A stretch of 64,000 bases of DNA from a virus. The stretch lies in IMG/VR virus record IMGVR_UViG_3300027498_000003, positions 60,637 through 124,636 of that record. One strand, given 5' to 3'. The translations under genes and the position numbers were made by a program. The notes beneath the pieces are model-generated. The model was given only the letters and a program-made list of their open reading frames with translations, searched no databases and was not told the DNA's origin. Of the stretch, positions 1 through 64,000 are shown one piece after another. Within the stretch, counting starts at the first letter, position 1. Each line of letters opens with the position of its first letter.

Positions 1-2715
1 TAAAGCTATTACTTGTTGCTGTTCCGGAGAGTTTACCGTACCTCCCACGCCTGTTAGACCTGTGCCTGATTGCAAGGTTCTTTGCGGCACCGTTAAAACA
101 GCTTTATATTGATCAGTTTCCTTTCCTTTTTTAACTTGTATAGTGCTGCCGTCCTGCAAAGTATAAGACGTTTGCCCACCGTTTGGTATATCTTTTAAGT
201 CTTTTTGTAATTTATTAAATTTATCTTCTTGCTTTACCGCTTCGTCGATTTGTCTTTTCAAAACTTGCCTCTCTTTTGCTGCTTCAGGTATGGGGTCCCC
301 AAAGTCATCCTCTAAAGGTATGGCATCTAATTGAGTTTGTAATTGTTCTACAGTAGCCGCTATTGTATCAGATACTGTAGGAGGATCCTTTTCAATGGTC
401 TCTCCGGCACTTGCCGTAGTATCGACAGATGCTTCTTCCTCCCCTCTCCCTACAATAGGTATACCAAATCCAAAACTATCGGTACGCCTTCCGCTCTGTA
501 CTGGCGTAGTTGTTTTCAAGAACTCGGATCTCTCGGCCTCAAACCTATCCTTAGTTGCTGGGAATTTTTCTATTTTAGCATCGGTAACTGCGTTTATAAA
601 GTCCTCTCTATTATTAACAGATTCTACAGGTATATCTCTTATGACCCTGTTTATAGACCCAAATTGATTATGAGTACCTACTGCTAAATCTAATGTTTCA
701 GCATCTAAAACTAAATTAGGGAATTTAGACTTAATAGCACTCGTAACTTTAGGTTCTACATTTTGTACAATAAAAGCCTCCTGAGCACGGGCGAATCCGT
801 CCTCGTCTCTGGATGTCGAGGAATTAAACCATGCATTTATATCTTCGTTAGAGTTAGATGCAGGTTTCCCAAATCCTGCGGCTTCTGCTGCTTGTAAAAA
901 CTGAGGTAGAACAGAGTTTTTATTAAATTGGTAAAGCCCCCATGACGGTTCTCTGCTGAGTTTTACAGCACCATCTGTACCTTTAGGGACCACTTTGTTT
1001 CCATCCCAAAATAAATCTTCCGGGCCTATATTACCTGATCCTACGTTTATAATATTTCCAGAGGGATCAGTGTATATGCCACTCCTTATAGATGGGTCAA
1101 ATCCTGATTCTCTAGCTATAGTAGACTTGTGTCTAAATGTAGTAGGATTAGCTGTGGAAGCATTTGATTTAAAATTGAGTACAGACGAAGGCGGCGTCTG
1201 AACTTTGCCTTTGCCTACTATGCTGCTTACATTTCTATAGACGGTAGGGGTATTTTCAAATTCTAGAAAACTCTTTTCTAAAGCATTTTGTATTGTTTCA
1301 GTAGTAGCGCCTTCTTTTGCGGACTCAGTCTCTGCTAACTGCACCATCCTGGCTAAATCTACTGGGCCTAATTTATTTGTAGCATTCGCCAATCCTCTAG
1401 CTTCTGCATCCGCTATCTCATAACCTAAACCGGTTATAGTATCTCTAAATCCTATGGCCTCAGTTTCATCGGCATCTAAGCCAGATTGAGAGGTACTCTC
1501 TGCCGCTGCCTGATCTACTTCGGCCGCTAATCTCGCCTCTTTAGCCACCTCGGTGTTAGCCTTTATACGATCAGTATTTTCGGAAAAAGCATCATTGGCC
1601 GCTTCATTATCTTCCTCTCTAATGTTATTATCAGTTTCTAAAGTGTCTGACCGGTCGTCTCTTATAGCCTTGGCCGCTCCTACAGCTGAATCCCCTTCTC
1701 TTGCTATAATCGTATTACGCTGAGACTTAGATCTTTTTGCTATTGCAAACTTATTATCAACTTCATCTTTTACCCATTGATCAAATGTTTTAGGAGGTAA
1801 CCCTGCCGCTCTTTGAGCATCTACATGTTTTCCATATCTGTACCTATATATAGAAGATCCTTGGGTGTTTGATTTTATAAATTTCTCTAAACCCAATTTC
1901 TTCTGTTCTAATTGTTCATTGGATGCGCCAGCTTCCATCCTTGCCGCTACTGCAGAGGAGTCATCTGAAGTCATATTTTGAAGTATCCATTTATTAGAAA
2001 AAGCTTGATCATCTACAAACTGAGTTACAGATTCATCGAACTTATCTACTGTATCCTTACTTATGGAACCGTTAGCCTGTGTGTTCATCCAAGCTCTAAC
2101 TAACCTTTTGAAGTCTCCAGAGTCTTTACTTCCTGAAGATTTGAACCGCCTTACCGCGTCCATCGCCGCATCATGTGCTGCGTAATTAGGTATATCCTCA
2201 TCTGATATGCCATCAAGAGACTCTAGCATCTTTCCATATATAGCATTACCTTGTACCGCCCTTATAACATCTTTATCTTGGTAAAATGCCCCTAATTGAG
2301 CCTGCAAAGCCTTAAACTCTTGAGACTTCTGCTGAGCAGTTCGTGGAGATAAAGCTACGTCTGATCCTAATTGAGTTAATCTAGATAACAAAGCTTGTTC
2401 CTTATTAAACAGAGCCATCTCTTCGGCGCTGTTGGTATCCAATAAGCTGGGAGTTAATCTAGCTTTGAACTGCTTCTGCATAGCGCTTACCTGATCTAAA
2501 AAGGTATCTCTCCTATCTCTGGAGATACTCTCTTCTAATCTCTGCCTGTTTAAGGCTGTATTCATGGTAGATAGAAACGGCTGAATGCTCGGGCCGGATC
2601 CTACATCAATACCTTGAGTACTTAATCTACCTAAATTAGTATTAAGGCCGGCGTTAGGTAGTACTCCACCAACTTGCTTATTAATGATATCTATTATTCT
2701 AATCTCTCTTGCCAT
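1..2715 (-). CDS. Putative ejected (cargo) virion protein with a lysozyme-like domain; 3'-truncated by the window edge (>905 aa)
   Basis: Not in the supplied track. I read the frame by hand from the ATG at 2715 (MAREIRIIDIINKQVGGVLP...), which overlaps the stop of the upstream gene, down to base 1 with no stop. It contains IARESG...EPSWGLYQF...FL...W...FARAQEAFI at about 770-1120. Position after the muzzle gene matches crAss-like cargo genes. Confidence 0.8.
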   Translation of the reverse strand, partial: MAREIRIIDIINKQVGGVLPNAGLNTNLGRLSTQGIDVGSGPSIQPFLSTMNTALNRQRLEESISRDRRDTFLDQVSAMQKQFKARLTPSLLDTNSAEEMALFNKEQALLSRLTQLGSDVALSPRTAQQKSQEFKALQAQLGAFYQDKDVIRAVQGNAIYGKMLESLDGISDEDIPNYAAHDAAMDAVRRFKSSGSKDSGDFKRLVRAWMNTQANGSISKDTVDKFDESVTQFVDDQAFSNKWILQNMTSDDSSAVAARMEAGASNEQLEQKKLGLEKFIKSNTQGSSIYRYRYGKHVDAQRAAGLPPKTFDQWVKDEVDNKFAIAKRSKSQRNTIIAREGDSAVGAAKAIRDDRSDTLETDNNIREEDNEAANDAFSENTDRIKANTEVAKEARLAAEVDQAAAESTSQSGLDADETEAIGFRDTITGLGYEIADAEARGLANATNKLGPVDLARMVQLAETESAKEGATTETIQNALEKSFLEFENTPTVYRNVSSIVGKGKVQTPPSSVLNFKSNASTANPTTFRHKSTIARESGFDPSIRSGIYTDPSGNIINVGSGNIGPEDLFWDGNKVVPKGTDGAVKLSREPSWGLYQFNKNSVLPQFLQAAEAAGFGKPASNSNEDINAWFNSSTSRDEDGFARAQEAFIVQNVEPKVTSAIKSKFPNLVLDAETLDLAVGTHNQFGSINRVIRDIPVESVNNREDFINAVTDAKIEKFPATKDRFEAERSEFLKTTTPVQSGRRTDSFGFGIPIVGRGEEEASVDTTASAGETIEKDPPTVSDTIAATVEQLQTQLDAIPLEDDFGDPIPEAAKERQVLKRQIDEAVKQEDKFNKLQKDLKDIPNGGQTSYTLQDGSTIQVKKGKETDQYKAVLTVPQRTLQSGTGLTGVGGTVNSPEQQQVIAL

Positions 2716-5366
2716 TAAACTGCATTTGAAGGATTAGCAAAATTACCTTGTGATAGTATTTGTAGAGGTATATTTTGTAAGGCTTGATTAAATGCTCGCC
2801 TCGCCGCGATTTCTGCATTTGCTCTTTGAGACGCCACGTCATTTTTACTTTGAGCCTCATTCGTCAGTAAGTTAGTATTTAGCCCTAATAGCTGGTTAGC
2901 TAAAGCTTGCTGCTGATCAACTATACCTAAGTCAAATCTTGCTCTGTTTGTAACCTGCCCACTGTTAAATCCAAATTGATTCTGGTTAATCCCAGAGTTA
3001 ATACCAAATATTTGATTAGCAATACCGTTTTGTAAATTTATATTGTTATTAGTTGCATCGAATATTCTTCCTATGTTGTTGGCCTGGTTATTAAAACCTG
3101 TTTGTATTGCACCGTTAAATCCTTGAAATCTATTAGTTAGCCCTGCAACTTGTCTATCCGCATTGAGGTTATCTGTATCGATAAATGCATTAGCCTGATT
3201 CGTTCTGAGTTCCCCTAATCTTAGGTCAAAATTGGGATTAAATCCTGCCTGCTGTTGTCGGGCTAAATTAGCTCTCACTAAAGCGTCCTGTACTGGATCT
3301 CCTGTAGACACGTTGTTAGCGAAGTTGTTGGCCGCCTGTCTGGATGCTCTGTCGCTTATAGCTGCTTGTTGAGTAGCATCTATGGAAGGTTGGAATGTAT
3401 TAGCTCTAATCACAGCTGGGGCTGGGCTAAACAAGGCCGTGGCTGCTCCAAGCGCTGTCGCTGAATTATTTATGTCTTCTAAACCATCCAAGTTGGCTAA
3501 ATTATCCTCAGCTCTCTGTAAGCCTCCCTGAAGGATATCAGTAAGGGTATCCGCTTCTCCTCTTTGATTAGTAAAAAAACTATCTCCTAATCCTTGTAAA
3601 GTATCGAACTGATTCTGGCCTATGTTCGATTTTTGGGATCTTAAATCATTAGACCCTTTAGTGTATTGATTTTTCACATCTCCTAAGTTGGAGAATAGGT
3701 TAGCGTTTCTTTGTTCAACTCCATCAAAAGTATTACCTACTGTTCTTATGTTTCTACCTTCATCATAAACCTGATATCCCGCCGCTGCCAATGCTGCAAT
3801 AGTAGCTGCGTCCTGAGCAACAGGTGATTGGAAAAATCCTTGAACCGGCCCTTGACCTGTGGCAGGGGAAGTAGCAGGTTGTCCTCCTGTAATCTGAGAC
3901 AGTATAGCTTGTAGTACGTTATTAGGTATATCTATCTGTGGTAGCGGTGTATTTATAGGGGATTGAGGTATCTGTAGAGGACTTATAGGTATTCTAGGCA
4001 AAGGAAGAGGAACCGAAGTTCCGTCCTGAGCATGTATAACTGGCCTTCCTCCTAATTGATTTCTTGCTGCAAAAGTATTTCCAAATACGTTTCCCAATGT
4101 CGGCGTTGATTGAATAGCTGCTGCCTGGGCTTGCGGCGCGGGGCCTGCAATACCTTGTGTACCGAATTGACCGAGACCACCTAATAGGCTTCCTAAATTA
4201 AGGCCGCTCATATTACCTAAAGGGTTCATACCTCCTGCTGTTCCTAAACTCCCTGCTCCTCCTAACAATCCTGCGATACTGCCTATATCAAATCCTCCGA
4301 TCTTTACGCCGTTCAGTCCCCCAGATCCTATGAAATTGCCTGTCACCCCTTTCAATACATCTCCGAAATCACCTCCGCCTCTTATTGTGTTATCTATGCT
4401 ACCTATACCTGCTCTTGCAGCTACAGCTAAGTGGGGTGGTATTCCTAATGCTCCTGCCACGGCCGGCATTGCGAAGTCCCCGAATTTATCGGCTAAACCA
4501 TCTGCTATTCCGAATGCATTTCTACCTATGCCTGTTTGATATGCCCCATCTTGTATAAGATCAAGGCCGAGTACTCCGTTAGTCGCTACGTCGAATGCTC
4601 CTAAAGTCTGGTCTCCTACAAATCCTAATGCATCTCTTAATATTGGTATATCGTCAAATCCAGAGTTAATCAAATTGCCGCCGCCTGCGGTAGTTAATGC
4701 GGCATCTGCTACTCCTTTGGCTACATTACCTACAGCTTTAGCCGCTTTACCGAAAAACCTTCCTATCCCTCCGAATGCAGCTTTATTTACTGCGAAAGAG
4801 TGTACTGGCCCCCCTGTCTTGTATATGGGTGTGAATATAACTTCTCCTTCTTCTCGGCGGATCTCCTCACTTTCTCTCTCTATCTCTGCCATGGTGGCTA
4901 TGGCTTCCAGATACGGAAGTCTATGTTTTCTATTCTCTTCGTTAGTTATTTTCGTAAGATAGTCATCTCCTTTTTTGACAGGTATATTACTCTTCAGAGA
5001 CTTAGACATCTTGGCCGGAGTCAGCTTCCTTTTCTTCCCCGTGAATCCTACCATCTTCAAAATATCGAACTCTTTAGGTTCTTTCCCTTTCTTGAACTCA
5101 CTATAGGGGTATATCTTCTCTGCAATTATATATTGCTCTGCATTTTTCTTATCTATTTTTAGAAAATCAGATAAAATAAAAGTTTCTCCAGGAAGAGCGT
5201 CTGTTACCAAATCATCATCGCCGCTGTCTTCCATTTGCTTATGGCTACGCTTAGCATGGACATCTGTTATAGCCCCATTTGGCCACGCAATCGTCTCTTC
5301 GCGCTCACTTTGAATTCGCACCAATTCAGTATTACTGCTAAAGTACTTATCTATATCGTCTTTCAT
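2715..5366 (-). CDS. Putative ejected (cargo) virion protein, Gly/Ala- and Asn/Gln-rich, 883 aa
   Basis: Long ORF downstream of the muzzle gene. Gly-rich hydrophobic middle, helical N/Q-rich C-terminus, KTGG/AFGG/QLGG motifs, no Cys. Confidence 0.65.
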   Translation of the reverse strand: MKDDIDKYFSSNTELVRIQSEREETIAWPNGAITDVHAKRSHKQMEDSGDDDLVTDALPGETFILSDFLKIDKKNAEQYIIAEKIYPYSEFKKGKEPKEFDILKMVGFTGKKRKLTPAKMSKSLKSNIPVKKGDDYLTKITNEENRKHRLPYLEAIATMAEIERESEEIRREEGEVIFTPIYKTGGPVHSFAVNKAAFGGIGRFFGKAAKAVGNVAKGVADAALTTAGGGNLINSGFDDIPILRDALGFVGDQTLGAFDVATNGVLGLDLIQDGAYQTGIGRNAFGIADGLADKFGDFAMPAVAGALGIPPHLAVAARAGIGSIDNTIRGGGDFGDVLKGVTGNFIGSGGLNGVKIGGFDIGSIAGLLGGAGSLGTAGGMNPLGNMSGLNLGSLLGGLGQFGTQGIAGPAPQAQAAAIQSTPTLGNVFGNTFAARNQLGGRPVIHAQDGTSVPLPLPRIPISPLQIPQSPINTPLPQIDIPNNVLQAILSQITGGQPATSPATGQGPVQGFFQSPVAQDAATIAALAAAGYQVYDEGRNIRTVGNTFDGVEQRNANLFSNLGDVKNQYTKGSNDLRSQKSNIGQNQFDTLQGLGDSFFTNQRGEADTLTDILQGGLQRAEDNLANLDGLEDINNSATALGAATALFSPAPAVIRANTFQPSIDATQQAAISDRASRQAANNFANNVSTGDPVQDALVRANLARQQQAGFNPNFDLRLGELRTNQANAFIDTDNLNADRQVAGLTNRFQGFNGAIQTGFNNQANNIGRIFDATNNNINLQNGIANQIFGINSGINQNQFGFNSGQVTNRARFDLGIVDQQQALANQLLGLNTNLLTNEAQSKNDVASQRANAEIAARRAFNQALQNIPLQILSQGNFANPSNAV

Positions 5367-6857
5367 TTATGCCAATTTTTGATCAAAATACTCGTTACGC
5401 TTCATATGCGGCCCAGTCTTAGGGAACCCGCATTCTATTGGATTACGTTTTTTCTTCCTTCTCTTCTTGCTTTTCTTTTTGCTACTTGATTCATCCCCTT
5501 CTCTTTCTATGGATGTTGTAGCTATAGGGACTTCTACTACAGCATTCATACCTGGTATAGGTACAACTATAGTCGGGGCATCTATGTTCGCAAAAGTCAA
5601 TTGTCTGCTCGGGACCACCACAGGGCCCTCCTCTTGCAGTAGCCCTAATGGATTTACTGGGATACCTGCTAATTGTGTGGGCAGAGGCTTCATCTGAGGT
5701 GCTTGTACCTGTTGTTGAAGGGCAGCTGGACCTACTGCAGCCCCTAACTGTGCTCCTAATGGTTGCTGTAAAAGCTGGTTCAATAGTTGTTGTTGTCGGC
5801 GCTGCTGAGTCTGCTGAGCACTTGGCACCAGTGGGCTTTCAAACGCTGTTGGATCTATGAATTGAGGAGGCATCATTCCCATAAGGGATCCGCCTTCGTT
5901 ACCGTTTAATCCTACAGGGGGTATTGCATTGATATTTCTTAGAGGTGCTGATACTCCTCCGCCTAACTGTCTTTTGAACTTCTTACCATCTCTCGGTACT
6001 ACATCTCTGGCATTAGTTCTAAATGCAGATTGGTTAAATAGTTGTGCCGCCGCTTCATTTGTAATTTCTTTACGAGCTTCTCTTACTTCCATTCTCGCCT
6101 CATTCACCTTCTTCTGGTACTTCTTTAGCATTCTATTGAGCTTGGTTCTGCCCTTAGATTTCTTCTTTTTGGAAGGTAAGGTTACTTTAACATCGATAGC
6201 CATGCCCGGAGATCCCCCATTTTTAAACCCAAAAAATCCTCTAGATTCCGTTAAGACTCTGTCGGTCCTCGGATCGGCTTGGTTGTTCTGCAATCCAGAA
6301 AACATTAAACCTAACATATTCGCTGCATTCCCAGATTGAGCATTAAAGCCCGCATTAAGGTGGCTGGTCTGCCCTAAAGCACTTGTAAGCGATGGAAGAG
6401 TATTCAGCTGATCTATAAAGCTATTGAAGTTGAATCCCCCCAACTGAGCTTTCGCTCGTACAGGTCTTCCTCTTCTATTTTTCTTTTTTTTCTTATATGG
6501 CATGCCTCCTAATTTTAATATTGGTAACTGTGCTGGGCCTCCTACCCATCCGCCGGTGCTCCATTTTTGCTTATTTGACCAAAAAGCAGCACTTAACTTT
6601 CCTTTAGCTATATTCTTAGCATGACGAGCTTTAAATGATTTACGCTTCTGCTTCATCCTATCTGATTCCCCCTTCTTAGGCTTGCCCGCCGTGCTCGCTC
6701 CCTGTTCTCCAAAACGAATAAGTTTAGTAGTATCACCACTTTTGGCGAGTACTATATGGCTTTTCTTAGGATGGCTCGGCGTTCGCTTGGGTTTATTAAC
6801 CCCGCTAAGCCTGTGCTTTTTTAAAAGATTCCTTACTCGACTGCTTTTTTTAGTCAT
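5367..6857 (-). CDS. Basic, Gln/Pro-rich putative internal virion protein, 496 aa
   Basis: N-terminal ~100-aa basic domain (KRTPSHPKKSHIVLAK...IRFGEQG...SFKARHAKNI...SAAFW) of a type I recall from small marine-phage proteins. Poly-Lys tracts, an RRGRP motif and repeated xxGG motifs. Confidence 0.55.
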   Translation of the reverse strand: MTKKSSRVRNLLKKHRLSGVNKPKRTPSHPKKSHIVLAKSGDTTKLIRFGEQGASTAGKPKKGESDRMKQKRKSFKARHAKNIAKGKLSAAFWSNKQKWSTGGWVGGPAQLPILKLGGMPYKKKKKNRRGRPVRAKAQLGGFNFNSFIDQLNTLPSLTSALGQTSHLNAGFNAQSGNAANMLGLMFSGLQNNQADPRTDRVLTESRGFFGFKNGGSPGMAIDVKVTLPSKKKKSKGRTKLNRMLKKYQKKVNEARMEVREARKEITNEAAAQLFNQSAFRTNARDVVPRDGKKFKRQLGGGVSAPLRNINAIPPVGLNGNEGGSLMGMMPPQFIDPTAFESPLVPSAQQTQQRRQQQLLNQLLQQPLGAQLGAAVGPAALQQQVQAPQMKPLPTQLAGIPVNPLGLLQEEGPVVVPSRQLTFANIDAPTIVVPIPGMNAVVEVPIATTSIEREGDESSSKKKSKKRRKKKRNPIECGFPKTGPHMKRNEYFDQKLA

Positions 6858-9800
6858 TTAAGTGTCTTTTTATGTAGGTTGTGTTCGATATCAACACAAA
6901 CTGTTTCTGAGACTTATTATCGTATGTATATCTATAAACAATAAAACGGTCCTTAAAGATCCTGTTCCAGTAATCTTGTTTCGTTAATTCCGCGCAATTC
7001 AGAATAGCTTCGTTTATTCTGTGGTAAGGTTCGCATACATCGCAGGTCACCATGGCTACGCAATCGCAATTAGATACGATGTCATGTATCTCATTAAATT
7101 CCCACTCTCTCTGGTTCTTGTATATGTTTATATTTTTTGATGACTCTTTTATTTTTATAGTATCTGAGATATCTAAAGGTCTTGAAGCGTCATCACTTCT
7201 GATAACAGTATTCATAATCCCGGTGGACTGTGTACTATTGTAAAGAGCGATCGTAGTAAAGAATTCATCGATGTCCTTCTTTAAAGTACATCCTTCGCAT
7301 TCTTCTACTAATAGGAATACATCACTGTAGTGGTAGGTATACTCTTTTAGATCCGGGGATACCGCGGAGAATGATACTTCAAACTCTCCCTGAACTTCCC
7401 CATAATCGCCCCATTCACAATCTTTATGTTTCTTCCAATAGGAAGATGATTGTAATTGGTAAGAATCGTATCTGTCCCAATTATACTTTCGGGGGATTTC
7501 TGTATGGAATGATATCCATTTTTGCCCTACAAAATCAAAGCTTAAAGTCCAGCTTCCCTTAGGGTTGCCGTCTGATTTAGTGATCAAGAACGTCTCATTC
7601 CGGGGATCCATACCTAATGAGTAATAAGATGTCCCTGCTTTAAATTCATTCTTACATTCTGTTTCTTCGCAAAATGGTAGATGCTCCTTGAACCAGTTCC
7701 TGCCGTCTATATCAGATATTGGGATAATGCTATTACCTTTCATCCAATATATCTTAGCTGCTTCCTGATCAACCCATATCGGTCCCGCATGGGTATTTTC
7801 GAAATGATTCCTATGCTGAAGTCCTGCATAACCTTCAGCTGGTCCAGACCCAGATGTTGTATGGCTTAGAAAGTCTCCTGTGCCTAATAGTATCTCTCCT
7901 ATATTTGAAGGTATTATAGCCCTTCCGTGTCTTAGAGGTTTAGTAACGTCCGTGGTTTGATACCACAGCACATCTCCTGATATGAAAAGATTTGTAAGTT
8001 TTCCTTCGCTCGGGTCGATGACAACATTATTTCTCGGTCTTATCTGTCTGTAGGCGTTCTGGTCGCCGTTAGGTTGTCTGGTTTCTGACCATGATACTAC
8101 ATTATTTGTTTGCCCTGCTTCGCACTGATCACATACACATAAAGAGTTGTTATACTCCTCGCTGGCGGGGTAGTATTTCTTTATGTTATTCTGAAGACTA
8201 TAATTCCAATTATATCTACATGGGTTGTTAAAGAATCCCCTAATACATCCGTCGCCTTGGTGGCCTACTTCATCTGTCTTGCATACAGGTATCCCTAATA
8301 TCTCATCGATTCTCTCTGGCGTAAACAGCACCTGGTTCATTAGATGCCAAGCTGTGGCCAGAAGCCCTCCTGATGCAAAAGCGAATGTATCTGAGAATGT
8401 ACTAGGTATATTCGACCCCCCCGCGAGCCCTTGCATAGGTTGTTGTATAGCTATATATGATCTTATAGCTATTTTCATCATTTTCTTCCATTGAGAAGGT
8501 TGACGTAGTTCGCATCCGAATTGAGATAAGTAGCTATCTTCCCATTTCCCCGCGTTTCCATCTACCTCTACTCCTGGGTCGTAATGGAAGTTCCTGTGGA
8601 GCTCGGGCATCCACTGCTCATGTAGTAAATCTGATTTCTCTCTTTTCCAAATGTTTATTCTGGATTCAACAGGGTATATTATCTCTGTTGTAGCTGTTCT
8701 TGGGTAAAAGAAGTCAGATACCGCTGGGCCGCTGCCTGCCTCTGCGTATGTATCAGTAGTATTAAAGCTATGAGTCCTTAATCCTAACCAATTCTTGGCA
8801 TCTGCTAAATCTCCAGACTCGGGCAAAGAGGTCCATACATGATCACCAACGTACCCCTGAATGGCATCATTAGGTGTGTCGCATATACATCTCTTCTCTT
8901 TCTTTATTGGGACCTCGTTTGGTATGTTGAATTTTCTTGCCTCATCGCAGTATCCATATCGATCTGACACATGGCTGGTCTTTACAAAAGAGTACGGGCC
9001 TATAAAAGTATCCCCCACTATCCCCTCTATTGATCCCCCATTAAATTTACCAGCTTGAAGTATCGGTATATATGTAAGAGTCTCGAGCGCTCCGTATTGA
9101 TCGGGGGCATCGTTTCTGAGAGATACATATAATCCTACAGCATCTGGGATAGGTACGTTATGTTCTAACATAACTCCAGGTAATGAATCATCTGATAGTT
9201 GAGGTAGCCCTGACTTTATCCAGGTGCTCTTCTGTTGATACGCCTGCATAAGTGGCACATTACCCCCGCTCGGCGGTGCTATCTTTCCTCCATGGTTACT
9301 CCCTCTTGCAGGGACGTGCATGGCAAAATCTAAAGGAATAGCTGAACAAGCGCCTGACTCCCATTGACTTAGATTTACAGCTTGTCTAGCTCCTAACTTA
9401 TCTACTCTTTCTCCATGGATATCATTGTCTGTGACATCTCCCATGGCCACAACACCGAACCTCTCCCCTGTTCCTCTCCACCTACCCTCTTCCATAACAC
9501 TCTGTACTCTAAGAGCCGGTTCCCTTATGCATAAATCAGGTGAGAACATGTTATGACTTGTTCCTCTTCCTAAATTGGCCAATCTTGGATAGTTTCCGCC
9601 GCCTTCGTGGTATGCTGAAACTTCCATCCTACTGCTCGCGCCGTGAGCTGGATGCTCTATCTGCTCTCCGTTATTATCTATAACGAAAGTGGGAAAAGCT
9701 ATCCCTTTAGATACTATATGTCGATTAGTGTCCGTAACCTCGGCCATGAGTATGGTATAGGGATTATTAGGGCACAATGGTTTAGGCGTCTCTTCGGCTG

Positions 9801-12528
9801 AAGGGAATTCTATACCTGTGAATGTGGGATACATTATTCTTACATACAAATCCTCATATGGATTAGAGTCTCTCCAATATGTCCCGTGCGGTACTCCCAC
9901 TGATTTCGGGACAGCGAATGGTTCCTGACACGCATTTGGAAATTGGAAAGAGGCCACTCTGGAATCCGCCAATCCACAATAAATGAAATTGCCTTGACAA
10001 TCTACGTCGCATGGGTATTTTATGTTTTGTTCTAACTTAGGAGATGGTCTTCCTGAAGAAACTATTACTATATTAGTTTCAGTTTCCTTAACTCCGCAGC
10101 AATCTGTGAAATTATCTCCGAATATGCTGCTTGTTTCTGTAGGGTCGGTGCCTCCTGTTGTGTATGACACTGATTTAGATATCGTATATGTCTGAGATTT
10201 TCTTCTTATTCTCTCCCTCTGCTGTATAGCTTGAGACATTAATGCTTTTGCAGCATCGTTAAATGTCCCCGAAGGGAATGTGTAATCTAATTCGTCTACA
10301 CCTAAATCATTGAGTACGGATACATAATCGACCGCGCCCTGCTCGTAGTCTGCCATATCCTGATTACACCTGTTTAGATCCTCTCCTGGAGGTAATAGGC
10401 TGCCTGAAGGGCAACATTTCCCTACCTCAGCTATTCCTGTTATATCAGCGCAGGGGTGACCTTCAGCCAATATATCTGAAAACCCATACCCTCCATCATC
10501 TGAGGTATTACTAGTGTCGTCTCCTCCTAAAGATACCACACAATCACTACCTGGGATAAGTATAGTTCCTTCTGATCCTTCCGTACAATTGCACCCTTCA
10601 GCTCTTCTTTCAGCTTCTATTAACTCTAGTTCTTTACATTTGTCAACTGCTTTAGATGTTATCTTATTTAACATCGCTTCTAACTTATCATCCCACTCAT
10701 CATTCTCTGGGTTACTCACATCTTCAGGTTCGTGAGCTCTAAATCGAATTACACACTGGGGTGTCCCTATAGTTGCTGTGGGGGTTCCTGATATGCCTGT
10801 ATTTCCCGATCCTGTAGTTCCTGAGCTCCCTGTACCTCCATTTGATGGGCCGCTGCCTGATCCTGGCTGGACGTGCAGTACGTAGATGTGTTTAGCATCT
10901 ACTGGAGCCGAAGTGGCCCCTCCCTGAGAGTTACCTGAAACTATTATCTGATTAGGCGTAAGAGATACTACATTATATGCATCGAATGTATGTTCCTCAC
11001 CTCCGTGGCCTGTCAAATATATTTTGGTTAATACATTGCCTTTTTTTACACAATCGTCAATGCATGATAACAAATCTGTGCCAGCTGCATTATTTGTTAG
11101 ATCGATCGATAGCCTATCTGGAGATCCAGAATTAATCACTACATCATAAGTTATATCTAATGCAGGGTCAGTGTCTACATATTCGCATACCTTCTCTATG
11201 CCTGTAGATGCTGAAGATCCTCCTGAGCCTGTACTGTTTCCAGAAGACCCCCCTCCCGTCGCGTCGGGATTAAAAGTCTCATCTGGCTCTCCTGTTTGCC
11301 CTGTATCTGGAGCTCCGCATCCTCCTGAAAAAGGAGATAAAGGAAATGCTGGACTACTGGTCCCATCACAGTAATTCCATTTGATTGCAAAATGGTAGGC
11401 TTCCCCTCTCATTAATCCCGAATAATCATGCTTGCAGGCATAATTAAAAGACATTTCTGCTACTTTATACCCTACACTTATATCCAGTGCTCGGCCTTGA
11501 TAATTGAGGTTTCTCTGGGCTTTCTGTCCAAAGTAAAGCATAGTGTTTTTGTACTGCAGCTGGTATCGCCCTTCTATGTGTAGGCTTGTTTCAGGTAGCA
11601 GCACTTCTTCTAAAGGTATAGGGGTTCCCGGCTGGCCTATGTAGTTGTAGGTATATTTAAGAGAATCGTAGCCTACGTCTAATACTTGGGCTACTGGATT
11701 TTGGTTACCTATAACTTGGACTACGACTAATTCTCCTCTTCCAAATTGATAACATTCGAGGCATGATAGATTTACTGCTATATGCCCGTTCGTTACTTCT
11801 CCTCCTATATTGTGTTCTGAGCCTACGTAAGCTGGTTGGGATAGGTCTGATATATTTGTAGTTCCTCCTGATTCATATTTGTATCTCCATCCGAAATAAT
11901 AAGTACCTGCTAGTAGTCCCGCGCCTCCCGACTCGTATGTTCTGGTTGTTATCTTTGGATGGCATGACTTTTTGAATACTTTGAAATATTCACATCCTGA
12001 AGACCCATCACAACTTTCACAAGCTAAAGCCTTCTTCCTGCCTGCTTTTCTTGTAGGGTCAAGCATCTCTGTAATATTGACTATATAGTAAGTGCATCCG
12101 CAGCTCCACTGCATGTATACGTCTGAACAATTACCAGAGGTGTAGAACTCCATAGAGTTTCCTACCCATTCACATTGAGTACATCCCCAATCACATCCAA
12201 ATTCAGCAGGATTCATTACTTCCTCAGATTCGCAACTTCTATGATCGTGTTTTAGTATTGTCCCATCCTGCTTCATCCCGATGGACCAGTTCTTCTCTCC
12301 TACTAACTTAAACCCTATAGTATCTCCTCCGAATACATTACATGCAGAGTAGGATATCTTATTAGTTAGGCCCGGCTCTCGGGCGTCTCTGCTATGTTTC
12401 TCAGCATTTAGGGCATGGATGTAAGAATCAGGTGGAGCTAACTCAGGCCTGTCCATATAGTCCAAGGCGAGGCCTCCTCTGAAACTATTCTTAATTATCT
12501 CGTTTCCGCTGTCTACTTTTTCTGACAT
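6850..12528 (-). CDS. Tail muzzle / stabilization protein (crAss-like, P22 gp10-like), 1892 aa
   Basis: N-terminal NSFRGGLALD...DSYIHALNA motif typical of phage stabilization proteins; C-terminal GSWTLSFDFVGQKWISFH...P; synteny ring-IHF-ring-muzzle-cargo. Confidence 0.8.
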   Translation of the reverse strand: MSEKVDSGNEIIKNSFRGGLALDYMDRPELAPPDSYIHALNAEKHSRDAREPGLTNKISYSACNVFGGDTIGFKLVGEKNWSIGMKQDGTILKHDHRSCESEEVMNPAEFGCDWGCTQCEWVGNSMEFYTSGNCSDVYMQWSCGCTYYIVNITEMLDPTRKAGRKKALACESCDGSSGCEYFKVFKKSCHPKITTRTYESGGAGLLAGTYYFGWRYKYESGGTTNISDLSQPAYVGSEHNIGGEVTNGHIAVNLSCLECYQFGRGELVVVQVIGNQNPVAQVLDVGYDSLKYTYNYIGQPGTPIPLEEVLLPETSLHIEGRYQLQYKNTMLYFGQKAQRNLNYQGRALDISVGYKVAEMSFNYACKHDYSGLMRGEAYHFAIKWNYCDGTSSPAFPLSPFSGGCGAPDTGQTGEPDETFNPDATGGGSSGNSTGSGGSSASTGIEKVCEYVDTDPALDITYDVVINSGSPDRLSIDLTNNAAGTDLLSCIDDCVKKGNVLTKIYLTGHGGEEHTFDAYNVVSLTPNQIIVSGNSQGGATSAPVDAKHIYVLHVQPGSGSGPSNGGTGSSGTTGSGNTGISGTPTATIGTPQCVIRFRAHEPEDVSNPENDEWDDKLEAMLNKITSKAVDKCKELELIEAERRAEGCNCTEGSEGTILIPGSDCVVSLGGDDTSNTSDDGGYGFSDILAEGHPCADITGIAEVGKCCPSGSLLPPGEDLNRCNQDMADYEQGAVDYVSVLNDLGVDELDYTFPSGTFNDAAKALMSQAIQQRERIRRKSQTYTISKSVSYTTGGTDPTETSSIFGDNFTDCCGVKETETNIVIVSSGRPSPKLEQNIKYPCDVDCQGNFIYCGLADSRVASFQFPNACQEPFAVPKSVGVPHGTYWRDSNPYEDLYVRIMYPTFTGIEFPSAEETPKPLCPNNPYTILMAEVTDTNRHIVSKGIAFPTFVIDNNGEQIEHPAHGASSRMEVSAYHEGGGNYPRLANLGRGTSHNMFSPDLCIREPALRVQSVMEEGRWRGTGERFGVVAMGDVTDNDIHGERVDKLGARQAVNLSQWESGACSAIPLDFAMHVPARGSNHGGKIAPPSGGNVPLMQAYQQKSTWIKSGLPQLSDDSLPGVMLEHNVPIPDAVGLYVSLRNDAPDQYGALETLTYIPILQAGKFNGGSIEGIVGDTFIGPYSFVKTSHVSDRYGYCDEARKFNIPNEVPIKKEKRCICDTPNDAIQGYVGDHVWTSLPESGDLADAKNWLGLRTHSFNTTDTYAEAGSGPAVSDFFYPRTATTEIIYPVESRINIWKREKSDLLHEQWMPELHRNFHYDPGVEVDGNAGKWEDSYLSQFGCELRQPSQWKKMMKIAIRSYIAIQQPMQGLAGGSNIPSTFSDTFAFASGGLLATAWHLMNQVLFTPERIDEILGIPVCKTDEVGHQGDGCIRGFFNNPCRYNWNYSLQNNIKKYYPASEEYNNSLCVCDQCEAGQTNNVVSWSETRQPNGDQNAYRQIRPRNNVVIDPSEGKLTNLFISGDVLWYQTTDVTKPLRHGRAIIPSNIGEILLGTGDFLSHTTSGSGPAEGYAGLQHRNHFENTHAGPIWVDQEAAKIYWMKGNSIIPISDIDGRNWFKEHLPFCEETECKNEFKAGTSYYSLGMDPRNETFLITKSDGNPKGSWTLSFDFVGQKWISFHTEIPRKYNWDRYDSYQLQSSSYWKKHKDCEWGDYGEVQGEFEVSFSAVSPDLKEYTYHYSDVFLLVEECEGCTLKKDIDEFFTTIALYNSTQSTGIMNTVIRSDDASRPLDISDTIKIKESSKNINIYKNQREWEFNEIHDIVSNCDCVAMVTCDVCEPYHRINEAILNCAELTKQDYWNRIFKDRFIVYRYTYDNKSQKQFVLISNTTYIKRHLND

Positions 12529-12661
12529 TATATTCCTCTTTCTCTATCCTATTAGCTTTTACTATTTTCAAGGCCTCCTCTTGTGTTACCCCGTTTTTGA
12601 GCTCAATTAGGAATGTACCTGCCTGTGTCTTCCACGGGGTGATCCAGTGCTTCTTCTCCAT
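12491..12661 (-). CDS. Possible 56-aa overlapping small ORF (MEKKHWITPW...)
   Basis: Read by hand. It spans the gap between the ring and muzzle genes and overlaps both; below the track's size cut-off. Confidence 0.25.
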   Translation of the reverse strand: MEKKHWITPWKTQAGTFLIELKNGVTQEEALKIVKANRIEKEEYNVRKSRQRKRDN

Positions 12662-13677
12662 GGGCTTTTTCCGTAGGTGTTATAATAGTCTTGATAATTA
12701 CTATTCATTTGGGGAGGTACTTTTCCTTGGTATATATCTTCAATACTTTTTGATAGTCTATTGGATTTTGTATCCATTAGTATTCCAAACAGTTTATCTA
12801 CCTGAGAAACCGCTATTGCTGATCCGTATCGAGATTCGTATTCTTCTGACATCTGCATAGCCTCTATATAAAGAGCTCTATCTGAAGCTTCTCTGGATTT
12901 TTGGTACTGTCTGTAGAAGTATTTATACTTCATATGTTCCACAACTGCGCGGATTCCATCCTTATTGGATATCTCTAAAACTCTGTTTCCATCTTCATCT
13001 ATGCATACTCCCAGATAAGATATCAACAACCACCCTTCCTTTATGGTAGGGGTGTTTATATAGTTCTTAGTGATGTAGTAAGAGTCTTCGCAAGTTTGAG
13101 TGCACGTTATATTTGCACAGTCTGGAAGGTGCTGTATCTCATTCCACGGAGAGTCTGAGGGTTTTAGTAGGGTAAATTTGGGGTGGTGCACTGATCTACC
13201 GTGGCCGAATGTATGCTTTCCTTGGTAATGGAGCATATCTCTATAATAATATTCTGGACGGGCATCTAACCAGGCCTGGTCTATATCGATTGAATATCCA
13301 AGGCTATTACAGTCACAGTCTGATTTATGGCAATTTGGGCAAAGTAAATTGATCTGAAGCTCGCAGCCCTCCATGTTTATCTGCTCTTTCCATTCTACAA
13401 CTTGCTCTCCTATAATTCTTAGCTCTTTATTACAATCGTTATCTCTCTTCTCTTTCCCCGCTATTTCACATATAATCTTAGCATTGGGAGGCCTACTGGC
13501 TTTGTAGCCTTTTATAGGTATAAGATCCACATTAGGTTCATAGGTCTCAAACATATCCATATCAGACATCTTATCCTCTGCCCATTTGATAAATATGGGC
13601 ATATCTGTATCTGCCGGGTTTATCCCAGTGTCTTCTACAAAATCAGATGATATGGCTTTAGCTGTTACAAATTCCAT
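12607..13677 (-). CDS. Tail tubular / ring (head-tail connector) protein, 356 aa
   Basis: Immediately upstream of the muzzle gene. GWLLISYLGVCIDEDG...I resembles the C-terminal motif of crAss-like tail tubular proteins. Confidence 0.65.
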   Translation of the reverse strand: MEFVTAKAISSDFVEDTGINPADTDMPIFIKWAEDKMSDMDMFETYEPNVDLIPIKGYKASRPPNAKIICEIAGKEKRDNDCNKELRIIGEQVVEWKEQINMEGCELQINLLCPNCHKSDCDCNSLGYSIDIDQAWLDARPEYYYRDMLHYQGKHTFGHGRSVHHPKFTLLKPSDSPWNEIQHLPDCANITCTQTCEDSYYITKNYINTPTIKEGWLLISYLGVCIDEDGNRVLEISNKDGIRAVVEHMKYKYFYRQYQKSREASDRALYIEAMQMSEEYESRYGSAIAVSQVDKLFGILMDTKSNRLSKSIEDIYQGKVPPQMNSNYQDYYNTYGKSPWRRSTGSPRGRHRQVHS

Positions 13678-14132
13678 TATAATTCTATGAATTCTCGTAA
13701 GGGATAAGGATATGGCTCCATCATTGTCATATTCCCTTCTCTCATTTTCCAGAGGAATGTTCTCTTATGCCTAGTAGTACGGTCACTTGTCTGGAATGTC
13801 ATTATCTTTCTATTCAATAAAGTTGAATCTTTTGTGTGGGCCCATTTTAGTTGGAAATACTTACCGTCAGGTGGTACGAGGCCTCCTCTGAATTTCCATG
13901 GGGCTATGAATAAATCCCCGCCACTATTAGGGAGGGTTAGATGGAACTTATGGGTGAACATAAGCTCAAACATGGCCTTAAACATTAACCTTATGAACTT
14001 AGTGTAAGTCTTCTTACTTACCTTTCCTCCTGTGTTATCTTGGTAACTATTGTAAAAATCATTAACAATAACTCTCATACGGGTATGACTTCTTTGATTT
14101 CTTTTTATTAATATTCTTTCCTCCTGTATCAT
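13677..14132 (-). CDS. IHF/HU-like DNA-binding protein (crAss-like tail-module IHF homologue)
   Basis: 151 aa, basic, helix followed by FHLTLPNSGGDLFI. Lies between two ring genes, as in crAss-like phages. Confidence 0.55.
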   Translation of the reverse strand: MIQEERILIKRNQRSHTRMRVIVNDFYNSYQDNTGGKVSKKTYTKFIRLMFKAMFELMFTHKFHLTLPNSGGDLFIAPWKFRGGLVPPDGKYFQLKWAHTKDSTLLNRKIMTFQTSDRTTRHKRTFLWKMREGNMTMMEPYPYPLREFIEL

Positions 14133-14860
14133 TAAACGGTTGTGTTTATCCCCGACCTGTCTTCTCGGTCGTTATTAACTAAATCAGGTTGCCCCAGCTG
14201 TAATTTCTTGGCGAAGAAGTCTGTAACTAAAGCACATACTATATCTGTTATTCTTCCATCCATATATAAGGGAGCATCGAATGGGCTGCACATTATCTCT
14301 TTTTGCTTCTTAGTCATGGTTTCGCAGCCTTCGAAAGTTATTGCATCTACTGGGTCTTCGAATACCCCGGTTATGGCTATATTCTTAAGTTTCTTAGTAT
14401 TATACAAGTACAGGTAAGACCCATTACCTGAATCTAAGAATGTGTAGTACTTATCTCCTTTTTTGAAAGACCTACCGCTAATCTTAAGATCGAACTGGGT
14501 CCAATCGACAAACTGTGCTGTGAAATTGGCTGAAGAGTTTGAGACAGTATTAAGGAATATTGCCTTTGGTATTGGGTCTTTGCTTCTAAGCCATATACAC
14601 CCTGACGGCGGCGCACATGGGCATATTTCCTTATCTGCTTTTTCAAGTGGAATACACGGTATTGTCTGAATACACTGCTCTGATATCCCTTGTCGGGCCT
14701 CTTTGGATCTTCTATATACGCTACTTCTTGAGGTGAGTAGCTTAGCTACAATCTGAGAAATGGGGAAACGAGATCCCCTATGAGGAGATCCATCCGCATC
14801 GAACGACATCTGAATATCGTTTGCCAAGCTCCTGTATGTAGGTATGCTGGTATCAGACAT
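14132..14860 (-). CDS. Tail ring protein (crAss-like), 242 aa
   Basis: CIQTIPCIPLEKAD..CPCAP..GC.WLRS..PIP and YLYL...ITGVFEDP motifs are characteristic of crAss-like ring proteins; synteny. Confidence 0.7.
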   Translation of the reverse strand: MSDTSIPTYRSLANDIQMSFDADGSPHRGSRFPISQIVAKLLTSRSSVYRRSKEARQGISEQCIQTIPCIPLEKADKEICPCAPPSGCIWLRSKDPIPKAIFLNTVSNSSANFTAQFVDWTQFDLKISGRSFKKGDKYYTFLDSGNGSYLYLYNTKKLKNIAITGVFEDPVDAITFEGCETMTKKQKEIMCSPFDAPLYMDGRITDIVCALVTDFFAKKLQLGQPDLVNNDREDRSGINTTV

Positions 14861-14916
14861 CTAATAAAATTATGTCTATTATTTTGCTTTTAATTATATA
14901 ATATTTATTATATAAT

Positions 14917-15807
14917 CTATGAGCTGCCGGCGATGATGGTATCTAATTTATTGTATAATGTTCTTAATGAGCTCAATTCTGACTGAATAGCCGTCATATC
15001 AGCCTGTAGGCTCTGCAATGCGGTGTTTATGTCACATATCGATACTCCGTCGCAAGTTGTATCGATTCCATCTAAAGTGTCAGTTAAATCGGCTAATTTG
15101 GCGTTTTGATCTGCTATGATGGAATCTATGCCTTGGATTCCATTGCTTTCCACGCTTTCCTGCGTTCTGAGGCGGTATTTGATATCATCCACACATTCCT
15201 GTAGGAAATCCATTCTATCATCTGAGGATGAAAATCCCCCGGTTTGGATGGTTTGCCCTGAGATGAACTCCTCTTTATCCGAGGTCGCGTCTCTGATGAT
15301 CTTTTCGAAATCTATCTTTACCTCCTGGCCATCTTTTACACATGTTCCCTGCACTCTCAAAGTTACAGGCAGATCTGATGGTTTTACGGTGAATACTCCT
15401 GTTTCGGTGGATTGATTCCCTAAAGTAGTACTCCCATTGCTTATAGAGACGTTAGAGAAACACTTATCGCAGCCTATGCTCGCTATTGCTGGGGCCACGT
15501 TGTAATGGACCTCTACGGAACTGTCTGAGGCTTTAGTACCGTATGTAATAGGTGAATCTATCTGAATCTGCCTAGTTACGGGTGCTGAGCTTGATTGAGT
15601 CGTAGATGTAATAGAATCTCCGGAAGACACTTCTGCGCATGGATCCGCCGTAGCACAGGGATCCTCTTTCCAAGCCTTAAGTTCATCAATACTTGTTTGA
15701 TGCTCATCTAATATAGCTTGAACAGAATCCCCGTTCTTGTCTACCAAACACTTTATGTTCTTTGGCATACAATCCCCTACTAATTTTCTACTATCTTTTG
15801 TTGGCAT
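14917..15807 (-). CDS. Putative fibre protein with coiled-coil ends, 296 aa
   Basis: Heptad-like C-terminus (LQSLQADMTAIQSELSSLRTL), beta-rich middle, tail-module location. Confidence 0.45.
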   Translation of the reverse strand: MPTKDSRKLVGDCMPKNIKCLVDKNGDSVQAILDEHQTSIDELKAWKEDPCATADPCAEVSSGDSITSTTQSSSAPVTRQIQIDSPITYGTKASDSSVEVHYNVAPAIASIGCDKCFSNVSISNGSTTLGNQSTETGVFTVKPSDLPVTLRVQGTCVKDGQEVKIDFEKIIRDATSDKEEFISGQTIQTGGFSSSDDRMDFLQECVDDIKYRLRTQESVESNGIQGIDSIIADQNAKLADLTDTLDGIDTTCDGVSICDINTALQSLQADMTAIQSELSSLRTLYNKLDTIIAGSS

Positions 15808-15817
15808 AGTTTACATA

Positions 15818-18800
15818 TTAAGAACACGAAGCTGATAAGCTCCAGAATGTGTTTGTATTACATTCTTGGCACCCCGTACACCCTCCACTTATTGATATAC
15901 TCACAGTGTCTCCCGCATTTACGGATAAGGTAGTAGTAAAGACGCCTGCAGGAGGATAATCAAATTCCAAAATTCCGCAATTCGCTGTGCACAGCGTTCC
16001 TATGCCGTCTGAACTTATACATCCACTGGTAATTGGCGTACCACCATTGACGCTTATCGTTATACTGTCAGGCGTACCTGTTGTGTCGAATGATAACGAT
16101 AAAGTGCCATTACCGCTCGCTGTGAATGTCTGGCTAATGCTTCCAGATGATCCACTAAATGCTGTACTTATGTCTTGGCAAGTGTCATTTAGGCTTCCGA
16201 TACTTCCTACGCATGTGCACTCTGCGTTTAAAGATTGCCCACTCGGGCACGTTGCTGTTCTTAGTATTTTCGCACCTCCCTCGTCTTCGCAACAGCAAGG
16301 TGCATTAGATGAGGTACTGTCGCATACTGGACTATTACCACATGGATCATCAACTACACAAGTAGTTCCATTACACGTAGACCCTGCGGCGCATCCTGTA
16401 CCTACTACAGTCCAGCATGGGTTACCGCTATCATCTACACACTCTGAATTTGAATCAGTAGAAAATGTGGTTGATCCGCATGCCACGCCTGACGGGCTTG
16501 GCGCATTGGACGGGCCACAAGCTCCTGAACAATTCTGGCTACATGGATTAGGGCTACAAGTCGAGTTATCCCCTTGATAAACTCCTGCGGTCCCATTTAT
16601 GGTCTGCAAACAGTCTGCCTGTGTGACCCCTTCTGTACAGCTCTCTCCTCTACAACAAGCTCCTGTAGGATCTCCTCCTGTATCACAATCTCTGACAACT
16701 ACATTACTAACTTTAAATTTGCAATCACTGTTATTCGGATCTATAAATGTTACTGAATATATATTAGCACTTGGATTAGTAGTAATACTCTGAGTAGTAA
16801 ATGTATTTCCATTATATTCCCAAAGGTAATTATATCCGGACGTAGCCGTTAATGTGGCTGTCTCGTTATTGTTGGTGCAAATAGGGGTTGGGCTTTGGGT
16901 CACTCCTACTCCCATAAAATCAGGACAATCTGAGTTGCAGAATTCTGAGACAGTAACAAATAGTTTTTTTCCGCAGCCTTGTATATTGTCATTGGTAATT
17001 GTCACTATGTAGTTGCCATCCGAAGTAGCTGTTATGCTTTGCTGATTCGTAGCGCCGCTTATAGTGCCTCCACTCGATGTTGACCAGCTGTAGCTGGTAA
17101 CAACACCTGAATGTGCTACACTTAATATTATACTCCCATTACCATCAAAACATGCTTGATCTGGTCCTGATATCTTCGCATCATCCAAGTTACAATCTGT
17201 GCTGGCGCATTCTGGGCATGAGCCCTCTTTACAATCAGTAGCTGTACTTTCTTGGCAGTCTGCTAAACTATTAAACTGTTGAGAGCATTCCGGCCCATTC
17301 TGCCCTTGTATACACCCAAATGAAGGAGCAGACGAGCAGTAATCATTAGTGTCAGTTACCGTGACTGTTACTGAGCAATTCGCGGCCAAACCATTCACAC
17401 TTACTGGAATAGTAAAGGATTGACCTACATCTGCACAATTAAAAGTTTGTGGAGGTATACTTAACGAAGTACATACCCCCGTAGCTTTGGCAATTAGATT
17501 TTGAGTTCTAAATGCGACGTTTTTATCAGAAGTTATATTTGCTGTATAACTTAATTCTAATTCATTTGAGCAGTTATTAGGGTCACATTCTGCTTGAGTA
17601 TCTTTTATCTCGCAATAGCACCCAGATTGGGTATAGGTCTCGTTTACTCCGTAGAAAGTATTACATGCTGAGCAATCTGTCCCTAATACACTACCAGTGG
17701 GGTTCTGTGCGCATGTAACGTAATCATTACAACTTGTTCCATCAGAATTTGGCTGAGTACATCCTGTGCAGTTTAAAGGTTCAGGCAGTATAGTTACTTC
17801 GTCTGTAGTTGTACAGAACTCACCATTATCTACAATTATTGTGTAATTCCCTGCAGGAAGATTTGAAGCCGAAGATGTACCAACAACAGAATTAGAGCTA
17901 TCTAATATTTGGAAATTTACTCCCCAAGTTGCTGTAACATTTATAGAACTGTTAGGTAAATTAGAAGATGTCACGTTTATAGATGTATCCGTAAGCTCGC
18001 ATGTGTTATTGCCCGTTTCGCATCCTGTAGATTTAGTACCTACTATTTGTGCTGTTGTTTGGTTACCATTAGCGTCGCAGCAAGTTACGTTCTGAGTTCC
18101 ACAATAATTATTTGTATTTATACTACTGCACAGGATGAAATTACAAGGATCTGGTATATCTTCGCAGCAATTTCCGCAACCATTAGGTGCTTGTACTTCT
18201 GATCCATTACAGGTAACATTGCCGCAATCCGGGCCTATTGGGTCGCATCCCAAATCTACAATTACTACATCTTGATCATTCTGACATACCCTCTTTCTGC
18301 ATCTTAAACAGTTTTCAGTAGTAGTCTCCAGCACTGCAGGGCCGCAAGTGTCTGGAATATCAGTAACGATACATTCGCAATTCACATAAAAACCAGCGTC
18401 GCCGCTTGTAACAGTACATGGGTCTCCGTTATCAATACCATTAGGACAGTCTGTAGTAGGGATAATTGGGTCATCTGCTATATCGCAATTCCCTGTAGCT
18501 ATTCCTGAAAATTCACACCCATTAGCATCTGTAACCTTCCATGGTATAGATGTAGTCGCAGCAGGTAGTGATACATTAAATTTACGTGTCCTGCTATTGC
18601 GCACAAAAGGGAAAGCTTGGTTACTTTGAGGATCAAATACCGCGTAAGTTATAGGTAGAGTACCGCCAGATACACTTACTTCATACGACCTAATCGAATA
18701 CACACTACCTGCTATGCCTTTTGTACAATCTGAAGCCGGCTCTGTGAACGCAAAAGTAGCCGATATGTCGCAGCAAGATGCAGTTGATGGTAAACCGAAG

Positions 18801-21142
18801 TCTACAGTTTCTCTATAACATTCCCCTTGCCCATCTCCATATACCACTATAGCTGACGCAGATGTTAGAGTTCTCGGTATTGTGTATTGGGAGTTATAGA
18901 TATCTGTATTATTATAGAATACATTTATAACCCCGTTACCGCCTGTAGAGTTGATAACTCTCTCCCCTCCTGCACATTCTGCAACTATCTGAGGTTTATC
19001 TAATGAAGCCTCTAAAGACATATCATAAGTACATCCTATATCCCCAGTATTAACGCAATTCATTTCTACAGTTACCGAAGTTATAGGTTCGGTATAAGTT
19101 AAATTATCATCATAAGGAAGTTGGTCCCTCATAGATAGATTAGACAGTATTGCCGTTCCATTTAGTTTAATGTTAAATGTATTCGCATCATTAACATCGC
19201 ATGAATCAGGTATCTGTACTCTTATTTCTGTATTACAGATGTTTAGGGATTCGGCGGTCGACTCTTCTATTGATTTACAGAATACAACATCTTCGGTTGC
19301 ATTACCTTCTCCGCAGCAACAAACTGTAGCTTTATAGGTATGGCATGATTCCAGTCTACCTAATTGATCTCCTAATATTTTACGTTGTAGGTTTTCATCT
19401 TCTAATCCCCCGCCATCTACGCCTTTGAGTACGTGCTCATTTAGATCTGTATATACTCTGATGAAGTCTCCTAAGTCATCTCTATTCCATTCTACAATAG
19501 CATTTCCGCAATCTGAGGAGTTTATAGTATTTGTCTGTACATCTATTTGATTGATGTCAGTTACACGGTAGCTGTAGTACTCTGCTCCGTTATCGCCGCC
19601 CCACGTACAGTTAGAATTACTGTTTTCAGTAGGTTTAAGGATGATATCTACTCTTGCTTCTATATTATTTCCTCCTACTACTGGCCCTAAATTAATAGGA
19701 ACCCCATTGATATCTAAAACATCGGAGCCGTTAAATGATGCTCCTGGGTATTCTATAGATTTAGTAACTACTGTTCGAGTTCTCGTCTGCCCGCCGCCTA
19801 AATCGATAACTATCTCTTGTAGATAAGAAACTCTAGCACAAACACTGCCTGATGTAGGTATCTCCTGATCGTTACCAACAACTTTATTGTCTTGTCGCTC
19901 GTCAGAGAGATTGCTACCGTTTTTCTTGAACTGCAGACTGAAGTCTACGTTATTTCCAGATATTGTGGGTGTGATCGTTGCCTCAAGAGCTGGGCATGGG
20001 CAACAGTCGTTTGCCCAAGAAGCCTTGAGATCGCAGTTGTTTCCATCTTCTATCTTTTCTAATGTAACAGATGTGTCACAAGGTTCGCCGTCGTCTACGC
20101 ATTGCCCATCTACACATACTTGACCTACTGGGCATACAATACCTGCACACGGGTCAGGTACACATTGACCTACGTCGTTGCAAATGCATTCTCGGGAGTT
20201 AGCTCCTCCGCAGGCAGACGCTCCCTCTTCTACACAGCTAAAATCTGAGCAATTCTTACAGTAGCATTGCAGAGCGTTTGCTTCGGCACAAACAGCTCCC
20301 GCTTCACTGCATCCTCCTGTCTGGCAATCACATTCTTCTCTACATCCTAATCCATCAATACAAATCCTTCCTGCTCCGCAATCTACGGGCACTATTGTAC
20401 CATAGCCGGTACAAGAATCTATATTTTGGCAACTTTCGCAGGTTGATAACGGTGTAGACCCATTACAAGATCCTATGGGAATAGGTACACATTCCCCTGT
20501 ACAAGTATCTAATGTGTAACCGTCACAGCACACGCATTTGTTACCTTCACACTTTCTGCATCCTTTAGTCTGATCACAATGTCCATCTAAAGTACATTCT
20601 ACACAGGCTTCTGTTTCTGGATCGCACTGACTGTCTGGGCATTTAGGTAGGCATGTCCCTCCTACGCAATCATAGCACGGCGGGCATGGATTATCATTAT
20701 CACAATCTACGCAGCAATCTCCGTTAGGGATTCTTCCTGTAGGACATACACAATTACCATTTCTACAGATTTGATCGCAAGGACATGGAGTATTATCATC
20801 GCACTCCGCACATTGACCATTAAAGCAGGCTTGGTCTGGGCATAAGTCTACACATACACCTCCTATACAATCTTGGCATGGCCCACATTCGCCTTTATCG
20901 CTACAAAGACATATGGTTTGAATATCTCTACATGTTTCGCAGCCTGCGTCATTGCATACTACATCAAAGTCGAAACAAGTCTGGCCCTCCAATTCTGGGT
21001 GTAGTTGTATTGTATATAGATCTCCATCAATGCAGTTTATGGCCACATTAGTGTAGCCTCTTAGTTTAACATCCAGATTCTTGCACGTACTGCCATCCGG
21101 TCTTGTGGCGCTAATTCTAAATTGCTTTTTAAGGAGACTCAT
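15818..21142 (-). CDS. Giant cysteine-rich putative tail fibre/appendage protein, 1774 aa
   Basis: 68 Cys in the first ~385 aa by hand count, C-x2-C-x3-6-C repeats alternating with Ig/PKD-like beta blocks (YSWST, YLWEY...TTQSI), no signal peptide, tail-module location. Confidence 0.6.
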   Translation of the reverse strand: MSLLKKQFRISATRPDGSTCKNLDVKLRGYTNVAINCIDGDLYTIQLHPELEGQTCFDFDVVCNDAGCETCRDIQTICLCSDKGECGPCQDCIGGVCVDLCPDQACFNGQCAECDDNTPCPCDQICRNGNCVCPTGRIPNGDCCVDCDNDNPCPPCYDCVGGTCLPKCPDSQCDPETEACVECTLDGHCDQTKGCRKCEGNKCVCCDGYTLDTCTGECVPIPIGSCNGSTPLSTCESCQNIDSCTGYGTIVPVDCGAGRICIDGLGCREECDCQTGGCSEAGAVCAEANALQCYCKNCSDFSCVEEGASACGGANSRECICNDVGQCVPDPCAGIVCPVGQVCVDGQCVDDGEPCDTSVTLEKIEDGNNCDLKASWANDCCPCPALEATITPTISGNNVDFSLQFKKNGSNLSDERQDNKVVGNDQEIPTSGSVCARVSYLQEIVIDLGGGQTRTRTVVTKSIEYPGASFNGSDVLDINGVPINLGPVVGGNNIEARVDIILKPTENSNSNCTWGGDNGAEYYSYRVTDINQIDVQTNTINSSDCGNAIVEWNRDDLGDFIRVYTDLNEHVLKGVDGGGLEDENLQRKILGDQLGRLESCHTYKATVCCCGEGNATEDVVFCKSIEESTAESLNICNTEIRVQIPDSCDVNDANTFNIKLNGTAILSNLSMRDQLPYDDNLTYTEPITSVTVEMNCVNTGDIGCTYDMSLEASLDKPQIVAECAGGERVINSTGGNGVINVFYNNTDIYNSQYTIPRTLTSASAIVVYGDGQGECYRETVDFGLPSTASCCDISATFAFTEPASDCTKGIAGSVYSIRSYEVSVSGGTLPITYAVFDPQSNQAFPFVRNSRTRKFNVSLPAATTSIPWKVTDANGCEFSGIATGNCDIADDPIIPTTDCPNGIDNGDPCTVTSGDAGFYVNCECIVTDIPDTCGPAVLETTTENCLRCRKRVCQNDQDVVIVDLGCDPIGPDCGNVTCNGSEVQAPNGCGNCCEDIPDPCNFILCSSINTNNYCGTQNVTCCDANGNQTTAQIVGTKSTGCETGNNTCELTDTSINVTSSNLPNSSINVTATWGVNFQILDSSNSVVGTSSASNLPAGNYTIIVDNGEFCTTTDEVTILPEPLNCTGCTQPNSDGTSCNDYVTCAQNPTGSVLGTDCSACNTFYGVNETYTQSGCYCEIKDTQAECDPNNCSNELELSYTANITSDKNVAFRTQNLIAKATGVCTSLSIPPQTFNCADVGQSFTIPVSVNGLAANCSVTVTVTDTNDYCSSAPSFGCIQGQNGPECSQQFNSLADCQESTATDCKEGSCPECASTDCNLDDAKISGPDQACFDGNGSIILSVAHSGVVTSYSWSTSSGGTISGATNQQSITATSDGNYIVTITNDNIQGCGKKLFVTVSEFCNSDCPDFMGVGVTQSPTPICTNNNETATLTATSGYNYLWEYNGNTFTTQSITTNPSANIYSVTFIDPNNSDCKFKVSNVVVRDCDTGGDPTGACCRGESCTEGVTQADCLQTINGTAGVYQGDNSTCSPNPCSQNCSGACGPSNAPSPSGVACGSTTFSTDSNSECVDDSGNPCWTVVGTGCAAGSTCNGTTCVVDDPCGNSPVCDSTSSNAPCCCEDEGGAKILRTATCPSGQSLNAECTCVGSIGSLNDTCQDISTAFSGSSGSISQTFTASGNGTLSLSFDTTGTPDSITISVNGGTPITSGCISSDGIGTLCTANCGILEFDYPPAGVFTTTLSVNAGDTVSISISGGCTGCQECNTNTFWSLSASCS

Positions 21143-22001
21143 TGTCTAATATCTTTTTTGCGTTAAGAGGTGCTTTATCCTCTATAATGACATCTAATCC
21201 TAATTTCCCCTGCGATAAAGATATACCGTGTTGGTATACAATGTTTAAAGCCGCCGTAGTTAGCCCCGTATCCAGGCACTCGGCGACTATCTTTAATTCA
21301 TCACTGCTTACTTCACTAACAATCGCATTCAATATTAGATTCTTTTTTTCTTCTGAAAATTCTATTTTGAGCTTTACCGACTCATCTTTGTGTTCTACAG
21401 AATTTATATTAAGTCTTATCGGATTCTCTGTTTTAGTAATGTCTTCTGCGTGTATAGACAGGCTTGATAAGGGTATTTCCTCTGTTGCTATATCTACTAT
21501 TAGTTTGTTAGGTAGGCTTTTTATAGCCTCGAAGTTTACGTTTATCCCGGCGCAGAAGTCTATTAGGCACTTTTCCCATACTTCATATGCGAAACAATTT
21601 GGGTTAGCTAATTTCCAAATCTCTCTATTGGATTCATCTTTTTCGCAGAGCTCATACTGACCTTGGCATCCCATAGATGCAAGTTTTATCTTCTCTCTCA
21701 GCTTAGTTAGGTCTTCACACTTTAAGCAGGGCTGATACCCCTGTGATAGTTTGTCTTTCTCATCCTCTAGTACTTCTAAATAAGTGCACAGATCTTCTAC
21801 GTCTTTGTCTATAGTAGAGCTACATTCGTGCCCCCAGCTATCCCTTCTTAGTTTCTGCTCGGACAATATAGACAGTTTATTGTATCCTGCTTGTAGATCC
21901 TTTGAAATGCCAAAAGTGCTGCAACATTTAGAGTTGTCAGCACATTGGTTAGCACTCTCTGAGCATGCGGTATGTTGTATGCCTTTCTTTAACATCCGCA
22001 T
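21129..22001 (-). CDS. Putative tail hub-like protein, 290 aa
   Basis: Helical Cys-containing N-terminus (YNKL...K...WGHEC...LCTYL) reminiscent of crAss-like hub proteins; beta-repeat C-terminus. Confidence 0.35.
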   Translation of the reverse strand: MRMLKKGIQHTACSESANQCADNSKCCSTFGISKDLQAGYNKLSILSEQKLRRDSWGHECSSTIDKDVEDLCTYLEVLEDEKDKLSQGYQPCLKCEDLTKLREKIKLASMGCQGQYELCEKDESNREIWKLANPNCFAYEVWEKCLIDFCAGINVNFEAIKSLPNKLIVDIATEEIPLSSLSIHAEDITKTENPIRLNINSVEHKDESVKLKIEFSEEKKNLILNAIVSEVSSDELKIVAECLDTGLTTAALNIVYQHGISLSQGKLGLDVIIEDKAPLNAKKILDNESP

Positions 22002-25000
22002 GCGTCTTTATCTGCTTGAGTTATTGTGAACGATGCCGATCCTGTATCGCTGCCGCAACTTGAATTAACAGTAACTGAAGCTGTGGCTACTTGGTTTAGG
22101 GATGCTGAACATATGTTTAGTAAATTTGCCTGCAATGTAGAGAATCCGCAAGAGGTAGTTCCCGAAGAAGATCCAGTTGATCCTGACGCATCGGTAAAAG
22201 AGCCTGTCCACCCTATATTGTTGTCACTACAGCAGTCACATGAAACTTCGCCCTCTGCCAATAAATTACATCCTGAAAGAGTTATACTCACATTGGATGT
22301 TACACTTCCTGAATTTGTCCCATCAACCATATTTCCACAATCATCATCACACGTATTTCCTATACAAGTTGATGCTGCACAATTATTAGGGGTGCAACAT
22401 GCTGGATCATTAGCGTTAAGTTTGTTTATAGTAACACTATCTTGGCTACCAGAAGCCCCCGGGCAATCTGGATCATAAGTCATAACTAATGTTCCAGAAC
22501 TGCCACTTATGTCATTATGACTTACTGATTCTGAAGGTCCTGTTCCGATTTGTACTCCGTCTAACGTCCACGTAATACTTCCTGGACAATTGGATACGGA
22601 AGCGCTTGATAGTGCGTAGAGACTTGAGTCTCCCGGACAAAGAGCCGAGCTTCCTCCTCCAATACTTGCTGTACAATTTGCTGATCCACCACATACTCCG
22701 CAATCATCAGTTACGCAACATGACGGGTCATCTGAATCTAATTTACTAATCGTTATACTATCTTGGCTACCAGAAGCCCCCGGGCAATCTGGATCATAAG
22801 TCATAACTAATGTTCCAGAACTGCCACTTATGTCATTATGACTTACTGATTCTGAAGGTCCTGTTCCGATTTGTACTCCGTCTAACGTCCACGTAATACT
22901 TCCTGGACAATTGGATACGGAAGCGCTTGATAGTGCGTAGAGACTTGAGTCTCCCGGACAAAGAGCCGAGCTTCCTCCTCCAATACTTGCTGTACAATTT
23001 GCTGATCCACCACATACTCCGCAATCATCTGAAGTTGGACCTTCGCAATTTCCGTTTGACGAATTACAACTTTGACAAGGATCTGCGCATGTTACAACAT
23101 CTCCATTACCACACGGTCCGCATATACTTCCGTCTGAACCTATTAGCTGAGTGGTTCCTGTAATACATGCATTATTGCTGCCACAGGGTTCAGTCGTAGC
23201 ACATGTACAATATTCACAACTATTATCACTGCAATCAAAAATCCCTCCATTACAAGCTACATTATCTGTACATCCAAATGTTAACTCGTCAGGCGTGGTT
23301 ATTGAATTGGTTGACCCCGATATTGTACTATCGTTATCACAAGTACATCTTGTCTGTATTGTTAAATTATCTGAATATGTTGGAGGAGTCGCAGTCCAGT
23401 TTACGGCATCTACGCTATATTGTATTGTAGTTTCTGCTTGACAACCAGATGTTACATTTACTGAACCTGTATTATTAGTACAAGTCGGTATTGTTATATC
23501 AGCAACAGGGGCTTGGGCTATCGTTTCTGGGCATTTTGGTTCACATGACTCTATAGTAAACATTTCTTTCACTACTTCACATGTCACCTCTGGGTCTATG
23601 TACCTAACACACGCATCGTATGCTCCTGCCGCATCTATTACTGTTTGGTTATTAGAACTGAATGTTATGTTATCAAAGCTATATTCTACATCTGTGCCTT
23701 GTGTAATATTTATAGTAATAGTTCTATTATCTCCGTCTTCTAAACATTCTGCCGCACCGTCTATAGTAAACTCAATATTTGGTAAACAGCTTCCGTCATC
23801 ACAATTTGCTTCTGGATTAAAGTTACAGGCAGTGCTGTCTGTGCACCCCTCTACTCTCAAGAATCCTTCTACTATTCCCGTACAATCTCCTGCGGAATAT
23901 ATTATAGTACCATCTGATTCTATATTAACAGTATTTGATCCCGATTGACCCCCTGCTAAATTAAATACTACCCCACCTACAGTTATTGGAGCCGAATTCG
24001 ATCCCAAGTACATGCTGTTTGTAACAGTAGCTGAAATTGTATTCGGATCTCCATCGCAATCTAATGTGCTTTCATCCACTTCTATGTTCAAACAACTACA
24101 AGTATCATATACTAACTCTTCTGATCTACAGCAAGGGCTTCCGTTAAGATTACCCGATTGTACATGAACAGATAATGTATCTCCTAATATTACGTTATTT
24201 CCCGCCGAATTCTCTGAATTATAATCCGAATCAGCATTAGTCCAAATAGATTCTGACGATCCATTATACGTCCATATCCATTCGATATTCTCTAAATTAG
24301 CTGTGTCTGGGGATGTTAACAATACAGAAGTTGATCCCGTGGGGTTTACGTCTATTGAATAGGTACATCCTCCTTTCAGTATTATATCTCCTGATAAGTT
24401 GTAAGGATTACCAGAGCTATGATCTGGTGCTGTTGTAGGTATTGTCGTACTTTCTATTTCCCCGCAACCCGGATTTACGTCTACCACACAATTGAAATAG
24501 TTTACGCTTGTAACATTTCCAAACTCATCCGTAACCAATTCTGTCTGACAAGAAACGTTCACCCCTACTGTAGGGCACGGTTCATCGTCTGGTGTATTTG
24601 CAAATGGCGCATCTCCGCATTCAGTTAAGGTTATTTCTTTTTGACAAGGATCGCCGGGTTCCCCTGAGTTGTCTGTATTCTGACATCCTGAAGGTGTACA
24701 AACTTCCCCTGTTGGGCAGCCACTTGTAGAGCAATCTGGCGTACAGCTACATATTCCTCCTGAACATTCTGGTGTAAAATTATCTGAACAAGTTAGGTTA
24801 CTGCAATCAACTCCGTCGCAAGGATCGGGAGCTGATATGGGTTCGCATTGGCACGTTTTGTCTTCTTGACATACGCAGCTCTCCCCTTCTGGACAATTTG
24901 TACAATCTGTCGATGTACATGGATTTGTATCGCAATCTGGTAAACACTTACATCCTTCTTCAGAACATCTGCAAGATTCTCCTTCTGCACATTCGTCGCA

Positions 25001-25465
25001 GTCTGTTGGTAAGCATCCTGTGGGTGGGCAATCAGTAAATACGCAAATACAGGTATCATTCCCTCCGCATTCGCATTTTCCATCGCAGTTTACACAATCT
25101 TCTGGATTACATATTCCCTCATTACAAGGTGTCTCTATACATGCACATGTACCACCTACACATACTTTCTGTCCTTGGCAATCTAATAATTCATTTGTAC
25201 AATCCACTCCCTCACATAACGGATCAGGGAGGCACTTGCAATCTCCTAATAAACATCCGCATATTTCCCCCACAGCACACCCTGTGCATTGCCCTGAGCA
25301 GTCTATCCCTTCGCAAGGATCAGTTACTTCATTACAATCACAGCATATTTCTAAGTTACTTAAATCTCCTATATACTCCGTACCCTGTAAGTCATAAAAC
25401 TTACAGTCATTTCCTAAAACGTAAATTGTTTTTACGTCATTGTCATTTTTACAGAATGTCTTCAT
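21989..25465 (-). CDS. Cysteine-rich putative fibre/appendage protein with an internal 107-aa duplication, 1158 aa
   Basis: Tandem DPC/DC-x4-C-x4-5-C repeats, a GCTD..ACN...A.CDDGSC motif and a duplicated Ig-like unit. Confidence 0.6.
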   Translation of the reverse strand: MKTFCKNDNDVKTIYVLGNDCKFYDLQGTEYIGDLSNLEICCDCNEVTDPCEGIDCSGQCTGCAVGEICGCLLGDCKCLPDPLCEGVDCTNELLDCQGQKVCVGGTCACIETPCNEGICNPEDCVNCDGKCECGGNDTCICVFTDCPPTGCLPTDCDECAEGESCRCSEEGCKCLPDCDTNPCTSTDCTNCPEGESCVCQEDKTCQCEPISAPDPCDGVDCSNLTCSDNFTPECSGGICSCTPDCSTSGCPTGEVCTPSGCQNTDNSGEPGDPCQKEITLTECGDAPFANTPDDEPCPTVGVNVSCQTELVTDEFGNVTSVNYFNCVVDVNPGCGEIESTTIPTTAPDHSSGNPYNLSGDIILKGGCTYSIDVNPTGSTSVLLTSPDTANLENIEWIWTYNGSSESIWTNADSDYNSENSAGNNVILGDTLSVHVQSGNLNGSPCCRSEELVYDTCSCLNIEVDESTLDCDGDPNTISATVTNSMYLGSNSAPITVGGVVFNLAGGQSGSNTVNIESDGTIIYSAGDCTGIVEGFLRVEGCTDSTACNFNPEANCDDGSCLPNIEFTIDGAAECLEDGDNRTITINITQGTDVEYSFDNITFSSNNQTVIDAAGAYDACVRYIDPEVTCEVVKEMFTIESCEPKCPETIAQAPVADITIPTCTNNTGSVNVTSGCQAETTIQYSVDAVNWTATPPTYSDNLTIQTRCTCDNDSTISGSTNSITTPDELTFGCTDNVACNGGIFDCSDNSCEYCTCATTEPCGSNNACITGTTQLIGSDGSICGPCGNGDVVTCADPCQSCNSSNGNCEGPTSDDCGVCGGSANCTASIGGGSSALCPGDSSLYALSSASVSNCPGSITWTLDGVQIGTGPSESVSHNDISGSSGTLVMTYDPDCPGASGSQDSITISKLDSDDPSCCVTDDCGVCGGSANCTASIGGGSSALCPGDSSLYALSSASVSNCPGSITWTLDGVQIGTGPSESVSHNDISGSSGTLVMTYDPDCPGASGSQDSVTINKLNANDPACCTPNNCAASTCIGNTCDDDCGNMVDGTNSGSVTSNVSITLSGCNLLAEGEVSCDCCSDNNIGWTGSFTDASGSTGSSSGTTSCGFSTLQANLLNICSASLNQVATASVTVNSSCGSDTGSASFTITQADKDACGC
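22436..23029. repeat. Intragenic direct repeat: 273-bp identical copies at 22436-22708 and 22757-23029 (period 321 bp)
   Basis: Base-by-base comparison; the identical 62-aa shadow ORFs at 22515 and 22836 agree. Confidence 0.95.
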
Positions 25466-25471
25466 ATATTG

Positions 25472-26884
25472 TTATTCGCAACAAGGCGTCAAGAATAGTC
25501 TATAGTTATTATTGAAATTTGGTGTATTTGTGGTGTATATCTCTACTGAGGTGGCAGGGGCATCGGATAACCACCTTGGATTTACACCATTCGTTGCTTG
25601 GTCAACACCGTCACTCGTGGGCGGAGCTGTAACTTGGTAGTTTGGATGTGAACTTGTATCAGTATACCCCGCCTTTAGGGATCCTCCAACATAAGAATAT
25701 GTTACACCATCTAAAGAAGTAAATCCGTCTATACCTGATTCAGATATATTCTTACCATGCTGCACTGTTATTTTAACTGGTTGAGTGCCTGATACCGTCC
25801 ATGTAGTTGACGCCGAGTCACTGGTAGTTAACGCTGCGTCGCTGTTATTTTGTGTATTTACATCATTAGAAGAGATCGTGACGCTGCCTGACGGTAAGCC
25901 CCATAAAGCAGAAACATCCTCGCTAACAGCCTTCCCTACTTCTCCCCCTTGTAAATCAAAAAGAGTAGCAACTACTTCGGCTTCTACACCGCAGAAGCTA
26001 CAATCCTTAGTTCCTTTCCCACAAGTCACCTCTGGGCAACCGCTATCTGGAATAGGATCGTCTGGGCAATATGTATCTGTATCTGGGCAATTTGGTGTAC
26101 AGCTATTGTCTAAAGTACCATCACAGGTGCCTCCGCATTTATCTGGACAGGTCATACCTATTAGCGTAGTTGCAGCGCAGCTACAATCAGGCTCACAAGG
26201 CTCCCCTATGCAACAACATACTCCTAACCCTGTAGCATCTCCTGTATAAGGAGTTCCATCTAAGTTACTGTAAGTAGCATTGTTTTGGCAATCTAATTTC
26301 CATATGACTTTAGCTTTTTCCGCATCTCCGTCTACACATAGTATATCTGTTGCTATAGATGGTAATTTGTAGATATCTCCTTTTCCGTCGCATAATTCAC
26401 AATCCCCTAATGTAATACTATCACAGGGATGAATATAGTTAGGTACGCACTCCCCTTCGCCATCGCATGTCTCATTTGGTCCGCAATTAGCTGTCTCACA
26501 CGGGTGAGAGTACTGTGTTACTGTATTAGTTACTTGGCCAGTTGTATCGTTGCAATTTGTAGTAACCCCCTCCCCTATAGTTATGTCTTTATAAGATAAG
26601 TCTTTGATCCATGTATCATTATAACAATCGTATGTCCATGTAACTATTACATCTAAATATTCCTCTACTATCTCCCCGCCGTGGGCAATTCCTACTACTG
26701 CTTCGTCGAAACAATCTTCTACTGTAGGAATATTCGCAGGAGCTAATAACATATCATCAAAAGCTGCGCACTGGAAGTTCCTGTGCATATAGGATTGCTT
26801 AGATAGTATCTTACCATCTTTCCTGTATGAGTCGCAGATACTGAAGTTGTCCTGCGTTAAGCGTGTTGGTTTATTACAATCCAT
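25472..26884 (-). CDS. Cysteine-rich putative fibre protein with a C-terminal beta domain, 470 aa
   Basis: Cys-repeat middle section, Cys-poor beta-rich C-terminal ~170 aa (possible receptor-binding tip), tail-module location. Confidence 0.5.
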   Translation of the reverse strand: MDCNKPTRLTQDNFSICDSYRKDGKILSKQSYMHRNFQCAAFDDMLLAPANIPTVEDCFDEAVVGIAHGGEIVEEYLDVIVTWTYDCYNDTWIKDLSYKDITIGEGVTTNCNDTTGQVTNTVTQYSHPCETANCGPNETCDGEGECVPNYIHPCDSITLGDCELCDGKGDIYKLPSIATDILCVDGDAEKAKVIWKLDCQNNATYSNLDGTPYTGDATGLGVCCCIGEPCEPDCSCAATTLIGMTCPDKCGGTCDGTLDNSCTPNCPDTDTYCPDDPIPDSGCPEVTCGKGTKDCSFCGVEAEVVATLFDLQGGEVGKAVSEDVSALWGLPSGSVTISSNDVNTQNNSDAALTTSDSASTTWTVSGTQPVKITVQHGKNISESGIDGFTSLDGVTYSYVGGSLKAGYTDTSSHPNYQVTAPPTSDGVDQATNGVNPRWLSDAPATSVEIYTTNTPNFNNNYRLFLTPCCE

Positions 26885-26894
26885 TATTTACTTA

Positions 26895-29800
26895 TTAGTA
26901 TGCCCAGTTTATTTCTATCTCTGAGAACGAAGTTATTGTTGCTGCCTCTCCTGTTAATGGATTGACAACATCAGCAGTTATGTTAATTGGGTATATGCCT
27001 GGGCCTGGGAAACATACGACATTATCTAATCTCACTCTACGTCTTGAATCATCTCCTATTGTCGCGCCGTCTGTAGATATGTCTCCTGTATTACCTGCAC
27101 CACCGATCGTGTATGTTGAATTTGTAATTTGCCAATCATTTAAATTGCTATTACCATTGTTTTCAGCAATCCACAATTCCAATCTGTCTAAACAAAAATC
27201 ATTACAAGAAGTGGGGGTGTAGTTCACTCTTCTCGCCTCTACGCCTATAGCAACTCTGTCAGGACCTACTCCGTAGTAAGCCTCTCTATACAAATCTATT
27301 TTACCAATTAAACCATTAATTCTATCATTATCAAACTGCTCTATACAACCTGCGCCTGTGTTACTTTGTATATCAACTATACGTCCTACAGTTTCAATAA
27401 AAACTGGTGCAAGAGGAGGGAAAGGGCTTGCCGTAGTTTGATAATTTTCACAACCTGTTATACTGTAATTCGATAATAAGTTGTCGGCAGCTCCATTAAC
27501 CCCTTCAGTATTTATAAAGACATGTATAGGATCACCGGCAACTGGGTATTCCCTAATTTCTGCATCAAAATTTGATGTTTTACCAAGGGGTATTTTGCAT
27601 ATTTCAGATATATTGTCAGGATTAACTGACTCTATAGGACACGTTGTCGATCCTTGTCCCCCCACAAAAATGTGAGTTTCAAGCTCTTGTGCAAATGTTC
27701 TGCTATCTAATGCCCTTGTAGTGATTGGCGTATTACCGTTTATGCTACTTTGGCCTGTCGCAGCGTATATGTTGCCTGTTGCATTAGCCCAATCTCTCTT
27801 ATTGAAAGAGAAAGATAATCCATTTCCAAAATCTCCTGTTGGAGAGAAGTTAGTTATAGATAAGCCATCTGTCCTATCTGAGGCATAATCTGCGCTACAA
27901 AGAGTCCCTGTTATAGTTTCCCATAAAGTGCCCTCCTCTAAAAACACTTCAAATCTAAATGGCTCTCCGCAAGCTACTAAAGCTCCTGAAGGTGCTTTTA
28001 CATATGATTGACTTCCTGTCGCCGCCACTCCTGTAGTTCCGTTGGTTTCCTCCCAAGCTAACCTTGCCTCTGGATTTTGATTTTCATTAAGTACATTTAT
28101 ATCTGCATCTGAAGTAGAGTTAGGTCCGTTGACTCCATCATTCCCCACTGCTGTTACGACATTTGGTATAAACTCAAATCCTGTTGAATCTGGATCAACT
28201 TGCACAACTACGTCTATTGATTCACAATCTCCCGGAGCTAATGGCCCTGCAAAAGTCCATGTTAATCTAGTTCCTAACGGGTCTATAGCCGTTGTTACAT
28301 TTCCTCCTGCTGCCGTTCCTCCATCATCTGAAGTATAGATCAAAGGTGATTTCAATACATCTGAAGTAGTTATATCTGTTATTGGTCCTGAAGCTGCTGG
28401 CTCATTACACACGGTTATTGTATAAGTAAATGTATCTCCTGCAGCAACTGTACCAGCCTTTACATCATTTGTCTTATCTACTCTTATTTCTCCTATAGGA
28501 GGTGGTGTGAACGTAAAGAGGTCAGTTACTGTGTTTGATATAGTACCGTCTGGGCATTTAATACATGTCTGGATTCCCTCAGCGATTGCTTTACTACAAT
28601 CGGTAGGTCTAACATAAGCTTTTCCGTCGCCTGTTAACGCTACTAACTCTAAATTAGTAGGATTGTCTATGCCTTTTAACACATAGGTTCCATTTCCACT
28701 TGATATTAAATTACCATCTTCATCATAAGTTTCACAAGGGGTGTCATTTGTACTTAAATCAAATACTTGAACTCCACAATTAGACTCCATCTCAAAAGTT
28801 TCACCTGCCTCAGACGTTATAGTTGTTGTACATGCTGGTACGCACCATTCTGCTACGGTTCCGTCTACTGCTGTGTGTGTGAGTGTTTTTGTTCCATCCT
28901 CATTATTTACTACTTCTACTGAATCTGTTCCTACACAAGCTATGACATCTTCGCAAGAAACAAACGTCCCTCCATCACTTCCTATAGTTGCCAAGTTATC
29001 TTCATCAGTTGATGTTACTGTAATATCTACTGTATGATTCGCTGGTCCACTTTGATTTACCCCTGTTGTATCCCCATCTGTAGTAACTACTAAATCAGTT
29101 TCTGGTGGTACTGTAAAAGTGGTTTTGTTCCCTTGAGGGTCTGTTATTATTAAAGTAGTCGGATCGTTAGGGTCTATTATTACGCAACATCCGTTAACTA
29201 TGAATGGATCCGCCGGTGACCCTGTGCCTGTTATAACTACGTTATTTCCTTGTTGTATCGCGGTGACAATTGGGTACACGCTCTCTACTCCCTCCGCATC
29301 AATTATGGTAAGCTCACCTGTAGTTGGGTCGAAACTGCTGCAGCATCCATTTACAATGTAAGGATCTGCAGATGTACCAGTTCCTGTTATCGTAATGTTA
29401 TTGCCCGGTGTAACTGGGGTTATATTGCCTACTGGCACGCATACCACGTTCTCTGTAACTATTGATCCAGTGATGTTATCTACTAAATCAAAGCAGATCT
29501 GAGGATTTGCCGGGTCTGAGTTATCTGGCTTAGGTACGCATTTTAGATCGGTATCTAAGTCTCTTAAACATTCTCTTAATTCTGTTAGGCTAATTCCCTT
29601 TATCTCTACGCTACATGCTATGTCACATCCTGAGCAATCTGTAAATTCCAGGTTTGTCTCTATCTTAAACGGCGCGAGAGAGTCATCTTCTACAATGAAG
29701 CACACCTCTAAAGTTTCCTCGGCACCACAATCCACATCGATATTTCTCCACTCGGTCGTTCCTTGCGTATACGATCCTACTGAAGGATTACTAACTGTGC

Positions 29801-29954
29801 TTGGGTCGATAGCCAGGCCAGGAGGAAGAGTCCAAGTAAATGCGGCTCCAGTTATAGGCGCACCATTACTCGGTGCCTTAATTGTAAAAGGGTGACAAAA
29901 AATGCCACCTGTTTTTATTATACCGTTATATACTGTTGGGGTGCACTTTGCCAT
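26895..29954 (-). CDS. Putative tail fibre/adhesin with DUF11-like Ig domains, 1019 aa
   Basis: IRVDKT...VAAGDTFTYTITVCN...DITTSDVL...LTWTF..PLAPGD...V.V.V matches the DUF11 pattern. Two GNN.(T/V)ITG.G(T/S)..DP(Y/F)IVNGCC repeats. Confidence 0.6.
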   Translation of the reverse strand: MAKCTPTVYNGIIKTGGIFCHPFTIKAPSNGAPITGAAFTWTLPPGLAIDPSTVSNPSVGSYTQGTTEWRNIDVDCGAEETLEVCFIVEDDSLAPFKIETNLEFTDCSGCDIACSVEIKGISLTELRECLRDLDTDLKCVPKPDNSDPANPQICFDLVDNITGSIVTENVVCVPVGNITPVTPGNNITITGTGTSADPYIVNGCCSSFDPTTGELTIIDAEGVESVYPIVTAIQQGNNVVITGTGSPADPFIVNGCCVIIDPNDPTTLIITDPQGNKTTFTVPPETDLVVTTDGDTTGVNQSGPANHTVDITVTSTDEDNLATIGSDGGTFVSCEDVIACVGTDSVEVVNNEDGTKTLTHTAVDGTVAEWCVPACTTTITSEAGETFEMESNCGVQVFDLSTNDTPCETYDEDGNLISSGNGTYVLKGIDNPTNLELVALTGDGKAYVRPTDCSKAIAEGIQTCIKCPDGTISNTVTDLFTFTPPPIGEIRVDKTNDVKAGTVAAGDTFTYTITVCNEPAASGPITDITTSDVLKSPLIYTSDDGGTAAGGNVTTAIDPLGTRLTWTFAGPLAPGDCESIDVVVQVDPDSTGFEFIPNVVTAVGNDGVNGPNSTSDADINVLNENQNPEARLAWEETNGTTGVAATGSQSYVKAPSGALVACGEPFRFEVFLEEGTLWETITGTLCSADYASDRTDGLSITNFSPTGDFGNGLSFSFNKRDWANATGNIYAATGQSSINGNTPITTRALDSRTFAQELETHIFVGGQGSTTCPIESVNPDNISEICKIPLGKTSNFDAEIREYPVAGDPIHVFINTEGVNGAADNLLSNYSITGCENYQTTASPFPPLAPVFIETVGRIVDIQSNTGAGCIEQFDNDRINGLIGKIDLYREAYYGVGPDRVAIGVEARRVNYTPTSCNDFCLDRLELWIAENNGNSNLNDWQITNSTYTIGGAGNTGDISTDGATIGDDSRRRVRLDNVVCFPGPGIYPINITADVVNPLTGEAATITSFSEIEINWAY

Positions 29955-29956
29955 AA

Positions 29957-30430
29957 TTACTTAGTTAAACTTTTTGTACAATCTAATCCTTGATCAAAAC
30001 ATTCTTGTATTTGCTTGCAGGATATTCCTGCTGATATTTTAGTCAATTGGCTTGCCATAAATAGCAAACACTGCTCTTCATCCATCTGAGTAATAGTTAC
30101 CGTCGTCGGGAATACACACTCATTGGTTACTCTTAAATTCAAAGTACCTTCTAATGCTTCATCAGAGCATTGGGTCCCTACTTCTATTGTCTCTGTGTTA
30201 GCATTATAACTACCAATTGATAGCGTGGAGCTTACGTATTCCAATCCCCCTAAATTTACCACATAGCTGACCCCATCTACGCAGGTCTTCGCTACGTCAC
30301 AAGCCACACCCTCCTCGTTCTCGGCAGATCCTATGCCAAAGTACTTTATAGGGACACTTATGATGTCGCCGCATTTAGCAAAATCTAAATGGATGCTTGG
30401 CTGCTGGTATGGTGCTGGTGTCTGTATCAT
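29957..30430 (-). CDS. Small DUF11-like structural protein, 157 aa
   Basis: GGLEYVSSTLSIGSYNANT..IEVG resembles the DUF11 core. Confidence 0.35.
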   Translation of the reverse strand: MIQTPAPYQQPSIHLDFAKCGDIISVPIKYFGIGSAENEEGVACDVAKTCVDGVSYVVNLGGLEYVSSTLSIGSYNANTETIEVGTQCSDEALEGTLNLRVTNECVFPTTVTITQMDEEQCLLFMASQLTKISAGISCKQIQECFDQGLDCTKSLTK

Positions 30431-31009
30431 TTAAGAAATACTTACGTCATTTGGACAATTATCAATCTTCTGCTTAGTAGAAACCTTTCTTTTTGTTGCT
30501 ACTGGGGGCCTACCTATTATAGGTCGGACTCTCACGATTTTATCTTTAACAACAGGCTTAACTGGATTTTCGTAACATATCTGCTCCTCGATAATCACTC
30601 CGCACTCCTCTGCTGGCGGATCCACCTCAACTTCTGGGCATGGTTTCTTTTTAACTTCGATCGTTATTGATGCGATGTTGTTCCCAGTGTCTTCTGTGGT
30701 ACTGGTATATCCTGTTACAGAGTAAGTACCAGATACTATCGTTAAGTCAGTTACGCATGCCTGCCATTGTACGGTGAAAGTCTGATCTGGGTCTTTACAG
30801 TCTTTGTCTCCTATAATCCAAGCAGGCTGACCTTCGGGGCCTAATCCGAATGTAGTACTATTGCCATATACATCCTGAGGGTTGCCTAAGAATGACACAT
30901 CTGCGCCCGGTATGTCAGGCAGCTCAAGCATTACGCCCTTTACGCATTCCTCCAGCCTTATTGTGTTGCTGAATGTTTGGCAGTCTCCTATAGTTGTAAA
31001 TATTGTCAT
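30431..31009 (-). CDS. Hypothetical structural protein (probable start MTIFTT at 31009; track ORF extends to 31102)
   Basis: TAATG stop/start overlap with the upstream gene at 31007-31011 favours the shorter start. Confidence 0.55.
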   Translation of the reverse strand: MTIFTTIGDCQTFSNTIRLEECVKGVMLELPDIPGADVSFLGNPQDVYGNSTTFGLGPEGQPAWIIGDKDCKDPDQTFTVQWQACVTDLTIVSGTYSVTGYTSTTEDTGNNIASITIEVKKKPCPEVEVDPPAEECGVIIEEQICYENPVKPVVKDKIVRVRPIIGRPPVATKRKVSTKQKIDNCPNDVSIS

Positions 31010-31545
31010 TACTTTACTATTATTTGGCCTGAAGTATTCTGAGTCTCTCCTACTATTATTGCTCCCGGCTTTGGTATACATAAGCCTGTACACGGATCGC
31101 ACTTCTCACAAGTTTCATCACAGTTCACACATTTGCATATATCTTCTATGTACGGTGTGATACAGAAATAGACTGTTCTTGTTACTCCGTCCTTGCCTTT
31201 GCAACATGCTTCTATGACAATATCTGAATAGCGATTGGGTTGATCTCCTACTGTAATAAAGCTTAATTCTGTTCCTGTAATCTCTGGATTAGCAAACATC
31301 GTAGAATCATAGGACTCTACTGAGTATGATATTTCTCCTTCGCATACACATGAATCTAATATAAGAGTTGAAAAGTCTACGGATTTAGAATCTCCGCAAG
31401 GTTTAAGAGGGTTGTCAGGATCAGAAGGTACTGTTCCGTCGCATATGTTAAGGCATGAGCATTTCTCTGCCTTAGGAGGGCATGGTGACGATTTACTTGA
31501 GCAAATCGATATACAAAAACAAGGGTCTATTTTCTCGTATGCCAT
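31009..31545 (-). CDS. Cys-rich Ig/cadherin-like structural protein, 178 aa
   Basis: Operon position; beta-sandwich-like core flanked by Cys clusters. Confidence 0.45.
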   Translation of the reverse strand: MAYEKIDPCFCISICSSKSSPCPPKAEKCSCLNICDGTVPSDPDNPLKPCGDSKSVDFSTLILDSCVCEGEISYSVESYDSTMFANPEITGTELSFITVGDQPNRYSDIVIEACCKGKDGVTRTVYFCITPYIEDICKCVNCDETCEKCDPCTGLCIPKPGAIIVGETQNTSGQIIVK

Positions 31546-31554
31546 TTTCTATTT

Positions 31555-32058
31555 TTAACAACATTTGTCGCAACTCTCCATAGATAGATCTTCATCTAAA
31601 GAACTATACAACTCTTTCACTCTTTCAGTCAGTCCCAACTTAGCGCTGGCTTTAACCTCTTTCATCCTCCCCCAAAATTCTGTTTTACCTTGAGCCGTAA
31701 GCTGGGTAATAGAACATAACATTTGAGGAGCTATAAGTTCTGTCTTAGTGAACTCCGTATCCCCCCACTCCCCGTTTTCGCATGATTTACATGCCTTTGC
31801 TTGTATGCAGTATATCCCATCTTCAATGCAGCCAGATACTCCTAAATCTGAATTAGTTATAATCGTAGATCCTGTTGGATTTACTTTTAGAGTAATTGGC
31901 TGGTCACTATCTGGAGCTGTGATGTATATTTCGTGCTCATCGGGGATAGTATAGTTTCCCTCAGTTTGCCACGTAGAAAGATGCACAAACTCTAATGTCT
32001 TTACATCGAGAGTATTTATCTTAAAATCAAAGTCTCCTTTTATACAGCTGCATGCCAC
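31555..32058 (-). CDS. Putative tail hub protein, 167 aa
   Basis: DLG....IEDGIYCI motif and position after the auxiliary capsid gene, as in crAss-like phages. Confidence 0.5.
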   Translation of the reverse strand: MACSCIKGDFDFKINTLDVKTLEFVHLSTWQTEGNYTIPDEHEIYITAPDSDQPITLKVNPTGSTIITNSDLGVSGCIEDGIYCIQAKACKSCENGEWGDTEFTKTELIAPQMLCSITQLTAQGKTEFWGRMKEVKASAKLGLTERVKELYSSLDEDLSMESCDKCC

Positions 32059-32065
32059 TGTTTAA

Positions 32066-32284
32066 TTATTTTACTCCTCCTTCACAAGGTGGTAAAGCTT
32101 TAAAATCTGCTATAGGTAAAGTCTTTACTACTCCGCCCTCTACATAGATAGCCACGGTTTCGCCTGTACATCGATCCTTAATAGTATAGGCCTTTCCGCA
32201 AGTAGAGCAGCCACATGGCTTACATTTCTTGTAGAGCCCTTCTAAAGCTTCTATGGCTAATTCTTTTATTGTACCTCCTAACAT
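32066..32284 (-). CDS. Small Cys-rich virion protein, 72 aa
   Basis: CKPCGCSTCG cluster; tightly packed in the operon. Confidence 0.5.
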   Translation of the reverse strand: MLGGTIKELAIEALEGLYKKCKPCGCSTCGKAYTIKDRCTGETVAIYVEGGVVKTLPIADFKALPPCEGGVK

Positions 32285-32312
32285 GGTTATCTATGTTTAA
32301 CTGTTTAGTTAT

Positions 32313-34010
32313 TTACTCCTTCTCTTCCTCCGGCGGGCACTCTTCGATAGCTTCTGCACACGTCCCTATCTTAGGTACATGACACTTGGTAGCTGAAGAC
32401 TCTGCTAATGCTGTGAAGAATAGTTCTAAAGCTTCTCCGGCAACTGGATGATCTTTATCTACTCCCCATATTGTCTCATAGACGCACACTTGCGGAGTTT
32501 TACCATCTTCGGCCATAGTGCTTCTCTTATTCCTCCACTCATATCTGCAATACTTGCTACTGCACTTAGCACATGTGGCAGCGTTTCTCTCTCTGCCGTA
32601 CTTATCTTTTCTGAGATCACCATGGTATCCCTCTCTTTCTGAGTCATTATTCCACCATTCGCCTTCCGCTTCTCGATTAGCCTCTTCCCATCTCATTATC
32701 CCTCCAGACCCTGTTGGAATCTTAGGCTCCATCAACTCTCTTCCGTATGATACGATGCCGCAGTTGGTGGGGTCCCCTTTAAGTAGTTCAACTTTAAGAA
32801 ATCTTAGGAATGTATCTGGCGGTGGGTCACTTGGTCCACAAGGACAATCACATTCGAATTTATCCTGATCAGCAACCCAAATAATTCCGCAGCAAACTTT
32901 ATTCTCTGCAACAATCGCTTCTACGCATCCTCCGCCTTCACAATCTTTATACCCTGGCTTATCTTTCTTTGTGAAAGGCTCATCAACTTTCAATACATCA
33001 CATGGCTCCAATCCTGCAATAGCAAAACCCTCGTCACAAGTATTGACCATCAGCTGCCTTGGGCAGCAGTCATCTGTTCCTCCAGAAACAAAAGCTGTAC
33101 CACTGTGGGGGCCTAAGATCTCTTTGAACTTACAATTGATTTGGTCTACAATTGTATCTAACTGACCTAAGAATGTTTTATCTCCGGCTGCGTTAGTAGT
33201 ATTCTCAAGTACTACAGTTTCACCGCCTATGGTTACTTCTGTGATTGCAGCAATAGAGTTACAATCATCACAAGAGCACTCTTCTTTGGTCGGCGCAAGG
33301 CAATACACTGGGAAGTAGCAGTTGGCTACCATCCAAGTTACGTTAGTCTTCTCTGTAGGGCATACCGTTTTTATTCCTGGATATCCTATTCCATTATCTC
33401 CTGCGGTTTTTATATTACCCATCAGTTGATCTACCAAATTCATCATTGGTTTCTGGCAACCTCCTTCTCCTGGGCAATCATCACATCCTTGGCAGCATTC
33501 TACAGGTGCAGACGCTTCGTATATCTCATAACCTCTCTCTTCTTCGTCCATCCATGAAGCTATCCTATTATCATGCTTCTTAGCTCTAATAGAAATAGTA
33601 TCTCCGCATTCGAAGCATCCATCGATACCTACATAGCCTATCTGAGGTTGTGGGCATGAATATCCTGTAACATCGATATTGACTAAATCACAAGCAGTCA
33701 TATACTCTCCCGCGATATACCTGATGCCGTTAGCATAATTCTTACCGTACTGAGATTCAAGTTGACCTATAAATATCTGCTCGTCTGTAAGATTCGGTAT
33801 GTCGGTATGGTCGATAGTTGTATACGTATCTCCGTCATAGATGTAAGAGATCCACTGACCCACTTCTCCGGGAAGTACATACTCAGAATCCGCACAATCA
33901 CCTTCGACGCACGGCCAAAGCTCTATGCCTCTTTCTACGAAAGGTAAATCCTTGCATGAGACTAGTACTTTATTTCCTATCTCTGGGGTTACTGTCTTTA
34001 ATGACTGCAT
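32313..34010 (-). CDS. Auxiliary capsid/structural protein (crAss-like), unusually Cys-rich, 565 aa
   Basis: Third gene after the MCP as in crAss-like phages; PTGSGG.MRWEE near the C-terminus. Confidence 0.5.
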   Translation of the reverse strand: MQSLKTVTPEIGNKVLVSCKDLPFVERGIELWPCVEGDCADSEYVLPGEVGQWISYIYDGDTYTTIDHTDIPNLTDEQIFIGQLESQYGKNYANGIRYIAGEYMTACDLVNIDVTGYSCPQPQIGYVGIDGCFECGDTISIRAKKHDNRIASWMDEEERGYEIYEASAPVECCQGCDDCPGEGGCQKPMMNLVDQLMGNIKTAGDNGIGYPGIKTVCPTEKTNVTWMVANCYFPVYCLAPTKEECSCDDCNSIAAITEVTIGGETVVLENTTNAAGDKTFLGQLDTIVDQINCKFKEILGPHSGTAFVSGGTDDCCPRQLMVNTCDEGFAIAGLEPCDVLKVDEPFTKKDKPGYKDCEGGGCVEAIVAENKVCCGIIWVADQDKFECDCPCGPSDPPPDTFLRFLKVELLKGDPTNCGIVSYGRELMEPKIPTGSGGIMRWEEANREAEGEWWNNDSEREGYHGDLRKDKYGRERNAATCAKCSSKYCRYEWRNKRSTMAEDGKTPQVCVYETIWGVDKDHPVAGEALELFFTALAESSATKCHVPKIGTCAEAIEECPPEEEKE

Positions 34011-34018
34011 ATCTTTAC

Positions 34019-34744
34019 TTATTTATAAATGCTATTATTTGTTATTATTTCCTTCAGCTTTAATTCGCTGAACTGTACTTCGTTGTTTGCTACTGCTGCG
34101 TGGTATATTGCTACATCCACTATCTTGTGTCCTAAAGGTTCGCAAGCGTCTAAATCATGGGGCGTGATTAGTTGTCCATCCCAATCTTTAGCAGCTACTC
34201 CTGAGCAATCATCTAAATCAGATAATTGTATAGGCTTTATCTTTCTATAGTATCTAAGATTTACGCAGTCTATGTCAAATGCACAATCATGATAGATCAC
34301 GGCGCCTTGCTTTGTATCTTGAGCAATTACGTTTTCTTTGAAGAAATCCGATTTTCTATGTGGATTTTTTCTAGCAGAATCAAGCTCATCATGCTGCGGG
34401 AACCAAGCATCAATACGTTTATTGATTCCTGGGCAACAACTGTTGGTGACATTTACTTCTAAACTATTTCTATAATAAAAATCTTTTGGATAAGTAATCT
34501 CGCAACAATTGCTATCTAATTTCTTACATTTCAAAGGTTTCTTCGGCTCCGACAATAAGTGCCTAAGAAGGTTGTTTATGGTTTGGTTCTGTCCTTGTTC
34601 TTCTATTAAGTGAGTTACTATATCCCAGTAACTTTTATTAAAGAACATGGCTACTTCTAAAGCTCTATAGTCCTTTGTTTTGCCGGACATTAAAGCTCCT
34701 CTTCTCAGAAGAAACTCCGTGAAGAGTTTATTTCTGCTTACCAT
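34019..34744 (-). CDS. Ring / head-tail connector protein, 241 aa
   Basis: Synteny; RKNPHRKSDF...IYH...F.IDCVNLRYYRK pattern typical of crAss-like ring proteins. Confidence 0.6.
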   Translation of the reverse strand: MVSRNKLFTEFLLRRGALMSGKTKDYRALEVAMFFNKSYWDIVTHLIEEQGQNQTINNLLRHLLSEPKKPLKCKKLDSNCCEITYPKDFYYRNSLEVNVTNSCCPGINKRIDAWFPQHDELDSARKNPHRKSDFFKENVIAQDTKQGAVIYHDCAFDIDCVNLRYYRKIKPIQLSDLDDCSGVAAKDWDGQLITPHDLDACEPLGHKIVDVAIYHAAVANNEVQFSELKLKEIITNNSIYK

Positions 34745-35789
34745 ATAGCTCGTCGATGACCGTTGTCACCTCGTCTTTTATTTTCTTGAACTTCGCCTCA
34801 TTTAAAGGTGATGCAAAGTATTTGAATAGTTCAAAATCATTACTTACGTCGTCAATAACTTCCTCACTGTAAGCCCATGAATACTCTTCGTTTGCTTTTA
34901 CTATTCTATTATAGTCTAAAGCTTGGTTAACGATATCAAACTTCTTAAGATCCTCTATTTTGCACTTAGAAAACAACACCCACTGTTTAATCGATCGGTT
35001 TTGATACCTGTGCATCATTGAGTTCTTATTGATGATCTCATTCATCGCCGCAGCTCGAATCTCATCTAAGTTATTCTCACCGTCCTCTTCGTAACCCACT
35101 AAGGACATCAATTTTGCTATAAGCTTAAGTCTCGTGCCCTTGAGGCCTGTCTTAGGATGAAGCATGCTCGCTGCTTCTATACTTAAGTTCGCTTTTTCCA
35201 CTTTCTTCTTACTTTCCATTTCTGGCGAGTAGAGAAGGAACTTAGGAGTAGATCTTACGTATTTATCTATGTCCTGGTCTACAGGATCCACGTCTGGATC
35301 GTATAAAAGACCATAGTATAGCATCCGATCATAAGGGTCTGACATATTCAAAAGGAGCTCTCCTCCTTTCATTTCTCTTCGACACCTTTCATCCTTGATA
35401 GTTGCTATCTGTGAAAAAAAAGGGCCTGGGTACTGCGCTGTGTCTACTTCTTCTGACTTTATGTACTGATTCTCTTTGGGATGGCCTTCTGGATAAGTTA
35501 GTTTTAAATAGTCAATGGCTTCGTCTAAAGGCTTTCTATCTGGGCATAGCCAATAGCTTCTATCTTGCTTACTATAAGTCAACCCCATATCATGGGTTTG
35601 ATGAGGGAAATATTCCTCTATAAAATCTTCAGCAGTCTCTTCATTGTCCACACCTTCGCCCAACTCTATACCTCCGTTCTCCATATCTGATTCAGATCTA
35701 AGAACTTTTATCTGCTTGATACCCACACTTTCCAGTGTTTGAGCAAGTTTTACTTTGGCGAGTCCGCTTGTTATTAATTCTAATTCCAT
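34728..35789 (-). CDS. Conserved crAss-like protein immediately downstream of the MCP, 353 aa
   Basis: Synteny; LLLNMSDPYDRMLY motif. Confidence 0.5.
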   Translation of the reverse strand: MELELITSGLAKVKLAQTLESVGIKQIKVLRSESDMENGGIELGEGVDNEETAEDFIEEYFPHQTHDMGLTYSKQDRSYWLCPDRKPLDEAIDYLKLTYPEGHPKENQYIKSEEVDTAQYPGPFFSQIATIKDERCRREMKGGELLLNMSDPYDRMLYYGLLYDPDVDPVDQDIDKYVRSTPKFLLYSPEMESKKKVEKANLSIEAASMLHPKTGLKGTRLKLIAKLMSLVGYEEDGENNLDEIRAAAMNEIINKNSMMHRYQNRSIKQWVLFSKCKIEDLKKFDIVNQALDYNRIVKANEEYSWAYSEEVIDDVSNDFELFKYFASPLNEAKFKKIKDEVTTVIDELYGKQK

Positions 35790-35811
35790 GATATATTTCC
35801 CCCCTTTTTTA

Positions 35812-37386
35812 TTATCTAATGTCTGGTATGAACTTCTTCATCAACCTTGGATTAAAGTGAATCAACCCTAATGATCTATTGAAAGTCTGAATATACCCAT
35901 CTAAATCTGGATAATCACTTGATTTCCAGATAGGGTTATCCTGGCCAACATATCCGTTAGGTGCGAGCTCTCCTACCTTAATTCTATCTCTATTTTTGTG
36001 TTTGTTACTTACCAGTTGTAATCCTGATGAAGCTGAATTTGTAGAATTAGATGGAAATACATGTATCTCATATGATTGAATAGGATAATCTGTACCTGGC
36101 ATTGTCCTGGCATCAAATACTTTATGATTATCTAACCATGCCCAGTGTTTGATCGATATAGATCCGAACATAGGGAAGTGGTACTTAGTAAATTGGTAGG
36201 GTGCGTATGATGCTCCTCGTCTTCCGTTCTCAAGAGGTTCCGATGTTCCTAACATAGAATCCTCTAAAGTCATTACGCAATCTTTCTTCCACTCATTCCT
36301 TATCCACTTATGTATAAGCTCTGCTGATCCCTCTCCTACTTGTAAAGTGTAGTGTCTTTGATTGTAAGGGGTTTTATCGTGCCAAGTAGCTTTAAGGTGA
36401 GAAAATACTGCAGAAATACCATCTAACGTTGGTGGGTATTTTCTGATATCTCCCATCTCTGACCACTGGTGAAGCCCCGGTGCCTGTAGCTCTTCTCCAT
36501 TTGTTCTTGAATCTACTAAAGTCTTAGAGTATCTAGCATTTACAAGCATTGTTTCTGTTTCCTTCAACATTGTCTCTTTAAGCTTCATTAAAGCTCCAGA
36601 GAATATCATCCCTTGCTGCATGCCTGGGATAGGTGTTGATGTGCCCGGCTTGCATTTTAAGACTTTAATAGTCTTATCAGCTAACCACGCCTTTCTAGTT
36701 ACTTCGAATTCCCATTTGTAAGTACCAATACCTACTCGTGCCCTTAAATAAGAGAAGCCTTTATTCATCTCTCCTATACCGGCGTCCCCTCTAAAACTGT
36801 GTAAATCAGTCATAGCTGGGCCTTTAATCCAGATATTACCCGCTCTGAAAAACTCAGGACGAACAACTGCATTAAGCTCTGCTACTACTGCTTCATACTG
36901 AAATACTACTCCGTACTTTTTGGCTCTAGAAACAATCTTAATACCTACAGAAGGATCTTCGGCTAAGTACATTTGTTGTCCCGGACGTAGGTGCTCGGTA
37001 TTGAATCTTACTTTAAATTTTCTGCCTCTCTTCCCGAGGCATTTATCTTTGCAATTGTTTGCATCTCCCATGGATCTTAGATCCTTGTGAGGCTTACCAA
37101 AAATACGATATACAACCCAATCATGATCTATCTCAGCGATTCCTCCTGCATTTCTTATAGAGGTAAAGAAAGGGGCAGGGTCCATGGACAGCGGCTGATG
37201 CCTCTGATTGAACCATTGCATAGCCCTATCGGTAAAGTCCGTGTGATCAACTGCGTCTGGGCCTCGCATGATCATTATATCCTTCTTGGTGATGTTGGTC
37301 CCAAAGTTCTGTGACCTATCAAATTGATATTCACCAACAAACCATTTGAACTTGGAAGGATCTGGGCGATTAAATTTTCCTAACAT
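35812..37386 (-). CDS. Major capsid protein (crAss-like HK97 fold), 524 aa
   Basis: Size and position two genes after the portal. Motifs such as YEAVV, GPAMTD.HS.RG, PGLHQW and FTKYHFPMFGSISIKH.AWLD resemble crAss-like MCPs. Confidence 0.85.
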   Translation of the reverse strand: MLGKFNRPDPSKFKWFVGEYQFDRSQNFGTNITKKDIMIMRGPDAVDHTDFTDRAMQWFNQRHQPLSMDPAPFFTSIRNAGGIAEIDHDWVVYRIFGKPHKDLRSMGDANNCKDKCLGKRGRKFKVRFNTEHLRPGQQMYLAEDPSVGIKIVSRAKKYGVVFQYEAVVAELNAVVRPEFFRAGNIWIKGPAMTDLHSFRGDAGIGEMNKGFSYLRARVGIGTYKWEFEVTRKAWLADKTIKVLKCKPGTSTPIPGMQQGMIFSGALMKLKETMLKETETMLVNARYSKTLVDSRTNGEELQAPGLHQWSEMGDIRKYPPTLDGISAVFSHLKATWHDKTPYNQRHYTLQVGEGSAELIHKWIRNEWKKDCVMTLEDSMLGTSEPLENGRRGASYAPYQFTKYHFPMFGSISIKHWAWLDNHKVFDARTMPGTDYPIQSYEIHVFPSNSTNSASSGLQLVSNKHKNRDRIKVGELAPNGYVGQDNPIWKSSDYPDLDGYIQTFNRSLGLIHFNPRLMKKFIPDIR

Positions 37387-37430
37387 TTGCTTATCTTTTT
37401 TTGCAAAAATTCTCTTATCTACTTATGAGG

Positions 37431-38651
37431 TTAATTAGATGCATTAAAGACCATAAGATCTTGTGCATCTTCTTTTTTTATCTTTTCCCCCTTATTTGCC
37501 TTACTTGATGTTACTACCCCACTCGCAGGTTGAGTGGAGGTCTTTTTTCTGCCGAATTTTACCGCAGCGTCTTTAGTTACAACGGTAGGTGCTATGCTCG
37601 CGTTCAAAATTTGAGCAAATACTGCTAATTGATACTGTTTACTGCTGGAAAACGCTTGTGCGAAAGCGTCGAATGCTGTAACTGCTGTTGTCCCCTGCGC
37701 CGTCTGCATTGGCGTATTTCTTACTGTGACTCCCTGCTTAAACAAGCTATGGAGCTCTGTAGGCATTTGGTATTCTCCTAATTTGCCGGAATTAACTGCT
37801 TGTGTTACAAATGCTGCTTCAGCGGCGTCTCTCTGTTTCCTTGCTTCTAAATTGGCTTGATACTGGGTATCTGCATCTTCTTCTATCTCAGATGAAAAGT
37901 CTTTATACCACTCTCGGGACTCTTTTATACTCTTCAAACGCATCTCTTCGTCCTCTTTGACACTATCTAAGAAGGCAGTAGCTGCTGTCTTAGTCATCTC
38001 GGAGTCTTTGGCAAATGCCTCTAAAAAGTCTATCTCTTCATCTTCTGTTTCAAATTTATCTTGCTCAGCTTTTCCTTTATAATAATCTATCGTCCGCATA
38101 GTATCCTCTGCGATACCGTTCTCCAACATCGAAGCCCTCTTCATTATGTCAGGGTTATCCCATCCATTTTGCCTCATTTCCGTGGTCAAATGTTGGTATA
38201 TCCTATTGGTCAATGGCTGAGCCATTTTGGTTTCGTAAGAGGTTTGTATATCCTCTGAAGTTATCTGCTCTGCATTGATATCAAAATCATCCGTTAAAAC
38301 GCCGGCTTGATATAGTTTAGTGGCTTCTACTCTATAAAAGTCGTCATCTAATTGTATGGATTCTGGTGTTTCGGGTGATTCTGGCTGTTCTACCTCTGCT
38401 TCAGCTGGAGGTTCTTTCTGTGTAGGCTCCTCTGGTGTTTCCTCTTTAATTACCGCGTCTGTAGGTTCCGATTCAGCGGCGGGCGCTGGATCGGTGGGCT
38501 GCTCGGGTATTTCTGGTGCAACTGCTTCGGGCTCTGCTGCGGGTGCAGCTGGTTCTGGGATAACTTCAGCTGGATTAGACATCGGGGCCACTGCTCCCTC
38601 TGCCTCGAATACTGCAGCATTTTCGAAAAAATTATCGTCTTCTTTAGCCAA
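37431..38651 (-). CDS. Acidic scaffold-like protein, 406 aa (TTG start)
   Basis: Between portal and MCP; Pro/Glu/Ala-rich disordered N-terminus and helical core. Confidence 0.55.
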   Translation of the reverse strand: MAKEDDNFFENAAVFEAEGAVAPMSNPAEVIPEPAAPAAEPEAVAPEIPEQPTDPAPAAESEPTDAVIKEETPEEPTQKEPPAEAEVEQPESPETPESIQLDDDFYRVEATKLYQAGVLTDDFDINAEQITSEDIQTSYETKMAQPLTNRIYQHLTTEMRQNGWDNPDIMKRASMLENGIAEDTMRTIDYYKGKAEQDKFETEDEEIDFLEAFAKDSEMTKTAATAFLDSVKEDEEMRLKSIKESREWYKDFSSEIEEDADTQYQANLEARKQRDAAEAAFVTQAVNSGKLGEYQMPTELHSLFKQGVTVRNTPMQTAQGTTAVTAFDAFAQAFSSSKQYQLAVFAQILNASIAPTVVTKDAAVKFGRKKTSTQPASGVVTSSKANKGEKIKKEDAQDLMVFNASN

Positions 38652-38735
38652 AAGTTATATTTTTGATAATATTAAAAGTCAAAAATATATTAAATATAAC
38701 TTCAGTAAACTACATGAATAGGTGATAAGGGGTAC

Positions 38736-41216
38736 TTAGCTGGTTAATCCTTTCTCAAATTCAAACTTCTCTTTTTCAAAATCTAATTTGTCTTTATGGA
38801 TAGCATATTCATTCTGAAGCTTGGCAATAGCCCCTTCGTACAGGTCGCTTACTTGGTTGAAATTTAGGTCATTTGCTAATGCGAACTTTTGAACCTCTAT
38901 CGCTGATCTCCTTTCTTTAGAAGCTAAATCAGCTAATTTAAGCTCTTTCTCCAGCTGCCTGCCCTTCTCACTGTCTATGAGATCTGCTTGTATTTTTTGC
39001 TGAGCGACCTGCTGCTGTTGTTGGAATTGTAATTGAGATTCTTTCTTCCTCTCGTTTATATCCTCTTTTAGTATATCCCATACCTGCTCTTTAGATTTAG
39101 AAAATGCTATTTTGAAAGCAGACTCTAATCCCAGCTGATTTTGAATACCAGACTGGAGAAGTGATCTTACAAATTTCAATTCATTAGATTTCTCTTTAGA
39201 ATCCTTTATACGGATTCCGAATTGTTTGAAGTAGTTCTTACCTAATACATCTAGTAATTCTATCGACACTTGGTCAAATATAAGCTTAGCTTCTAATTTA
39301 TGTTCTGAATAGTAGTGTCTGGCAGTTTCGAAAAATATCTCAAGGGCGCTTTCGCCTATTTTCCTGACCTTCTCCTCAAACAGTCCTGTTTTATTATACA
39401 TGACTTGTTGGGACTGTTCTACTATTTCTTTATTTGAGTACTGGCCAATTCCTTCTGCCCGCGCTTCGCTTATGAAGAGGTTAAAGGCTACCATCTCTTT
39501 CCAGTAATTTAACATCTGAAGTTTCTGGGCCATGTTTGCTGTTCTGCTTAAGTCCAGCTGTCTCATGTTGTTTAGCTCCACTCCCCTCATGTTTGCTTGC
39601 TTCGGATCCACCCACATCATTCCGAAGTATTTGATAAAGTGAAACCAGGTCTCTGGCTTCATATTCTTTGGCCTGGCATTCATGGTCATCATGAATACTG
39701 GTCCCCAATCTGATTTCATGTCACGCTTTATTCCGGCTAATATAACATCGAACATTTTATTGGCCCCTCTTGCTCTGTCTACCATGCTTCGAGATCTTAC
39801 AGTGCCATGGTGGGTAGATAACATGCCTCCTGCATAAGGCATAATTGCTCTGTGGAAATGTCCTTGACGTTCGTAGGCGCACTTTACAAGGCTGATCCCT
39901 GTCCATACTCTTCCTGCAAGCAGCCATCCTTGGTAGATGGCATCTCCTCTGATTTCTCTTACTTCTATATCCCCTGGTTGTTCTTTATAATGTTCGCCGA
40001 ATTCGTATGTCTCGACCTGGCCGGTCCTATCATCATATCTATCTACTTCATGTAGAATTATAGGCAATCTGTAGCAGATGTGCTCTTCTGATATGAAGCA
40101 GTCTGTATAGGCGTCTCCGGTGAATGTGTTCATTATCTCCGAATACATCATGTCCATATTCGCACTGGCTTCCAAAGATCCCGGGGATCCTTTGTCGTAT
40201 TTGGCACTGAAATACTTCTGATGCATGGAGTACTTATACATAAACTCTACATCTTGCTCATAAGAAGCTCCGAATACCCCAGGCTTTGATCCTGCTTTTT
40301 TGAATGCCCCGTAGAAACTTTCTAGCTCTTTAATGGCTTCTGGCCCTAATTTATGTGTACTTTTTGCTTGGGTCAAAGAGATCATATCGGTACTCTTTAC
40401 CCAGTCTGCGTGTTCTATCCTATCTTCAGACATCTTACCTCTCTGCCAAAGTACGTGTAGAGGGTTTTTAGATTTGAACATCATCTCACCGTTCCAGTTA
40501 CCGCAGAAATAGTATATCTGCCCCAGAGCCACGGCATATTGAAGTCCTTGTAATTTCTCGGACTTTATATCGTGTAGATCTACTAATGCTTGTAATAGTT
40601 GGGCTGCATGCTGGACTATTACTGCAGAGTAATTTCCTTCTAAGAATGCTTTTACAGGATCAGATATCTGTTCGTTTAGTATGTTTTCTACAGTTTGTTG
40701 TATGTTGTTCTGGTTTGCCGGGATCGATGTCAGTTGATCAATCGATTTACCAGATGTATCTTCTATGGCTGCTGTTAGTTTCTGCCTAAGTATATCTGCT
40801 CCGTTTCTAAACTGCTGAGTCATAGGCTCCAGTAGCTCAGCTCTGTGATCTTCGAATTTAGAATAACGAGTATCTACTACTTCTGGCTCGTAATCCTGCC
40901 TGGCCGCCTCTCCGAACATCGGTTGCACAAAATTAGCTATAAGAGGTGTGTGTACCAGATCATCATCGTCAAAGTTTATCTCCTCTATTTGCCCAGTTGT
41001 TGGGTCATTATAAGTAAAGCAGTCCCTATTTGCGTAATGGACGGGATCGAAATCTCCATTGGTCAGCTGGAGATTAATAATCATTCTAAAGTTCTCATCC
41101 TGAGTTCTACTAAGGTTATGGATACTCATCATGGCCTCCTTCACCTTTTCAAAGTCTTTCTTCTCTTTCTCTTTATTCTTAGCTAACTCGTCGGTTACCT
41201 TATGTAAAAATGACAT
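38736..41216 (-). CDS. Portal protein, 826 aa
   Basis: Directly after TerL; helical, with a C-terminal QQQQQ coiled-coil tail typical of crAss-like portals. Confidence 0.85.
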   Translation of the reverse strand: MSFLHKVTDELAKNKEKEKKDFEKVKEAMMSIHNLSRTQDENFRMIINLQLTNGDFDPVHYANRDCFTYNDPTTGQIEEINFDDDDLVHTPLIANFVQPMFGEAARQDYEPEVVDTRYSKFEDHRAELLEPMTQQFRNGADILRQKLTAAIEDTSGKSIDQLTSIPANQNNIQQTVENILNEQISDPVKAFLEGNYSAVIVQHAAQLLQALVDLHDIKSEKLQGLQYAVALGQIYYFCGNWNGEMMFKSKNPLHVLWQRGKMSEDRIEHADWVKSTDMISLTQAKSTHKLGPEAIKELESFYGAFKKAGSKPGVFGASYEQDVEFMYKYSMHQKYFSAKYDKGSPGSLEASANMDMMYSEIMNTFTGDAYTDCFISEEHICYRLPIILHEVDRYDDRTGQVETYEFGEHYKEQPGDIEVREIRGDAIYQGWLLAGRVWTGISLVKCAYERQGHFHRAIMPYAGGMLSTHHGTVRSRSMVDRARGANKMFDVILAGIKRDMKSDWGPVFMMTMNARPKNMKPETWFHFIKYFGMMWVDPKQANMRGVELNNMRQLDLSRTANMAQKLQMLNYWKEMVAFNLFISEARAEGIGQYSNKEIVEQSQQVMYNKTGLFEEKVRKIGESALEIFFETARHYYSEHKLEAKLIFDQVSIELLDVLGKNYFKQFGIRIKDSKEKSNELKFVRSLLQSGIQNQLGLESAFKIAFSKSKEQVWDILKEDINERKKESQLQFQQQQQVAQQKIQADLIDSEKGRQLEKELKLADLASKERRSAIEVQKFALANDLNFNQVSDLYEGAIAKLQNEYAIHKDKLDFEKEKFEFEKGLTS

Positions 41217-41239
41217 ATTGGGGATGTTATGTTATGTTA

Positions 41240-43681
41240 TCAAAGACGTTCAAAAGTACGGGTATTATTATAACCAGATTTTACTACCCCTCGGTTCATC
41301 CCTAATTTAGGCTTGTCTTTATAGGGATCTTCGTCGTAGTCTTTTTCAGGCTCTTCATCTGGTATAAAGTCTTCTTCTAATGCATCTAATAATAAGGCTA
41401 GTCCGTGGCCGCATGATATTAAATCATAGTTTCCGCCAGGGGTGTGGCTCTTTATTTCATTTAAAAACATGATGCTGTATATGTAATCAATATTCCTCTT
41501 TAAAATAGTACCATGTTCATCCCATGCTCTTTCTTCTAAGAGCCATTGACAGAACCTTTTCTCGGCATAAGGTTTATTTCTTCCTAATCTATATCCATAT
41601 TTTATGCCAGCTCCTTTTACTTTATAAGGGTTATCATCTGCAGAAAGTGTGTCATAAGTAGGCATAAGATGATGAAGTAGGTTGTTCTTACGGCACCATG
41701 GGTGAAATCCCCCTGAGTTATCCTCAAACCATATTAGTGCATTTCCAAAGTATTTTGATACTCTTATAATATGCTTCCAGTTATCGTGGAGTAAATTAAA
41801 TCTCCCTTTCCATACTGCAGCTATACCGTCTGTAAGCCATCCTCCATTTGATCTATGATGTTTGTATACTACCAGCCCATAAGAAGATGTACCGTAGCCA
41901 TCTTTAGAAGACACCGGATCCAGTACTAAAAAATACGTATTCTTAGGTATTATCTCCCTTACTGGTTCAAATATTACTAATCTTCCTTCCTGCTTTAGAT
42001 TATTAAAATCAGGATTCATCTCCTGTATAACTCGATCGTAATTTGAATCTTGGTCAAATCTAACTTTATAAGGAGATGTATAATCGTCTACCAAAGCACC
42101 TGCTCGGGCAAATTTCTCATATAAATCATTGTTTTCTATGTGAAGAAGTTGCGAGGATGCCTCCTCTTTTGGATACAATGATTGCATATTAGGAATCATT
42201 GCATGCCGAGGCATTATCGGATTATTAAGCTTCTTTATTGTGGCGGTGTTGCTATCACCTTCTGACCATTCTTGATATTGCTTTATAAACCTCTTAAAAG
42301 AGGCATGCATATACATGTTACCTTGATCATCTTCATAATCTCTGTATTTGTATACAGCTGACATGAATAATGCTATATTTTTACCTGAATTCTCCCAGTG
42401 GTTAGGTATTCCAAATATTCCATAGTCATTAGGCTTCATAAACAGCGGCTTCACTGCTTCGAACTTCTCGAGCTCTCCAGAGGTGCCTAATCCGACGAAT
42501 TTGCCAGTCCTCTTTCCCGAGACGCTCAGTGTATCCTCACTTTTTGCTAACAGTGATTTTAAAAATGACCCTACAAGACCTACCTCCTCTACTATTATAT
42601 TCTCTACCCTTCCCCCGATCATCTTATCCAGGTTCTCTTTTTTAAGAGTGCCCATCTGTATATTGGCCCCGTTCAATGCTCTGACACCTGATCCCTCTTT
42701 TATCACGTGCTCTATCGCGCCTTGTTTGTATGTAAAAGCGCCTTGTATATTCTTATAGGCTAAACCTCTGTACGCCCTATCTTCTTCATAAACATACTTA
42801 CCTGGATGATTAGTATGCATATGCTTCATGATATCTAGGGATCTCTGGAAAGCCTGACCTTCGGGGCCCACAATTACCGATCGAACTGGCCTGGACCTTT
42901 GATCTCTCTCTTCCCAAAATTTAATACCAGAAAAACAGAAATCATGGTAGGCTACAGCTGCCATGATATGTACAGATTTAGAAATACCTCTACATCCAAT
43001 TGTGAGGAAGTTCTTTTGGTTGATTCTTTCTGTTATTCCGGAGTTAGGCTTATTCTTCTGTTGTTTTGTTGGGCTATAAAGGGGCCTGCCCAATGGGGCA
43101 TCCCTTGGGTCGTCTATCAGATATGTCTTTGTTAAGAATGTCCACGGATCGACGTACTCTTTTAGTTTACCTCTGTAATAGCAAGATGGCGGGATCTTCC
43201 CTCTTTCTACTTCATCTAAATCTTCATCGTGAGCCTTTTTAGCCAGATAATGGCTAGTATACTTAGGATCTCCTTCAAATCCGGAGAATCCCTCGCAGCA
43301 TAACCAATACGTAGCGAATATCCATTCTATATCTCTAAGCCATGGTGATATCGTGTTTTTCTCCTCATCTTGTATTGTGGTGTAATTTACAAAGAAGAAA
43401 AGCTTAGGAGGCATGAATACCCAAGTATCTTTATCCTTGACCCAAGTTCCCTCTACGCATTTTCGGGCAAAAGGTATCCAGTACTTCTCCCAAAGAAAAG
43501 AATTCGGTTCTAAATTTTCGGGGTGGTCTCTTTGGTAGAATGAATCTCTGCTCTTTATCTTGTATGGAAACAAATCAACTAATACAAACTCCTCATCGTT
43601 GACCACTTCTTTGTATATCGCACCTTCATTGGTCTCCTTATCGTATATTGGTATATGCTCCATTAAACTACTTCTACCCAA
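41240..43681 (-). CDS. terL: Terminase large subunit, 813 aa
   Basis: Walker A-like LTIGCRGISKS, Walker B IIVEEVG, coupling GTSG, nuclease LVLDP...S and C-terminal YDLIS. Confidence 0.9.
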   Translation of the reverse strand: MGRSSLMEHIPIYDKETNEGAIYKEVVNDEEFVLVDLFPYKIKSRDSFYQRDHPENLEPNSFLWEKYWIPFARKCVEGTWVKDKDTWVFMPPKLFFFVNYTTIQDEEKNTISPWLRDIEWIFATYWLCCEGFSGFEGDPKYTSHYLAKKAHDEDLDEVERGKIPPSCYYRGKLKEYVDPWTFLTKTYLIDDPRDAPLGRPLYSPTKQQKNKPNSGITERINQKNFLTIGCRGISKSVHIMAAVAYHDFCFSGIKFWEERDQRSRPVRSVIVGPEGQAFQRSLDIMKHMHTNHPGKYVYEEDRAYRGLAYKNIQGAFTYKQGAIEHVIKEGSGVRALNGANIQMGTLKKENLDKMIGGRVENIIVEEVGLVGSFLKSLLAKSEDTLSVSGKRTGKFVGLGTSGELEKFEAVKPLFMKPNDYGIFGIPNHWENSGKNIALFMSAVYKYRDYEDDQGNMYMHASFKRFIKQYQEWSEGDSNTATIKKLNNPIMPRHAMIPNMQSLYPKEEASSQLLHIENNDLYEKFARAGALVDDYTSPYKVRFDQDSNYDRVIQEMNPDFNNLKQEGRLVIFEPVREIIPKNTYFLVLDPVSSKDGYGTSSYGLVVYKHHRSNGGWLTDGIAAVWKGRFNLLHDNWKHIIRVSKYFGNALIWFEDNSGGFHPWCRKNNLLHHLMPTYDTLSADDNPYKVKGAGIKYGYRLGRNKPYAEKRFCQWLLEERAWDEHGTILKRNIDYIYSIMFLNEIKSHTPGGNYDLISCGHGLALLLDALEEDFIPDEEPEKDYDEDPYKDKPKLGMNRGVVKSGYNNTRTFERL

Positions 43682-44238
43682 TGAAGTATTGTCCCCTTCC
43701 TGAATGTCCCTTGTGATGCTCTCTCTTTATCGATATCTTTTAGCTTCTTTATGTACTTGCTCTCCATTTTATCATATTCATCCATTAAGGATGCTATCTC
43801 CCTAGGATCTGTCTCTACGGTAAGTTTGTTTATGTGCTCTCTGAATATGTCTATTTTTTCTTTGTAAAAAAGGGCATTAGATTCTGCTACTGTTAGAACG
43901 TGTTTTTTGAAAGGCTCTATTACCCAATCATAATCATCCCATGGGAAGTCTTTGTCACCGAATATGACAAATGCTGTCTGTTCTTTAAGCTCTTTTTCTT
44001 CGGCGGACCCGTTCTCTTTCAGGTGATTGACAGGTGCCTTACCATCGTATATGGTCCATATGGCATCCATTATTTTAGAGGACTTATCTTTGCCCTCCTG
44101 TTTTATAAGGGACTTATATGGTTCGTAGTCTTTTAGTTGGTGGTTCTCTTCCCAAAATGATTCTTCGGGAAAGTTACGAGTACAAAATGCGTATAGATCA
44201 GCAATCTTTATCTCTGCATTTCGATTCTTTGTACTCAT
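43663..44238 (-). CDS. Helical protein overlapping the TerL start (candidate terminase small subunit), 191 aa
   Basis: Position only. Confidence 0.35.
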   Translation of the reverse strand: MSTKNRNAEIKIADLYAFCTRNFPEESFWEENHQLKDYEPYKSLIKQEGKDKSSKIMDAIWTIYDGKAPVNHLKENGSAEEKELKEQTAFVIFGDKDFPWDDYDWVIEPFKKHVLTVAESNALFYKEKIDIFREHINKLTVETDPREIASLMDEYDKMESKYIKKLKDIDKERASQGTFRKGTILHWVEVV

Positions 44239-44383
44239 TGTAGTTAAGTTTAACTATGCATGTTTTTGGCTTATTCTTGTCTTCGCAAGGGTTCTCCTTT
44301 AGGCAGCCTACCTTCAAATCAACAAAAGAGCCCCCTTGTGAATGGGAAGCTCTTTTTGCATCTTGATTGAGTCGTATTCTCAC
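44198..44383 (-). CDS. Hypothetical protein, 61 aa
   Basis: Fills the operon gap with an ATGA-type overlap upstream. Confidence 0.4.
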   Translation of the reverse strand: MRIRLNQDAKRASHSQGGSFVDLKVGCLKENPCEDKNKPKTCIVKLNYNEYKESKCRDKDC

Positions 44384-44598
44384 TGGATAAAATTAAACCC
44401 AGTTCCAGATCCTGTACTATCTGCAAGGGTATCTATCACGGGCTCTTCGATCCGAATAGTGTCTACCTGCTCCGGCTCTGGTGATATTGTTATGGATCCA
44501 TCTTCTCCTACAAAGAATACGTATCCAAAGTATCCAGCAATTGCTACTAAAGCGCCTACTATCAACTGTCTTAATCTTTTTGGGATTTTTTCAAACAT
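44380..44598 (-). CDS. Small single-pass membrane protein, 72 aa
   Basis: Hydrophobic LIVGALVAIAGYFGYVFFV segment. Confidence 0.55.
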   Translation of the reverse strand: MFEKIPKRLRQLIVGALVAIAGYFGYVFFVGEDGSITISPEPEQVDTIRIEEPVIDTLADSTGSGTGFNFIQ

Positions 44599-44614
44599 AG
44601 TATTGGTTTTTAAT

Positions 44615-45019
44615 TTAGTTTAACCTTTCTACGTATCCATCAACAGTTAGTTTGATCAAAGAGTTCTGGTAAGCGGGATTCACCTGCCTCATTAAAGACC
44701 TCTTTCCATTATTCACCATCTCTCTGTATTGTTTTGGGCTATGTATTGTTTCGAAAGATATGGTAGCAGTTTTCTTAGTATTTCCTAAGCTTGCCGGCTT
44801 TGGCATCTTATCCACTGTCCACTTACCTTTTATCTTCCTCTCTGCTTCAGAGAAATGCCAGGAGAAGCACGAGCAATTCTGATCATGCCATCCGTGTGTG
44901 ATTTCAGCAATATTATATTCTGGTAATAATTCAAATTCAAAGTCTATTACCTGGTTCTGCCCGATCGTCTTTCTGCCATAATCGAACACATCTTCTTTTA
45001 CTACGTTTGTTTTAGCCAT
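44615..45019 (-). CDS. DUF1573-like Ig-fold protein, 134 aa
   Basis: FDYG...DFEFE...CSCF...IKGKW resembles the Bacteroidota DUF1573 CxC pattern. Confidence 0.4.
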   Translation of the reverse strand: MAKTNVVKEDVFDYGRKTIGQNQVIDFEFELLPEYNIAEITHGWHDQNCSCFSWHFSEAERKIKGKWTVDKMPKPASLGNTKKTATISFETIHSPKQYREMVNNGKRSLMRQVNPAYQNSLIKLTVDGYVERLN

Positions 45020-45024
45020 CTTAT

Positions 45025-45423
45025 TTAGAATCTTTTTATATCAACTACTAAATTATTTTCTTTTTTAAAGTTATTCCAATCTTCAGTTATGTTATTTTTA
45101 TCGATCGGAAACCATCTTGCGGCGCCTGATTGCTCCTTACCGCATGTCTTGCTCATATCAAAAGCCATATTAGGCATCGTACAGCCGCATCCCCCTTTAC
45201 TTTTAAGGCAAGCACCATCGTCAACGCACTCTTGGCACAGAGTAGTTCTGTAAATTATAATCTCAGATACAGCTACTAAATCCTTATGCTTTATTCTAAC
45301 TCCCCAGAATATACTCCATTTGTCTTTTAGGAAAGAGATAATTCTCCCCGGAGATATATCCTTCCATTCCAGCTTCTCCCCGGCTTTGTTAATTTTAAAC
45401 ATTACTCCTCTTTTACTTTGCAA
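45025..45423 (-). CDS. Cys-cluster (putative Zn-binding) protein, 132 aa
   Basis: R..LCQEC....C....CGC........C.....W motif. Confidence 0.5.
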   Translation of the reverse strand: MQSKRGVMFKINKAGEKLEWKDISPGRIISFLKDKWSIFWGVRIKHKDLVAVSEIIIYRTTLCQECVDDGACLKSKGGCGCTMPNMAFDMSKTCGKEQSGAARWFPIDKNNITEDWNNFKKENNLVVDIKRF

Positions 45424-46025
45424 AATTTATTCACATCAAAAGGCCCGTATACCTCGGAGGCCTTTAGAACGTATACATCTAAATCTTTCTCGTCTACTGA
45501 AGTCGCTCCGAATCGTATAAATTGATCCTGAGCATAGGATACTTCTATTGCTGGTAACTTCGGCGGAGGAGGTGTTGTAACTATATGCATGCCTGCGGCT
45601 TCTTTAGTCGTCGCCCAAAATCTAAAATCTGGGTTGTCTAACTCCCCTACAACTTTACTAGGCTGTATCAGCACTACATCCCCCTCTTCGTAAACTCTAC
45701 TGAAGTGGTCAGGGTTGCTTTTTATGAAAGCGCCTACCTTTAGTATCTTGGCAGCTGGATATACTACAGAAGAGTATAACCCTGTTTGAGGTATGTAGTC
45801 CCCTTTAGTGTGATTTGGTCCGTCTGTGTTCGCTACCACATACTTAACATGCTTCTCTTGGTGCGATTTTGGAGGAAAGAATCTAAAGAATCTGACCAAA
45901 TATACATCTTCGTCAAACCCATAGGGGGTATGAGTATCCGGGAATTGGTCGTTATTAGCAAATCCCTTTATCTGCCTGTTCAGCTCCTTGTAGAACTTAC
46001 TGCTATCCGTTTGTTTTTTCTTCAC
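45402..46025 (-). CDS. Hypothetical protein, possibly GroES-like fold, 207 aa
   Basis: AKILKVG...YEEGDVVLI is weakly GroES-like. Confidence 0.3.
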   Translation of the reverse strand: MKKKQTDSSKFYKELNRQIKGFANNDQFPDTHTPYGFDEDVYLVRFFRFFPPKSHQEKHVKYVVANTDGPNHTKGDYIPQTGLYSSVVYPAAKILKVGAFIKSNPDHFSRVYEEGDVVLIQPSKVVGELDNPDFRFWATTKEAAGMHIVTTPPPPKLPAIEVSYAQDQFIRFGATSVDEKDLDVYVLKASEVYGPFDVNKFCKVKEE

Positions 46026-46494
46026 TCGATTTGTTTATGTAATCTTTAAATGCGGCAATCCCTGCCTCAGGGTTTTTAGGATGTTGCCTTTTAAAAAACC
46101 TAGACTTTTGATATATCTTAAATTTCCGCAATGTTTCGTAAAATATCCCCTCGCCATGCCACGAGAATCCTGTATTCCCTCCAGCCTCCTCTCTCTCTAT
46201 TATTGGATCTATATAGTCTTTATAAGTGCCCCTGACTAATTTACCCATCTCAGTCATACCTGGCTTAGTCATGTAAACATCTCTATTAAGCTTTGCTCTG
46301 TGGCTAAGCATAAAATGCCCCCAAGGGATGACTATCCTCGGGATCCGTACGTCATGTAGACATTTAGATAATAAAGTCAGGTAATCTGTTAGTATTTCAA
46401 TTCCATCGGATAACGTCATATCCAAGTCATTTTCCTCTATGATATCCTCTATGTGAGGTGTCAAAAACTTCATCATACCGTCCAGTTTAGCCAT
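46003..46494 (-). CDS. IHF/HU-like protein, 163 aa
   Basis: EILTDYLTLL...IPRIVIP.WGHF pattern. Confidence 0.4.
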   Translation of the reverse strand: MAKLDGMMKFLTPHIEDIIEENDLDMTLSDGIEILTDYLTLLSKCLHDVRIPRIVIPWGHFMLSHRAKLNRDVYMTKPGMTEMGKLVRGTYKDYIDPIIEREEAGGNTGFSWHGEGIFYETLRKFKIYQKSRFFKRQHPKNPEAGIAAFKDYINKSSEEKTNG

Positions 46495-46915
46495 CCAGTA
46501 CTACGTTAAATTTGCAAGTAAAAGACGGTATCGATCCGTCTTCTAATTTATCTAATGGTAAATGCTGAAACATCTCTGGGATATCAAATTCCTTCTTCTT
46601 TTTATCAAATGTAATCCAATCACTATCCCTAAGCTTAGCCAAATACATATTTATATCTGAACTAGCGTTAAACCTCATTGATTGCATTATATAAGACACC
46701 GCTCTCTTGTCTCTATACTTCGTAACCCCTTTATTATATAATATTACTAATAATATAAGAAATTTCTTAACAGAATCTGGGGGTATCGGGATGCGGTATG
46801 TTGTAGAATAGAAATCTATTATAATCCCTACATAAGTATATATATTTTTAGTATTAAATTCTTCCCTGCCCAACGACACATTACTTCCTTCCACACTAAA
46901 CTTAGGCGAGCTCAA
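46487..46915 (-). CDS. Hypothetical protein, possible winged-helix DNA-binding, 142 aa
   Basis: INMYLAKLRDSDWI resembles an HTH recognition helix plus wing; first gene of the late operon. Confidence 0.35.
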   Translation of the reverse strand: MSSPKFSVEGSNVSLGREEFNTKNIYTYVGIIIDFYSTTYRIPIPPDSVKKFLILLVILYNKGVTKYRDKRAVSYIMQSMRFNASSDINMYLAKLRDSDWITFDKKKKEFDIPEMFQHLPLDKLEDGSIPSFTCKFNVVLDG

Positions 46916-46978
46916 ACTCTTAATTTAATATAATAAATATTATCTTTACAGAGCAAAAGTAATATAAAATATAATATA

Positions 46979-47878
46979 ATGAAAGACCCTACTGTTATTT
47001 TCGAAGAAGATACTCATAGTTACTGGCATGGGTCAGGCCTTTTGGGATCTGATACCCGTACAAAGATGGTATCCGGAACTACTTTTATAGGGCAGTTCAC
47101 TGAGCCTTTCAATAGAGCTGAGATCATAGCTAGATGCGCTATGGCGGAGATAGTAGGCCCTCAGTTTTGGTCTATGTTCTTTGCTAATGAAGATGTTATG
47201 GCTACCGAAGATGAGCTATTGGACTTCTTCCACTATAAAATAAGTGAGGATCATTATCTGGAGAGAAAGATTACAATAAGGGAGGAGTGGGATTTGGGTA
47301 ATAGAAGAGGTACGGCGCTTCACCAGGAAATAGAAGAGGATCTGTATGCTGCGGGATTCGCTAAGCATCCATTTATGGATATAGAGGTCCCTGTAGTTAA
47401 GTTTCCCAAAAATTACGATAATCAGAGTATTGTTAAAGACTTATCCTCTTTAGAAGACGGAGCTTACCCAGAGCTGGTGGTATGGCATGACGACGCATTG
47501 CTGGCTGGCCAGGCTGATTTCCCTATTATATACACCGATCCTAAAACAGAAGAAAGGTGCGTAATCATAATAGATTTTAAAACAAATGGTGGTTATAACC
47601 CTAATAAAGGATTAAAAAAGCGGGAAGAGCTTACAAAGCCTACCTACGCCAAAACATTCATGAAGGATCCGATATCCCATCTATATGACTGTACTTACTC
47701 CAAATATCAGCTGCAGTTATCTCTGTATGGGCATCTACTTGAGTTGCATGGATTCAAGCCGCAGCCGCCGGTAGTAAAACACTTCCTAAACTACGATAAA
47801 GAAGACTTTGAATACATCAAATACCCTTATATTGGTAAAGAGTGCGAATCTATCGTCGCTACTCTTCTTGAGGATTAA
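46979..47878 (+). CDS. PD-(D/E)XK superfamily (Cas4/RecB-like) exonuclease, 299 aa
   Basis: VSGTTFI, RGTALH, LAGQAD, IIDFKTN and YQLQLSLY motifs. Confidence 0.8.
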   Translation: MKDPTVIFEEDTHSYWHGSGLLGSDTRTKMVSGTTFIGQFTEPFNRAEIIARCAMAEIVGPQFWSMFFANEDVMATEDELLDFFHYKISEDHYLERKITIREEWDLGNRRGTALHQEIEEDLYAAGFAKHPFMDIEVPVVKFPKNYDNQSIVKDLSSLEDGAYPELVVWHDDALLAGQADFPIIYTDPKTEERCVIIIDFKTNGGYNPNKGLKKREELTKPTYAKTFMKDPISHLYDCTYSKYQLQLSLYGHLLELHGFKPQPPVVKHFLNYDKEDFEYIKYPYIGKECESIVATLLED

Positions 47879-48105
47879 CCAAATGCTTCCCTTGCTTCGT
47901 CTTCATTGGGGAAGAGTTCACATCCCCAAGTACTGAAGTGCGTACCCCTATCGTCTATGAGGTACCCTTTATGTCGGTTTTCAATGTATTCTAATACTGC
48001 ATCTCTAAACGTAATGCCATACCCTATTCCCAATTTAGATGCCTTGGCTGAATTGCCAGTCACAACGTAACCCTGCATCCATATATCCCACTCTTTCATA
48101 TTCAT
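47875..48105 (-). CDS. Hypothetical protein, 76 aa
   Basis: Compact ORF whose ATG forms the predicted IS target motif TTCAT. Confidence 0.65.
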   Translation of the reverse strand: MNMKEWDIWMQGYVVTGNSAKASKLGIGYGITFRDAVLEYIENRHKGYLIDDRGTHFSTWGCELFPNEDEAREAFG

Positions 48106-48148
48106 AGTTTCTATTTAAGGATACCAACTCCTTTAGGTGTTGGAGGAA

Positions 48149-48520
48149 TTAACTTCGCTTTTGGTTTTGGATATACCTTTGAACAGTTTGTTCAGAGGCA
48201 TGCCCAATAGTCCCTGCATAATAACTCTTAGTCCAAAGAGTAGGTATCCGTGTTGTTAAATGTTTAAATTCTTTTCTTAAAATACTACTTGTATACCCTT
48301 TTACTTGGTTTGCAATAAACTTAACAGGTGTTGAACTATCTGCCTTGACAAACAGATGTACATGATTGTCCATTATTTCTAACTCTATGATTTCCCAATC
48401 TCTTTGCTTGCATTTCTCAATTATCAAGTCTTTTAACCGTTCTTGTACTACCTGTGTCAGGACATTTCGTCTATACTTAGTACACCAAACTATATGATAT
48501 TGTAACTTTCCTGTGTGCAT
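48149..48520 (-). CDS. tnpA: IS200/IS605 Y1 (HUH) transposase
   Basis: YHIVWCTKYRR, HUH motif HVHLF, LWTKSYY and catalytic-helix YIQNQ. Confidence 0.95.
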   Translation of the reverse strand: MHTGKLQYHIVWCTKYRRNVLTQVVQERLKDLIIEKCKQRDWEIIELEIMDNHVHLFVKADSSTPVKFIANQVKGYTSSILRKEFKHLTTRIPTLWTKSYYAGTIGHASEQTVQRYIQNQKRS

Positions 48521-48569
48521 AGGAACTATTTATGGGTTAACAAGTGTTATATGGTAGTATATCTGTATA

Positions 48570-49676
48570 ATGGTAACAAAAGTTCACAAAACATATCAAT
48601 TTAAACTGAAACCAAACAAAACTCAAGCAAATATATTCCATCAATGGCTTGGGACTTGTAGGTATCTTTATAACTCGGCCTTAGAGCACCGAATATCTTA
48701 CTTCAAAGATACTGGTGAAGGCGTGTCCAAGTATGACCAATATAACGAGCTGCCTCAAATAAAAAGAGAACTTCCATTCGTAGCCAAGGTTTATTCCGAT
48801 GTTCTTCAAGAAGTCTTAGATAGAATAGATAAGTCATACAAGTTATTTTTCAAAGGTGGCGGATTTCCTAAATTCAAAAATAAATATAGTTACAACTCCT
48901 TCACTTACAAAAGAAACTACAAAATAAATGAAAATAAAGTCAAACTACCTAAGATTGGGTGGGTTAAGTTCTTTAACTCAAGACCAATAAAAGGTAAACC
49001 CAAAACAGCAACATTAATATTCAAAAATAATAGTTGGTTTATATCAATTGTATGTGAGCAAGAGATACAATCTAAACCTATTGACGATAGCCAAGCAGTC
49101 GGAATAGATGTAGGTATTGCTAAGTTTGCATATTTGTCTGATGGATCTTTTATAGAGTCTCCTTATTTTTTAGAGCCTAATTTGGGGAAGTTAAGGCTTC
49201 TGCAAAGAAAGTTATCTAGGCAAAAGAAAGGTTCTAACTCTATAGAGAAAACTAAAAGACAAATTTCAAAACTACACAACAAGATAAAGAACCAACGAAA
49301 GGACTTTCTACACAAGGTATCCACTAACATTGAGCAGTTTTATTCTTCTTGTTATGTTGAGGATTTGAAGATTAGTAATATGACTAAACTTAACTCCACC
49401 CTTTCAAGAAGGATGTTAGATAATGGTTTTTACTCATTTAGGCTTATGCTTGAGTATAAGTTTAAACACAATAGTAAACATTTTCTATCAGTCAACCCAG
49501 CCTACACTTCTCAAATGTGCTCAAGTTGCGGCGCTGTGGATAAGAAATCTAGACTTTCCCAAAGCGAATACCTTTGTACTAACTGCGGATTTGTGGATAA
49601 TAGTGATCTGAATGCTGCAAAAAATATAAGAGCTAAGGGCATTAGCTTTGGAACAAAACGTAAGGTGTTAGCCTAA
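48570..49676 (+). CDS. tnpB: RNA-guided endonuclease TnpB, 368 aa, catalytic triad intact
   Basis: N-terminal KTYQFKLKPN; RuvC-I VGIDVGI, RuvC-II YVEDL, zinc finger CSSC...CTNC, RuvC-III DLNAAKNI. Confidence 0.95.
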   Translation: MVTKVHKTYQFKLKPNKTQANIFHQWLGTCRYLYNSALEHRISYFKDTGEGVSKYDQYNELPQIKRELPFVAKVYSDVLQEVLDRIDKSYKLFFKGGGFPKFKNKYSYNSFTYKRNYKINENKVKLPKIGWVKFFNSRPIKGKPKTATLIFKNNSWFISIVCEQEIQSKPIDDSQAVGIDVGIAKFAYLSDGSFIESPYFLEPNLGKLRLLQRKLSRQKKGSNSIEKTKRQISKLHNKIKNQRKDFLHKVSTNIEQFYSSCYVEDLKISNMTKLNSTLSRRMLDNGFYSFRLMLEYKFKHNSKHFLSVNPAYTSQMCSSCGAVDKKSRLSQSEYLCTNCGFVDNSDLNAAKNIRAKGISFGTKRKVLA

Positions 49677-49741
49677 GCGTGTCCCTAGAATCCACCTTGC
49701 TTTAGCTGGTGGAGTTGTCAATCTTCTTCATTTATGAATCC
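49560..49741 (+). ncRNA. Predicted TnpB omega/reRNA (scaffold overlapping the tnpB 3' end and right end, plus ~20-nt flank-derived guide 49722-49741)
   Basis: Established TnpB architecture applied to the right end seen here; the 5' boundary is approximate. Confidence 0.6.
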
Positions 49742-49903
49742 TTTAGATAATTGCGCTTCGAGGTGAGCGACGCGCTTCTGCTTCATAACCATGGGCACCT
49801 GCCTGCGGACGAAGTGCCGCCCTGCCTCGCGGCGGAGCACCCGCGTTTCAGATTCGGTAACCTCCGCGTGGGTTACCCTGTTTCCTTTTTCGTAGTATTT
49901 CAT
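49718..49903 (-). CDS. Hypothetical protein, 61 aa; its stop codon is supplied by the IS right end
   Basis: TGA is the reverse complement of the tca in the terminal TCAA. Confidence 0.5.
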   Translation of the reverse strand: MKYYEKGNRVTHAEVTESETRVLRREAGRHFVRRQVPMVMKQKRVAHLEAQLSKGFINEED

Positions 49904-50365
49904 TTTCTAGCTATTTTTCCTAGATTTTCTCTAGACCAAATTTAGGGATTTTCGGTCCCAAAGCCGAAAAAATCCCGGAGGAATTTGGTATCTTTTTTAC
50001 CCAAAGAACCTTATGTTCTCCGGTGTAAAAAGCTAATTTCTATATATACCGGGGTTCCCGATACGTAGGTAGGGGGTAAAAAAGGGTTACCCTATTTACC
50101 CGAAATAACCATTTAGGTATAAATGGATAAATGCTGGGCATTTGTTTGTTTATTGTATTCGAAAGTGTCGCCTTCTTTTAAGAGGCGGCGCCGAGGATAC
50201 TTGATTGTAATTAATTTGGTAATTGAAAATTAACGAATTGAATACCAATTCAACTTGGTGGTGAAGCTACCGATTTAATTTTGAAATCCGTATGTATTAA
50301 CATAATTTTAACTTATTACAATTTATTATATATTTAGAGGATACTTTGTTTATATAAGTATTTGC

Positions 50366-50373
50366 TATATTAG
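50366..50373 (+). promoter_or_regulatory. Putative -7 promoter element TA(T/C)ATTAG, also at 54762, 57377, 60081 and 62977, with a variant at 61911
   Basis: Recurs in AT-rich intergenic gaps a few to ~26 nt upstream of start codons; one mismatch from the Bacteroidota TAnnTTTG element. Confidence 0.55.
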
Positions 50374-50382
50374 CCTTCAGTA

Positions 50383-50868
50383 ATGGGTAGAAAGATAGTA
50401 ACAGAGTTAGACATCTATACAGATGCATCTACTGAAGGTAGTAAGTCGAAGAACGGAGGGGTGGCATTCGTAGTTTGCCGGGACGGGGCTCCTATCTGTA
50501 TGGAGAGTATGTATATGGCTGGGGGAGATAATAGTAGATTAGAGCTTTCTGCAGCCTGCGCGGCTATAAAGTGGTGTACTGACCAGGGATACCTAATCAA
50601 TAAGAGAAAAAGAATAAAGAAACTAAACATCTATTCAGATGCTAAGTATGTAACTAACTCTATTAGATATGTAGAAACTTGGAAAAAAGACGGCACATGG
50701 GATGGCCGGCCGAATAAAGATTTACTAGAATATATCTATAAGTGGTCTAAATTTATTAAGTTTACGTGGGTTCGCGGGCACAGAGGTAATAAATACAACG
50801 AAGTGGCAGACTTTATGGCCAGAACTACACGTAAAACAAAAGAAAATTTTATTATAAATGATGGATAG
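50383..50868 (+). CDS. rnhA: Ribonuclease HI
   Basis: IYTDAS, ELSAACAAI, IYSDAKYV and FTWVRGHRGNKYNEVADFMA: all catalytic positions present. Confidence 0.92.
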   Translation: MGRKIVTELDIYTDASTEGSKSKNGGVAFVVCRDGAPICMESMYMAGGDNSRLELSAACAAIKWCTDQGYLINKRKRIKKLNIYSDAKYVTNSIRYVETWKKDGTWDGRPNKDLLEYIYKWSKFIKFTWVRGHRGNKYNEVADFMARTTRKTKENFIINDG

Positions 50869-51175
50869 TATAGTTTTTATAGATGTAAAGTATCTCATAA
50901 TTTTAGGGATAATAGCCTTAGCAGTTTTATGGTTTGTATTTATGTACTTCATATACGCACCCATTAAAGCCTACATATTTGGGTATAAAGTATATCAGTA
51001 TAGAAATCATCACACTAACTTTTATTCTAAATATAATAAATCTAAGGTCATGTGGCATAAAACGGACGAAGAGGCTCTCAAACATATGAGTAGCACTTTT
51101 TATCACATGGATATTGTCTACCCTAATAAACATGCTAAAAAGATTTCTTATAAACCAAACGGCCCGTGGAAATGA
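50858..51175 (+). CDS. Membrane-anchored hypothetical protein, 105 aa
   Basis: N-terminal TM segment LIILGIIALAVLWFVFMYFI. Confidence 0.55.
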   Translation: MMDSIVFIDVKYLIILGIIALAVLWFVFMYFIYAPIKAYIFGYKVYQYRNHHTNFYSKYNKSKVMWHKTDEEALKHMSSTFYHMDIVYPNKHAKKISYKPNGPWK

Positions 51176-51441
51176 CACTATTTGAGAGATATGAAGATTA
51201 TCTAACAGATAATAACTGGAAAGATAAAGTAGGCGGATCGGATTGGGATACGTATACTTATATAGGTAAAGATGGTGCTTATGAGTACTTCTTAACTGTT
51301 GTAGATAGAGCAGATAAAGTATTGATTGTTAAAAAGATGCATAACTCAGAGATATTTTATAAAATAGAAACATCTGATCCTCCTGAGATAGTTATAGGAG
51401 AGCTTTTGAAATGGGAAGTTGATAAAGGGGCGGAGATATGA
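51166..51441 (+). CDS. Hypothetical protein, 91 aa
   Basis: Overlapping operon packing. Confidence 0.55.
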   Translation: MEMTLFERYEDYLTDNNWKDKVGGSDWDTYTYIGKDGAYEYFLTVVDRADKVLIVKKMHNSEIFYKIETSDPPEIVIGELLKWEVDKGAEI

Positions 51442-51494
51442 CTGAGGTGTTAATTGCAGATTATTGGGAACATTTTAAAAAACCTGTAGAGTAA

Positions 51495-52028
51495 ATGAGA
51501 GAAGTTGAATGTTTTGTTGGAATAGATCCTGGTAAAAGTCCAGGGTTATGCCTTATAGACATAAGAGGAGATATAATTAGTACTAAGCTTTTGAAAGATA
51601 AGAAAGGGGAGATGCGTCATCTTGAGCTTTTTGAATGGGTAAAATTAAGTTCTTATGGCGCCAAAGCAGCCATGGAGCTGCCTCACAGTGTATTCAGCGC
51701 CTCTTCTAAGTCCAATTTTCAGTTTGGGCTATCCGTCGGCGCATGCAAACAAAGCTTAATATCCACGTTTCCCAAGGGGAGAGTTAAATTCCCACAACCT
51801 AAAGAGTGGCAAAAACTAATCCTTATAGATAATGACATTGTTATTAAGAAAGGCAAGAAGGACACAAAGAGTACCGCATTTGCTGCCGCGAAACGGATAT
51901 TAGGCAATAGATGGGATTATAGTGTATTTTTACCTACAGAAAGGAGCAGTGTGGCTAATCATAATTTAATAGACGCCTATCTCATAGCAGAATACTGCCG
52001 AATTACTCATATAAATTTACCATTATGA
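51495..52028 (+). CDS. RuvC-like Holliday junction resolvase
   Basis: VGIDPGKS.GL, AMEL, FQFG...G, P.EWQK and NLIDAYLIAEY. Confidence 0.85.
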   Translation: MREVECFVGIDPGKSPGLCLIDIRGDIISTKLLKDKKGEMRHLELFEWVKLSSYGAKAAMELPHSVFSASSKSNFQFGLSVGACKQSLISTFPKGRVKFPQPKEWQKLILIDNDIVIKKGKKDTKSTAFAAAKRILGNRWDYSVFLPTERSSVANHNLIDAYLIAEYCRITHINLPL

Positions 52029-52828
52029 CAAAGCAATTTTTATTCGGATTTTTAGTAGCCTCATTATTGTCAGCGGGATATGTAGCGCTGAAGTACATAA
52101 GTGACGAGGAAATGGCTGTTGATATTGATCAGGTATTTAAGCCGTGCACCATTTTGACGGTGCCTAACGCTGTATCTGATACTATCCCTCAGTACTCGCA
52201 TATTAAAGGGAAGATGTTACCTCCAGGCACATATACCTACGCGACTCGGAACAGTACGGGGCGTAATAAACTTTGGATAGATTTAGGGTTTGATATCTAT
52301 GAGTTAATTACAGATAGTCTTCATTTCGAAAGGATAGATGTTTGGGAAGATGCTGATATTAAGATCGCGGCCAATGATGCCGGCGGATCTCGAGCATACA
52401 CGGGCACTGATATCTTCTTAATCGATGCATATGATCCACAGCAACCTACCATGTGGTTAGGGAAACCAATATACCATGCTTACGACCTATATGTACTTAT
52501 ACATGAGCTCGGTCATAATTTAGGCCTTGCCCACGAGCATCCTAACCCTAAAAATGGAATAAAATGGAGACGAAAGCTGATGTACGATGAAGTATTCTCC
52601 AAGTCTCCATACAATTGGACCTGGGAGCGAGCTAATGTCTGGTTTGATGGATTTGATCCTGAAAAATATGAACTATCCGAATTTGACGCGGAAAGTGCTT
52701 GGTTATACTATTACCCATGCAAATACACATTGGATAGTATAGGATGCGGAAAAATAAATTACTTCTTCTCTCGAGGAGACATAAAAGGGCTCCAGTCCGA
52801 TTATGGTAACCCTTTTAAAGATAACTAA
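52025..52828 (+). CDS. Membrane-anchored or secreted zinc metallopeptidase (metzincin, astacin/myroilysin-like)
   Basis: HELGHNLGLAHEH (HExxHxxGxxH) followed by PNP..GIKW; N-terminal hydrophobic anchor. Confidence 0.85.
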   Translation: MTKQFLFGFLVASLLSAGYVALKYISDEEMAVDIDQVFKPCTILTVPNAVSDTIPQYSHIKGKMLPPGTYTYATRNSTGRNKLWIDLGFDIYELITDSLHFERIDVWEDADIKIAANDAGGSRAYTGTDIFLIDAYDPQQPTMWLGKPIYHAYDLYVLIHELGHNLGLAHEHPNPKNGIKWRRKLMYDEVFSKSPYNWTWERANVWFDGFDPEKYELSEFDAESAWLYYYPCKYTLDSIGCGKINYFFSRGDIKGLQSDYGNPFKDN

Positions 52829-52831
52829 ATA

Positions 52832-53884
52832 ATGAAAAAAGACTTTATAGATGGAGAGATAAGCAAATTAGATACTATTATATCGGAGCTCGATATAACT
52901 GAGAGCTTGGAGCTGTATACTCATTTAGTTGATTTGAGATCAAAGTTCACAAGTCAAAGACTGTTAGAATCCACCAAAGATCCAGTAGCTGTGCGAGAAG
53001 ACTTTGCTCCTATTAAAAACAGCATAGAAGAAGCTGATTGGTGGGACGAAGTAAATAGAGCCGTGGGCCTTAGTTTGGATAAAGATAAAGTGTCACACAC
53101 AGCGGAAGATTTCGATAAAGAGGTGGATCTATCCAATATGAGATCAATTGTATTTCGAAATTATGGGTTAACACCAGATGCGGATATTGGCCCTTTTATT
53201 ACAAAAAATATAGGTGAAGATTCTTTTGGGTATGAACTAGAAGAAGATTCTATATTAGGATACAAAGGTGAGGTAATTTTTTTCGATATAACTGATGAGT
53301 ATAAAAATAAGCTGAAAATAACGACTGAATCTGCACGTAGAATAAGGGCAGAGTTGGGGAAGAGGGAGTTCAAAGAATCAAATGATATAGACTCTGATAA
53401 GTTAGATAATTTATTTGATACTGCCTGTAAAACGTTGGAAGAGAAGATGAGTTGGGATAAGCTGTATCAGTCTAGGGAAGAGGCAATTAGAGGAACCAGT
53501 GGGGAATTACCAGGGCTGCTACAGATGGAATTAAATAAAAACTTAGATAAATTGCCTGAATGGTATAACTATGATCCGTTGCCCTATTTTCTCGAGCTTA
53601 AAAAGTCGAACATACATGGGTACGGTGTATTTGCCAAAACTGATATTTCTTTAATTTTACATACAAAATATATAACTCATATAGTTACCACGCATGGGGT
53701 TTTGAGGACGCCCTTAGGTGGATATATAAACCACTCTGCCACTCCAAACTGTGAGTTTAGTAAGTATGGAGATATTTTTTATTTAAGGCTTATAGATAAG
53801 GAACGTATAAAAAAAGGAGATGAAATAACCGTAAACTATCATGATCAAGAGGATATTTGTAAACCAGACAATGAATGCACATGA
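52832..53884 (+). CDS. Fusion protein: acidic N-terminal region plus C-terminal SET (lysine methyltransferase) domain, 350 aa
   Basis: KSNIHGYGVFA, GGYINHS..PNC and IKKGDEITVNY motifs. Confidence 0.85.
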   Translation: MKKDFIDGEISKLDTIISELDITESLELYTHLVDLRSKFTSQRLLESTKDPVAVREDFAPIKNSIEEADWWDEVNRAVGLSLDKDKVSHTAEDFDKEVDLSNMRSIVFRNYGLTPDADIGPFITKNIGEDSFGYELEEDSILGYKGEVIFFDITDEYKNKLKITTESARRIRAELGKREFKESNDIDSDKLDNLFDTACKTLEEKMSWDKLYQSREEAIRGTSGELPGLLQMELNKNLDKLPEWYNYDPLPYFLELKKSNIHGYGVFAKTDISLILHTKYITHIVTTHGVLRTPLGGYINHSATPNCEFSKYGDIFYLRLIDKERIKKGDEITVNYHDQEDICKPDNECT

Positions 53885-54138
53885 ATGTAGTAAGATCCAT
53901 AGAAGAGTTAGAAGCCTGGTTCTTAGACGGGCTTTCCGTGTTCGGCAAGGGCCACAAGATAAGGTACTCTGTAGACTCAGAAACGCAATCCTTTATACTT
54001 AGATTGCCCAGCACCGGAATGAAACACGTGGTATTCAACAAACAACAGTTGGAGACCATACCTATTGAGAAAATAAAGAAAAACATAATAACCATTGTCC
54101 AGGAAGAAATATGTACCTCTTCAGAAGAGATTAGCTGA
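53875..54138 (+). CDS. Hypothetical protein, 87 aa
   Basis: Operon packing. Confidence 0.55.
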   Translation: MHMNVVRSIEELEAWFLDGLSVFGKGHKIRYSVDSETQSFILRLPSTGMKHVVFNKQQLETIPIEKIKKNIITIVQEEICTSSEEIS

Positions 54139-54751
54139 GGATGCGACTAAGGTAGAGGACCATTCGGAGCAATCCATACAGGTACTCTTATACGAATGGG
54201 CAGATAAGAAGTCTGGGGTTAAGTATACTTTATCTTCTGTGTACATATACAATTTTGATAAATTTAGATGGGAGACAGACTTTTTTATATGCACAAACTC
54301 CTTTCATTCTCATGAATATGAGATTAAGATACACAGATCAGACTTTCGCCGCGATAAGCAAAAAGTCAAAAAGCATAACTTTATAAGTAGTGTTTACAAT
54401 AAGGAAGACATTACTATAGATTACTTTATTCCCAATAGATTCTCCTACGTGTGCCCCCAAGGTGTGATACCGATCGATGAAGTACCCGAATACGCGGGGC
54501 TGATAGAGATACTGGATTTGGGTAAAATAAAGATCGTAAAGAAGGCGCCGCTGATTATAGACAAGCCATCTATGAAGCTCACAGCGCATATGGCGGATAG
54601 GTTTTATAAGAAGTCTAGAAGAGATGAAATGAATTACATCGCCTTTATTGAAAGCTTTAGAAATATCCAATCATCTAAGATATCCGGCAACGAAAAGAAC
54701 ATTGCTTTAGAAGAAATGATAAAAAAGTATAGGAAAAATAAAAGAATATAG
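54095..54751 (+). CDS. MmcB-like PD-(D/E)XK nuclease-fold protein, 218 aa
   Basis: WETDF, EYEIKI.RSDF..D..K, PNRFSYVCP.G.I..DEVPEYAGLI and KKAP motifs. Confidence 0.7.
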   Translation: MSRKKYVPLQKRLAEDATKVEDHSEQSIQVLLYEWADKKSGVKYTLSSVYIYNFDKFRWETDFFICTNSFHSHEYEIKIHRSDFRRDKQKVKKHNFISSVYNKEDITIDYFIPNRFSYVCPQGVIPIDEVPEYAGLIEILDLGKIKIVKKAPLIIDKPSMKLTAHMADRFYKKSRRDEMNYIAFIESFRNIQSSKISGNEKNIALEEMIKKYRKNKRI

Positions 54752-54773
54752 AATTATTTATTACATTAGCATA

Positions 54774-54971
54774 ATGGCAGAGGGGCTGGGAGACAGATTA
54801 TATGCAGTTGTTCAGGAGGAGATAATGATTACAAATGCCATTATAAGTGAGGGGATTCGCGGGCACACCGTTTCCCCTCGCATTTTAGCTACAATACAGA
54901 GCGCTTTAACTTCATTAGCAATTAACTTACCTGAAACCATAAAAAACATAGTAGATGCAGATAATAATTAA
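54774..54971 (+). CDS. Hypothetical protein, 65 aa
   Basis: Preceded by the TACATTAG motif. Confidence 0.5.
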   Translation: MAEGLGDRLYAVVQEEIMITNAIISEGIRGHTVSPRILATIQSALTSLAINLPETIKNIVDADNN

Positions 54972-55428
54972 CAAAGTGCCAGGAAAGAGGCTTTACTCTG
55001 GAAGTATTTACAGTTCAGAAGGGGGAGAAATATTCTGCTCCGCTTGTAGAGGTATATTTTTTCCTACTAAAAAATTTGCTAAAGAGTTTCTAACATCTCA
55101 AGCTAAGATAATCAAAGCAAGGCCATCTCCGGGAGCGGTAATAGATACTATAAATTTTACTTATAAAAAAGAGAAATACAGACTTCAGTATTACCTAAAC
55201 AATAACTTCATTGTAAATAAATATAATTCAAAATCAGATCGATATGAACGCATAATTGGCCAAATGGAGTTAAGCAGTAACGGAATTAAGGAACCTGCTC
55301 ATAAGTTCGGAGGATTATTTTCCTATTATAGGAACGATGGAGATAAGTTTCCAAAACGCGTTAGAAACTTTCTCGACGAAACTGCAGCCTCCTTTAGGGC
55401 AGAGAAAATCATTATTACCGACAAATAA
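54955..55428 (+). CDS. Hypothetical protein, 157 aa
   Basis: ORF length and operon packing. Confidence 0.55.
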   Translation: MQIIINKVPGKRLYSGSIYSSEGGEIFCSACRGIFFPTKKFAKEFLTSQAKIIKARPSPGAVIDTINFTYKKEKYRLQYYLNNNFIVNKYNSKSDRYERIIGQMELSSNGIKEPAHKFGGLFSYYRNDGDKFPKRVRNFLDETAASFRAEKIIITDK

Positions 55429-55479
55429 GTATGGCGTTTTTTCCATTAATATCATTTCATCAATCTCAACCTCTTTACA

Positions 55480-56016
55480 ATGATCACCAATACATTTAGA
55501 CTCTATATTATCGTTCATTTGTTATGGATGTGTACCTATACAACGGCGCTTTCGCAGCAATGCGTTTCCATAGATACTGTATTTAACTCTTTCACTGCAG
55601 AAGTAAATGAAGATGTAGATATGATTAGAGGGGCGAAAGAGGTTTATCCTCAATACTCGCCGACGTTATTTTCTGATGATCTGCCTTTAGACACTACTTA
55701 CACTGCAACTCGTATAGAGACTTTACCAAATGGCAGAATCATTTACCTTGTAGTATATGAAACAGTAATATGCTCCCTCCCTCCTGGCTTTTTCTTTAAC
55801 GGAGATACTATATCTACTGTAGATCAAGATTCAATCATGCCGCCAGTTCTGATAGACGTAGGTGGGCCTATACAGCCTGAAGAGCCAATACAAGGTGAGA
55901 ATATCCCTACAATGGGGCAATGGGGCCTAATATGTTTAGGGCTTCTGCTTACTATATTTGCAGTAGTTGCTATTAAGCAAAAAGATATCCTAATAGTAAA
56001 ACCAAACAAGATATGA
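55480..56016 (+). CDS. Exported surface protein with an IPTL-CTERM (IPTxxxWG) sorting domain, 178 aa
   Basis: Signal-peptide-like N-terminus ending ALS|QQ; C-terminal ENIPTMGQWGLICLGLLLTIFAVVAIKQK (motif, TM helix, basic tail). Confidence 0.85.
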   Translation: MITNTFRLYIIVHLLWMCTYTTALSQQCVSIDTVFNSFTAEVNEDVDMIRGAKEVYPQYSPTLFSDDLPLDTTYTATRIETLPNGRIIYLVVYETVICSLPPGFFFNGDTISTVDQDSIMPPVLIDVGGPIQPEEPIQGENIPTMGQWGLICLGLLLTIFAVVAIKQKDILIVKPNKI

Positions 56017-56231
56017 CAGTACTTGAACTTAAACATATCCTAAATAACCATCCTGATCATATGAACATTGGGCTAACTGATTTAGGAACAGATGATCCTT
56101 ACACAGGGAGTTATATGCTCCACAAGGGAGATGTAGAGTTACTACCGTATTCCGACGACCCTGATGATAATAAAATTTTAGGCAAAATGCTGTTTATTAC
56201 TTTCACAAATAAAAGAGCTCCGGGAGTATGA
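56013..56231 (+). CDS. Small hypothetical protein, paralogue of 58605-58814
   Basis: MTVLELK..L...D pattern shared with the 69-aa ORF. Confidence 0.6.
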   Translation: MTVLELKHILNNHPDHMNIGLTDLGTDDPYTGSYMLHKGDVELLPYSDDPDDNKILGKMLFITFTNKRAPGV

Positions 56232-56385
56232 AGGTTTAAGTCCTTTCGTGGCCTCTATATGGGGATGATGCAATAGAATGCTATGTAATCTGATTACAGT
56301 GGAAGATCGTAACTTCCCATTCCCACAATTTAATGCCCTTCAGCTTTTAATTAGGCTAAGGGCTTTTTTATTCTTAAATTGTAGT

Positions 56386-56787
56386 ATGAATAGATTAGAT
56401 TTCATAAAGACAACACTATCCGCGCCGATCGCTTTCGTATTAGGCATCTTAGGAATTAAAAAACCCAAAGAGCCTTATATTAGAGGCAATGATGAGGTTT
56501 ACGCATTTGATGTTAAATGGAATTATGTAGATGGAACTAAGACGCCGGTTTACCATTTAGACCCTCTCGACACGCAAGCCATGGAAGAAGGGTGGACCTT
56601 GCATGAAGTTATGGGACATGGCGGGCTTTCTGGAGGTATGAAATACCATAAAGATTTAGATATGGGTATTAAATATTATTTAGATAGCGAAGACTGGGTA
56701 GTTAAGCACGGTACAGCTACTGTTGTTTTTTCTAAAACTGCAGGCTTTATCAAAGTGCAAGATTGGCCTTTATTTAATGGATTATAA
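56386..56787 (+). CDS. Hypothetical protein with a Tat-like N-terminus (probable start MNRLDFIK; track ORF starts at 56278)
   Basis: NRLDFIK followed by a hydrophobic stretch. Confidence 0.5.
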   Translation: MNRLDFIKTTLSAPIAFVLGILGIKKPKEPYIRGNDEVYAFDVKWNYVDGTKTPVYHLDPLDTQAMEEGWTLHEVMGHGGLSGGMKYHKDLDMGIKYYLDSEDWVVKHGTATVVFSKTAGFIKVQDWPLFNGL

Positions 56788-56846
56788 ACACTAATTATAA
56801 TGAAAAAAGAACTAGATCATTTGTAGGTAAACTAAACCTACATATA

Positions 56847-57053
56847 ATGAGAAACAATGATTATAAGTTAATTACTAATCGTAATTCTTTGAAAAAACTA
56901 AGAATGAGCCATATTTACTCTGCTGATGGTCTGTGCACTATATGTGGACCTAATCAAGGTTGTAATAGAGCATATAGCCAGGGAGTACGTAGATCCTGGA
57001 AAAAATATAGAAAAACTCAATACAAAAATCATGAAGATATTAACACAGATTGA
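56847..57053 (+). CDS. Small basic Cys-containing protein, 68 aa
   Basis: CTICGPNQGCN...RSWKKYRKTQYK, a C-terminus I recall from Bacteroidota phage proteins. Confidence 0.6.
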   Translation: MRNNDYKLITNRNSLKKLRMSHIYSADGLCTICGPNQGCNRAYSQGVRRSWKKYRKTQYKNHEDINTD

Positions 57054-57294
57054 AGGGCTAATATTCGAAGCCCCGGGCAAAGATAGCGGCACTCTCTTAC
57101 TATCTACCGATACGGTGATAGAGAATGGCATAATCAATAAATCGTTGATTAATAGAATGGACTATTTTATCCTCAATCCGCCGAAATGCGTACCTTTTAA
57201 ATGCTCCGATCTGAGAGCAAATGAAAGAGAAGACTATATGTTAATGGAAGTTGATCAGAAAACCATTGACTATATGTTAGCCATAGCTAAATAA
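57031..57294 (+). CDS. Hypothetical protein (probable start MKILTQ; track ORF starts at 56926)
   Basis: The shorter start minimises overlap with the upstream gene. Confidence 0.45.
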   Translation: MKILTQIEGLIFEAPGKDSGTLLLSTDTVIENGIINKSLINRMDYFILNPPKCVPFKCSDLRANEREDYMLMEVDQKTIDYMLAIAK

Positions 57295-57387
57295 GAAAGG
57301 CCCCTATATGGAGCCCTCCCTAACCTAAAAATCAAAAATACAAGTCTAATACTCTGCTAAGATAAAGAATATTTCTTACATTAGTAT

Positions 57388-57858
57388 ATGGAAAAGATAA
57401 AAGGAACGTACACTTTAGCTTTTTACAATCACCCAAAGATAACAGAATGGCTTAATAAGTGCCCTTGGCTTACCCATTGGTCTGGTAACGGCAATGGAAT
57501 GTTGGCTCGATTTAGTCAGTTTGAAGCTTCACATTTTAATGATCCTAAATTTGAATTAAAGAGAGATAAAGAAGGAAGGCCTTACAGAGTCATAGAGGGC
57601 GAGAATTATGTACGTATCCCTACTGTAGAGTTAGTGAGAGAAAGTATGGGGACTTTCAACCAAGTTAACGTTCAGATTGAGCTTCATCAATCGTCGCTAA
57701 GTGATGATATTTTAGACATGAAAGTTCTTTTTTATATCCATAGAGCCTCTAATGAGTATGAAGTTGTGTTTAACGGCTATGTAAAGTCTTTTGAAGAGTT
57801 CAAGACGGCGTTAAGATTATTGGGTATTGAAGAGAGTAAGATAGATTTCAAATTATAA
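57388..57858 (+). CDS. Hypothetical protein, 156 aa
   Basis: C-terminal FNGYVKSFEEFK..LRLLGI motif common in crAss-like phages; promoter motif upstream. Confidence 0.6.
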   Translation: MEKIKGTYTLAFYNHPKITEWLNKCPWLTHWSGNGNGMLARFSQFEASHFNDPKFELKRDKEGRPYRVIEGENYVRIPTVELVRESMGTFNQVNVQIELHQSSLSDDILDMKVLFYIHRASNEYEVVFNGYVKSFEEFKTALRLLGIEESKIDFKL

Positions 57859-57864
57859 AAGCAT

Positions 57865-58245
57865 ATGATTAAATATTTTATATATCAATACTCCGCTATT
57901 GACAAAGATAAGACAAGTTCGGGGTACGGCAAGGGATTTACCGAGAACCATTACTATAGAGTAGAGCAGGAGGAAAATGAGAACCTAAAATTTGTGGGAA
58001 CTATTGAATGCGAAAATAGTTTCTTTTGCGCGACAACAAGTAGATATTACGACCATGATAGGGAGACTCTTAGTCGTAAGAGTTTGAATAAGATATATAG
58101 AGAGACTCCCGACGGCGAATTGAAGGGCATCATAGGGGATTACATAAGATTGAAGTTCAGCTATATCCCTCAACTATTAAAGCATTTCAATCCCGATCCA
58201 GGAGGATATTATACGCCTCATAGATCAAAACTAAAAGAAGTATAA
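57865..58245 (+). CDS. Hypothetical protein, 126 aa
   Basis: Operon packing. Confidence 0.55.
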   Translation: MIKYFIYQYSAIDKDKTSSGYGKGFTENHYYRVEQEENENLKFVGTIECENSFFCATTSRYYDHDRETLSRKSLNKIYRETPDGELKGIIGDYIRLKFSYIPQLLKHFNPDPGGYYTPHRSKLKEV

Positions 58246-58253
58246 AGTATATT

Positions 58254-58577
58254 ATGAAAACAGAAAGATTTGAGCAAGTAATAAAGCAACAGTTAAAAGA
58301 TTGCGAAGAGACATTGGTTGTTAAAGGTAAAGAGTATGTTAGAAACAATGATCGGTTTCATAATTTCAATGTTGGTGCTATGATGACAGGAAAACTTCGT
58401 GAGGAAGTATTAGACGGCTTTATGCTAAAGCACATCATATCTATTCAAGACATTACAAATGATATTAAAACTGGGAAACTGCCGCCCATCGAAGTGTTGG
58501 ATGAGAAATTCGGAGATGTTATTAATTATTTGTTACTTAAAAAAGCAAGTATAATAGATAGAATTGAAAGTGAATAA
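58254..58577 (+). CDS. All-alpha protein, possibly DUF1599/MazG-like nucleotide-related family, 107 aa
   Basis: KGKEY...DRFHNF...KH..SI.D...DVINYLLL pattern. Confidence 0.45.
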   Translation: MKTERFEQVIKQQLKDCEETLVVKGKEYVRNNDRFHNFNVGAMMTGKLREEVLDGFMLKHIISIQDITNDIKTGKLPPIEVLDEKFGDVINYLLLKKASIIDRIESE

Positions 58578-58604
58578 TGAAAAAACTAAACAAATAAGTA
58601 TAAA

Positions 58605-58814
58605 ATGACAGCAAGAGAATTAATCAATAAACTAAAGTCCTTTGACGATATTGATAAACCAGTCGTACTACTGGACTTAAATGATGATACTGAACTATCT
58701 CATTATGACATAAGTGAAAAAGATATAAATTATGTTGATGGTGTTCATGTTTCAGGAAGAAAGCTCAAAGGACATGCTATTTGCTTTAAAAATCATAGAA
58801 CAAGTAGATTATGA
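58605..58814 (+). CDS. Small hypothetical protein, paralogue of 56013-56231
   Basis: MTARELINKL...D pattern. Confidence 0.6.
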   Translation: MTARELINKLKSFDDIDKPVVLLDLNDDTELSHYDISEKDINYVDGVHVSGRKLKGHAICFKNHRTSRL

Positions 58815-59245
58815 ATCACACCTACCAATACAAATCAGACAAAGTCCAAGCCATCAAGTGGACAGGTGAGAATTACGAAGAGATAAAAGAATTCTTAGGG
58901 GACATACAAGTTAATAAAGGCGATCACAATTTAAAAATATTGCATAATGGATTTTCATATGTAAGTGGTCACGAATGGGTTATACGTCATGAAGATGGTG
59001 AGATCACAACAGACTATAATTCTCATTTTGTTCGAAACTTTGAAAAAGTACCAGACGTAAAGCCCGAACGAAGACGATTTATAGAAGCTCTAAACAAAAT
59101 CAAATGTATTAAAGACCAAGTCATCCAAGACATCGATGATCAAGGCTACAGCGCAAAGGACACGCTCCAGGTGATCTTTGAGAACATTGATCATGTGCTG
59201 GAAGAGTTTGATATTGATGTGGATGAGTTAATGAATGAGATATGA
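58811..59245 (+). CDS. Phage protein of the 'VQAIKWTG' family with a C-terminal helical extension, 144 aa
   Basis: VQAIKWTGEN...WVI...GE.....HF...FE motif widespread in phages. Confidence 0.6.
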   Translation: MNHTYQYKSDKVQAIKWTGENYEEIKEFLGDIQVNKGDHNLKILHNGFSYVSGHEWVIRHEDGEITTDYNSHFVRNFEKVPDVKPERRRFIEALNKIKCIKDQVIQDIDDQGYSAKDTLQVIFENIDHVLEEFDIDVDELMNEI

Positions 59246-59316
59246 TATGAAAGTGTCAAAATTATTCTTTGACATAATAGCTAAATCTAAGTCTAAACAA
59301 CAAGAATAAGAATAAA

Positions 59317-59496
59317 CTAATAACCAATAAGCATCATATGCGATCCCATGCCGCATAAGAAGGTCATCTTATCATGAGGATTATCTAATTTACTCATAAT
59401 CACCTTAGATCTATCTATAATCTCATCAATCCCTCTATCAGATAGTACGTAGGTAACATTATTGCCCTGCCATAGGGCCTCTATCTGTTTATTCAT
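59317..59496 (-). CDS. Hypothetical protein, 59 aa (below track cut-off)
   Basis: Read by hand (MNKQIEALWQGNN...); starts 1 nt after the stop of 59498-59719. Confidence 0.5.
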   Translation of the reverse strand: MNKQIEALWQGNNVTYVLSDRGIDEIIDRSKVIMSKLDNPHDKMTFLCGMGSHMMLIGY

Positions 59497-59497
59497 G

Positions 59498-59719
59498 CTA
59501 TTTATTGTTTATATGGAAGTTAAGTTCATCTACCATGGCCTGAGCCTGTTCTACATCAAGTCTAAAGCTTGTAGTAGAGTTAAATTTAGCACCGCTTTTC
59601 CCGCGATTTGTGATCTCTATCTTGACAGTATGAGTACTACATTTCTCTTTGTTATGTTTTATGTGCAATACTTCTGCTACTTCTGTAAAAGAGTTTGCTA
59701 AGGTTTTCTTTTTAGTCAT
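59498..59719 (-). CDS. Hypothetical protein, 73 aa
   Basis: Part of a three-gene minus-strand island. Confidence 0.55.
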   Translation of the reverse strand: MTKKKTLANSFTEVAEVLHIKHNKEKCSTHTVKIEITNRGKSGAKFNSTTSFRLDVEQAQAMVDELNFHINNK

Positions 59720-59724
59720 ATTAT

Positions 59725-60057
59725 TTATTTGTCTTGTAAATCAAAGTATAAAGTATCGATATCGCTATTTTCTGTATCTAGAACATATATACCTGGCTCC
59801 CAATAAGGTGGGCATGCGGTAGAGCCATTAGTTAGCTTCTTATTTCCTAAGGGGTCTCTTTTGGCTATTATGTGGTCTTCTCTTATTTCTACGGCCATAT
59901 TATCCTTTTTACGAATCTCCATGCCCCTAAGGGTCATAGATCTTACCACACTTCCGCTGTGGTTATCGCATATAGTCTTAGAGATAAGAATGCTCGGGGG
60001 ATAGTGCTTACTTCTAAGTAATCTAAATTCTCCGTATAATAATTCTACATCATCCAT
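59725..60057 (-). CDS. Hypothetical protein, 110 aa
   Basis: First gene of the minus-strand island; divergent from 60115. Confidence 0.55.
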   Translation of the reverse strand: MDDVELLYGEFRLLRSKHYPPSILISKTICDNHSGSVVRSMTLRGMEIRKKDNMAVEIREDHIIAKRDPLGNKKLTNGSTACPPYWEPGIYVLDTENSDIDTLYFDLQDK

Positions 60058-60114
60058 AGCCGCAATATACTAATTATTCTTATATTAGCATTTACAAGCA
60101 AATAATAACTACTT

Positions 60115-60453
60115 ATGGGAATGTACGATTATGTTAAAATAGATAAAGAGCTGCTGCCACTCACGGATGAGCAAAAAGATAAAATACCCGATAATCCCGG
60201 TTGGCAGACTAAATATATCCAGCATAGCTACGATGGCGGCCAGTTGGATACTTTTTATTTAAGTAAAGATAGTATCAAAGTCGGTAGATTTGTTGAGGAT
60301 GGTATGCCCATCAAAGATTTCGAATTTACAGGGGATATTATGTTTTACACAGACATAGGGGTATATGGATCTCCCGAATACGAATGGATGAAATTCCTGG
60401 CTACATACAAAAGAAGTAAACTTATAAAAATAGAGAGAATTAACCATGAATAA
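60115..60453 (+). CDS. Conserved phage hypothetical protein (MGM(Y/F)D...QTK family), 112 aa
   Basis: MGMYDY...WQTK...FTG.I.FY motif. Confidence 0.6.
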   Translation: MGMYDYVKIDKELLPLTDEQKDKIPDNPGWQTKYIQHSYDGGQLDTFYLSKDSIKVGRFVEDGMPIKDFEFTGDIMFYTDIGVYGSPEYEWMKFLATYKRSKLIKIERINHE

Positions 60454-60871
60454 AGGCATAAATCAGTATGATATGCTGTATGCTCAGGCCCTATTCGGTG
60501 ATATAAGAGTGAGCGCCGCGACGTATGATAAGATAGTAGACAACATCAAAAACAACCCAGATAAATACCCATGGGAGCATGCATTGAATAATTACCCTAA
60601 AGAGACTATAGATGCCTACCTAAAAGAGGTGCCGCCAAAACGGAATATAGCTAAATTTAATGCTCCTACTAAAGGGTTAATGGCGCTCATGGGAGAGGCT
60701 GAGCCTATGGTAATTGATAAATCTGAATCATTACTTGATTTACTACAAAAAGTAGGAAAAGCAGAACGAGAAAGAGAGGAAAAAAGAAAAGCGGAAGTGG
60801 ATAGGCAAAGGATAATATGGAATAAGTATTTTGATATCGCTCACGACGGCGGGCTATTTATAATTTTCTAA
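60446..60871 (+). CDS. Hypothetical protein, 141 aa
   Basis: Overlapping operon packing. Confidence 0.55.
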   Translation: MNKGINQYDMLYAQALFGDIRVSAATYDKIVDNIKNNPDKYPWEHALNNYPKETIDAYLKEVPPKRNIAKFNAPTKGLMALMGEAEPMVIDKSESLLDLLQKVGKAEREREEKRKAEVDRQRIIWNKYFDIAHDGGLFIIF

Positions 60872-60880
60872 AATATAACA

Positions 60881-61126
60881 ATGAGTAAATCAAAAATAAC
60901 AGAAGAAGAAGAAGCAATTAATGAAGGGCCCAGATTTAAGGTAGGAGATATAGTTAAGTTTACAGATGGGTCAGATACTGTCATTATAATGGTCACAGAC
61001 CCAGAAACATGCTCAGCGGTTGTATTAACTTCTGATCTACTTCATGTTATAGGTGACCACGGGCCAGCATGGAATTTCGATGAATTTGAACTTTTCAAAG
61101 GTAAAATAACACTATATAATGATTAA
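60881..61126 (+). CDS. Small KOW/SH3-like protein, 81 aa
   Basis: RFKVGDIVKF motif. Confidence 0.5.
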   Translation: MSKSKITEEEEAINEGPRFKVGDIVKFTDGSDTVIIMVTDPETCSAVVLTSDLLHVIGDHGPAWNFDEFELFKGKITLYND

Positions 61127-61135
61127 AATAGAACT

Positions 61136-61480
61136 ATGAAAAAGATAAAAACATTCAAATTTAAAGATCCTATAAAGCCTCAAGAAGGTATGGACCTTGA
61201 CGCTTATCTGAAATTGACCATATACGACGGCCGCATAGATGTAGAATCTGTGGGTAAAATAGGCCTTACAGACCCTGTCACACAATTACAGACTTTCTAT
61301 GATCATTTCATAAATGAATCGATATATTTCAAAGCCGCGGCAAGGATAAGAATGCACAAAAACTGGAAAGAAGGTGACTATACTCTTAGAATAGATGACT
61401 ATTCTGTAGTTTTTAATACTAAGGAGAATGCAGAAGAAGCATTTACTATAATTAAAGATCTGAGAAACAAGTTAACTTAA
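61136..61480 (+). CDS. Hypothetical protein, 114 aa
   Basis: C-terminal VFNTKENAEEAF motif common in Bacteroidota phages. Confidence 0.55.
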   Translation: MKKIKTFKFKDPIKPQEGMDLDAYLKLTIYDGRIDVESVGKIGLTDPVTQLQTFYDHFINESIYFKAAARIRMHKNWKEGDYTLRIDDYSVVFNTKENAEEAFTIIKDLRNKLT

Positions 61481-61921
61481 AAAAAAATGATTTATGAATG
61501 CAAACACCACTTAGTTGTAAGGAATCGCATAGAGTCTCAATCTGAAATATTAAACTAAAAGAGAACCTAACAGCTGTTAAACCATTAAGCTCTCTTTGAA
61601 AACACACGGTTGAAGTGAAGCTCCATCCTATCCTGTAAAACTTTGGGTAATGGGTTCGATCCTCTTTAACGTACAAATTACTTAATCTAAAAACATCTTC
61701 ATGGTAGATTTATTAGCAAAGCATAAATATACAGTTTTTATTTCTTATAATTAAGAAGATAATATTTCTAATGGATTAACCCATGATCTTATAAGAACCC
61801 TAATCCTCCTCAACCTCAAGCCGAGGAATAATAGCTGTACCAAATAAGCCCGCAATTGATCGTTTAATAAAAGATAATCTATTCATAACTACTAATATAC
61901 TAAATTTTACTATATTACATC

Positions 61922-62188
61922 ATGGTACATAACACCAAAGAAACAGTAACCGAAGAAATATTACGATATTCTCACACAACATGCGATCGATGTAAAGAAG
62001 AAATACACACTGGATCTATGTATATTATATTTGAAGCCGAGTTCTCCATGAGAATAGGAGAATCATACCCCGATGGCGGTAATGATGAGAGAACTACAAT
62101 AGACATGTGCCAGGCCTGCGCTGAAGAAGCTCTGAACCTTTTAAAAGCAGCTGGATTTACCTCTAATACAGAAGAATCAGATTGGTAA
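61922..62188 (+). CDS. Small zinc-finger protein (CxxC...CxxC), 88 aa
   Basis: TCDRC and DMCQAC. Confidence 0.65.
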   Translation: MVHNTKETVTEEILRYSHTTCDRCKEEIHTGSMYIIFEAEFSMRIGESYPDGGNDERTTIDMCQACAEEALNLLKAAGFTSNTEESDW

Positions 62189-62285
62189 CTTAAATCCCCA
62201 GATATACTCCCCCCACAAGGTAATAGGGCTAAAAAATAAACATTCCTAAAAGTAAGAATGCCTATTGATGTTAATTGAAAAATTT

Positions 62286-62357
62286 GGAGGTATAGCACGG
62301 TGGCTAATGCGCTGGACTGCAGATCTCGTCATGAGGGTTCAATTCCCCCTACCTCCA
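62286..62357 (+). tRNA. tRNA-Cys (GCA), no encoded CCA
   Basis: Acceptor GGAGGTA/TACCTCC, D-arm GCA..TGC, anticodon loop CTGCAGA, T-arm GAGGG-TTCAATT-CCCCC. Confidence 0.85.
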
Positions 62358-62363
62358 TTGTAA

Positions 62364-62396
62364 GCCTAAGAAAAGATAGAAACGTATTTTTTAGGC
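62364..62396 (+). terminator. Stem-loop downstream of the tRNA (GCCTAAGAAA...TTTTTTAGGC)
   Basis: Inverted repeat seen directly; function inferred. Confidence 0.35.
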
Positions 62397-62744
62397 ACAA
62401 ATCCAACTATGTGGCTGTTAAACAATACAATCCCCTCATCAAGAATCATAGTACAACCACGTTGGTATAGGATAAGGCTCATTCGCTTATACTCAAAGAT
62501 AGGGGTATAGTTTGAAAACTAAAATAGCCTATATAACTAATAATTAAATAAAATATGTTTATGTGTAGGTATGGGCTTGCAGGATGTAATGCTGTAAAAA
62601 ATGTGTATGTATGTAGATACGTTAGATGATATATATTTAACCCCGGCTACTATAGTCAATACTTCAGACATACCCCTACCCTATTGATTGTCAGCTATTT
62701 AGTTCAGCTCAATTACAATCTTACTTTAACATAGGTAACTGCTC

Positions 62745-62772
62745 ATCTATATCATATCTATATCATATCTAA
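62745..62772. repeat. 11-bp tandem repeat (ATCTATATCAT)x2 plus ATCTA within an ATCT/TATCTA-rich tract (about 62740-62900)
   Basis: Direct reading. Confidence 0.8.
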
Positions 62773-63057
62773 TTGATACTATCTATCCCCTATCTATCTA
62801 TCTGGTCGCTTCGCTGGTCTATCTTCGATCTACTTATTCTATCTATACTATATGATCTACTTGTCTATACTAATACCATCTAATAGTATGTATTCTATTC
62901 AATTGATTGTTATAGTTAGAAATTCAAGTATATAAGGGTTTGCGGCGATTGATGTAAACTATCTGTAGGTATATGCTATATTAGATGTAGTCAATTTGTA
63001 GTAAAGTGTAGATGATTTGTAGGTGTACTTTATTCGTTTATAAGCTTTGTTATGTCT

Positions 63058-63065
63058 TATCTTTG
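63058..63065 (+). promoter_or_regulatory. Canonical Bacteroidota -7 promoter element TATCTTTG
   Basis: Exact TAnnTTTG match about 95 nt upstream of the ORF at 63161; TTCG lies 21 nt upstream. Confidence 0.5.
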
Positions 63066-63160
63066 TTAATGTATTCTTTTAGTTAGGTAGCCCACAACGG
63101 TGGGCGTGCTGTAGCTATATAATTGCCTGATTTTGGGCACAATTTTAAAAACTTTATATC

Positions 63161-63706
63161 ATGAGTAAATCAGTTTTAGATCAGTTCACAGCTGAACAAT
63201 TAGCAGAAATTACAGAAGCGTTAGCACCTGTAGTAAAAGAGACTAAGACCGTAAAAGAGGTATTTAGCCCTCTTAAGGATAGTATGGTCAAAGAGTATAA
63301 ACGATTTGACAAACTTGTCAAAGCTTACTTCCGTTTAGGTCTTCACGATGCCCTATACAAGGACATTGACAGCTTGAAGTATCACAATAAGCAACTTAGT
63401 GATATGTTCTTCGCTTTCGGAGCCGATGACATAAGCAAAGTAGCAAGCATGTTGCGTCAGATATTCCAATTGAACTACTTTAGAGTACCAAGTACTCCAG
63501 TTCAATTTGTCAACGAGCTTAAAGCTTTATTGACTTCTAAAGAAGCTAAAAAGAGATCAACTACACTAACATTCGAGAGAGTCGTTAATATCGACGACGA
63601 TCTTTTCGGTCTTGGTAACTTTCGAGCTGATAGCTATAAGGTGAAGCACTCTTTCGAATTCAGTCAAGATACCGTAAAAGCTATCTTTGAAGCGTATACA
63701 AGCTAA
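63161..63706 (+). CDS. Hypothetical (probable early) protein, 181 aa
   Basis: Long clean ORF after the non-coding region and promoter. Confidence 0.7.
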   Translation: MSKSVLDQFTAEQLAEITEALAPVVKETKTVKEVFSPLKDSMVKEYKRFDKLVKAYFRLGLHDALYKDIDSLKYHNKQLSDMFFAFGADDISKVASMLRQIFQLNYFRVPSTPVQFVNELKALLTSKEAKKRSTTLTFERVVNIDDDLFGLGNFRADSYKVKHSFEFSQDTVKAIFEAYTS

Positions 63707-63709
63707 TTA

Positions 63710-64000
63710 CATGCGTTAACGGTCGCATAACCGTAAAGCGTTCAACATAGGGTTGGACGTTGGCCCAATAGTAAATTTGCGAATAATATAGTATTCGATT
63801 TTTGCTTGTCGTCACCTTGAAAAATTCCATAGGTGCAAGATTCAAAAGTGAATCTTTGGGATGGTCAAATCTTAGTAATTGCATTCACTGGCAAAGGTGT
63901 ATCACTGGAGCCGTTCAACTGGATGCATAGCAATTGTCTTTTAAAGGTGTATCACTGGATTAAGATAGCGACGTTCTAAGGTTTTGCAGCCGTAACAAAG
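63710..64000 (+). ncRNA. Putative structured RNA: tandem hairpins with the repeated motif AAAGGTGTATCACTGGA
   Basis: No plus-strand ORF, at least five adjacent stem-loops, exact 17-nt repeats at 63893 and 63943. Confidence 0.4.

What the first reader, a model, noticed from the sequence alone, without database searches (positions are those of the whole stretch)
14917..34010. A cysteine-armoured virion exterior: ~19 kb of Cys-rich structural genes versus Cys-free ejected proteins
Seen: eight or more extra genes (178, ~192, 157, 1019, 470, 1158, 1774 and 296 aa) are inserted between the hub-like gene and the ring gene. They are packed with short-spaced Cys repeats (68 Cys in the first ~385 aa of the 1774-aa protein), and even the auxiliary capsid, hub, ring and muzzle proteins are Cys-enriched. 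The 883-aa cargo protein has no Cys, the 496-aa protein has one, and I saw none in the >905-aa partial protein. None of the Cys-rich proteins has a signal peptide, and no thiol oxidase is recognisable in the window. Knowledge: tailed phages assemble in the reducing cytoplasm, so EGF-like disulfide ladders are not expected. Inference: an external appendage system stabilised either by disulfides formed on lysis or by metal (Zn/Ca) clusters, while proteins that must unfold through the tail avoid Cys. This is the best candidate for an undescribed system in the window.
Basis: partly seen in the sequence, partly recalled or inferred. Interest (0 to 1): 0.8.

Follow-up and report, generated by a model that had tools for sequence, protein, structure and literature searches.

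The report
Cysteine-packed tail fibres of marine crAss-like phage
A marine crAss-like phage builds its tail fibres from EGF-like modules with 7-11% conserved cysteine, made without any export signal or recognisable thiol oxidase, whereas its cysteine-free injected proteins turn out to be an ordinary trait of crAss-like and N4-like phages.

Summary
Twelve minus-strand genes in 14917-34010 hold 466 Cys in 6,297 aa (7.4%; genome background 1.49%). Four downstream cargo-like proteins hold one Cys in 4,256 aa.

The window is a distant crAss-like podophage from marine metagenomes, with TerL, portal, MCP and Pfam CrAss_Ring_1/Ring_2.

The Cys are structural. 88-97% are kept in a 44-57%-identical sister phage, against 34-52% of other residues. 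29 of 30 invariant columns across 18 homologues of the 1774-aa protein are Cys.

AlphaFold gives an Ig-like head followed by a chain of small beta-hairpin modules. These match EGF-like, tenascin, TNFR-Cys and Dickkopf models (AFDB E about 1e-6), giant-virus proteins in BFVD, and no phage protein.

None of these proteins has a signal peptide. No Trx, Grx, DsbA or Erv family is found in the 126.5-kb record.

Two parts are not new:
- Cys-free ejected proteins also occur in crAss001 and phi14:2, and are published for N4-like phages.
- Disulfide-locked hub and ring proteins were seen in the crAss001 cryo-EM structure.

The new part is the fibres. Described relatives have 1.3% Cys or less there. At least four other crAss-like contigs share the Cys-rich fibre gene.

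Best reading: disulfide-laddered fibres oxidised at or after lysis. Zn(Cys)4 clusters remain possible.

The parts
32313..34010 (-). 565-aa conserved structural protein with 38 Cys (6.7%). It is 'hub-like' by position only; its family is unassigned.
   Evidence: Searches give the counts. Eight homologues were found. In the 10-sequence alignment, 11 of 21 invariant columns are Cys. There is no Pfam or PHROG hit. hhalign found no relation to crAss001 THA gp38 or phi14:2 g081.
32066..32284 (-). 72-aa ORF with 6 Cys, including CKPCGCSTC.
   Evidence: The gene is called in the near-identical contig L002. Translation.
31555..32058 (-). 167-aa protein with 10 Cys (6.0%).
   Evidence: Counterparts in L011 (169 aa, 5.3% Cys) and L012 (171 aa, 6.4%) are matched by position and size only.
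31009..31545 (-). 178-aa protein with 20 Cys (11.2%), the densest in the block.
   Evidence: Counterparts in L011 (163 aa, 9.8% Cys) and L012 (151 aa, 7.9%) are matched by position and size only.
30431..31009 (-). 192-aa protein with 8 Cys. Its ATG start overlaps the stop of the 178-aa gene.
29957..30430 (-). 157-aa protein with 9 Cys (5.7%) and a weak DUF11/CLIPPER-like beta-sandwich match.
   Evidence: PF01345, E 5.6e-4, below the gathering cut-off.
26895..29954 (-). 1019-aa fibre or appendage protein with 35 Cys (3.4%). It has a DUF11/CLIPPER domain at residues 492-614.
   Evidence: PF01345, 30.7 bits against a cut-off of 24.6. Also.
25472..26884 (-). 470-aa protein with 33 Cys (7.0%), 26 of them in residues 100-300.
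   Evidence: In the L001 orthologue 90% of the Cys are conserved, against 38% identity for other residues.
21989..25465 (-). 1158-aa fibre protein with 122 Cys (10.5%). Residues 51-265 form about 7 repeats of about 32 aa carrying up to 8 Cys each. Residues 538-562 carry a GCTDxxACNF...DDGSC motif shared with T9SS adhesins. A 321-nt (107-aa) tandem duplication lies at 22436-23029.
   Evidence: Only two homologues of the whole protein exist among 5.8 billion proteins.
21129..22001 (-). 290-aa protein with 14 Cys (4.8%). A gene of this family lies directly upstream of the big Cys-rich fibre gene in related phages too.
   Evidence: Searches show the same gene pair in L001, L012 and L013.
15818..21142 (-). 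1774-aa fibre protein with 167 Cys (9.4%). It has an N-terminal Ig-like domain (residues about 1-80), then an EGF/TNFR-like Cys-rich rod (about 60-360, 68 Cys), then Ig/PKD-like and further Cys-rich regions.
   Evidence: 19 homologues. 29 of 30 invariant columns are Cys. The AF2 model has pLDDT 80-92 over residues 1-300. Fold searches.
14917..15807 (-). 296-aa protein with 10 Cys (3.4%), the last gene before Ring 2.
   Evidence: Weak phrog_7599 match.
14132..14860 (-). Crassvirus tail ring protein 2, 242 aa, 8 Cys (3.3%).
   Evidence: PF25702, 47.5 bits against a cut-off of 27. phrog_9863. BLASTP match to phi14:2 g074.
13677..14132 (-). 151-aa Cys-free protein between the two ring genes. It occupies the position of the IHF/HU-like gp42 (crAss001) and g073 (phi14:2).
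   Evidence: This rests on synteny only; there is no family hit.
12607..13677 (-). Crassvirus tail ring protein 1, 356 aa, 11 Cys (3.1%).
   Evidence: PF24228, 31.3 bits against a cut-off of 27.
6850..12528 (-). 1892-aa muzzle-like distal tail protein with 58 Cys (3.1%).
   Evidence: phrog_15100 'virion structural protein', E 3.5e-13. Its position after Ring 1 matches gp44 (crAss001) and g071 (phi14:2).
1..6857 (-). Cys-free cargo or ejection proteins: 496 aa (1 Cys), 883 aa (0 Cys) and 920 aa (0 Cys, runs off the window). A 1957-aa protein with 0 Cys continues outside the window.
   Evidence: phrog_7595 and a weak 'DNA pilot' match for the 496-aa protein.

Best explanation
The block encodes the tail-fibre and appendage set of a marine crAss-like podophage. 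Much of these proteins consists of small Cys-rich modules. The 1774-aa protein has an Ig-like N-terminal domain followed by about 300 aa of EGF/TNFR-like beta-hairpin modules. The 1158-aa protein has about seven 32-aa repeats with up to 8 Cys each.

The proteins are made in the host cytoplasm, because they lack signal peptides. The Cys most likely pair into local, intramodule disulfides once the reducing power of the cell is lost, at or after lysis in oxic, slightly alkaline seawater. This would turn the fibres into rigid, protease- and shear-resistant rods. The moderately Cys-enriched ring, muzzle-like and 565-aa proteins would be locked together in the same way, as seen in crAss001.

The proteins that must travel unfolded through the tail and the periplasm are kept Cys-free so that they cannot be cross-linked.

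Shown here: composition, conservation, synteny, predicted fold class, absence of export signals and of known thiol-redox genes, and marine origin.

Inferred: presence in the virion, the disulfide chemistry, and when oxidation happens.
For: Identity of the phage and its operon:
- TerL, portal and MCP PHROG hits.
- CrAss_Ring_1 and CrAss_Ring_2 above Pfam cut-offs.
- The nearest cultured relative by TerL is the marine phage phi14:2.
- phi14:2 keeps its MS-verified tail and structural genes in the same position.

Composition:
- 7.4% Cys in the block against 1.49% background.

Selection on the Cys:
- 88-97% of Cys are conserved in L001 orthologues, against 34-52% of other residues.
- 29 of 30 invariant columns in 18 homologues are Cys.
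- 11 of 21 invariant columns in the 565-aa family are Cys.
- Several Cys gains and losses between orthologues come in nearby pairs, such as 195/206 and 232/250 in the 1774-aa protein and 432/452 in the 1158-aa protein.

Fold:
- The AF2 model has mean pLDDT 75, and 80-92 over residues 1-300.
- AFDB hits at E 1e-6 to 3e-5 are to EGF-like, tenascin-X, nidogen, TNFR-Cys, Dickkopf_N and follistatin-like models.
- PDB and Atlas top rows are of the same classes.

Chemistry and context:
- His is only 0.3% of these proteins, so mixed Cys/His metal sites are unlikely.
- The 1158-aa protein carries a motif shared with T9SS-secreted Bacteroidota adhesins.
- The DNA is found in marine metagenome runs of three studies, one of which may be the source sample.

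Precedents:
- Disulfides between hub, ring and PVA proteins were seen in crAss001 virions (PMC10172136).
- Tail fibres of cyanophage Pam3 are disulfide-linked to the baseplate and released by DTT (PMC9942802).

Clade-wide pattern:
- L001, L011, L012 and L013 are other crAss-like contigs with the same Cys-rich fibre gene.
Against: - There is no direct evidence that these proteins are in virions or that any Cys is oxidised.
- Dozens of disulfides per chain would have to form correctly without a recognised catalyst. No Trx, Grx, DsbA, Thioredoxin_4 or Erv family was found.
- The Erv search had no positive control, and the record is only about 74% complete.
- CxxC spacings are frequent, for example CxxCxxCxGGxC, and would also suit Zn(Cys)4 sites that can fold in a reducing cytoplasm.
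- Fold matches have low TM-scores because the rods are flexible, and PDB matches were not significant (E >= 6e-3).
- Cys parity per N-terminal region was 11 even to 7 odd, which is inconclusive.
Confidence: 0.55

Rival explanations
1. The modules are metal-cluster rods. The Cys bind Zn, or another thiophilic metal, in Cys4 sites or metallothionein-like clusters. The fibres would then fold and assemble fully inside the reducing cytoplasm and need no oxidation step.
For: - The proteins are cytoplasmic, with no signal peptide, and no oxidase is recognisable.
- CxxC and CxC spacings are abundant.
- Some Cys are lost or gained in groups of four or more.
- Cys conservation would be equally strong under this model.
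Against: - No zinc-finger or zinc-ribbon Pfam family is hit, even at E <= 10.
- Structural neighbours are all disulfide-type extracellular modules.
- Several Cys changes occur as isolated pairs.
- His is nearly absent, so every site would have to be all-Cys.
- Thiolate-metal sites exposed for long periods to oxic seawater are prone to oxidation.
- crAss001 tails use disulfides (PMC10172136).
Confidence: 0.22
2. The Cys serve mainly for inter-subunit covalent cross-links or as a redox trigger. The cross-links would be fibre to hub, fibre to fibre, or ring to muzzle, as in Pam3 and the crAss001 hub. Reduction at the host surface would release or re-arrange the fibres and start ejection.
For: - Pam3 fibres detach and tails contract on DTT.
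- crAss001 has hub-hub, hub-ring and R1-R2 disulfides.
- Ring1, Ring2 and the muzzle-like protein here hold 3% Cys, against 0.7-2.2% in crAss001.
- Several proteins have an odd number of Cys, for example 167 in the 1774-aa protein.
Against: - 60-80 Cys packed at 2-6-residue spacing in repeated modules is far more than cross-linking needs.
- The predicted fold places them inside small modules.
- This reading adds to the main one rather than replacing it.
Confidence: 0.12
3. The large Cys-rich proteins are not virion parts. They would be lysis-released or cell-surface proteins, such as adhesins, decoys or biofilm factors, that happen to be encoded inside the structural operon.
For: - There is no family assignment for most of them.
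- They share a motif with cellular T9SS adhesins.
- The gene content of this region varies among relatives.
Against: - They are tightly packed and co-oriented between head and ring genes.
- The same position holds MS-verified structural proteins in phi14:2.
- They have no signal peptide and no T9SS C-terminal domain.
- The fibre family is found only on crAss-like contigs among those inspected.
Confidence: 0.05

Closest known systems
Bacteroides phage ΦcrAss001 tail (Bayfield et al. 2023, PMC10172136)
   Same: It has the crassvirus ring 1 and ring 2 proteins, with a muzzle-like giant protein after them. Disulfides stabilise the hub, ring and PVA proteins: THA gp38 has 5.1% Cys and gp57 has 4.8%. 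The cargo and RNAP proteins gp45-gp50 are almost Cys-free, at 7 Cys in 7,478 aa.
   Different: The crAss001 fibre proteins gp22-gp26 have 0.3-1.3% Cys and no Cys-rich repeat arrays, and its muzzle has 0.7% Cys. Here the fibres have 7-11% and the muzzle 3.1%. Portal identity is only about 20%. The fibre genes lie elsewhere in the crAss001 genome.
Cellulophaga phage phi14:2 (marine Crassvirales)
   Same: It is the nearest cultured relative by TerL (26% identity over 88%) and is also marine. Its tail and fibre genes also sit between the head-proximal genes and the ring genes. Its cargo and RNAP proteins g065-g070 hold 6 Cys in 6,990 aa.
   Different: Its structural proteins g080-g087 hold 0.2-3.2% Cys, and none has a Cys-rich array.
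Cys suppression in ejection proteins of Schitoviridae (N4 gp50, DEV gp71-73; PMC11445570)
   Same: Giant virion-packaged proteins that are expelled through the tail are essentially devoid of Cys. The published rationale is passage through the disulfide-forming periplasm.
   Different: It is a different phage family, and no Cys-rich exterior has been reported there. For crassviruses the depletion was computed here; I did not find it stated in the crAss001 paper, where 'cysteine' occurs 0 times.
Cyanophage Pam3 fibre-baseplate disulfides (PMC9942802)
   Same: Tail fibres of an aquatic phage are held by disulfides that exist in released virions and are broken by DTT.
   Different: Only a handful of inter-subunit Cys are involved, it is a myovirus baseplate, and there are no Cys-rich repeat modules.
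EGF-like, tenascin, TNFR-Cys and Dickkopf-type disulfide-rich rods, including EGF-like proteins of giant viruses (Pithovirus, Cedratvirus, Tetraselmis virus)
   Same: The predicted architecture is tandem small beta-hairpin modules with 6-8 Cys each. Foldseek gives AFDB E about 1e-6 and BFVD E 8.5e-5 to 1e-3.
   Different: There is no sequence-profile match to any Pfam EGF, TNFR or Dickkopf family. Those proteins fold in the ER or periplasm, or in cells with Erv-type oxidases. Here synthesis is in a bacterial cytoplasm with no recognised catalyst.
Bacteroidota T9SS adhesins (CHU_C / SprB-repeat proteins) carrying the GCTDxxACN[YF]...DDGSC motif
   Same: The roughly 24-aa two-disulfide-like motif at residues 538-562 of the 1158-aa protein matches more than 1,000 representative proteins, often in many copies. 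Some of these carry CHU_C sorting domains.
   Different: The phage protein has one clear copy and no secretion signal. The N-terminal 8-Cys repeats have no cellular homologue.

Membership tests
Crassvirales-type virion module | Tail ring protein 1 (Pfam CrAss_Ring_1, PF24228) | tested here: met
   The 356-aa protein scores 31.3 bits against a cut-off of 27, E 1.7e-7.
Crassvirales-type virion module | Tail ring protein 2 (Pfam CrAss_Ring_2, PF25702) | tested here: met
   The 242-aa protein scores 47.5 bits against a cut-off of 27. It also matches phi14:2 g074 by BLASTP at 8e-5.
Crassvirales-type virion module | Crass-type TerL, portal and MCP | tested here: met
   phrog_6681 at 1e-42, phrog_6547 at 3e-37 and phrog_11589 at 1e-8. 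tblastn hits are to Crassvirales only, at 20-26% identity.
Crassvirales-type virion module | Muzzle protein and tail hub proteins THA/THB | tested here: inconclusive
   The 1892-aa protein matches phrog_15100 (3.5e-13) and sits in the muzzle position, but has no Pfam hit. The 565-aa 'hub-like' protein shows no relation to gp38 by hhalign.
Crassvirales-type virion module | Virion-packaged giant RNA polymerase | tested here: inconclusive
   The 1957-aa Cys-free protein is in the expected position, but has no Pfam hit and no BLASTP hit to gp47-50 or g066.
EGF-like domain superfamily | Match to an EGF-type sequence profile | tested here: not met
   No Pfam family matched, even at E <= 10, for the Cys-rich segments. 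PDB sequence searches were negative.
EGF-like domain superfamily | Small two-stranded beta-hairpin module fold repeated in tandem | tested here: met
   The AF2 model shows serial beta-hairpins at pLDDT 80-92. AFDB Foldseek gives E 1e-6 and probability up to 1.0 to EGF-like, tenascin and TNFR-Cys models. PDB hits are of the same class but not significant.
EGF-like domain superfamily | Defined disulfide connectivity (1-3, 2-4, 5-6) | not testable with these tools
   Model coordinates are not returned. Only indirect evidence from paired gain and loss of Cys is available.
Zinc-finger / zinc-ribbon or DnaJ-type CxxCxGxG modules | Profile match to a Zn-binding family; Cys in groups of four with CxxC knuckles | tested here: not met
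   There are no Pfam hits. CxxC occurs, but the repeats carry 6-8 Cys with CxC pairs. Metal content is not testable here.
Phage-encoded cytoplasmic disulfide pathway (Erv/ALR-type oxidase as in NCLDVs, or Trx/Grx/DsbA-like) | Presence of a thiol oxidoreductase gene in the genome | tested here: not met
   Six-frame scans of the 126.5-kb record for PF04777, PF00085, PF01323, PF00462 and PF13462 found nothing. A Pfam scan of 71 upstream ORFs found 14 families, none of them redox. Caveats: the Erv control did not ring, and the record is about 74% complete.
Cys-suppressed ejection proteins (as in Schitoviridae) | Large proteins downstream of the tail genes with near-zero Cys | tested here: met
   1 Cys in 4,256 aa, P about 1e-26. 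The same holds in crAss001 and phi14:2.

The most novel reading that the evidence does not exclude
A clade of marine crAss-like phages has built its receptor-binding fibres from eukaryote-like EGF/TNFR-type disulfide-rich modules, with up to about 80 putative disulfides per chain. It matures them by a route not yet described for tailed phages. One possibility is an obligatory oxidative 'curing' step after lysis that switches particles to the infectious, rigid-fibre state. The other is an unrecognised phage-encoded oxidase acting in the bacterial cytoplasm.
Probability: 0.35. Interest if true: 0.8.

Novelty: new variant of a known kind. Interest (0 to 1): 0.6.

Why it matters
Tailed phages assemble in a reducing cytoplasm. 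Known virion disulfides are few and mostly link subunits.

Fibres made of hundreds of conserved Cys in EGF-like arrays would mean that a whole lineage of abundant marine phages depends on extracellular or late-infection oxidative folding, or on dense metal clusters, for infectivity.

That would bear on three things:
- how phage particles mature and decay in the sea, through sensitivity to redox state and metals;
- how host-range modules are built;
- whether such modules could serve as very stable, compact scaffolds.

The analysis also shows that the split between a Cys-bearing tail exterior and Cys-free injected proteins is a general crassvirus rule. This can help to annotate cargo proteins in uncultured phages.

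Tried and rejected
Searches that found nothing:
- Pfam, PHROGs and PDB sequence searches of the Cys-rich segments gave no usable hits.
- tblastn of the 1158-aa protein against 50,697 phage records gave no match.
- The ESM Atlas search by features gave no usable hit.
- IMG/VR scans with the 565-aa protein, with alignment A3 and with P0012 found no relatives, or the query was unusable.
- BLASTP of all ORFs against crAss001 and phi14:2 structural proteins gave hits only for TerL, portal and ring 2, plus marginal ones.

Models and comparisons that were weak:
- The first AF2 run, on the 1158-aa N-terminus with 2 sequences, reached only pLDDT 55. Its PDB matches were not significant, although all were tandem EGF.
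- hhalign of the 565-aa family against crAss001 THA gp38 and phi14:2 g081 showed no relation, so 'hub' is not confirmed.

Ideas tested and dropped or left open:
- The conserved 290-aa neighbour as a hidden CxxC oxidase is rejected. The CLxC motif is kept in only 3 of 5 homologues.
- The Cys-parity test on the N-terminal regions gave 11 even and 7 odd, which is inconclusive.
- The Erv/ALR scan found nothing, but its control genomes did not ring either, so this is a weak negative.
- Thioether or radical-SAM type cross-linking was considered, but no maturase family was seen among the Pfam hits. It was not pursued further.

Other:
- Sequencing runs: no RNA holder is listed.


Full report
**What the window is.** The window is bases 60637-124636 of a 126,546-bp IMG/VR virus record that is linear and about 74% complete. 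The minus strand from about 46.9 kb down to base 1 is one long structural operon. It contains:
- TerL at 41240-43681, portal at 38736-41216 and MCP at 35812-37386, all with PHROG hits;
- Pfam CrAss_Ring_2 at 14132-14860 and CrAss_Ring_1 at 12607-13677, both above the curated cut-offs;
- a 1892-aa muzzle-position protein (phrog_15100), followed by large proteins with no family.

tblastn of the portal and TerL hits only Crassvirales, at 20-26% identity. The best hit is the marine Cellulophaga phage phi14:2. The DNA of the finding is present in marine-metagenome runs of three studies, one of which may be the source sample. A 99%-identical 61-kb contig exists in an ENA assembly (L002). The phage is therefore a distant, uncultured marine crAss-like podophage.

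- The extremes are the 178-aa (11.2%), 1158-aa (10.5%) and 1774-aa (9.4%) proteins. The 1774-aa protein has 68 Cys in its first 383 aa.
- Ring2, Ring1, the muzzle-like protein and the 241-aa protein hold 3.1-3.7% Cys.
- MCP, portal and the 353-aa post-MCP protein hold 0.6-0.9%. The enrichment is in the tail and appendages, not the capsid.
- The 496-, 883- and 920-aa proteins, plus a 1957-aa protein just outside the window, hold one Cys in 4,256 aa (P about 1e-26).
- None of the Cys-rich proteins has a signal-peptide-like or TM-like hydrophobic stretch.

**Are the Cys functional?** An 11-kb ENA contig (L001) carries orthologues of the 470-, 1158-, 290- and 1774-aa genes in the same order.
- In these pairs, 88-97% of Cys are conserved, against 34-52% of other residues.
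- The N-terminal 400 aa of the 1774-aa protein has 19 homologues of 1,100-2,010 aa, with 5.9-12.2% Cys.
- In an 18-sequence alignment at about 33% identity, 29 of 30 invariant columns are Cys.
- The 565-aa family behaves alike, with 11 of 21 invariant columns being Cys.
- Differences in Cys between orthologues often come as nearby pairs. This fits disulfide partners, but the parity test was inconclusive.

**What are the proteins?** Three homologues lie on crAss-like contigs. L011 is a 128-kb contig with Ring_2 and Ring_1 downstream. L012 has Crass_capsid upstream. L013 has Ring_2 and Ring_1 downstream.
- A 287-290-aa partner gene with about 5% Cys lies directly upstream in L001, L012 and L013.
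- L011 and L012 also hold small ORFs with 8-10% Cys and a 516-551-aa homologue of the 565-aa protein.
- In phi14:2 the same genomic position holds MS-verified tail and structural proteins. The block is therefore the normal fibre locus of this lineage, not an odd insertion.
- Further fibre-like traits are DUF11/CLIPPER beta-sandwich domains and a perfect 321-nt tandem duplication. The near-identical contig carries one copy fewer, giving 1051 aa instead of 1158.
- A 24-aa GCTDxxACNF...DDGSC motif is shared with more than 1,000 representative proteins, some with T9SS CHU_C/SprB domains.

**Fold.** No sequence profile (Pfam, PHROGs, PDB) recognises the Cys-rich parts.
- With the 18-sequence alignment, AlphaFold2 gave mean pLDDT 75, and 80-92 over residues 1-300. 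The model has an N-terminal beta-sandwich followed by a string of short beta-hairpin modules.
- Foldseek against AFDB clusters gave E 1e-6 to 3e-5 to EGF-like, tenascin-X, nidogen, TNFR-Cys, Dickkopf_N and follistatin-like models.
- PDB rows were of the same classes but not significant.
- ESM Atlas neighbours were myxobacterial Dickkopf/DUF7107/Stig1 proteins and animal EGF proteins.
- In BFVD the only matches below 1e-3 were to giant viruses of eukaryotes. Phage entries matched only the 90-aa Ig-like head.
- The 1158-aa protein carries about seven 32-aa repeats with up to 8 Cys each. These repeats have just two homologues among 5.8 billion proteins.

**What is already known.**
- Cys-free ejected proteins are general. 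crAss001 gp45-gp50 hold 7 Cys in 7,478 aa, and phi14:2 g065-g070 hold 6 in 6,990 aa. Suppression of Cys in ejection proteins is published for N4-like phages, with the periplasmic disulfide machinery as the rationale (PMC11445570).
- The crAss001 cryo-EM study reports disulfides between hub proteins, between hub and ring, between R1 and R2, and in the gp57 dimer (PMC10172136). Accordingly THA gp38 has 5.1% Cys.
- Pam3 shows DTT-labile fibre-baseplate disulfides (PMC9942802).

The load in the fibres is not known from described relatives. crAss001 gp22-gp26 and phi14:2 g080-g086 hold 0.2-1.3% Cys, and only the small g087 reaches 3.2%. Full-text searches found no paper on EGF-like or Cys-rich phage fibres, or on marine crassvirus disulfides.

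**Mechanism.** No Erv/ALR, thioredoxin, glutaredoxin, DsbA or Thioredoxin_4 gene is detectable in the record. A Pfam scan of 71 upstream ORFs found no redox family. The Erv control was silent, and a quarter of the genome may be missing.

- *Best reading (0.55).* The fibres are synthesised and attached in the cytoplasm. Their many local Cys pairs oxidise when the cell's reducing power collapses, at or after lysis in oxic seawater at pH about 8. This gives rigid, protease-resistant rods and locks the tail together. Cargo proteins avoid Cys so that they stay extrudable.
- *Main rival (0.22).* The modules are all-Cys metal clusters that fold in the cytoplasm. The frequent CxxC spacing and the lack of an oxidase favour it. 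The disulfide-type structural neighbours, the near absence of His, the paired Cys changes and the crAss001 precedent weigh against it.
- *Minor rivals.* Mainly inter-subunit cross-links or a redox trigger (0.12), and non-virion proteins (0.05).

**Verdict.** The cargo half and the hub/ring half are already known in principle. The Cys-laddered EGF-like fibres, shared by a small clade of crAss-like phages, are a new variant of phage tail fibres. They pose a real question about oxidative folding or metal loading of virion proteins.

Noticed in passing
Outside the window: genome 33850-39892 (minus strand; L008:13850-19892): There is a second Cys-rich gene cluster, of 454, 851, 152, 189 and 248 aa at 5.2-8.1% Cys, next to the DNA polymerase A gene. 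The 152- and 851-aa proteins share their first 76 aa at 50% identity, as alternative fibres with a common anchor would. None has a Pfam hit.
   Followed up: partly
window 22436-23029: A perfect 321-nt (107-aa) tandem duplication lies inside the 1158-aa fibre gene. The 99%-identical ENA contig encodes a 1051-aa version, exactly one unit shorter. This is either copy-number variation or assembly collapse.
   Followed up: partly
window 23777-23851 (residues 538-562 of the 1158-aa protein): A 24-aa motif, GCTDSTACNFNPEANCDDGSC, accounts for nearly all of the 1,021 distant hits in 1.8 billion representatives, often with 10-35 copies per protein. Two of the eight hit proteins scanned carry T9SS CHU_C/SprB domains. 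It looks like a widespread, uncurated mini-domain of marine Bacteroidota surface proteins.
   Followed up: partly
window 21129-22001, and L001:5317-6159, L012:9171-10034, L013:7962-8825: A gene of 280-290 aa with about 5% Cys always lies directly upstream of the big Cys-rich fibre gene. It may be a fibre partner or an assembly factor. Its CLxC motif is not invariant.
   Followed up: partly
window 13677-14132: A 151-aa Cys-free protein sits between Ring2 and Ring1, in the position of the IHF/HU-like gp42 of crAss001 and g073 of phi14:2. It has no family hit here.
   Followed up: no
Outside the window: genome 50772-53183 (L009:10772-13183): An SNF2/DEAD-type helicase is interrupted by an intein with Hint and LAGLIDADG homing-endonuclease domains.
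   Followed up: no
Outside the window: genome 40356-43157 and the upstream 60 kb: The replication module uses a family A DNA polymerase, whereas phi14:2 is annotated with PolB. Upstream ORFs include Thg1 (tRNA-His guanylyltransferase), an RNA-repair HAD domain, RecA, DUF932 and Peptidase_M15_3.
   Followed up: no
crAss001 (L003/L004) and phi14:2 (L005/L006): In both cultured crassviruses the cargo and virion-RNAP proteins hold about 0.09% Cys, at least ten times below the other proteins. The word 'cysteine' does not occur in the crAss001 structure paper, so this rule may be unreported for Crassvirales.
   Followed up: yes

Follow-up and report, generated by a model that had tools for sequence, protein, structure and literature searches.

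An insertion sequence in a phage genome raises the question of whether the ends of an uncharacterised mobile element, and the site it entered, can be read from the DNA itself. The window analysed here, a stretch of 64,000 nucleotides, belongs to a viral record of 126.5 kb and carries at 48106-49721 a span of 1616 bp that was originally predicted to be an IS200/IS605 element. The Pfam domains of its two gene products, their aligned catalytic residues and the hairpins at its ends all bear out that assignment: the span is an intact IS200/IS605 element with IS605-type gene order and IS608-like ends, and a search of the record returned this one copy only. Taken as a whole, the sequence argues that the element is probably autonomous as well as intact, that it works in the manner of IS608, that it was probably inserted 3' of a TTCAT pentanucleotide, and that this pentanucleotide should also be the target-adjacent motif (TAM) of its nuclease.

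Genes of the element

The element carries two genes, which diverge:

48149-48520, minus strand: tnpA, encoding a 123-aa Y1 HUH transposase (Pfam Y1_Tnp, 6.9e-39)
48570-49676, plus strand: tnpB, encoding a 368-aa predicted RNA-guided nuclease (Pfam OrfB_IS605, Cas12f1-like TNB and HTH domains)

The solved structure closest to TnpA is that of ISHp608 TnpA (E 3e-30). Alignment to IS608 TnpA places HVH on HIH, so that the HxH motif is present, and places the tyrosine of VQRYIQNQ on that of VKQYIENQ, the Y127 equivalent in the C-terminal helix. For TnpB the closest solved structure is ISDra2 TnpB (E 2e-56), and alignment to it puts GIDVG, VEDL and NSDLNAA on the RuvC D-E-D catalytic positions. The element thus has the attributes that define the IS200/IS605 family, namely an HxH/Tyr TnpA, a TnpB with RuvC and TNB domains, subterminal hairpins on the same strand and guide tetranucleotides, while those that identify IS608 itself (target TTAC, guide AAAG, co-oriented tnpA and tnpB) are absent.

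Relatives of TnpB at 60-72% identity were found in a protein search. There was no close TnpB in 401 Bacteroidota genomes, and in genome contigs, phages and plasmids no TnpB exceeded 40% identity. The viral contigs searched did not contain the 30-nt right-end sequence, and an Rfam scan of 46000-52000 returned nothing relevant.

End hairpins and the right boundary

Hairpins with TTTA loops had been proposed at both ends, and the motifs are found where they were placed:

48106-48148, plus strand: left end (LE), a 14-nt linker, the guide G_L GATA, an imperfect TTTA-loop hairpin and AGGAA; identical in a second allele, L034
48124-48143, plus strand: left hairpin, CCAAC-T-CC-TTTA-GG-T-GTTGG, with GATA directly 5' at 48120-48123
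49677-49721, plus strand: right end (RE), comprising the guide, a TTTA-loop hairpin, the linker AGTTG and the cleavage site C_R TCAA at 49718-49721
49692-49712, plus strand: right hairpin, CCACC-TT-GC-TTTA-GC-T-GGTGG, with G_R GAAT at 49688-49691

Each hairpin is the minimum-free-energy fold of the plus strand as single-stranded DNA, with z-scores of -1.45 and -2.09, modest values that are expected of stems of 7-8 bp. Both hairpins are subterminal, imperfect and on the plus strand; terminal inverted repeats are absent, and no target duplication is visible at the predicted junctions.

The second allele comes from a contig of 3909 bp, L034, recovered through the cluster of the 76-aa protein encoded beside the element. 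It carries the same insertion sequence in the same place, with the left junction and the whole element identical. Between 48098 and 50094 the window and L034 are identical apart from one 10-nt indel, which lies at the right end:

49722-49731, plus strand: TCTTCTTCAT, 10 nt adjoining RE, present in the window and absent from L034, ending in TTCAT (49727-49731)

The right boundary is fixed by this comparison, since identity runs through TCAA and the indel begins at the very next base. Relatives of the element likewise have AGTTGTCAA in common and diverge directly after it. These observations, together with the identity of the motifs to those of IS608, confirm the proposal that the right guide GAAT and the site TCAA follow the IS608 rule, and on such sequence comparisons the right end at 49721 can almost certainly be regarded as settled.

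Outside the identical tract the flanks of the two alleles differ by about 1.4%. On the left, 17 SNPs are spread over about 1200 bp, and those closest to the element lie at 48097, 48091 and 48087. The SNP-free tract is lopsided, extending 8 nt to the left of the element and 363 nt to the right within these 1.4%-divergent flanks, which is compatible with co-conversion on the side predicted to be cut by TnpB or with a chance recombination breakpoint. Farther to the right, at 50338-50380 and just upstream of an RNase H gene, the window diverges sharply from L034, and L034 carries about 250 nt at window position 50377 that the window does not have.

The pairing rule and its calibration

In published accounts of IS608 (PMC3201880, PMC5934647), the left cleavage site C_L TTAC is found 5' of its hairpin, 19 nt from the foot, and C_R TCAA 3' of its hairpin at 10 nt, the guides being AAAG (G_L) and GAAT (G_R). 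Base -4 of the cleavage site pairs with guide base 2 and base -3 with guide base 1, leaving A-2 unpaired (PMC3201880, PMC5934647). From the IS608 motif pairs TTAC/AAAG and TCAA/GAAT and from covariation at the right ends of relatives, we infer that base -1 would pair with guide base 4. The earlier application of the rule to this element agrees with the published IS608 values, GAAT calling for TCAA and GATA for TC(A)T (PMC3201880, PMC5934647). The third base of the left guide is T, in contrast to the A of both IS608 guides.

The rule was calibrated on TnpB loci taken from viral contigs. Among 46 distinct, automatically found right ends of the form GAAN-hairpin-TCAN', N and N' are complementary in 38, and all four Watson-Crick combinations are seen (GAAG/TCAC 19, GAAT/TCAA 13, GAAA/TCAT 4, GAAC/TCAG 2); at least 5 of the 8 discordant ends lie far from tnpB and are spurious hairpins, which have been left in these counts. 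At left ends, 13 of 22 elements have the predicted C_L at a distance of 15-22 nt from the hairpin foot, against 6.1 +/- 1.75 with permuted guides (13 reached by 1 of 2000 permutations) and 2.6 with random guides (13 reached in none of 2000). Three relatives with a diverging tnpA (L045, L077 and L080), read by hand, fit at 16-18 nt, and in about 20 relatives the distance from predicted cleavage site to foot is 16-21 nt, never about 5 nt. This performance at both the right and the left ends of relatives indicates that the end-calling method is sound. As for chance matches, TCAT occupies 0.58% of window positions, and 4.5% of positions have a TCAT ending 15-22 nt upstream; at that level a left-end motif match by itself is no more than suggestive, and takes its weight from added evidence.

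Two solo tnpB elements, neither with a tnpA, share the right-end architecture of the window element, GAAT-hairpin-AG(T)TGTCAA; the window element, by comparison, is complete and has its tnpA. One of them, L038, lies in another phage contig of 130.6 kb and encodes a TnpB 55% identical to that of the window. Its GAAT...AGTTGTCAA is intact and its flank diverges after TCAA, while its right-end hairpin, in the region 3600-3650, has collapsed to 3 bp, CCC-GCTTT-GGG, and no left hairpin is visible upstream. The other, L039 (TnpB 45% identical), has a GAAT/TCAA right end and a TTTA-loop left hairpin with the guide GAAA, and 16 nt separate its foot from the end of an upstream TTCAT. This predicted target, in the region 2125-2353 of L039, reads on the minus strand as the ATGAA that starts a 57-aa ORF with a hydrophobic segment. 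A search for further copies of this left end returned L039 alone.

A third relative, L042 (TnpB 42% identical, tnpA and tnpB diverging), is arranged otherwise. Beyond its tnpA lies an inverted copy of the right-end hairpin together with AGTGTCAA (1990-2056), preceded by TTAT and not by GAAT, so that it has two inverted right-end-like ends instead of a normal left end.

The predicted left boundary and site of insertion

At the left end the prediction concerns flanking DNA and the gene that abuts the element:

48101-48105, plus strand: TTCAT, the pentanucleotide predicted to serve as target and to be cleaved at the left end (C_L = TCAT), outside the element and conserved in L034
47875-48105, minus strand: a phage gene of 76 aa, its ATG (48105-48103) directly beside the element, with five close relatives on other contigs

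According to the proposed mechanism, the plus strand would be the active 'top' strand, TnpA would bind the two subterminal hairpins, and the 4 nt 5' of each hairpin would serve as guides that pair with the cleavage sites. Pairing of GAAT with TCAA would direct cleavage after 49721 at the right end, and pairing of GATA with the TCAT of the left flank would direct cleavage after 48105. The element would then have entered by single-strand 'peel and paste' on the 3' side of TTCAT, landing directly 5' of the ATG of the minus-strand 76-aa gene, and the empty site would most likely have read ...ATATTCAT|TCTTCTTCATTTATG... The 3' end of TTCAT lies 18 nt from the hairpin foot, and the corresponding distance at the right end is 9 nt. 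TTCAT had been preferred to a nearby TTTAA as the left target, and guide pairing together with this distance of 18 nt, against 16-21 nt in relatives, makes it the best candidate. Indirect support comes from the L034 indel, which ends in TTCAT, and from L039, where the guide GAAA goes with a TTCAT as well. A left end after TTCAT, at 48105/48106, is thus a likely prediction.

On the minus strand, TTCAT at 48101-48105 reads as ATGAA, with which the 76-aa gene opens. Members of the same cluster are found on contigs of 5213, 8065, 2002, 25193 and 1727 bp. Four of the five relatives start with MN(I)KEW or MSGKKEW, the exception being P0127, a 74-aa form called from the second methionine, and since close relatives begin MNIKEW the start is most likely the ATG at 48105-48103. 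The contig that encodes P0127 might hold an empty or a different allele. The neighbouring 299-aa protein (46979-47878) has no Pfam match, and a cluster look-up found it split into pieces of 133 and 162 aa on one ENA contig.

On the other side of the element the reading frame of interest is shorter and less secure:

49718-49903, minus strand: an orphan ORF of 61 aa, within G+C-rich DNA (about 53%); its last codons and stop depend on the junction with the element

With the element present this ORF ends NEED*, as had been stated, its stop being the TCA of TCAA. Excision of 48106-49721 does give NEEE* overlapping the ATG of the 76-aa gene, the minus strand then reading ...AAT GAA GAA GAA TGA ATA TGA AAG... 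In L034 the ORF ends ...IIDNSTS* inside the element. The arithmetic behind a near-silent insertion into an ATGA overlap therefore stands, but its biological reading is weaker, as L034 does not have the 10 nt that make the overlap, and as searches of 5.8 billion proteins and of 1.84 billion representatives returned no homologue of the 61-aa ORF, which means that the stop/start overlap may not involve two genes. The status of this ORF as a gene is doubtful. The insertion is in any case silent for coding sequence only: the ATG of the 76-aa gene is parted by 1.6 kb from all upstream DNA. Read-through from the co-oriented tnpA could make up for the upstream signals that this gene has lost.

Around the 61-aa ORF, the interval 49741-49900 stands out by its G+C content, about 53% against 35-40% for the phage, and has an ORF on each strand, of 61 and 64 aa. 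It yielded no protein homologues, Rfam match, repeat elsewhere in the record or significant fold; likewise, no significant structure was found in the flank 49722-50000, and no repeat or match elsewhere for 49722-50380. The minus strand also has the motif TAAATTTG, which resembles a Bacteroidota -7 box, some 35 nt before the 61-aa ORF.

It had also been suggested that a TTCAT specificity would favour start codons. This was overstated, as about 10 of 191 TTCAT sites on both strands of the window (about 5%) are first-ATG gene starts, in a count that used a crude set of 64 genes. Selection, by which insertions inside phage genes are lost, accounts better for the location at a start codon, and the two start-codon cases (the window and L039) are too few for more.

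Alternative boundaries and alternative ancestors

Several other readings of the left end and of the original site have to be weighed against insertion after TTCAT at 48101-48105. TTTAA-type targets and TAMs are known for some TnpBs of the family, and TTTAA is present at 48114-48118, so that the element could begin at 48119. Excision there is tidy too, leaving an ORF that ends NEED*, a 9-nt spacer and then the ATG. Cleavage would, however, fall 5 nt from the hairpin foot, as against 19 nt in IS608 and 16-21 nt in the calibrated relatives, and GATA would be left unpaired with TTAA, for which a guide AAAT is required. The distance and the want of pairing make this boundary very unlikely, and it would turn the TTCAT at the end of the L034 indel into an unexplained coincidence. 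A better case can be made for cleavage after the first of two TTCAT pentanucleotides, at 48095-48099, in which case ATG AAT (48100-48105) would belong to the element. The tetranucleotide is the same TCAT, so that the guide rule is equally obeyed, and excision at 48100 gives NEEE* with an ATGA overlap and shortens the product to 74 aa, with MKEW at its start; a 74-aa form exists as P0127 on a 25-kb contig. Against this, the TCAT at 48096-48099 sits 24 nt from the foot, outside the range of 16-21 nt, the site reads TTTAT in L034 while the element is identical, and relatives of the 76-aa protein begin MN; a left end at 48100 is accordingly quite improbable, if less so than one after TTTAA.

A different kind of alternative keeps the left boundary where it was proposed and changes the ancestor. 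The pre-insertion site may have been of the L034 type (...ATTCAT|TTATGAATCC...), with TCTTCTTCAT carried in by the element or added later, in which case an ATGA overlap never existed. L034 is indeed an IS-bearing allele without the 10 nt, and the sole argument that these are ancestral is the tidy ending of an ORF without homologues. Carriage of flanking DNA would nevertheless need GAAT-directed cleavage at TCAT, with a mismatch at base -1, whereas a deletion is one step and requires no source of extra DNA; moreover, the site reconstructed with the 10 nt has a clean stop/start overlap. We consider an L034-type ancestor unlikely, though not as remote as the first TTCAT. Searches for the site itself were negative: a gapped pattern matching every junction model had no match in viral or metagenome contigs, no second insertion site of the element was found in its own record or in viral contigs, the 76-aa and 299-aa flank proteins had no match in viral contigs, and megablast against GenBank phages gave no relatives of the locus.

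The 10-nt indel and the predicted guide of TnpB

Insertion after TTCAT at 48101-48105 leaves the difference between the two alleles to be accounted for. That the single change in a 2-kb identical tract lies exactly at the right-end junction makes an event linked to the element likely, and each possible placement of the indel has a chance of about 0.6% of ending in TCAT. It is less likely that the element entered two existing alleles separately, since 363 bp of right flank match exactly as well (a chance of about 0.6% at 1.4% divergence). An original junction TTCAT|TCTTC would have put a TTCAT on either side of the 10 nt. A one-ended TnpA reaction could then be envisaged, in which TCAA is cut, the left guide GATA directs a cut at the flanking TTCAT, the 3'-OH of TCAA joins the DNA beyond that TTCAT and the DNA between the cuts is lost. 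A literature search found no TnpA-made flank deletions, and such an origin for the indel is a tentative suggestion and, on balance, an unlikely one.

The indel bears on the nuclease as well. TnpB takes its guide from the flank 3' of the right end (PMC13565253), which by position gives the following candidate:

49722-49741, plus strand: predicted omega-RNA guide segment, the flank just 3' of TCAA

RE would presumably also form the 3' part of the omega-RNA scaffold, and TTCAT should double as the TAM of this TnpB. With the guide in the flank adjoining TCAA, loss of the 10 nt would re-program the nuclease. In the window allele a TTCAT stands before TTATGAATCCTTTAGA, the guide of the L034 type. 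If the deletion was indeed made by TnpA, an L034-type element is predicted to cut the ancestral IS-bearing allele in co-infection, the reverse not being predicted, and alleles of one insertion sequence would then be in competition.

Significance and comparison with known systems

The present understanding of the IS200/IS605 family is unchanged by this element, which is an IS608-type addition to an already known family. Its interest lies elsewhere. With sequence as the only input, the guide and cleavage rule of IS608 can locate the termini of an uncharacterised IS200/IS605 element, and the rule held at both ends in dozens of phage-borne relatives. TTCAT offers a testable TAM candidate for a compact TnpB of 368 aa, and the two alleles are a small natural case of an element's spread, and of the alteration of its own guide, in phage populations.

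The element is a complete but ordinary member of the family that works in the manner of IS608 with a different predicted target, TTCAT. The likeness to IS608 (ISHp608) of Helicobacter pylori extends to an identical GAAT/TCAA right end, to AG after the hairpin foot at both ends, to the same cross-pairing rule and to nearly the same distances, 18 and 9 nt (left and right) as against 19 and 10 nt. The two differ in gene order, tnpA and tnpB being co-oriented in IS608 and diverging here, in the left guide and site (GATA and predicted TCAT versus AAAG and TTAC), and in host, which for the window element is a phage of uncultured origin. With ISDra2 of Deinococcus radiodurans the element shares a pentanucleotide target that doubles as TAM, TTGAT there and predicted TTCAT here. 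The counterpart of guide base 3 pairs with the +1 base in ISDra2 (PMC5934647), and in the window T48122 could pair with A48106 in the same way. ISDra2 is otherwise the more distant in its transposase (TnpA, E 4e-17), its TnpB is about 38% identical to that of the window, and its guide and target sequences differ.

Follow-up and report, generated by a model that had tools for sequence, protein, structure and literature searches.

A protein of a marine crAss-like phage carries an IPTL-type sorting tail and is a candidate substrate of a host exosortase

IPTL-CTERM proteins (TIGR04174, PF18203) are predicted to be the substrates of exosortase H (XrtH, TIGR04177). To our knowledge, exosortase H and its IPTL substrates are known from comparative genomics only; we know of no experimental study of XrtH and of no XrtH substrate for which processing of the tail has been shown, nor do we know of an organism in which the chemistry and the destination of XrtH products have been established. 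A gene whose product seems to end in such a tail lies in a 64,000-nucleotide stretch of viral DNA (referred to here as the window), which is part of a 126,546-bp (126.5-kb) IMG/VR virus record with an estimated completeness of 74%. The question raised by this locus is whether a phage can address one of its own proteins to the sorting system of its host, as the initial annotation of this DNA had proposed.

The ORF was found in the sequence with every element that had been listed for it (Table 1), and it is a genuine gene. Its ATG is the first start codon past an in-frame stop and follows the stop of the upstream gene by 51 nt, while its TGA stop (56014-56016) shares nucleotides with the start codon of the following gene (ATGA at 56013-56016). 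A variant with 99% nucleotide identity to the ORF was present in a different marine sample (L058, a contig of 1.85 kb). The two copies differ by 4 synonymous and 2 non-synonymous changes; the signal and the tail are unchanged, and both amino-acid changes fall in the passenger. The ratio of synonymous to non-synonymous differences and the invariant tail would be consistent with purifying selection on the ORF, and were counted in its favour. In the variant, the gene caller placed the start at M17, which would remove the signal, but the upstream ATG is intact there.

Table 1. Location of the ORF and its parts in the window, and of IPTL-CTERM genes in three other viral records
Feature	Location	Strand	Remarks
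Whole ORF	55480..56016	+	178 codons and TGA stop; 178 aa
Predicted signal peptide, residues 1-25	55480..55554	+	Read from the sequence; signal peptidase I (SPase I) cut predicted before Q26
Passenger, residues 26-117	55555..55830	+	No recognised fold or family
Pro/Glu-rich linker, residues 118-141	55831..55902	+	Read from the sequence
Signature motif IPTMGQWG, residues 142-149	55903..55926	+	TIGR04174 and PF18203 alignments begin here
Transmembrane helix, residues 150-165	55927..55974	+	16 hydrophobic residues; gap-free alignment with host tails
Basic cluster KQK, residues 166-168, and 10-residue cytoplasmic extension, residues 169-178	55975..56013	+	Host tails similar
IPTL-CTERM genes of IMG/VR proviruses G581, G583 and G582	L053:2234-4099, L056:2230-4090 and L054:1704-4114		CI-like repressor or integrase fragment adjoining

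The record encodes a large terminase (TerL), a portal protein and a major head protein (MCP). The nearest relatives of its TerL, at 24-26% identity, come from Cellulophaga phage phi14:2, crAss-like gut phages and Flavobacterium phages. The source is a marine crAss-like phage, the DNA of which was found in three marine metagenome studies; among the sequencing runs containing this DNA, no RNA run was listed. Close relatives of the TerL or the ORF were not found in IMG/VR. There is no integrase in the record (126.5 kb, 74% complete), and the phage is apparently lytic. The ORF is located outside the structural block, in a co-directional block on the + strand with a GC content of 35-37%, where its neighbours include an RNase H gene, a gene for a RuvC-like resolvase, one for a repair-like protein and numerous small genes without assigned function.

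Several other genes of the window were also recorded. In a 350-aa protein (52832-53884, + strand), Pfam recognised a lysine methyltransferase domain of the SET type (PF00856; its 36.2 bits exceed the cut-off), which is unusual for a crAss-like phage, and a 267-aa protein (52025-52828, + strand) gave a weak match to matrixin/reprolysin-type zinc metalloproteases (22.3 bits, with a cut-off of 24). Two genes downstream of the ORF, the product of 56278-56787 (+ strand), which had no family match, shows a membrane helix behind an internal Met (..TTLSAPIAFVLGILGI-KKPK); this may be a second envelope protein of the same operon. The window also carries a TnpB gene of an IS200/IS605 element (48570-49676, + strand) and a single tRNA-Cys (GCA) gene (62285-62358, + strand).

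This setting bears on whether the gene matters to the phage at all, as it could be a neutral hitch-hiker or a decaying bacterial capture without a role for the phage. It is found in a block of small accessory genes of no assigned function beside the IS200/IS605 insertion, and orthologues in other phages were not found. However, its reading frame is unbroken in both samples, between which most differences are synonymous, its signal, motif, helix and basic cluster are all intact, and its passenger has no bacterial homologue at all. The DNA of the tail is identical to that of any sampled host tail at no more than 56 of 81 nucleotides (69%), so the idea that the phage took its tail from a host in recent times was rejected. 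A gene of no use to the phage is, in our judgement, a very improbable explanation.

At the N-terminus, a signal peptide with cleavage before Gln, the Bacteroidota pattern, had been described, and this description agrees with the n-h-c layout seen here. An n-region with R7 is followed by a hydrophobic core (L8-Y20) and the c-region T-T-A-L-S, after which the mature protein would begin at Q26-Q27 (..ALS/QQ, where the slash marks the predicted cut). In Bacteroidota, Gln follows the SPase I cut, which is known as the Q-rule (PMC5837995, PMC10653852), and A-L-S/Q fits both SPase I and this rule. The same layout of signal and Gln was seen in 9 of the 11 complete host IPTL proteins. Outside the window, the record contains two more ORFs for exported proteins (G000:C1:24723-25154, + strand, and 27867-28742, - strand), one with a textbook Bacteroidota signal and Gln (..NIGYS/QTD) and the other with a lipoprotein-like signal (..VALSSC), and both support a Bacteroidota host. 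The Q-rule signals and the relatives of the TerL together point to a host in the Bacteroidota.

At the C-terminus, the motif IPTMGQWG, the transmembrane helix and KQK are all present as claimed in the initial annotation, and the helix was modelled as a helix with the highest pLDDT of the AF2 model. The description had lacked the 10 residues after KQK, which are normal for this tail subclass: host tails continue for 6-15 residues beyond K/R-Q/E-K/R, and the distance from motif to stop is 37 residues in the phage tail and 29-41 residues in the host tails. The proposal had been made to depend on a match to TIGR04174. On the protein, this model gave 20.5 bits, the same as its curated cut-off of 20.5, and in a six-frame search of the 126.5-kb record it gave this locus as its sole match (23.3 bits, E 1.7e-5). 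With PF18203, the score was 20.2 bits, 0.6 under the gathering score of 20.8. As undoubted host tails of the same subclass reach just 22-35 bits in Pfam, the borderline score with generic models is therefore a property of the subclass and not of the phage copy.

A tail HMM specific for Bacteroidota was built from 23 host tails with the phage sequence left out, together with a version restricted to the QWG subclass. Run against 2408 six-frame ORFs, the first gave the phage ORF 49.1 bits (E 4e-14) and the second 52.6 bits (E 2.7e-15), with the next best ORF at 7 bits, so the match lies well outside the range of chance. Across all six frames, the window has a single instance of [IV]PT[LM]xxWG. 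Host tails of this style have [VI]PT[LM][GS][QE]WG, an L/I-rich helix with a conserved LIF, and K/R-Q/E-K/R; the phage tail aligns without gaps to the tails of two Bacteroidota genomes (G467 and G328), with 19 of 27 residues identical, and P, T, W and G of the motif are invariant in an alignment of the phage tail with 16 Bacteroidota tails (alignment A1). The identification as an IPTL-CTERM tail was thus upheld, and judged by its sequence the tail is a genuine IPTL-type sorting domain of the Bacteroidota subclass. The ORF has the tripartite C-terminal layout of the IPTL-CTERM family (motif, helix and basic cluster). The presence of XrtH in the same genome, another feature of this family, was not observed in the phage record; a phage gene could not show it because the enzyme must be that of the host. 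The window had been noted to contain no sortase gene, and this can be extended to the entire 126.5-kb record (74% complete), in which no exosortase-family gene was found.

Other C-terminal targeting domains were also considered. A midcut-by-XrtH protein (NF033207) was rejected, with a score of 24.8 bits where 45 are needed, a match limited to profile positions 31-62, which covers the same stretch as the TIGR04174 match, and 10 residues after the basic cluster. A protein of the 'midcut' type was observed directly beside an XrtH-like gene (L014, G108:C3); it has VPALSQWG, a helix, RRQQ and then ~80 more residues, so that its motif is 108 residues ahead of the stop. Cargo of the type IX secretion system (T9SS) was rejected, as the ORF had no match to the T9SS C-terminal domain (TIGR04183), a beta-sandwich of about 70-100 residues. 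The sole match of the phage record to this Por_Secre_tail-like model is a weak internal one within a 1774-aa fibre gene (window 17816-17989, - strand; 17.5 bits, below the cut-off), which is probably just an Ig-like sandwich.

It should be considered whether the tail is a C-terminal membrane anchor and nothing else. The product would then remain in the inner membrane as a bitopic protein that exposes a domain to the periplasm, not processed by an exosortase, which could act in inner-membrane exclusion, in lysis timing or in envelope disruption of the u-spanin kind. A signal at the N-terminus and a helix at the C-terminus are also the layout of the unimolecular spanin T1 gp11, the next-but-one gene encodes an N-terminal membrane helix, XrtH is absent from most Bacteroidota, and the phage seems to be lytic. 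However, a plain anchor needs no IPTxxxWG, and here motif and helix together match the host sorting subclass with 49-53 bits. A unimolecular spanin of the T1 gp11 type was rejected despite the C-terminal helix: L-W-M-C18, with Met at position -1, is a poor lipobox, and A-L-S/Q fits SPase I. No lysis gene (endolysin or holin) was found near the ORF. An anchor without processing is therefore regarded as rather unlikely, and a sorting tail as the preferred reading.

Between signal and tail, the initial annotation had placed a passenger of ~115 aa and a Pro-rich linker, which was borne out by a mature part of 116 residues (passenger and linker) ahead of the motif. This part is acidic (pI 4.05) and contains two Cys (C28 and C98). 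When the passenger was compared with 1.84 billion (1.84e9) representatives by phmmer, only the phage's own variant (P0001) was retrieved, and this variant was also the sole match in a 5.8-billion word search. There was no match in Pfam, NCBIfam or PHROG, nothing usable in the ESM Atlas and no similarity to host IPTL proteins by blastp. A single-sequence AF2 model (pLDDT 44.6) was unusable save for two terminal helices, with the passenger below 50. The passenger is an orphan. Most host substrates with the same tail subclass are likewise small and belong to no family; an ice-binding-like domain was seen in one of them and a P-domain in another.

An orphan passenger with no detectable fold, joined to a tail close to the consensus, could also be explained by a decoy, in which the perfect tail occupies or jams the host exosortase and leaves the host's IPTL surface proteins unsorted during infection, with the passenger itself unimportant. 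The fact that both amino-acid changes between the variants are in the passenger fits with this. However, a signal and a 116-residue passenger region with two Cys and a linker exceed the needs of a decoy, host substrates are equally small orphans, and we know of no precedent. We consider a decoy very improbable and favour a protein that is itself delivered.

For such a delivery, a matching enzyme has to be available in the host. TIGR04174 tails were found in 11 of 401 sampled Bacteroidota species (~3%), and a search with TIGR04177 found an exosortase-family gene in 124 of the 401. The eight best matches of this search were classified as two XrtX, one passing the XrtH cut-off, four with XrtH as the best model and one tie between XrtX and XrtH; the exosortase of genome G144 scored 86.6 bits for XrtH, the cut-off being 86. 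IPTL tails are present in six of these eight genomes, and several of them directly adjoin the exosortase. The two XrtX genomes have no IPTL tails; their enzymes (L011 in G297 and L013 in G201) are XrtX (NF046081, 201 and 186 bits) in place of XrtH.

Two of the genomes with tails among the closest to that of the phage, G144 and G328, belong to the same GTDB family. In this family, tails were found in 25 of 151 sampled genomes (17%) and an XrtH-like gene in 35 (at E <= 1e-12; 9 of them above the curated cut-off). Tails and XrtH-like genes occur together in 23 genomes, tails alone in 2, XrtH-like genes alone in 12 and neither in 114 (Fisher p = 2.4e-16), so that 23 of the 25 tail-carrying genomes have an XrtH-like exosortase, and many tail genes are within ~1 kb of the exosortase gene. 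The family is not that of the Chitinophagaceae MAG G001, in which 0 of 41 genomes had tails, and this assignment was rejected. The right phylum therefore does contain a matching XrtH-type enzyme, carried by a minority of its members. That the host carries xrtH, as had been expected, is possible, a matching system being present in ~3% of the Bacteroidota species sampled and in 17% of the genomes of one family.

Attempts to find this host directly gave no candidate. The relatives of the IS200/IS605 TnpB are 30-34% identical and scattered, among species-representative genomes, over archaea, Cyanobacteriota, Bacilli and Bacteroidota, and gave no clue. When five IPTL-rich genomes were searched for DNA identity and CRISPR spacers with 20 kb of phage DNA, one exact match of 24 nt was seen, in G328; it is in a coding region without repeats and is attributed to chance. 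With the same amount of phage DNA, nothing was found in 111 genomes of the G328 family, in a weak search that scored 2 candidates per genome. The GC content of the phage (36-42%) is close to that of the host loci sampled in the IPTL-tailed Bacteroidota family (31-38%), which was counted in favour of a Bacteroidota host.

Taken as a sorting substrate, the protein could follow a simple route. The infected cell would make the phage accessory protein, which would be exported by Sec, and SPase I would cut before Gln26, the new N-terminus then probably being cyclised to pyroglutamate, as in Bacteroidota. The C-terminal helix would hold the protein briefly in the inner membrane with KQK in the cytoplasm, until an exosortase-H-type enzyme of the host recognises IPTMGQWG at the outer face of the membrane and removes the helix. 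An acidic passenger of 12-13 kDa would then reach the envelope or the cell surface, in the manner of the IPTL-tailed proteins of the host itself. We have moderate confidence that the ORF product takes this route, from Sec export and trimming ahead of Gln26 to anchoring by the helix and release or transfer at IPTMGQWG, and so is a true substrate that the phage supplies to an XrtH-type exosortase of its host; cleavage and transfer by XrtH are presumed here, as is a phage host among the XrtH-positive minority of Bacteroidota. Counting against this route, tails were found in just 11 of the 401 sampled Bacteroidota species, so that most candidate hosts lack the system. The PF18203 score under its threshold, the failure to find related phages or orthologues that would attest to long-term conservation of the tail, and the lack of a listed RNA run also count against it.

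Such a protein could serve to alter the surface of the infected cell, perhaps to stop further phages from adsorbing (superinfection exclusion) or to save progeny from being lost to infected cells and debris. A strictly lytic phage would leave little time for a surface protein, and exclusion roles are therefore less obvious than they are for prophage morons; surface remodelling or exclusion is our preferred guess. The initial annotation had suggested that the phage uses the sorting system of the host to anchor its own protein on the surface of the infected cell, for receptor masking, superinfection exclusion or adhesion. This reading is partly supported: the use of the sorting system is favoured by the genuine tail, the Q-rule signal, a phage without an exosortase and XrtH genes that co-occur with tails and adjoin them, whereas cleavage, surface localisation, receptor masking and exclusion are pure conjecture.

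If the tail serves phages in this way, it might be expected in other viruses, and a survey of viral databases for CTERM tails had been suggested. IMG/VR was scanned with the pattern [VI]PT[LM][GS][QE]WG, and nine of the 25 stretches that matched were confirmed as tails. These nine other records are all of high GC (57-67%), with E/Q-WG and a tail of the RMRRR type. Of the five that were checked, four are proviruses by record class, with 86-100% completeness, and three of the five contain a portal gene. In two records the IPTL gene is directly downstream of a CI-like repressor (HTH and S24 peptidase), and in a third it is beside an integrase fragment. A non-specific endonuclease and a deaminase-domain protein come next in one of these loci (L056), and a HATPase_c_3 protein and a C5 methylase in another (L053). 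Positions beside a repressor or integrase are typical of lysogenic-conversion genes, and the provirus IPTL region looks like a moron or defence region. A tblastn search with the tail in 50,697 GenBank phage records found none, with the low-complexity filter on, which may mask the helix.

With nine more records, two of them with the gene just downstream of a CI-like repressor, the theme therefore recurs, and the phage IPTL tail is not a unique case. Together, the ORF and these nine records suggest a wider, unnoticed class of phage morons. A more general proposal is that phages of widely differing kinds, a lytic crAss-like phage infecting marine Bacteroidota as well as temperate phages from high-GC bacteria in which the gene adjoins the CI repressor, join host-specific IPTL tails to passengers without relatives and have XrtH deliver these proteins into the envelope of the host, for superinfection exclusion or surface remodelling. 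Phage-borne exosortase substrates would then be a recurrent and undescribed class of accessory genes, and the tail subclass possibly a precise marker of host range; we offer this as a tentative idea, possible but on balance doubtful.

A phage substrate with a tail close to the consensus is of interest because it is independent evidence for the tail as a portable, functional address label, and the ORF product is a compact natural test substrate of ~13 kDa with one motif. If the tail works, the possible hosts of an uncultured marine crAss-like phage would shrink from a phylum to the small percentage of Bacteroidota that have XrtH. From its sequence, the product is probably a case of a phage using the sorting machinery of its host.

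Compared with the IPTL-CTERM family, the ORF has the same order of predicted signal, unrelated passenger, IPT[LM]xxWG, transmembrane helix and C-terminal basic cluster, and the tails closest to its own are the [VI]PT[LM][GS]QWG..LIF tails of XrtH-bearing Bacteroidota. It differs in that its genome is a phage without an exosortase, its Pfam score is just under the threshold and its passenger has no relatives. An example of the family is the Methylomirabilis S-layer protein, described in the one paper in which 'IPTL-CTERM' was found in the literature (PMC8671808). In the class of function proposed, the ORF resembles other small phage proteins of the envelope that exploit a targeting pathway of the host and alter the susceptibility of the cell. 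T5 Llp and Cor of phi80/N15 are receptor-blocking phage lipoproteins, and T4 Imm and Sp are inner-membrane exclusion proteins. Unlike the ORF, these depend on the lipoprotein (Lol) pathway or on plain membrane insertion, have no exosortase tag and share no sequence similarity with it.

Phages of Porphyromonas gingivalis encode signal-peptide proteins that obey the Bacteroidetes Q-rule (PMC10367356), and they are like the ORF in having exported proteins tuned to Gln after the SPase I cut. These phages are temperate, and no C-terminal sorting tail was reported for them (neither 'sortase' nor 'T9SS' is in the text). Searches of the literature for exosortase with phage and PEP-CTERM with prophage found no description of a phage-encoded exosortase substrate, in line with the earlier remark that no phage use of exosortases had been described. 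The nearest case is HOG10, a PEP-CTERM-domain protein of the virus-like IME1 elements of Dehalococcoides, mentioned in one sentence (bioRxiv 10.64898/2026.09.15.751708). Like the ORF product, HOG10 is reported to combine an origin in a mobile, virus-like element with an exosortase-type C-terminal domain, but it has a PEP-CTERM tail, comes from another host phylum and type of element, and no link to a sorting enzyme is discussed for it.

The closest parallel in principle is SasX, a prophage-borne LPXTG surface protein of staphylococci and a substrate of the host sortase A (PMC7047976, PMC6048232). Like the ORF, it is a phage gene with a tripartite C-terminal signal (motif, helix and basic residues) for a host sorting enzyme, the sorting of the ORF product being predicted. 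SasX belongs to a sortase, a monoderm host and a temperate phage and is a known virulence or colonisation factor, whereas the ORF combines an exosortase tag with a probable diderm Bacteroidota host and an apparently lytic crAss-like phage. Host-sorted phage proteins as such are already known from SasX, and what is new is a putative host-sorted phage accessory protein by the exosortase route, by which the principle of LPXTG proteins in Gram-positive prophages would be extended to diderm bacteria and the exosortase family.
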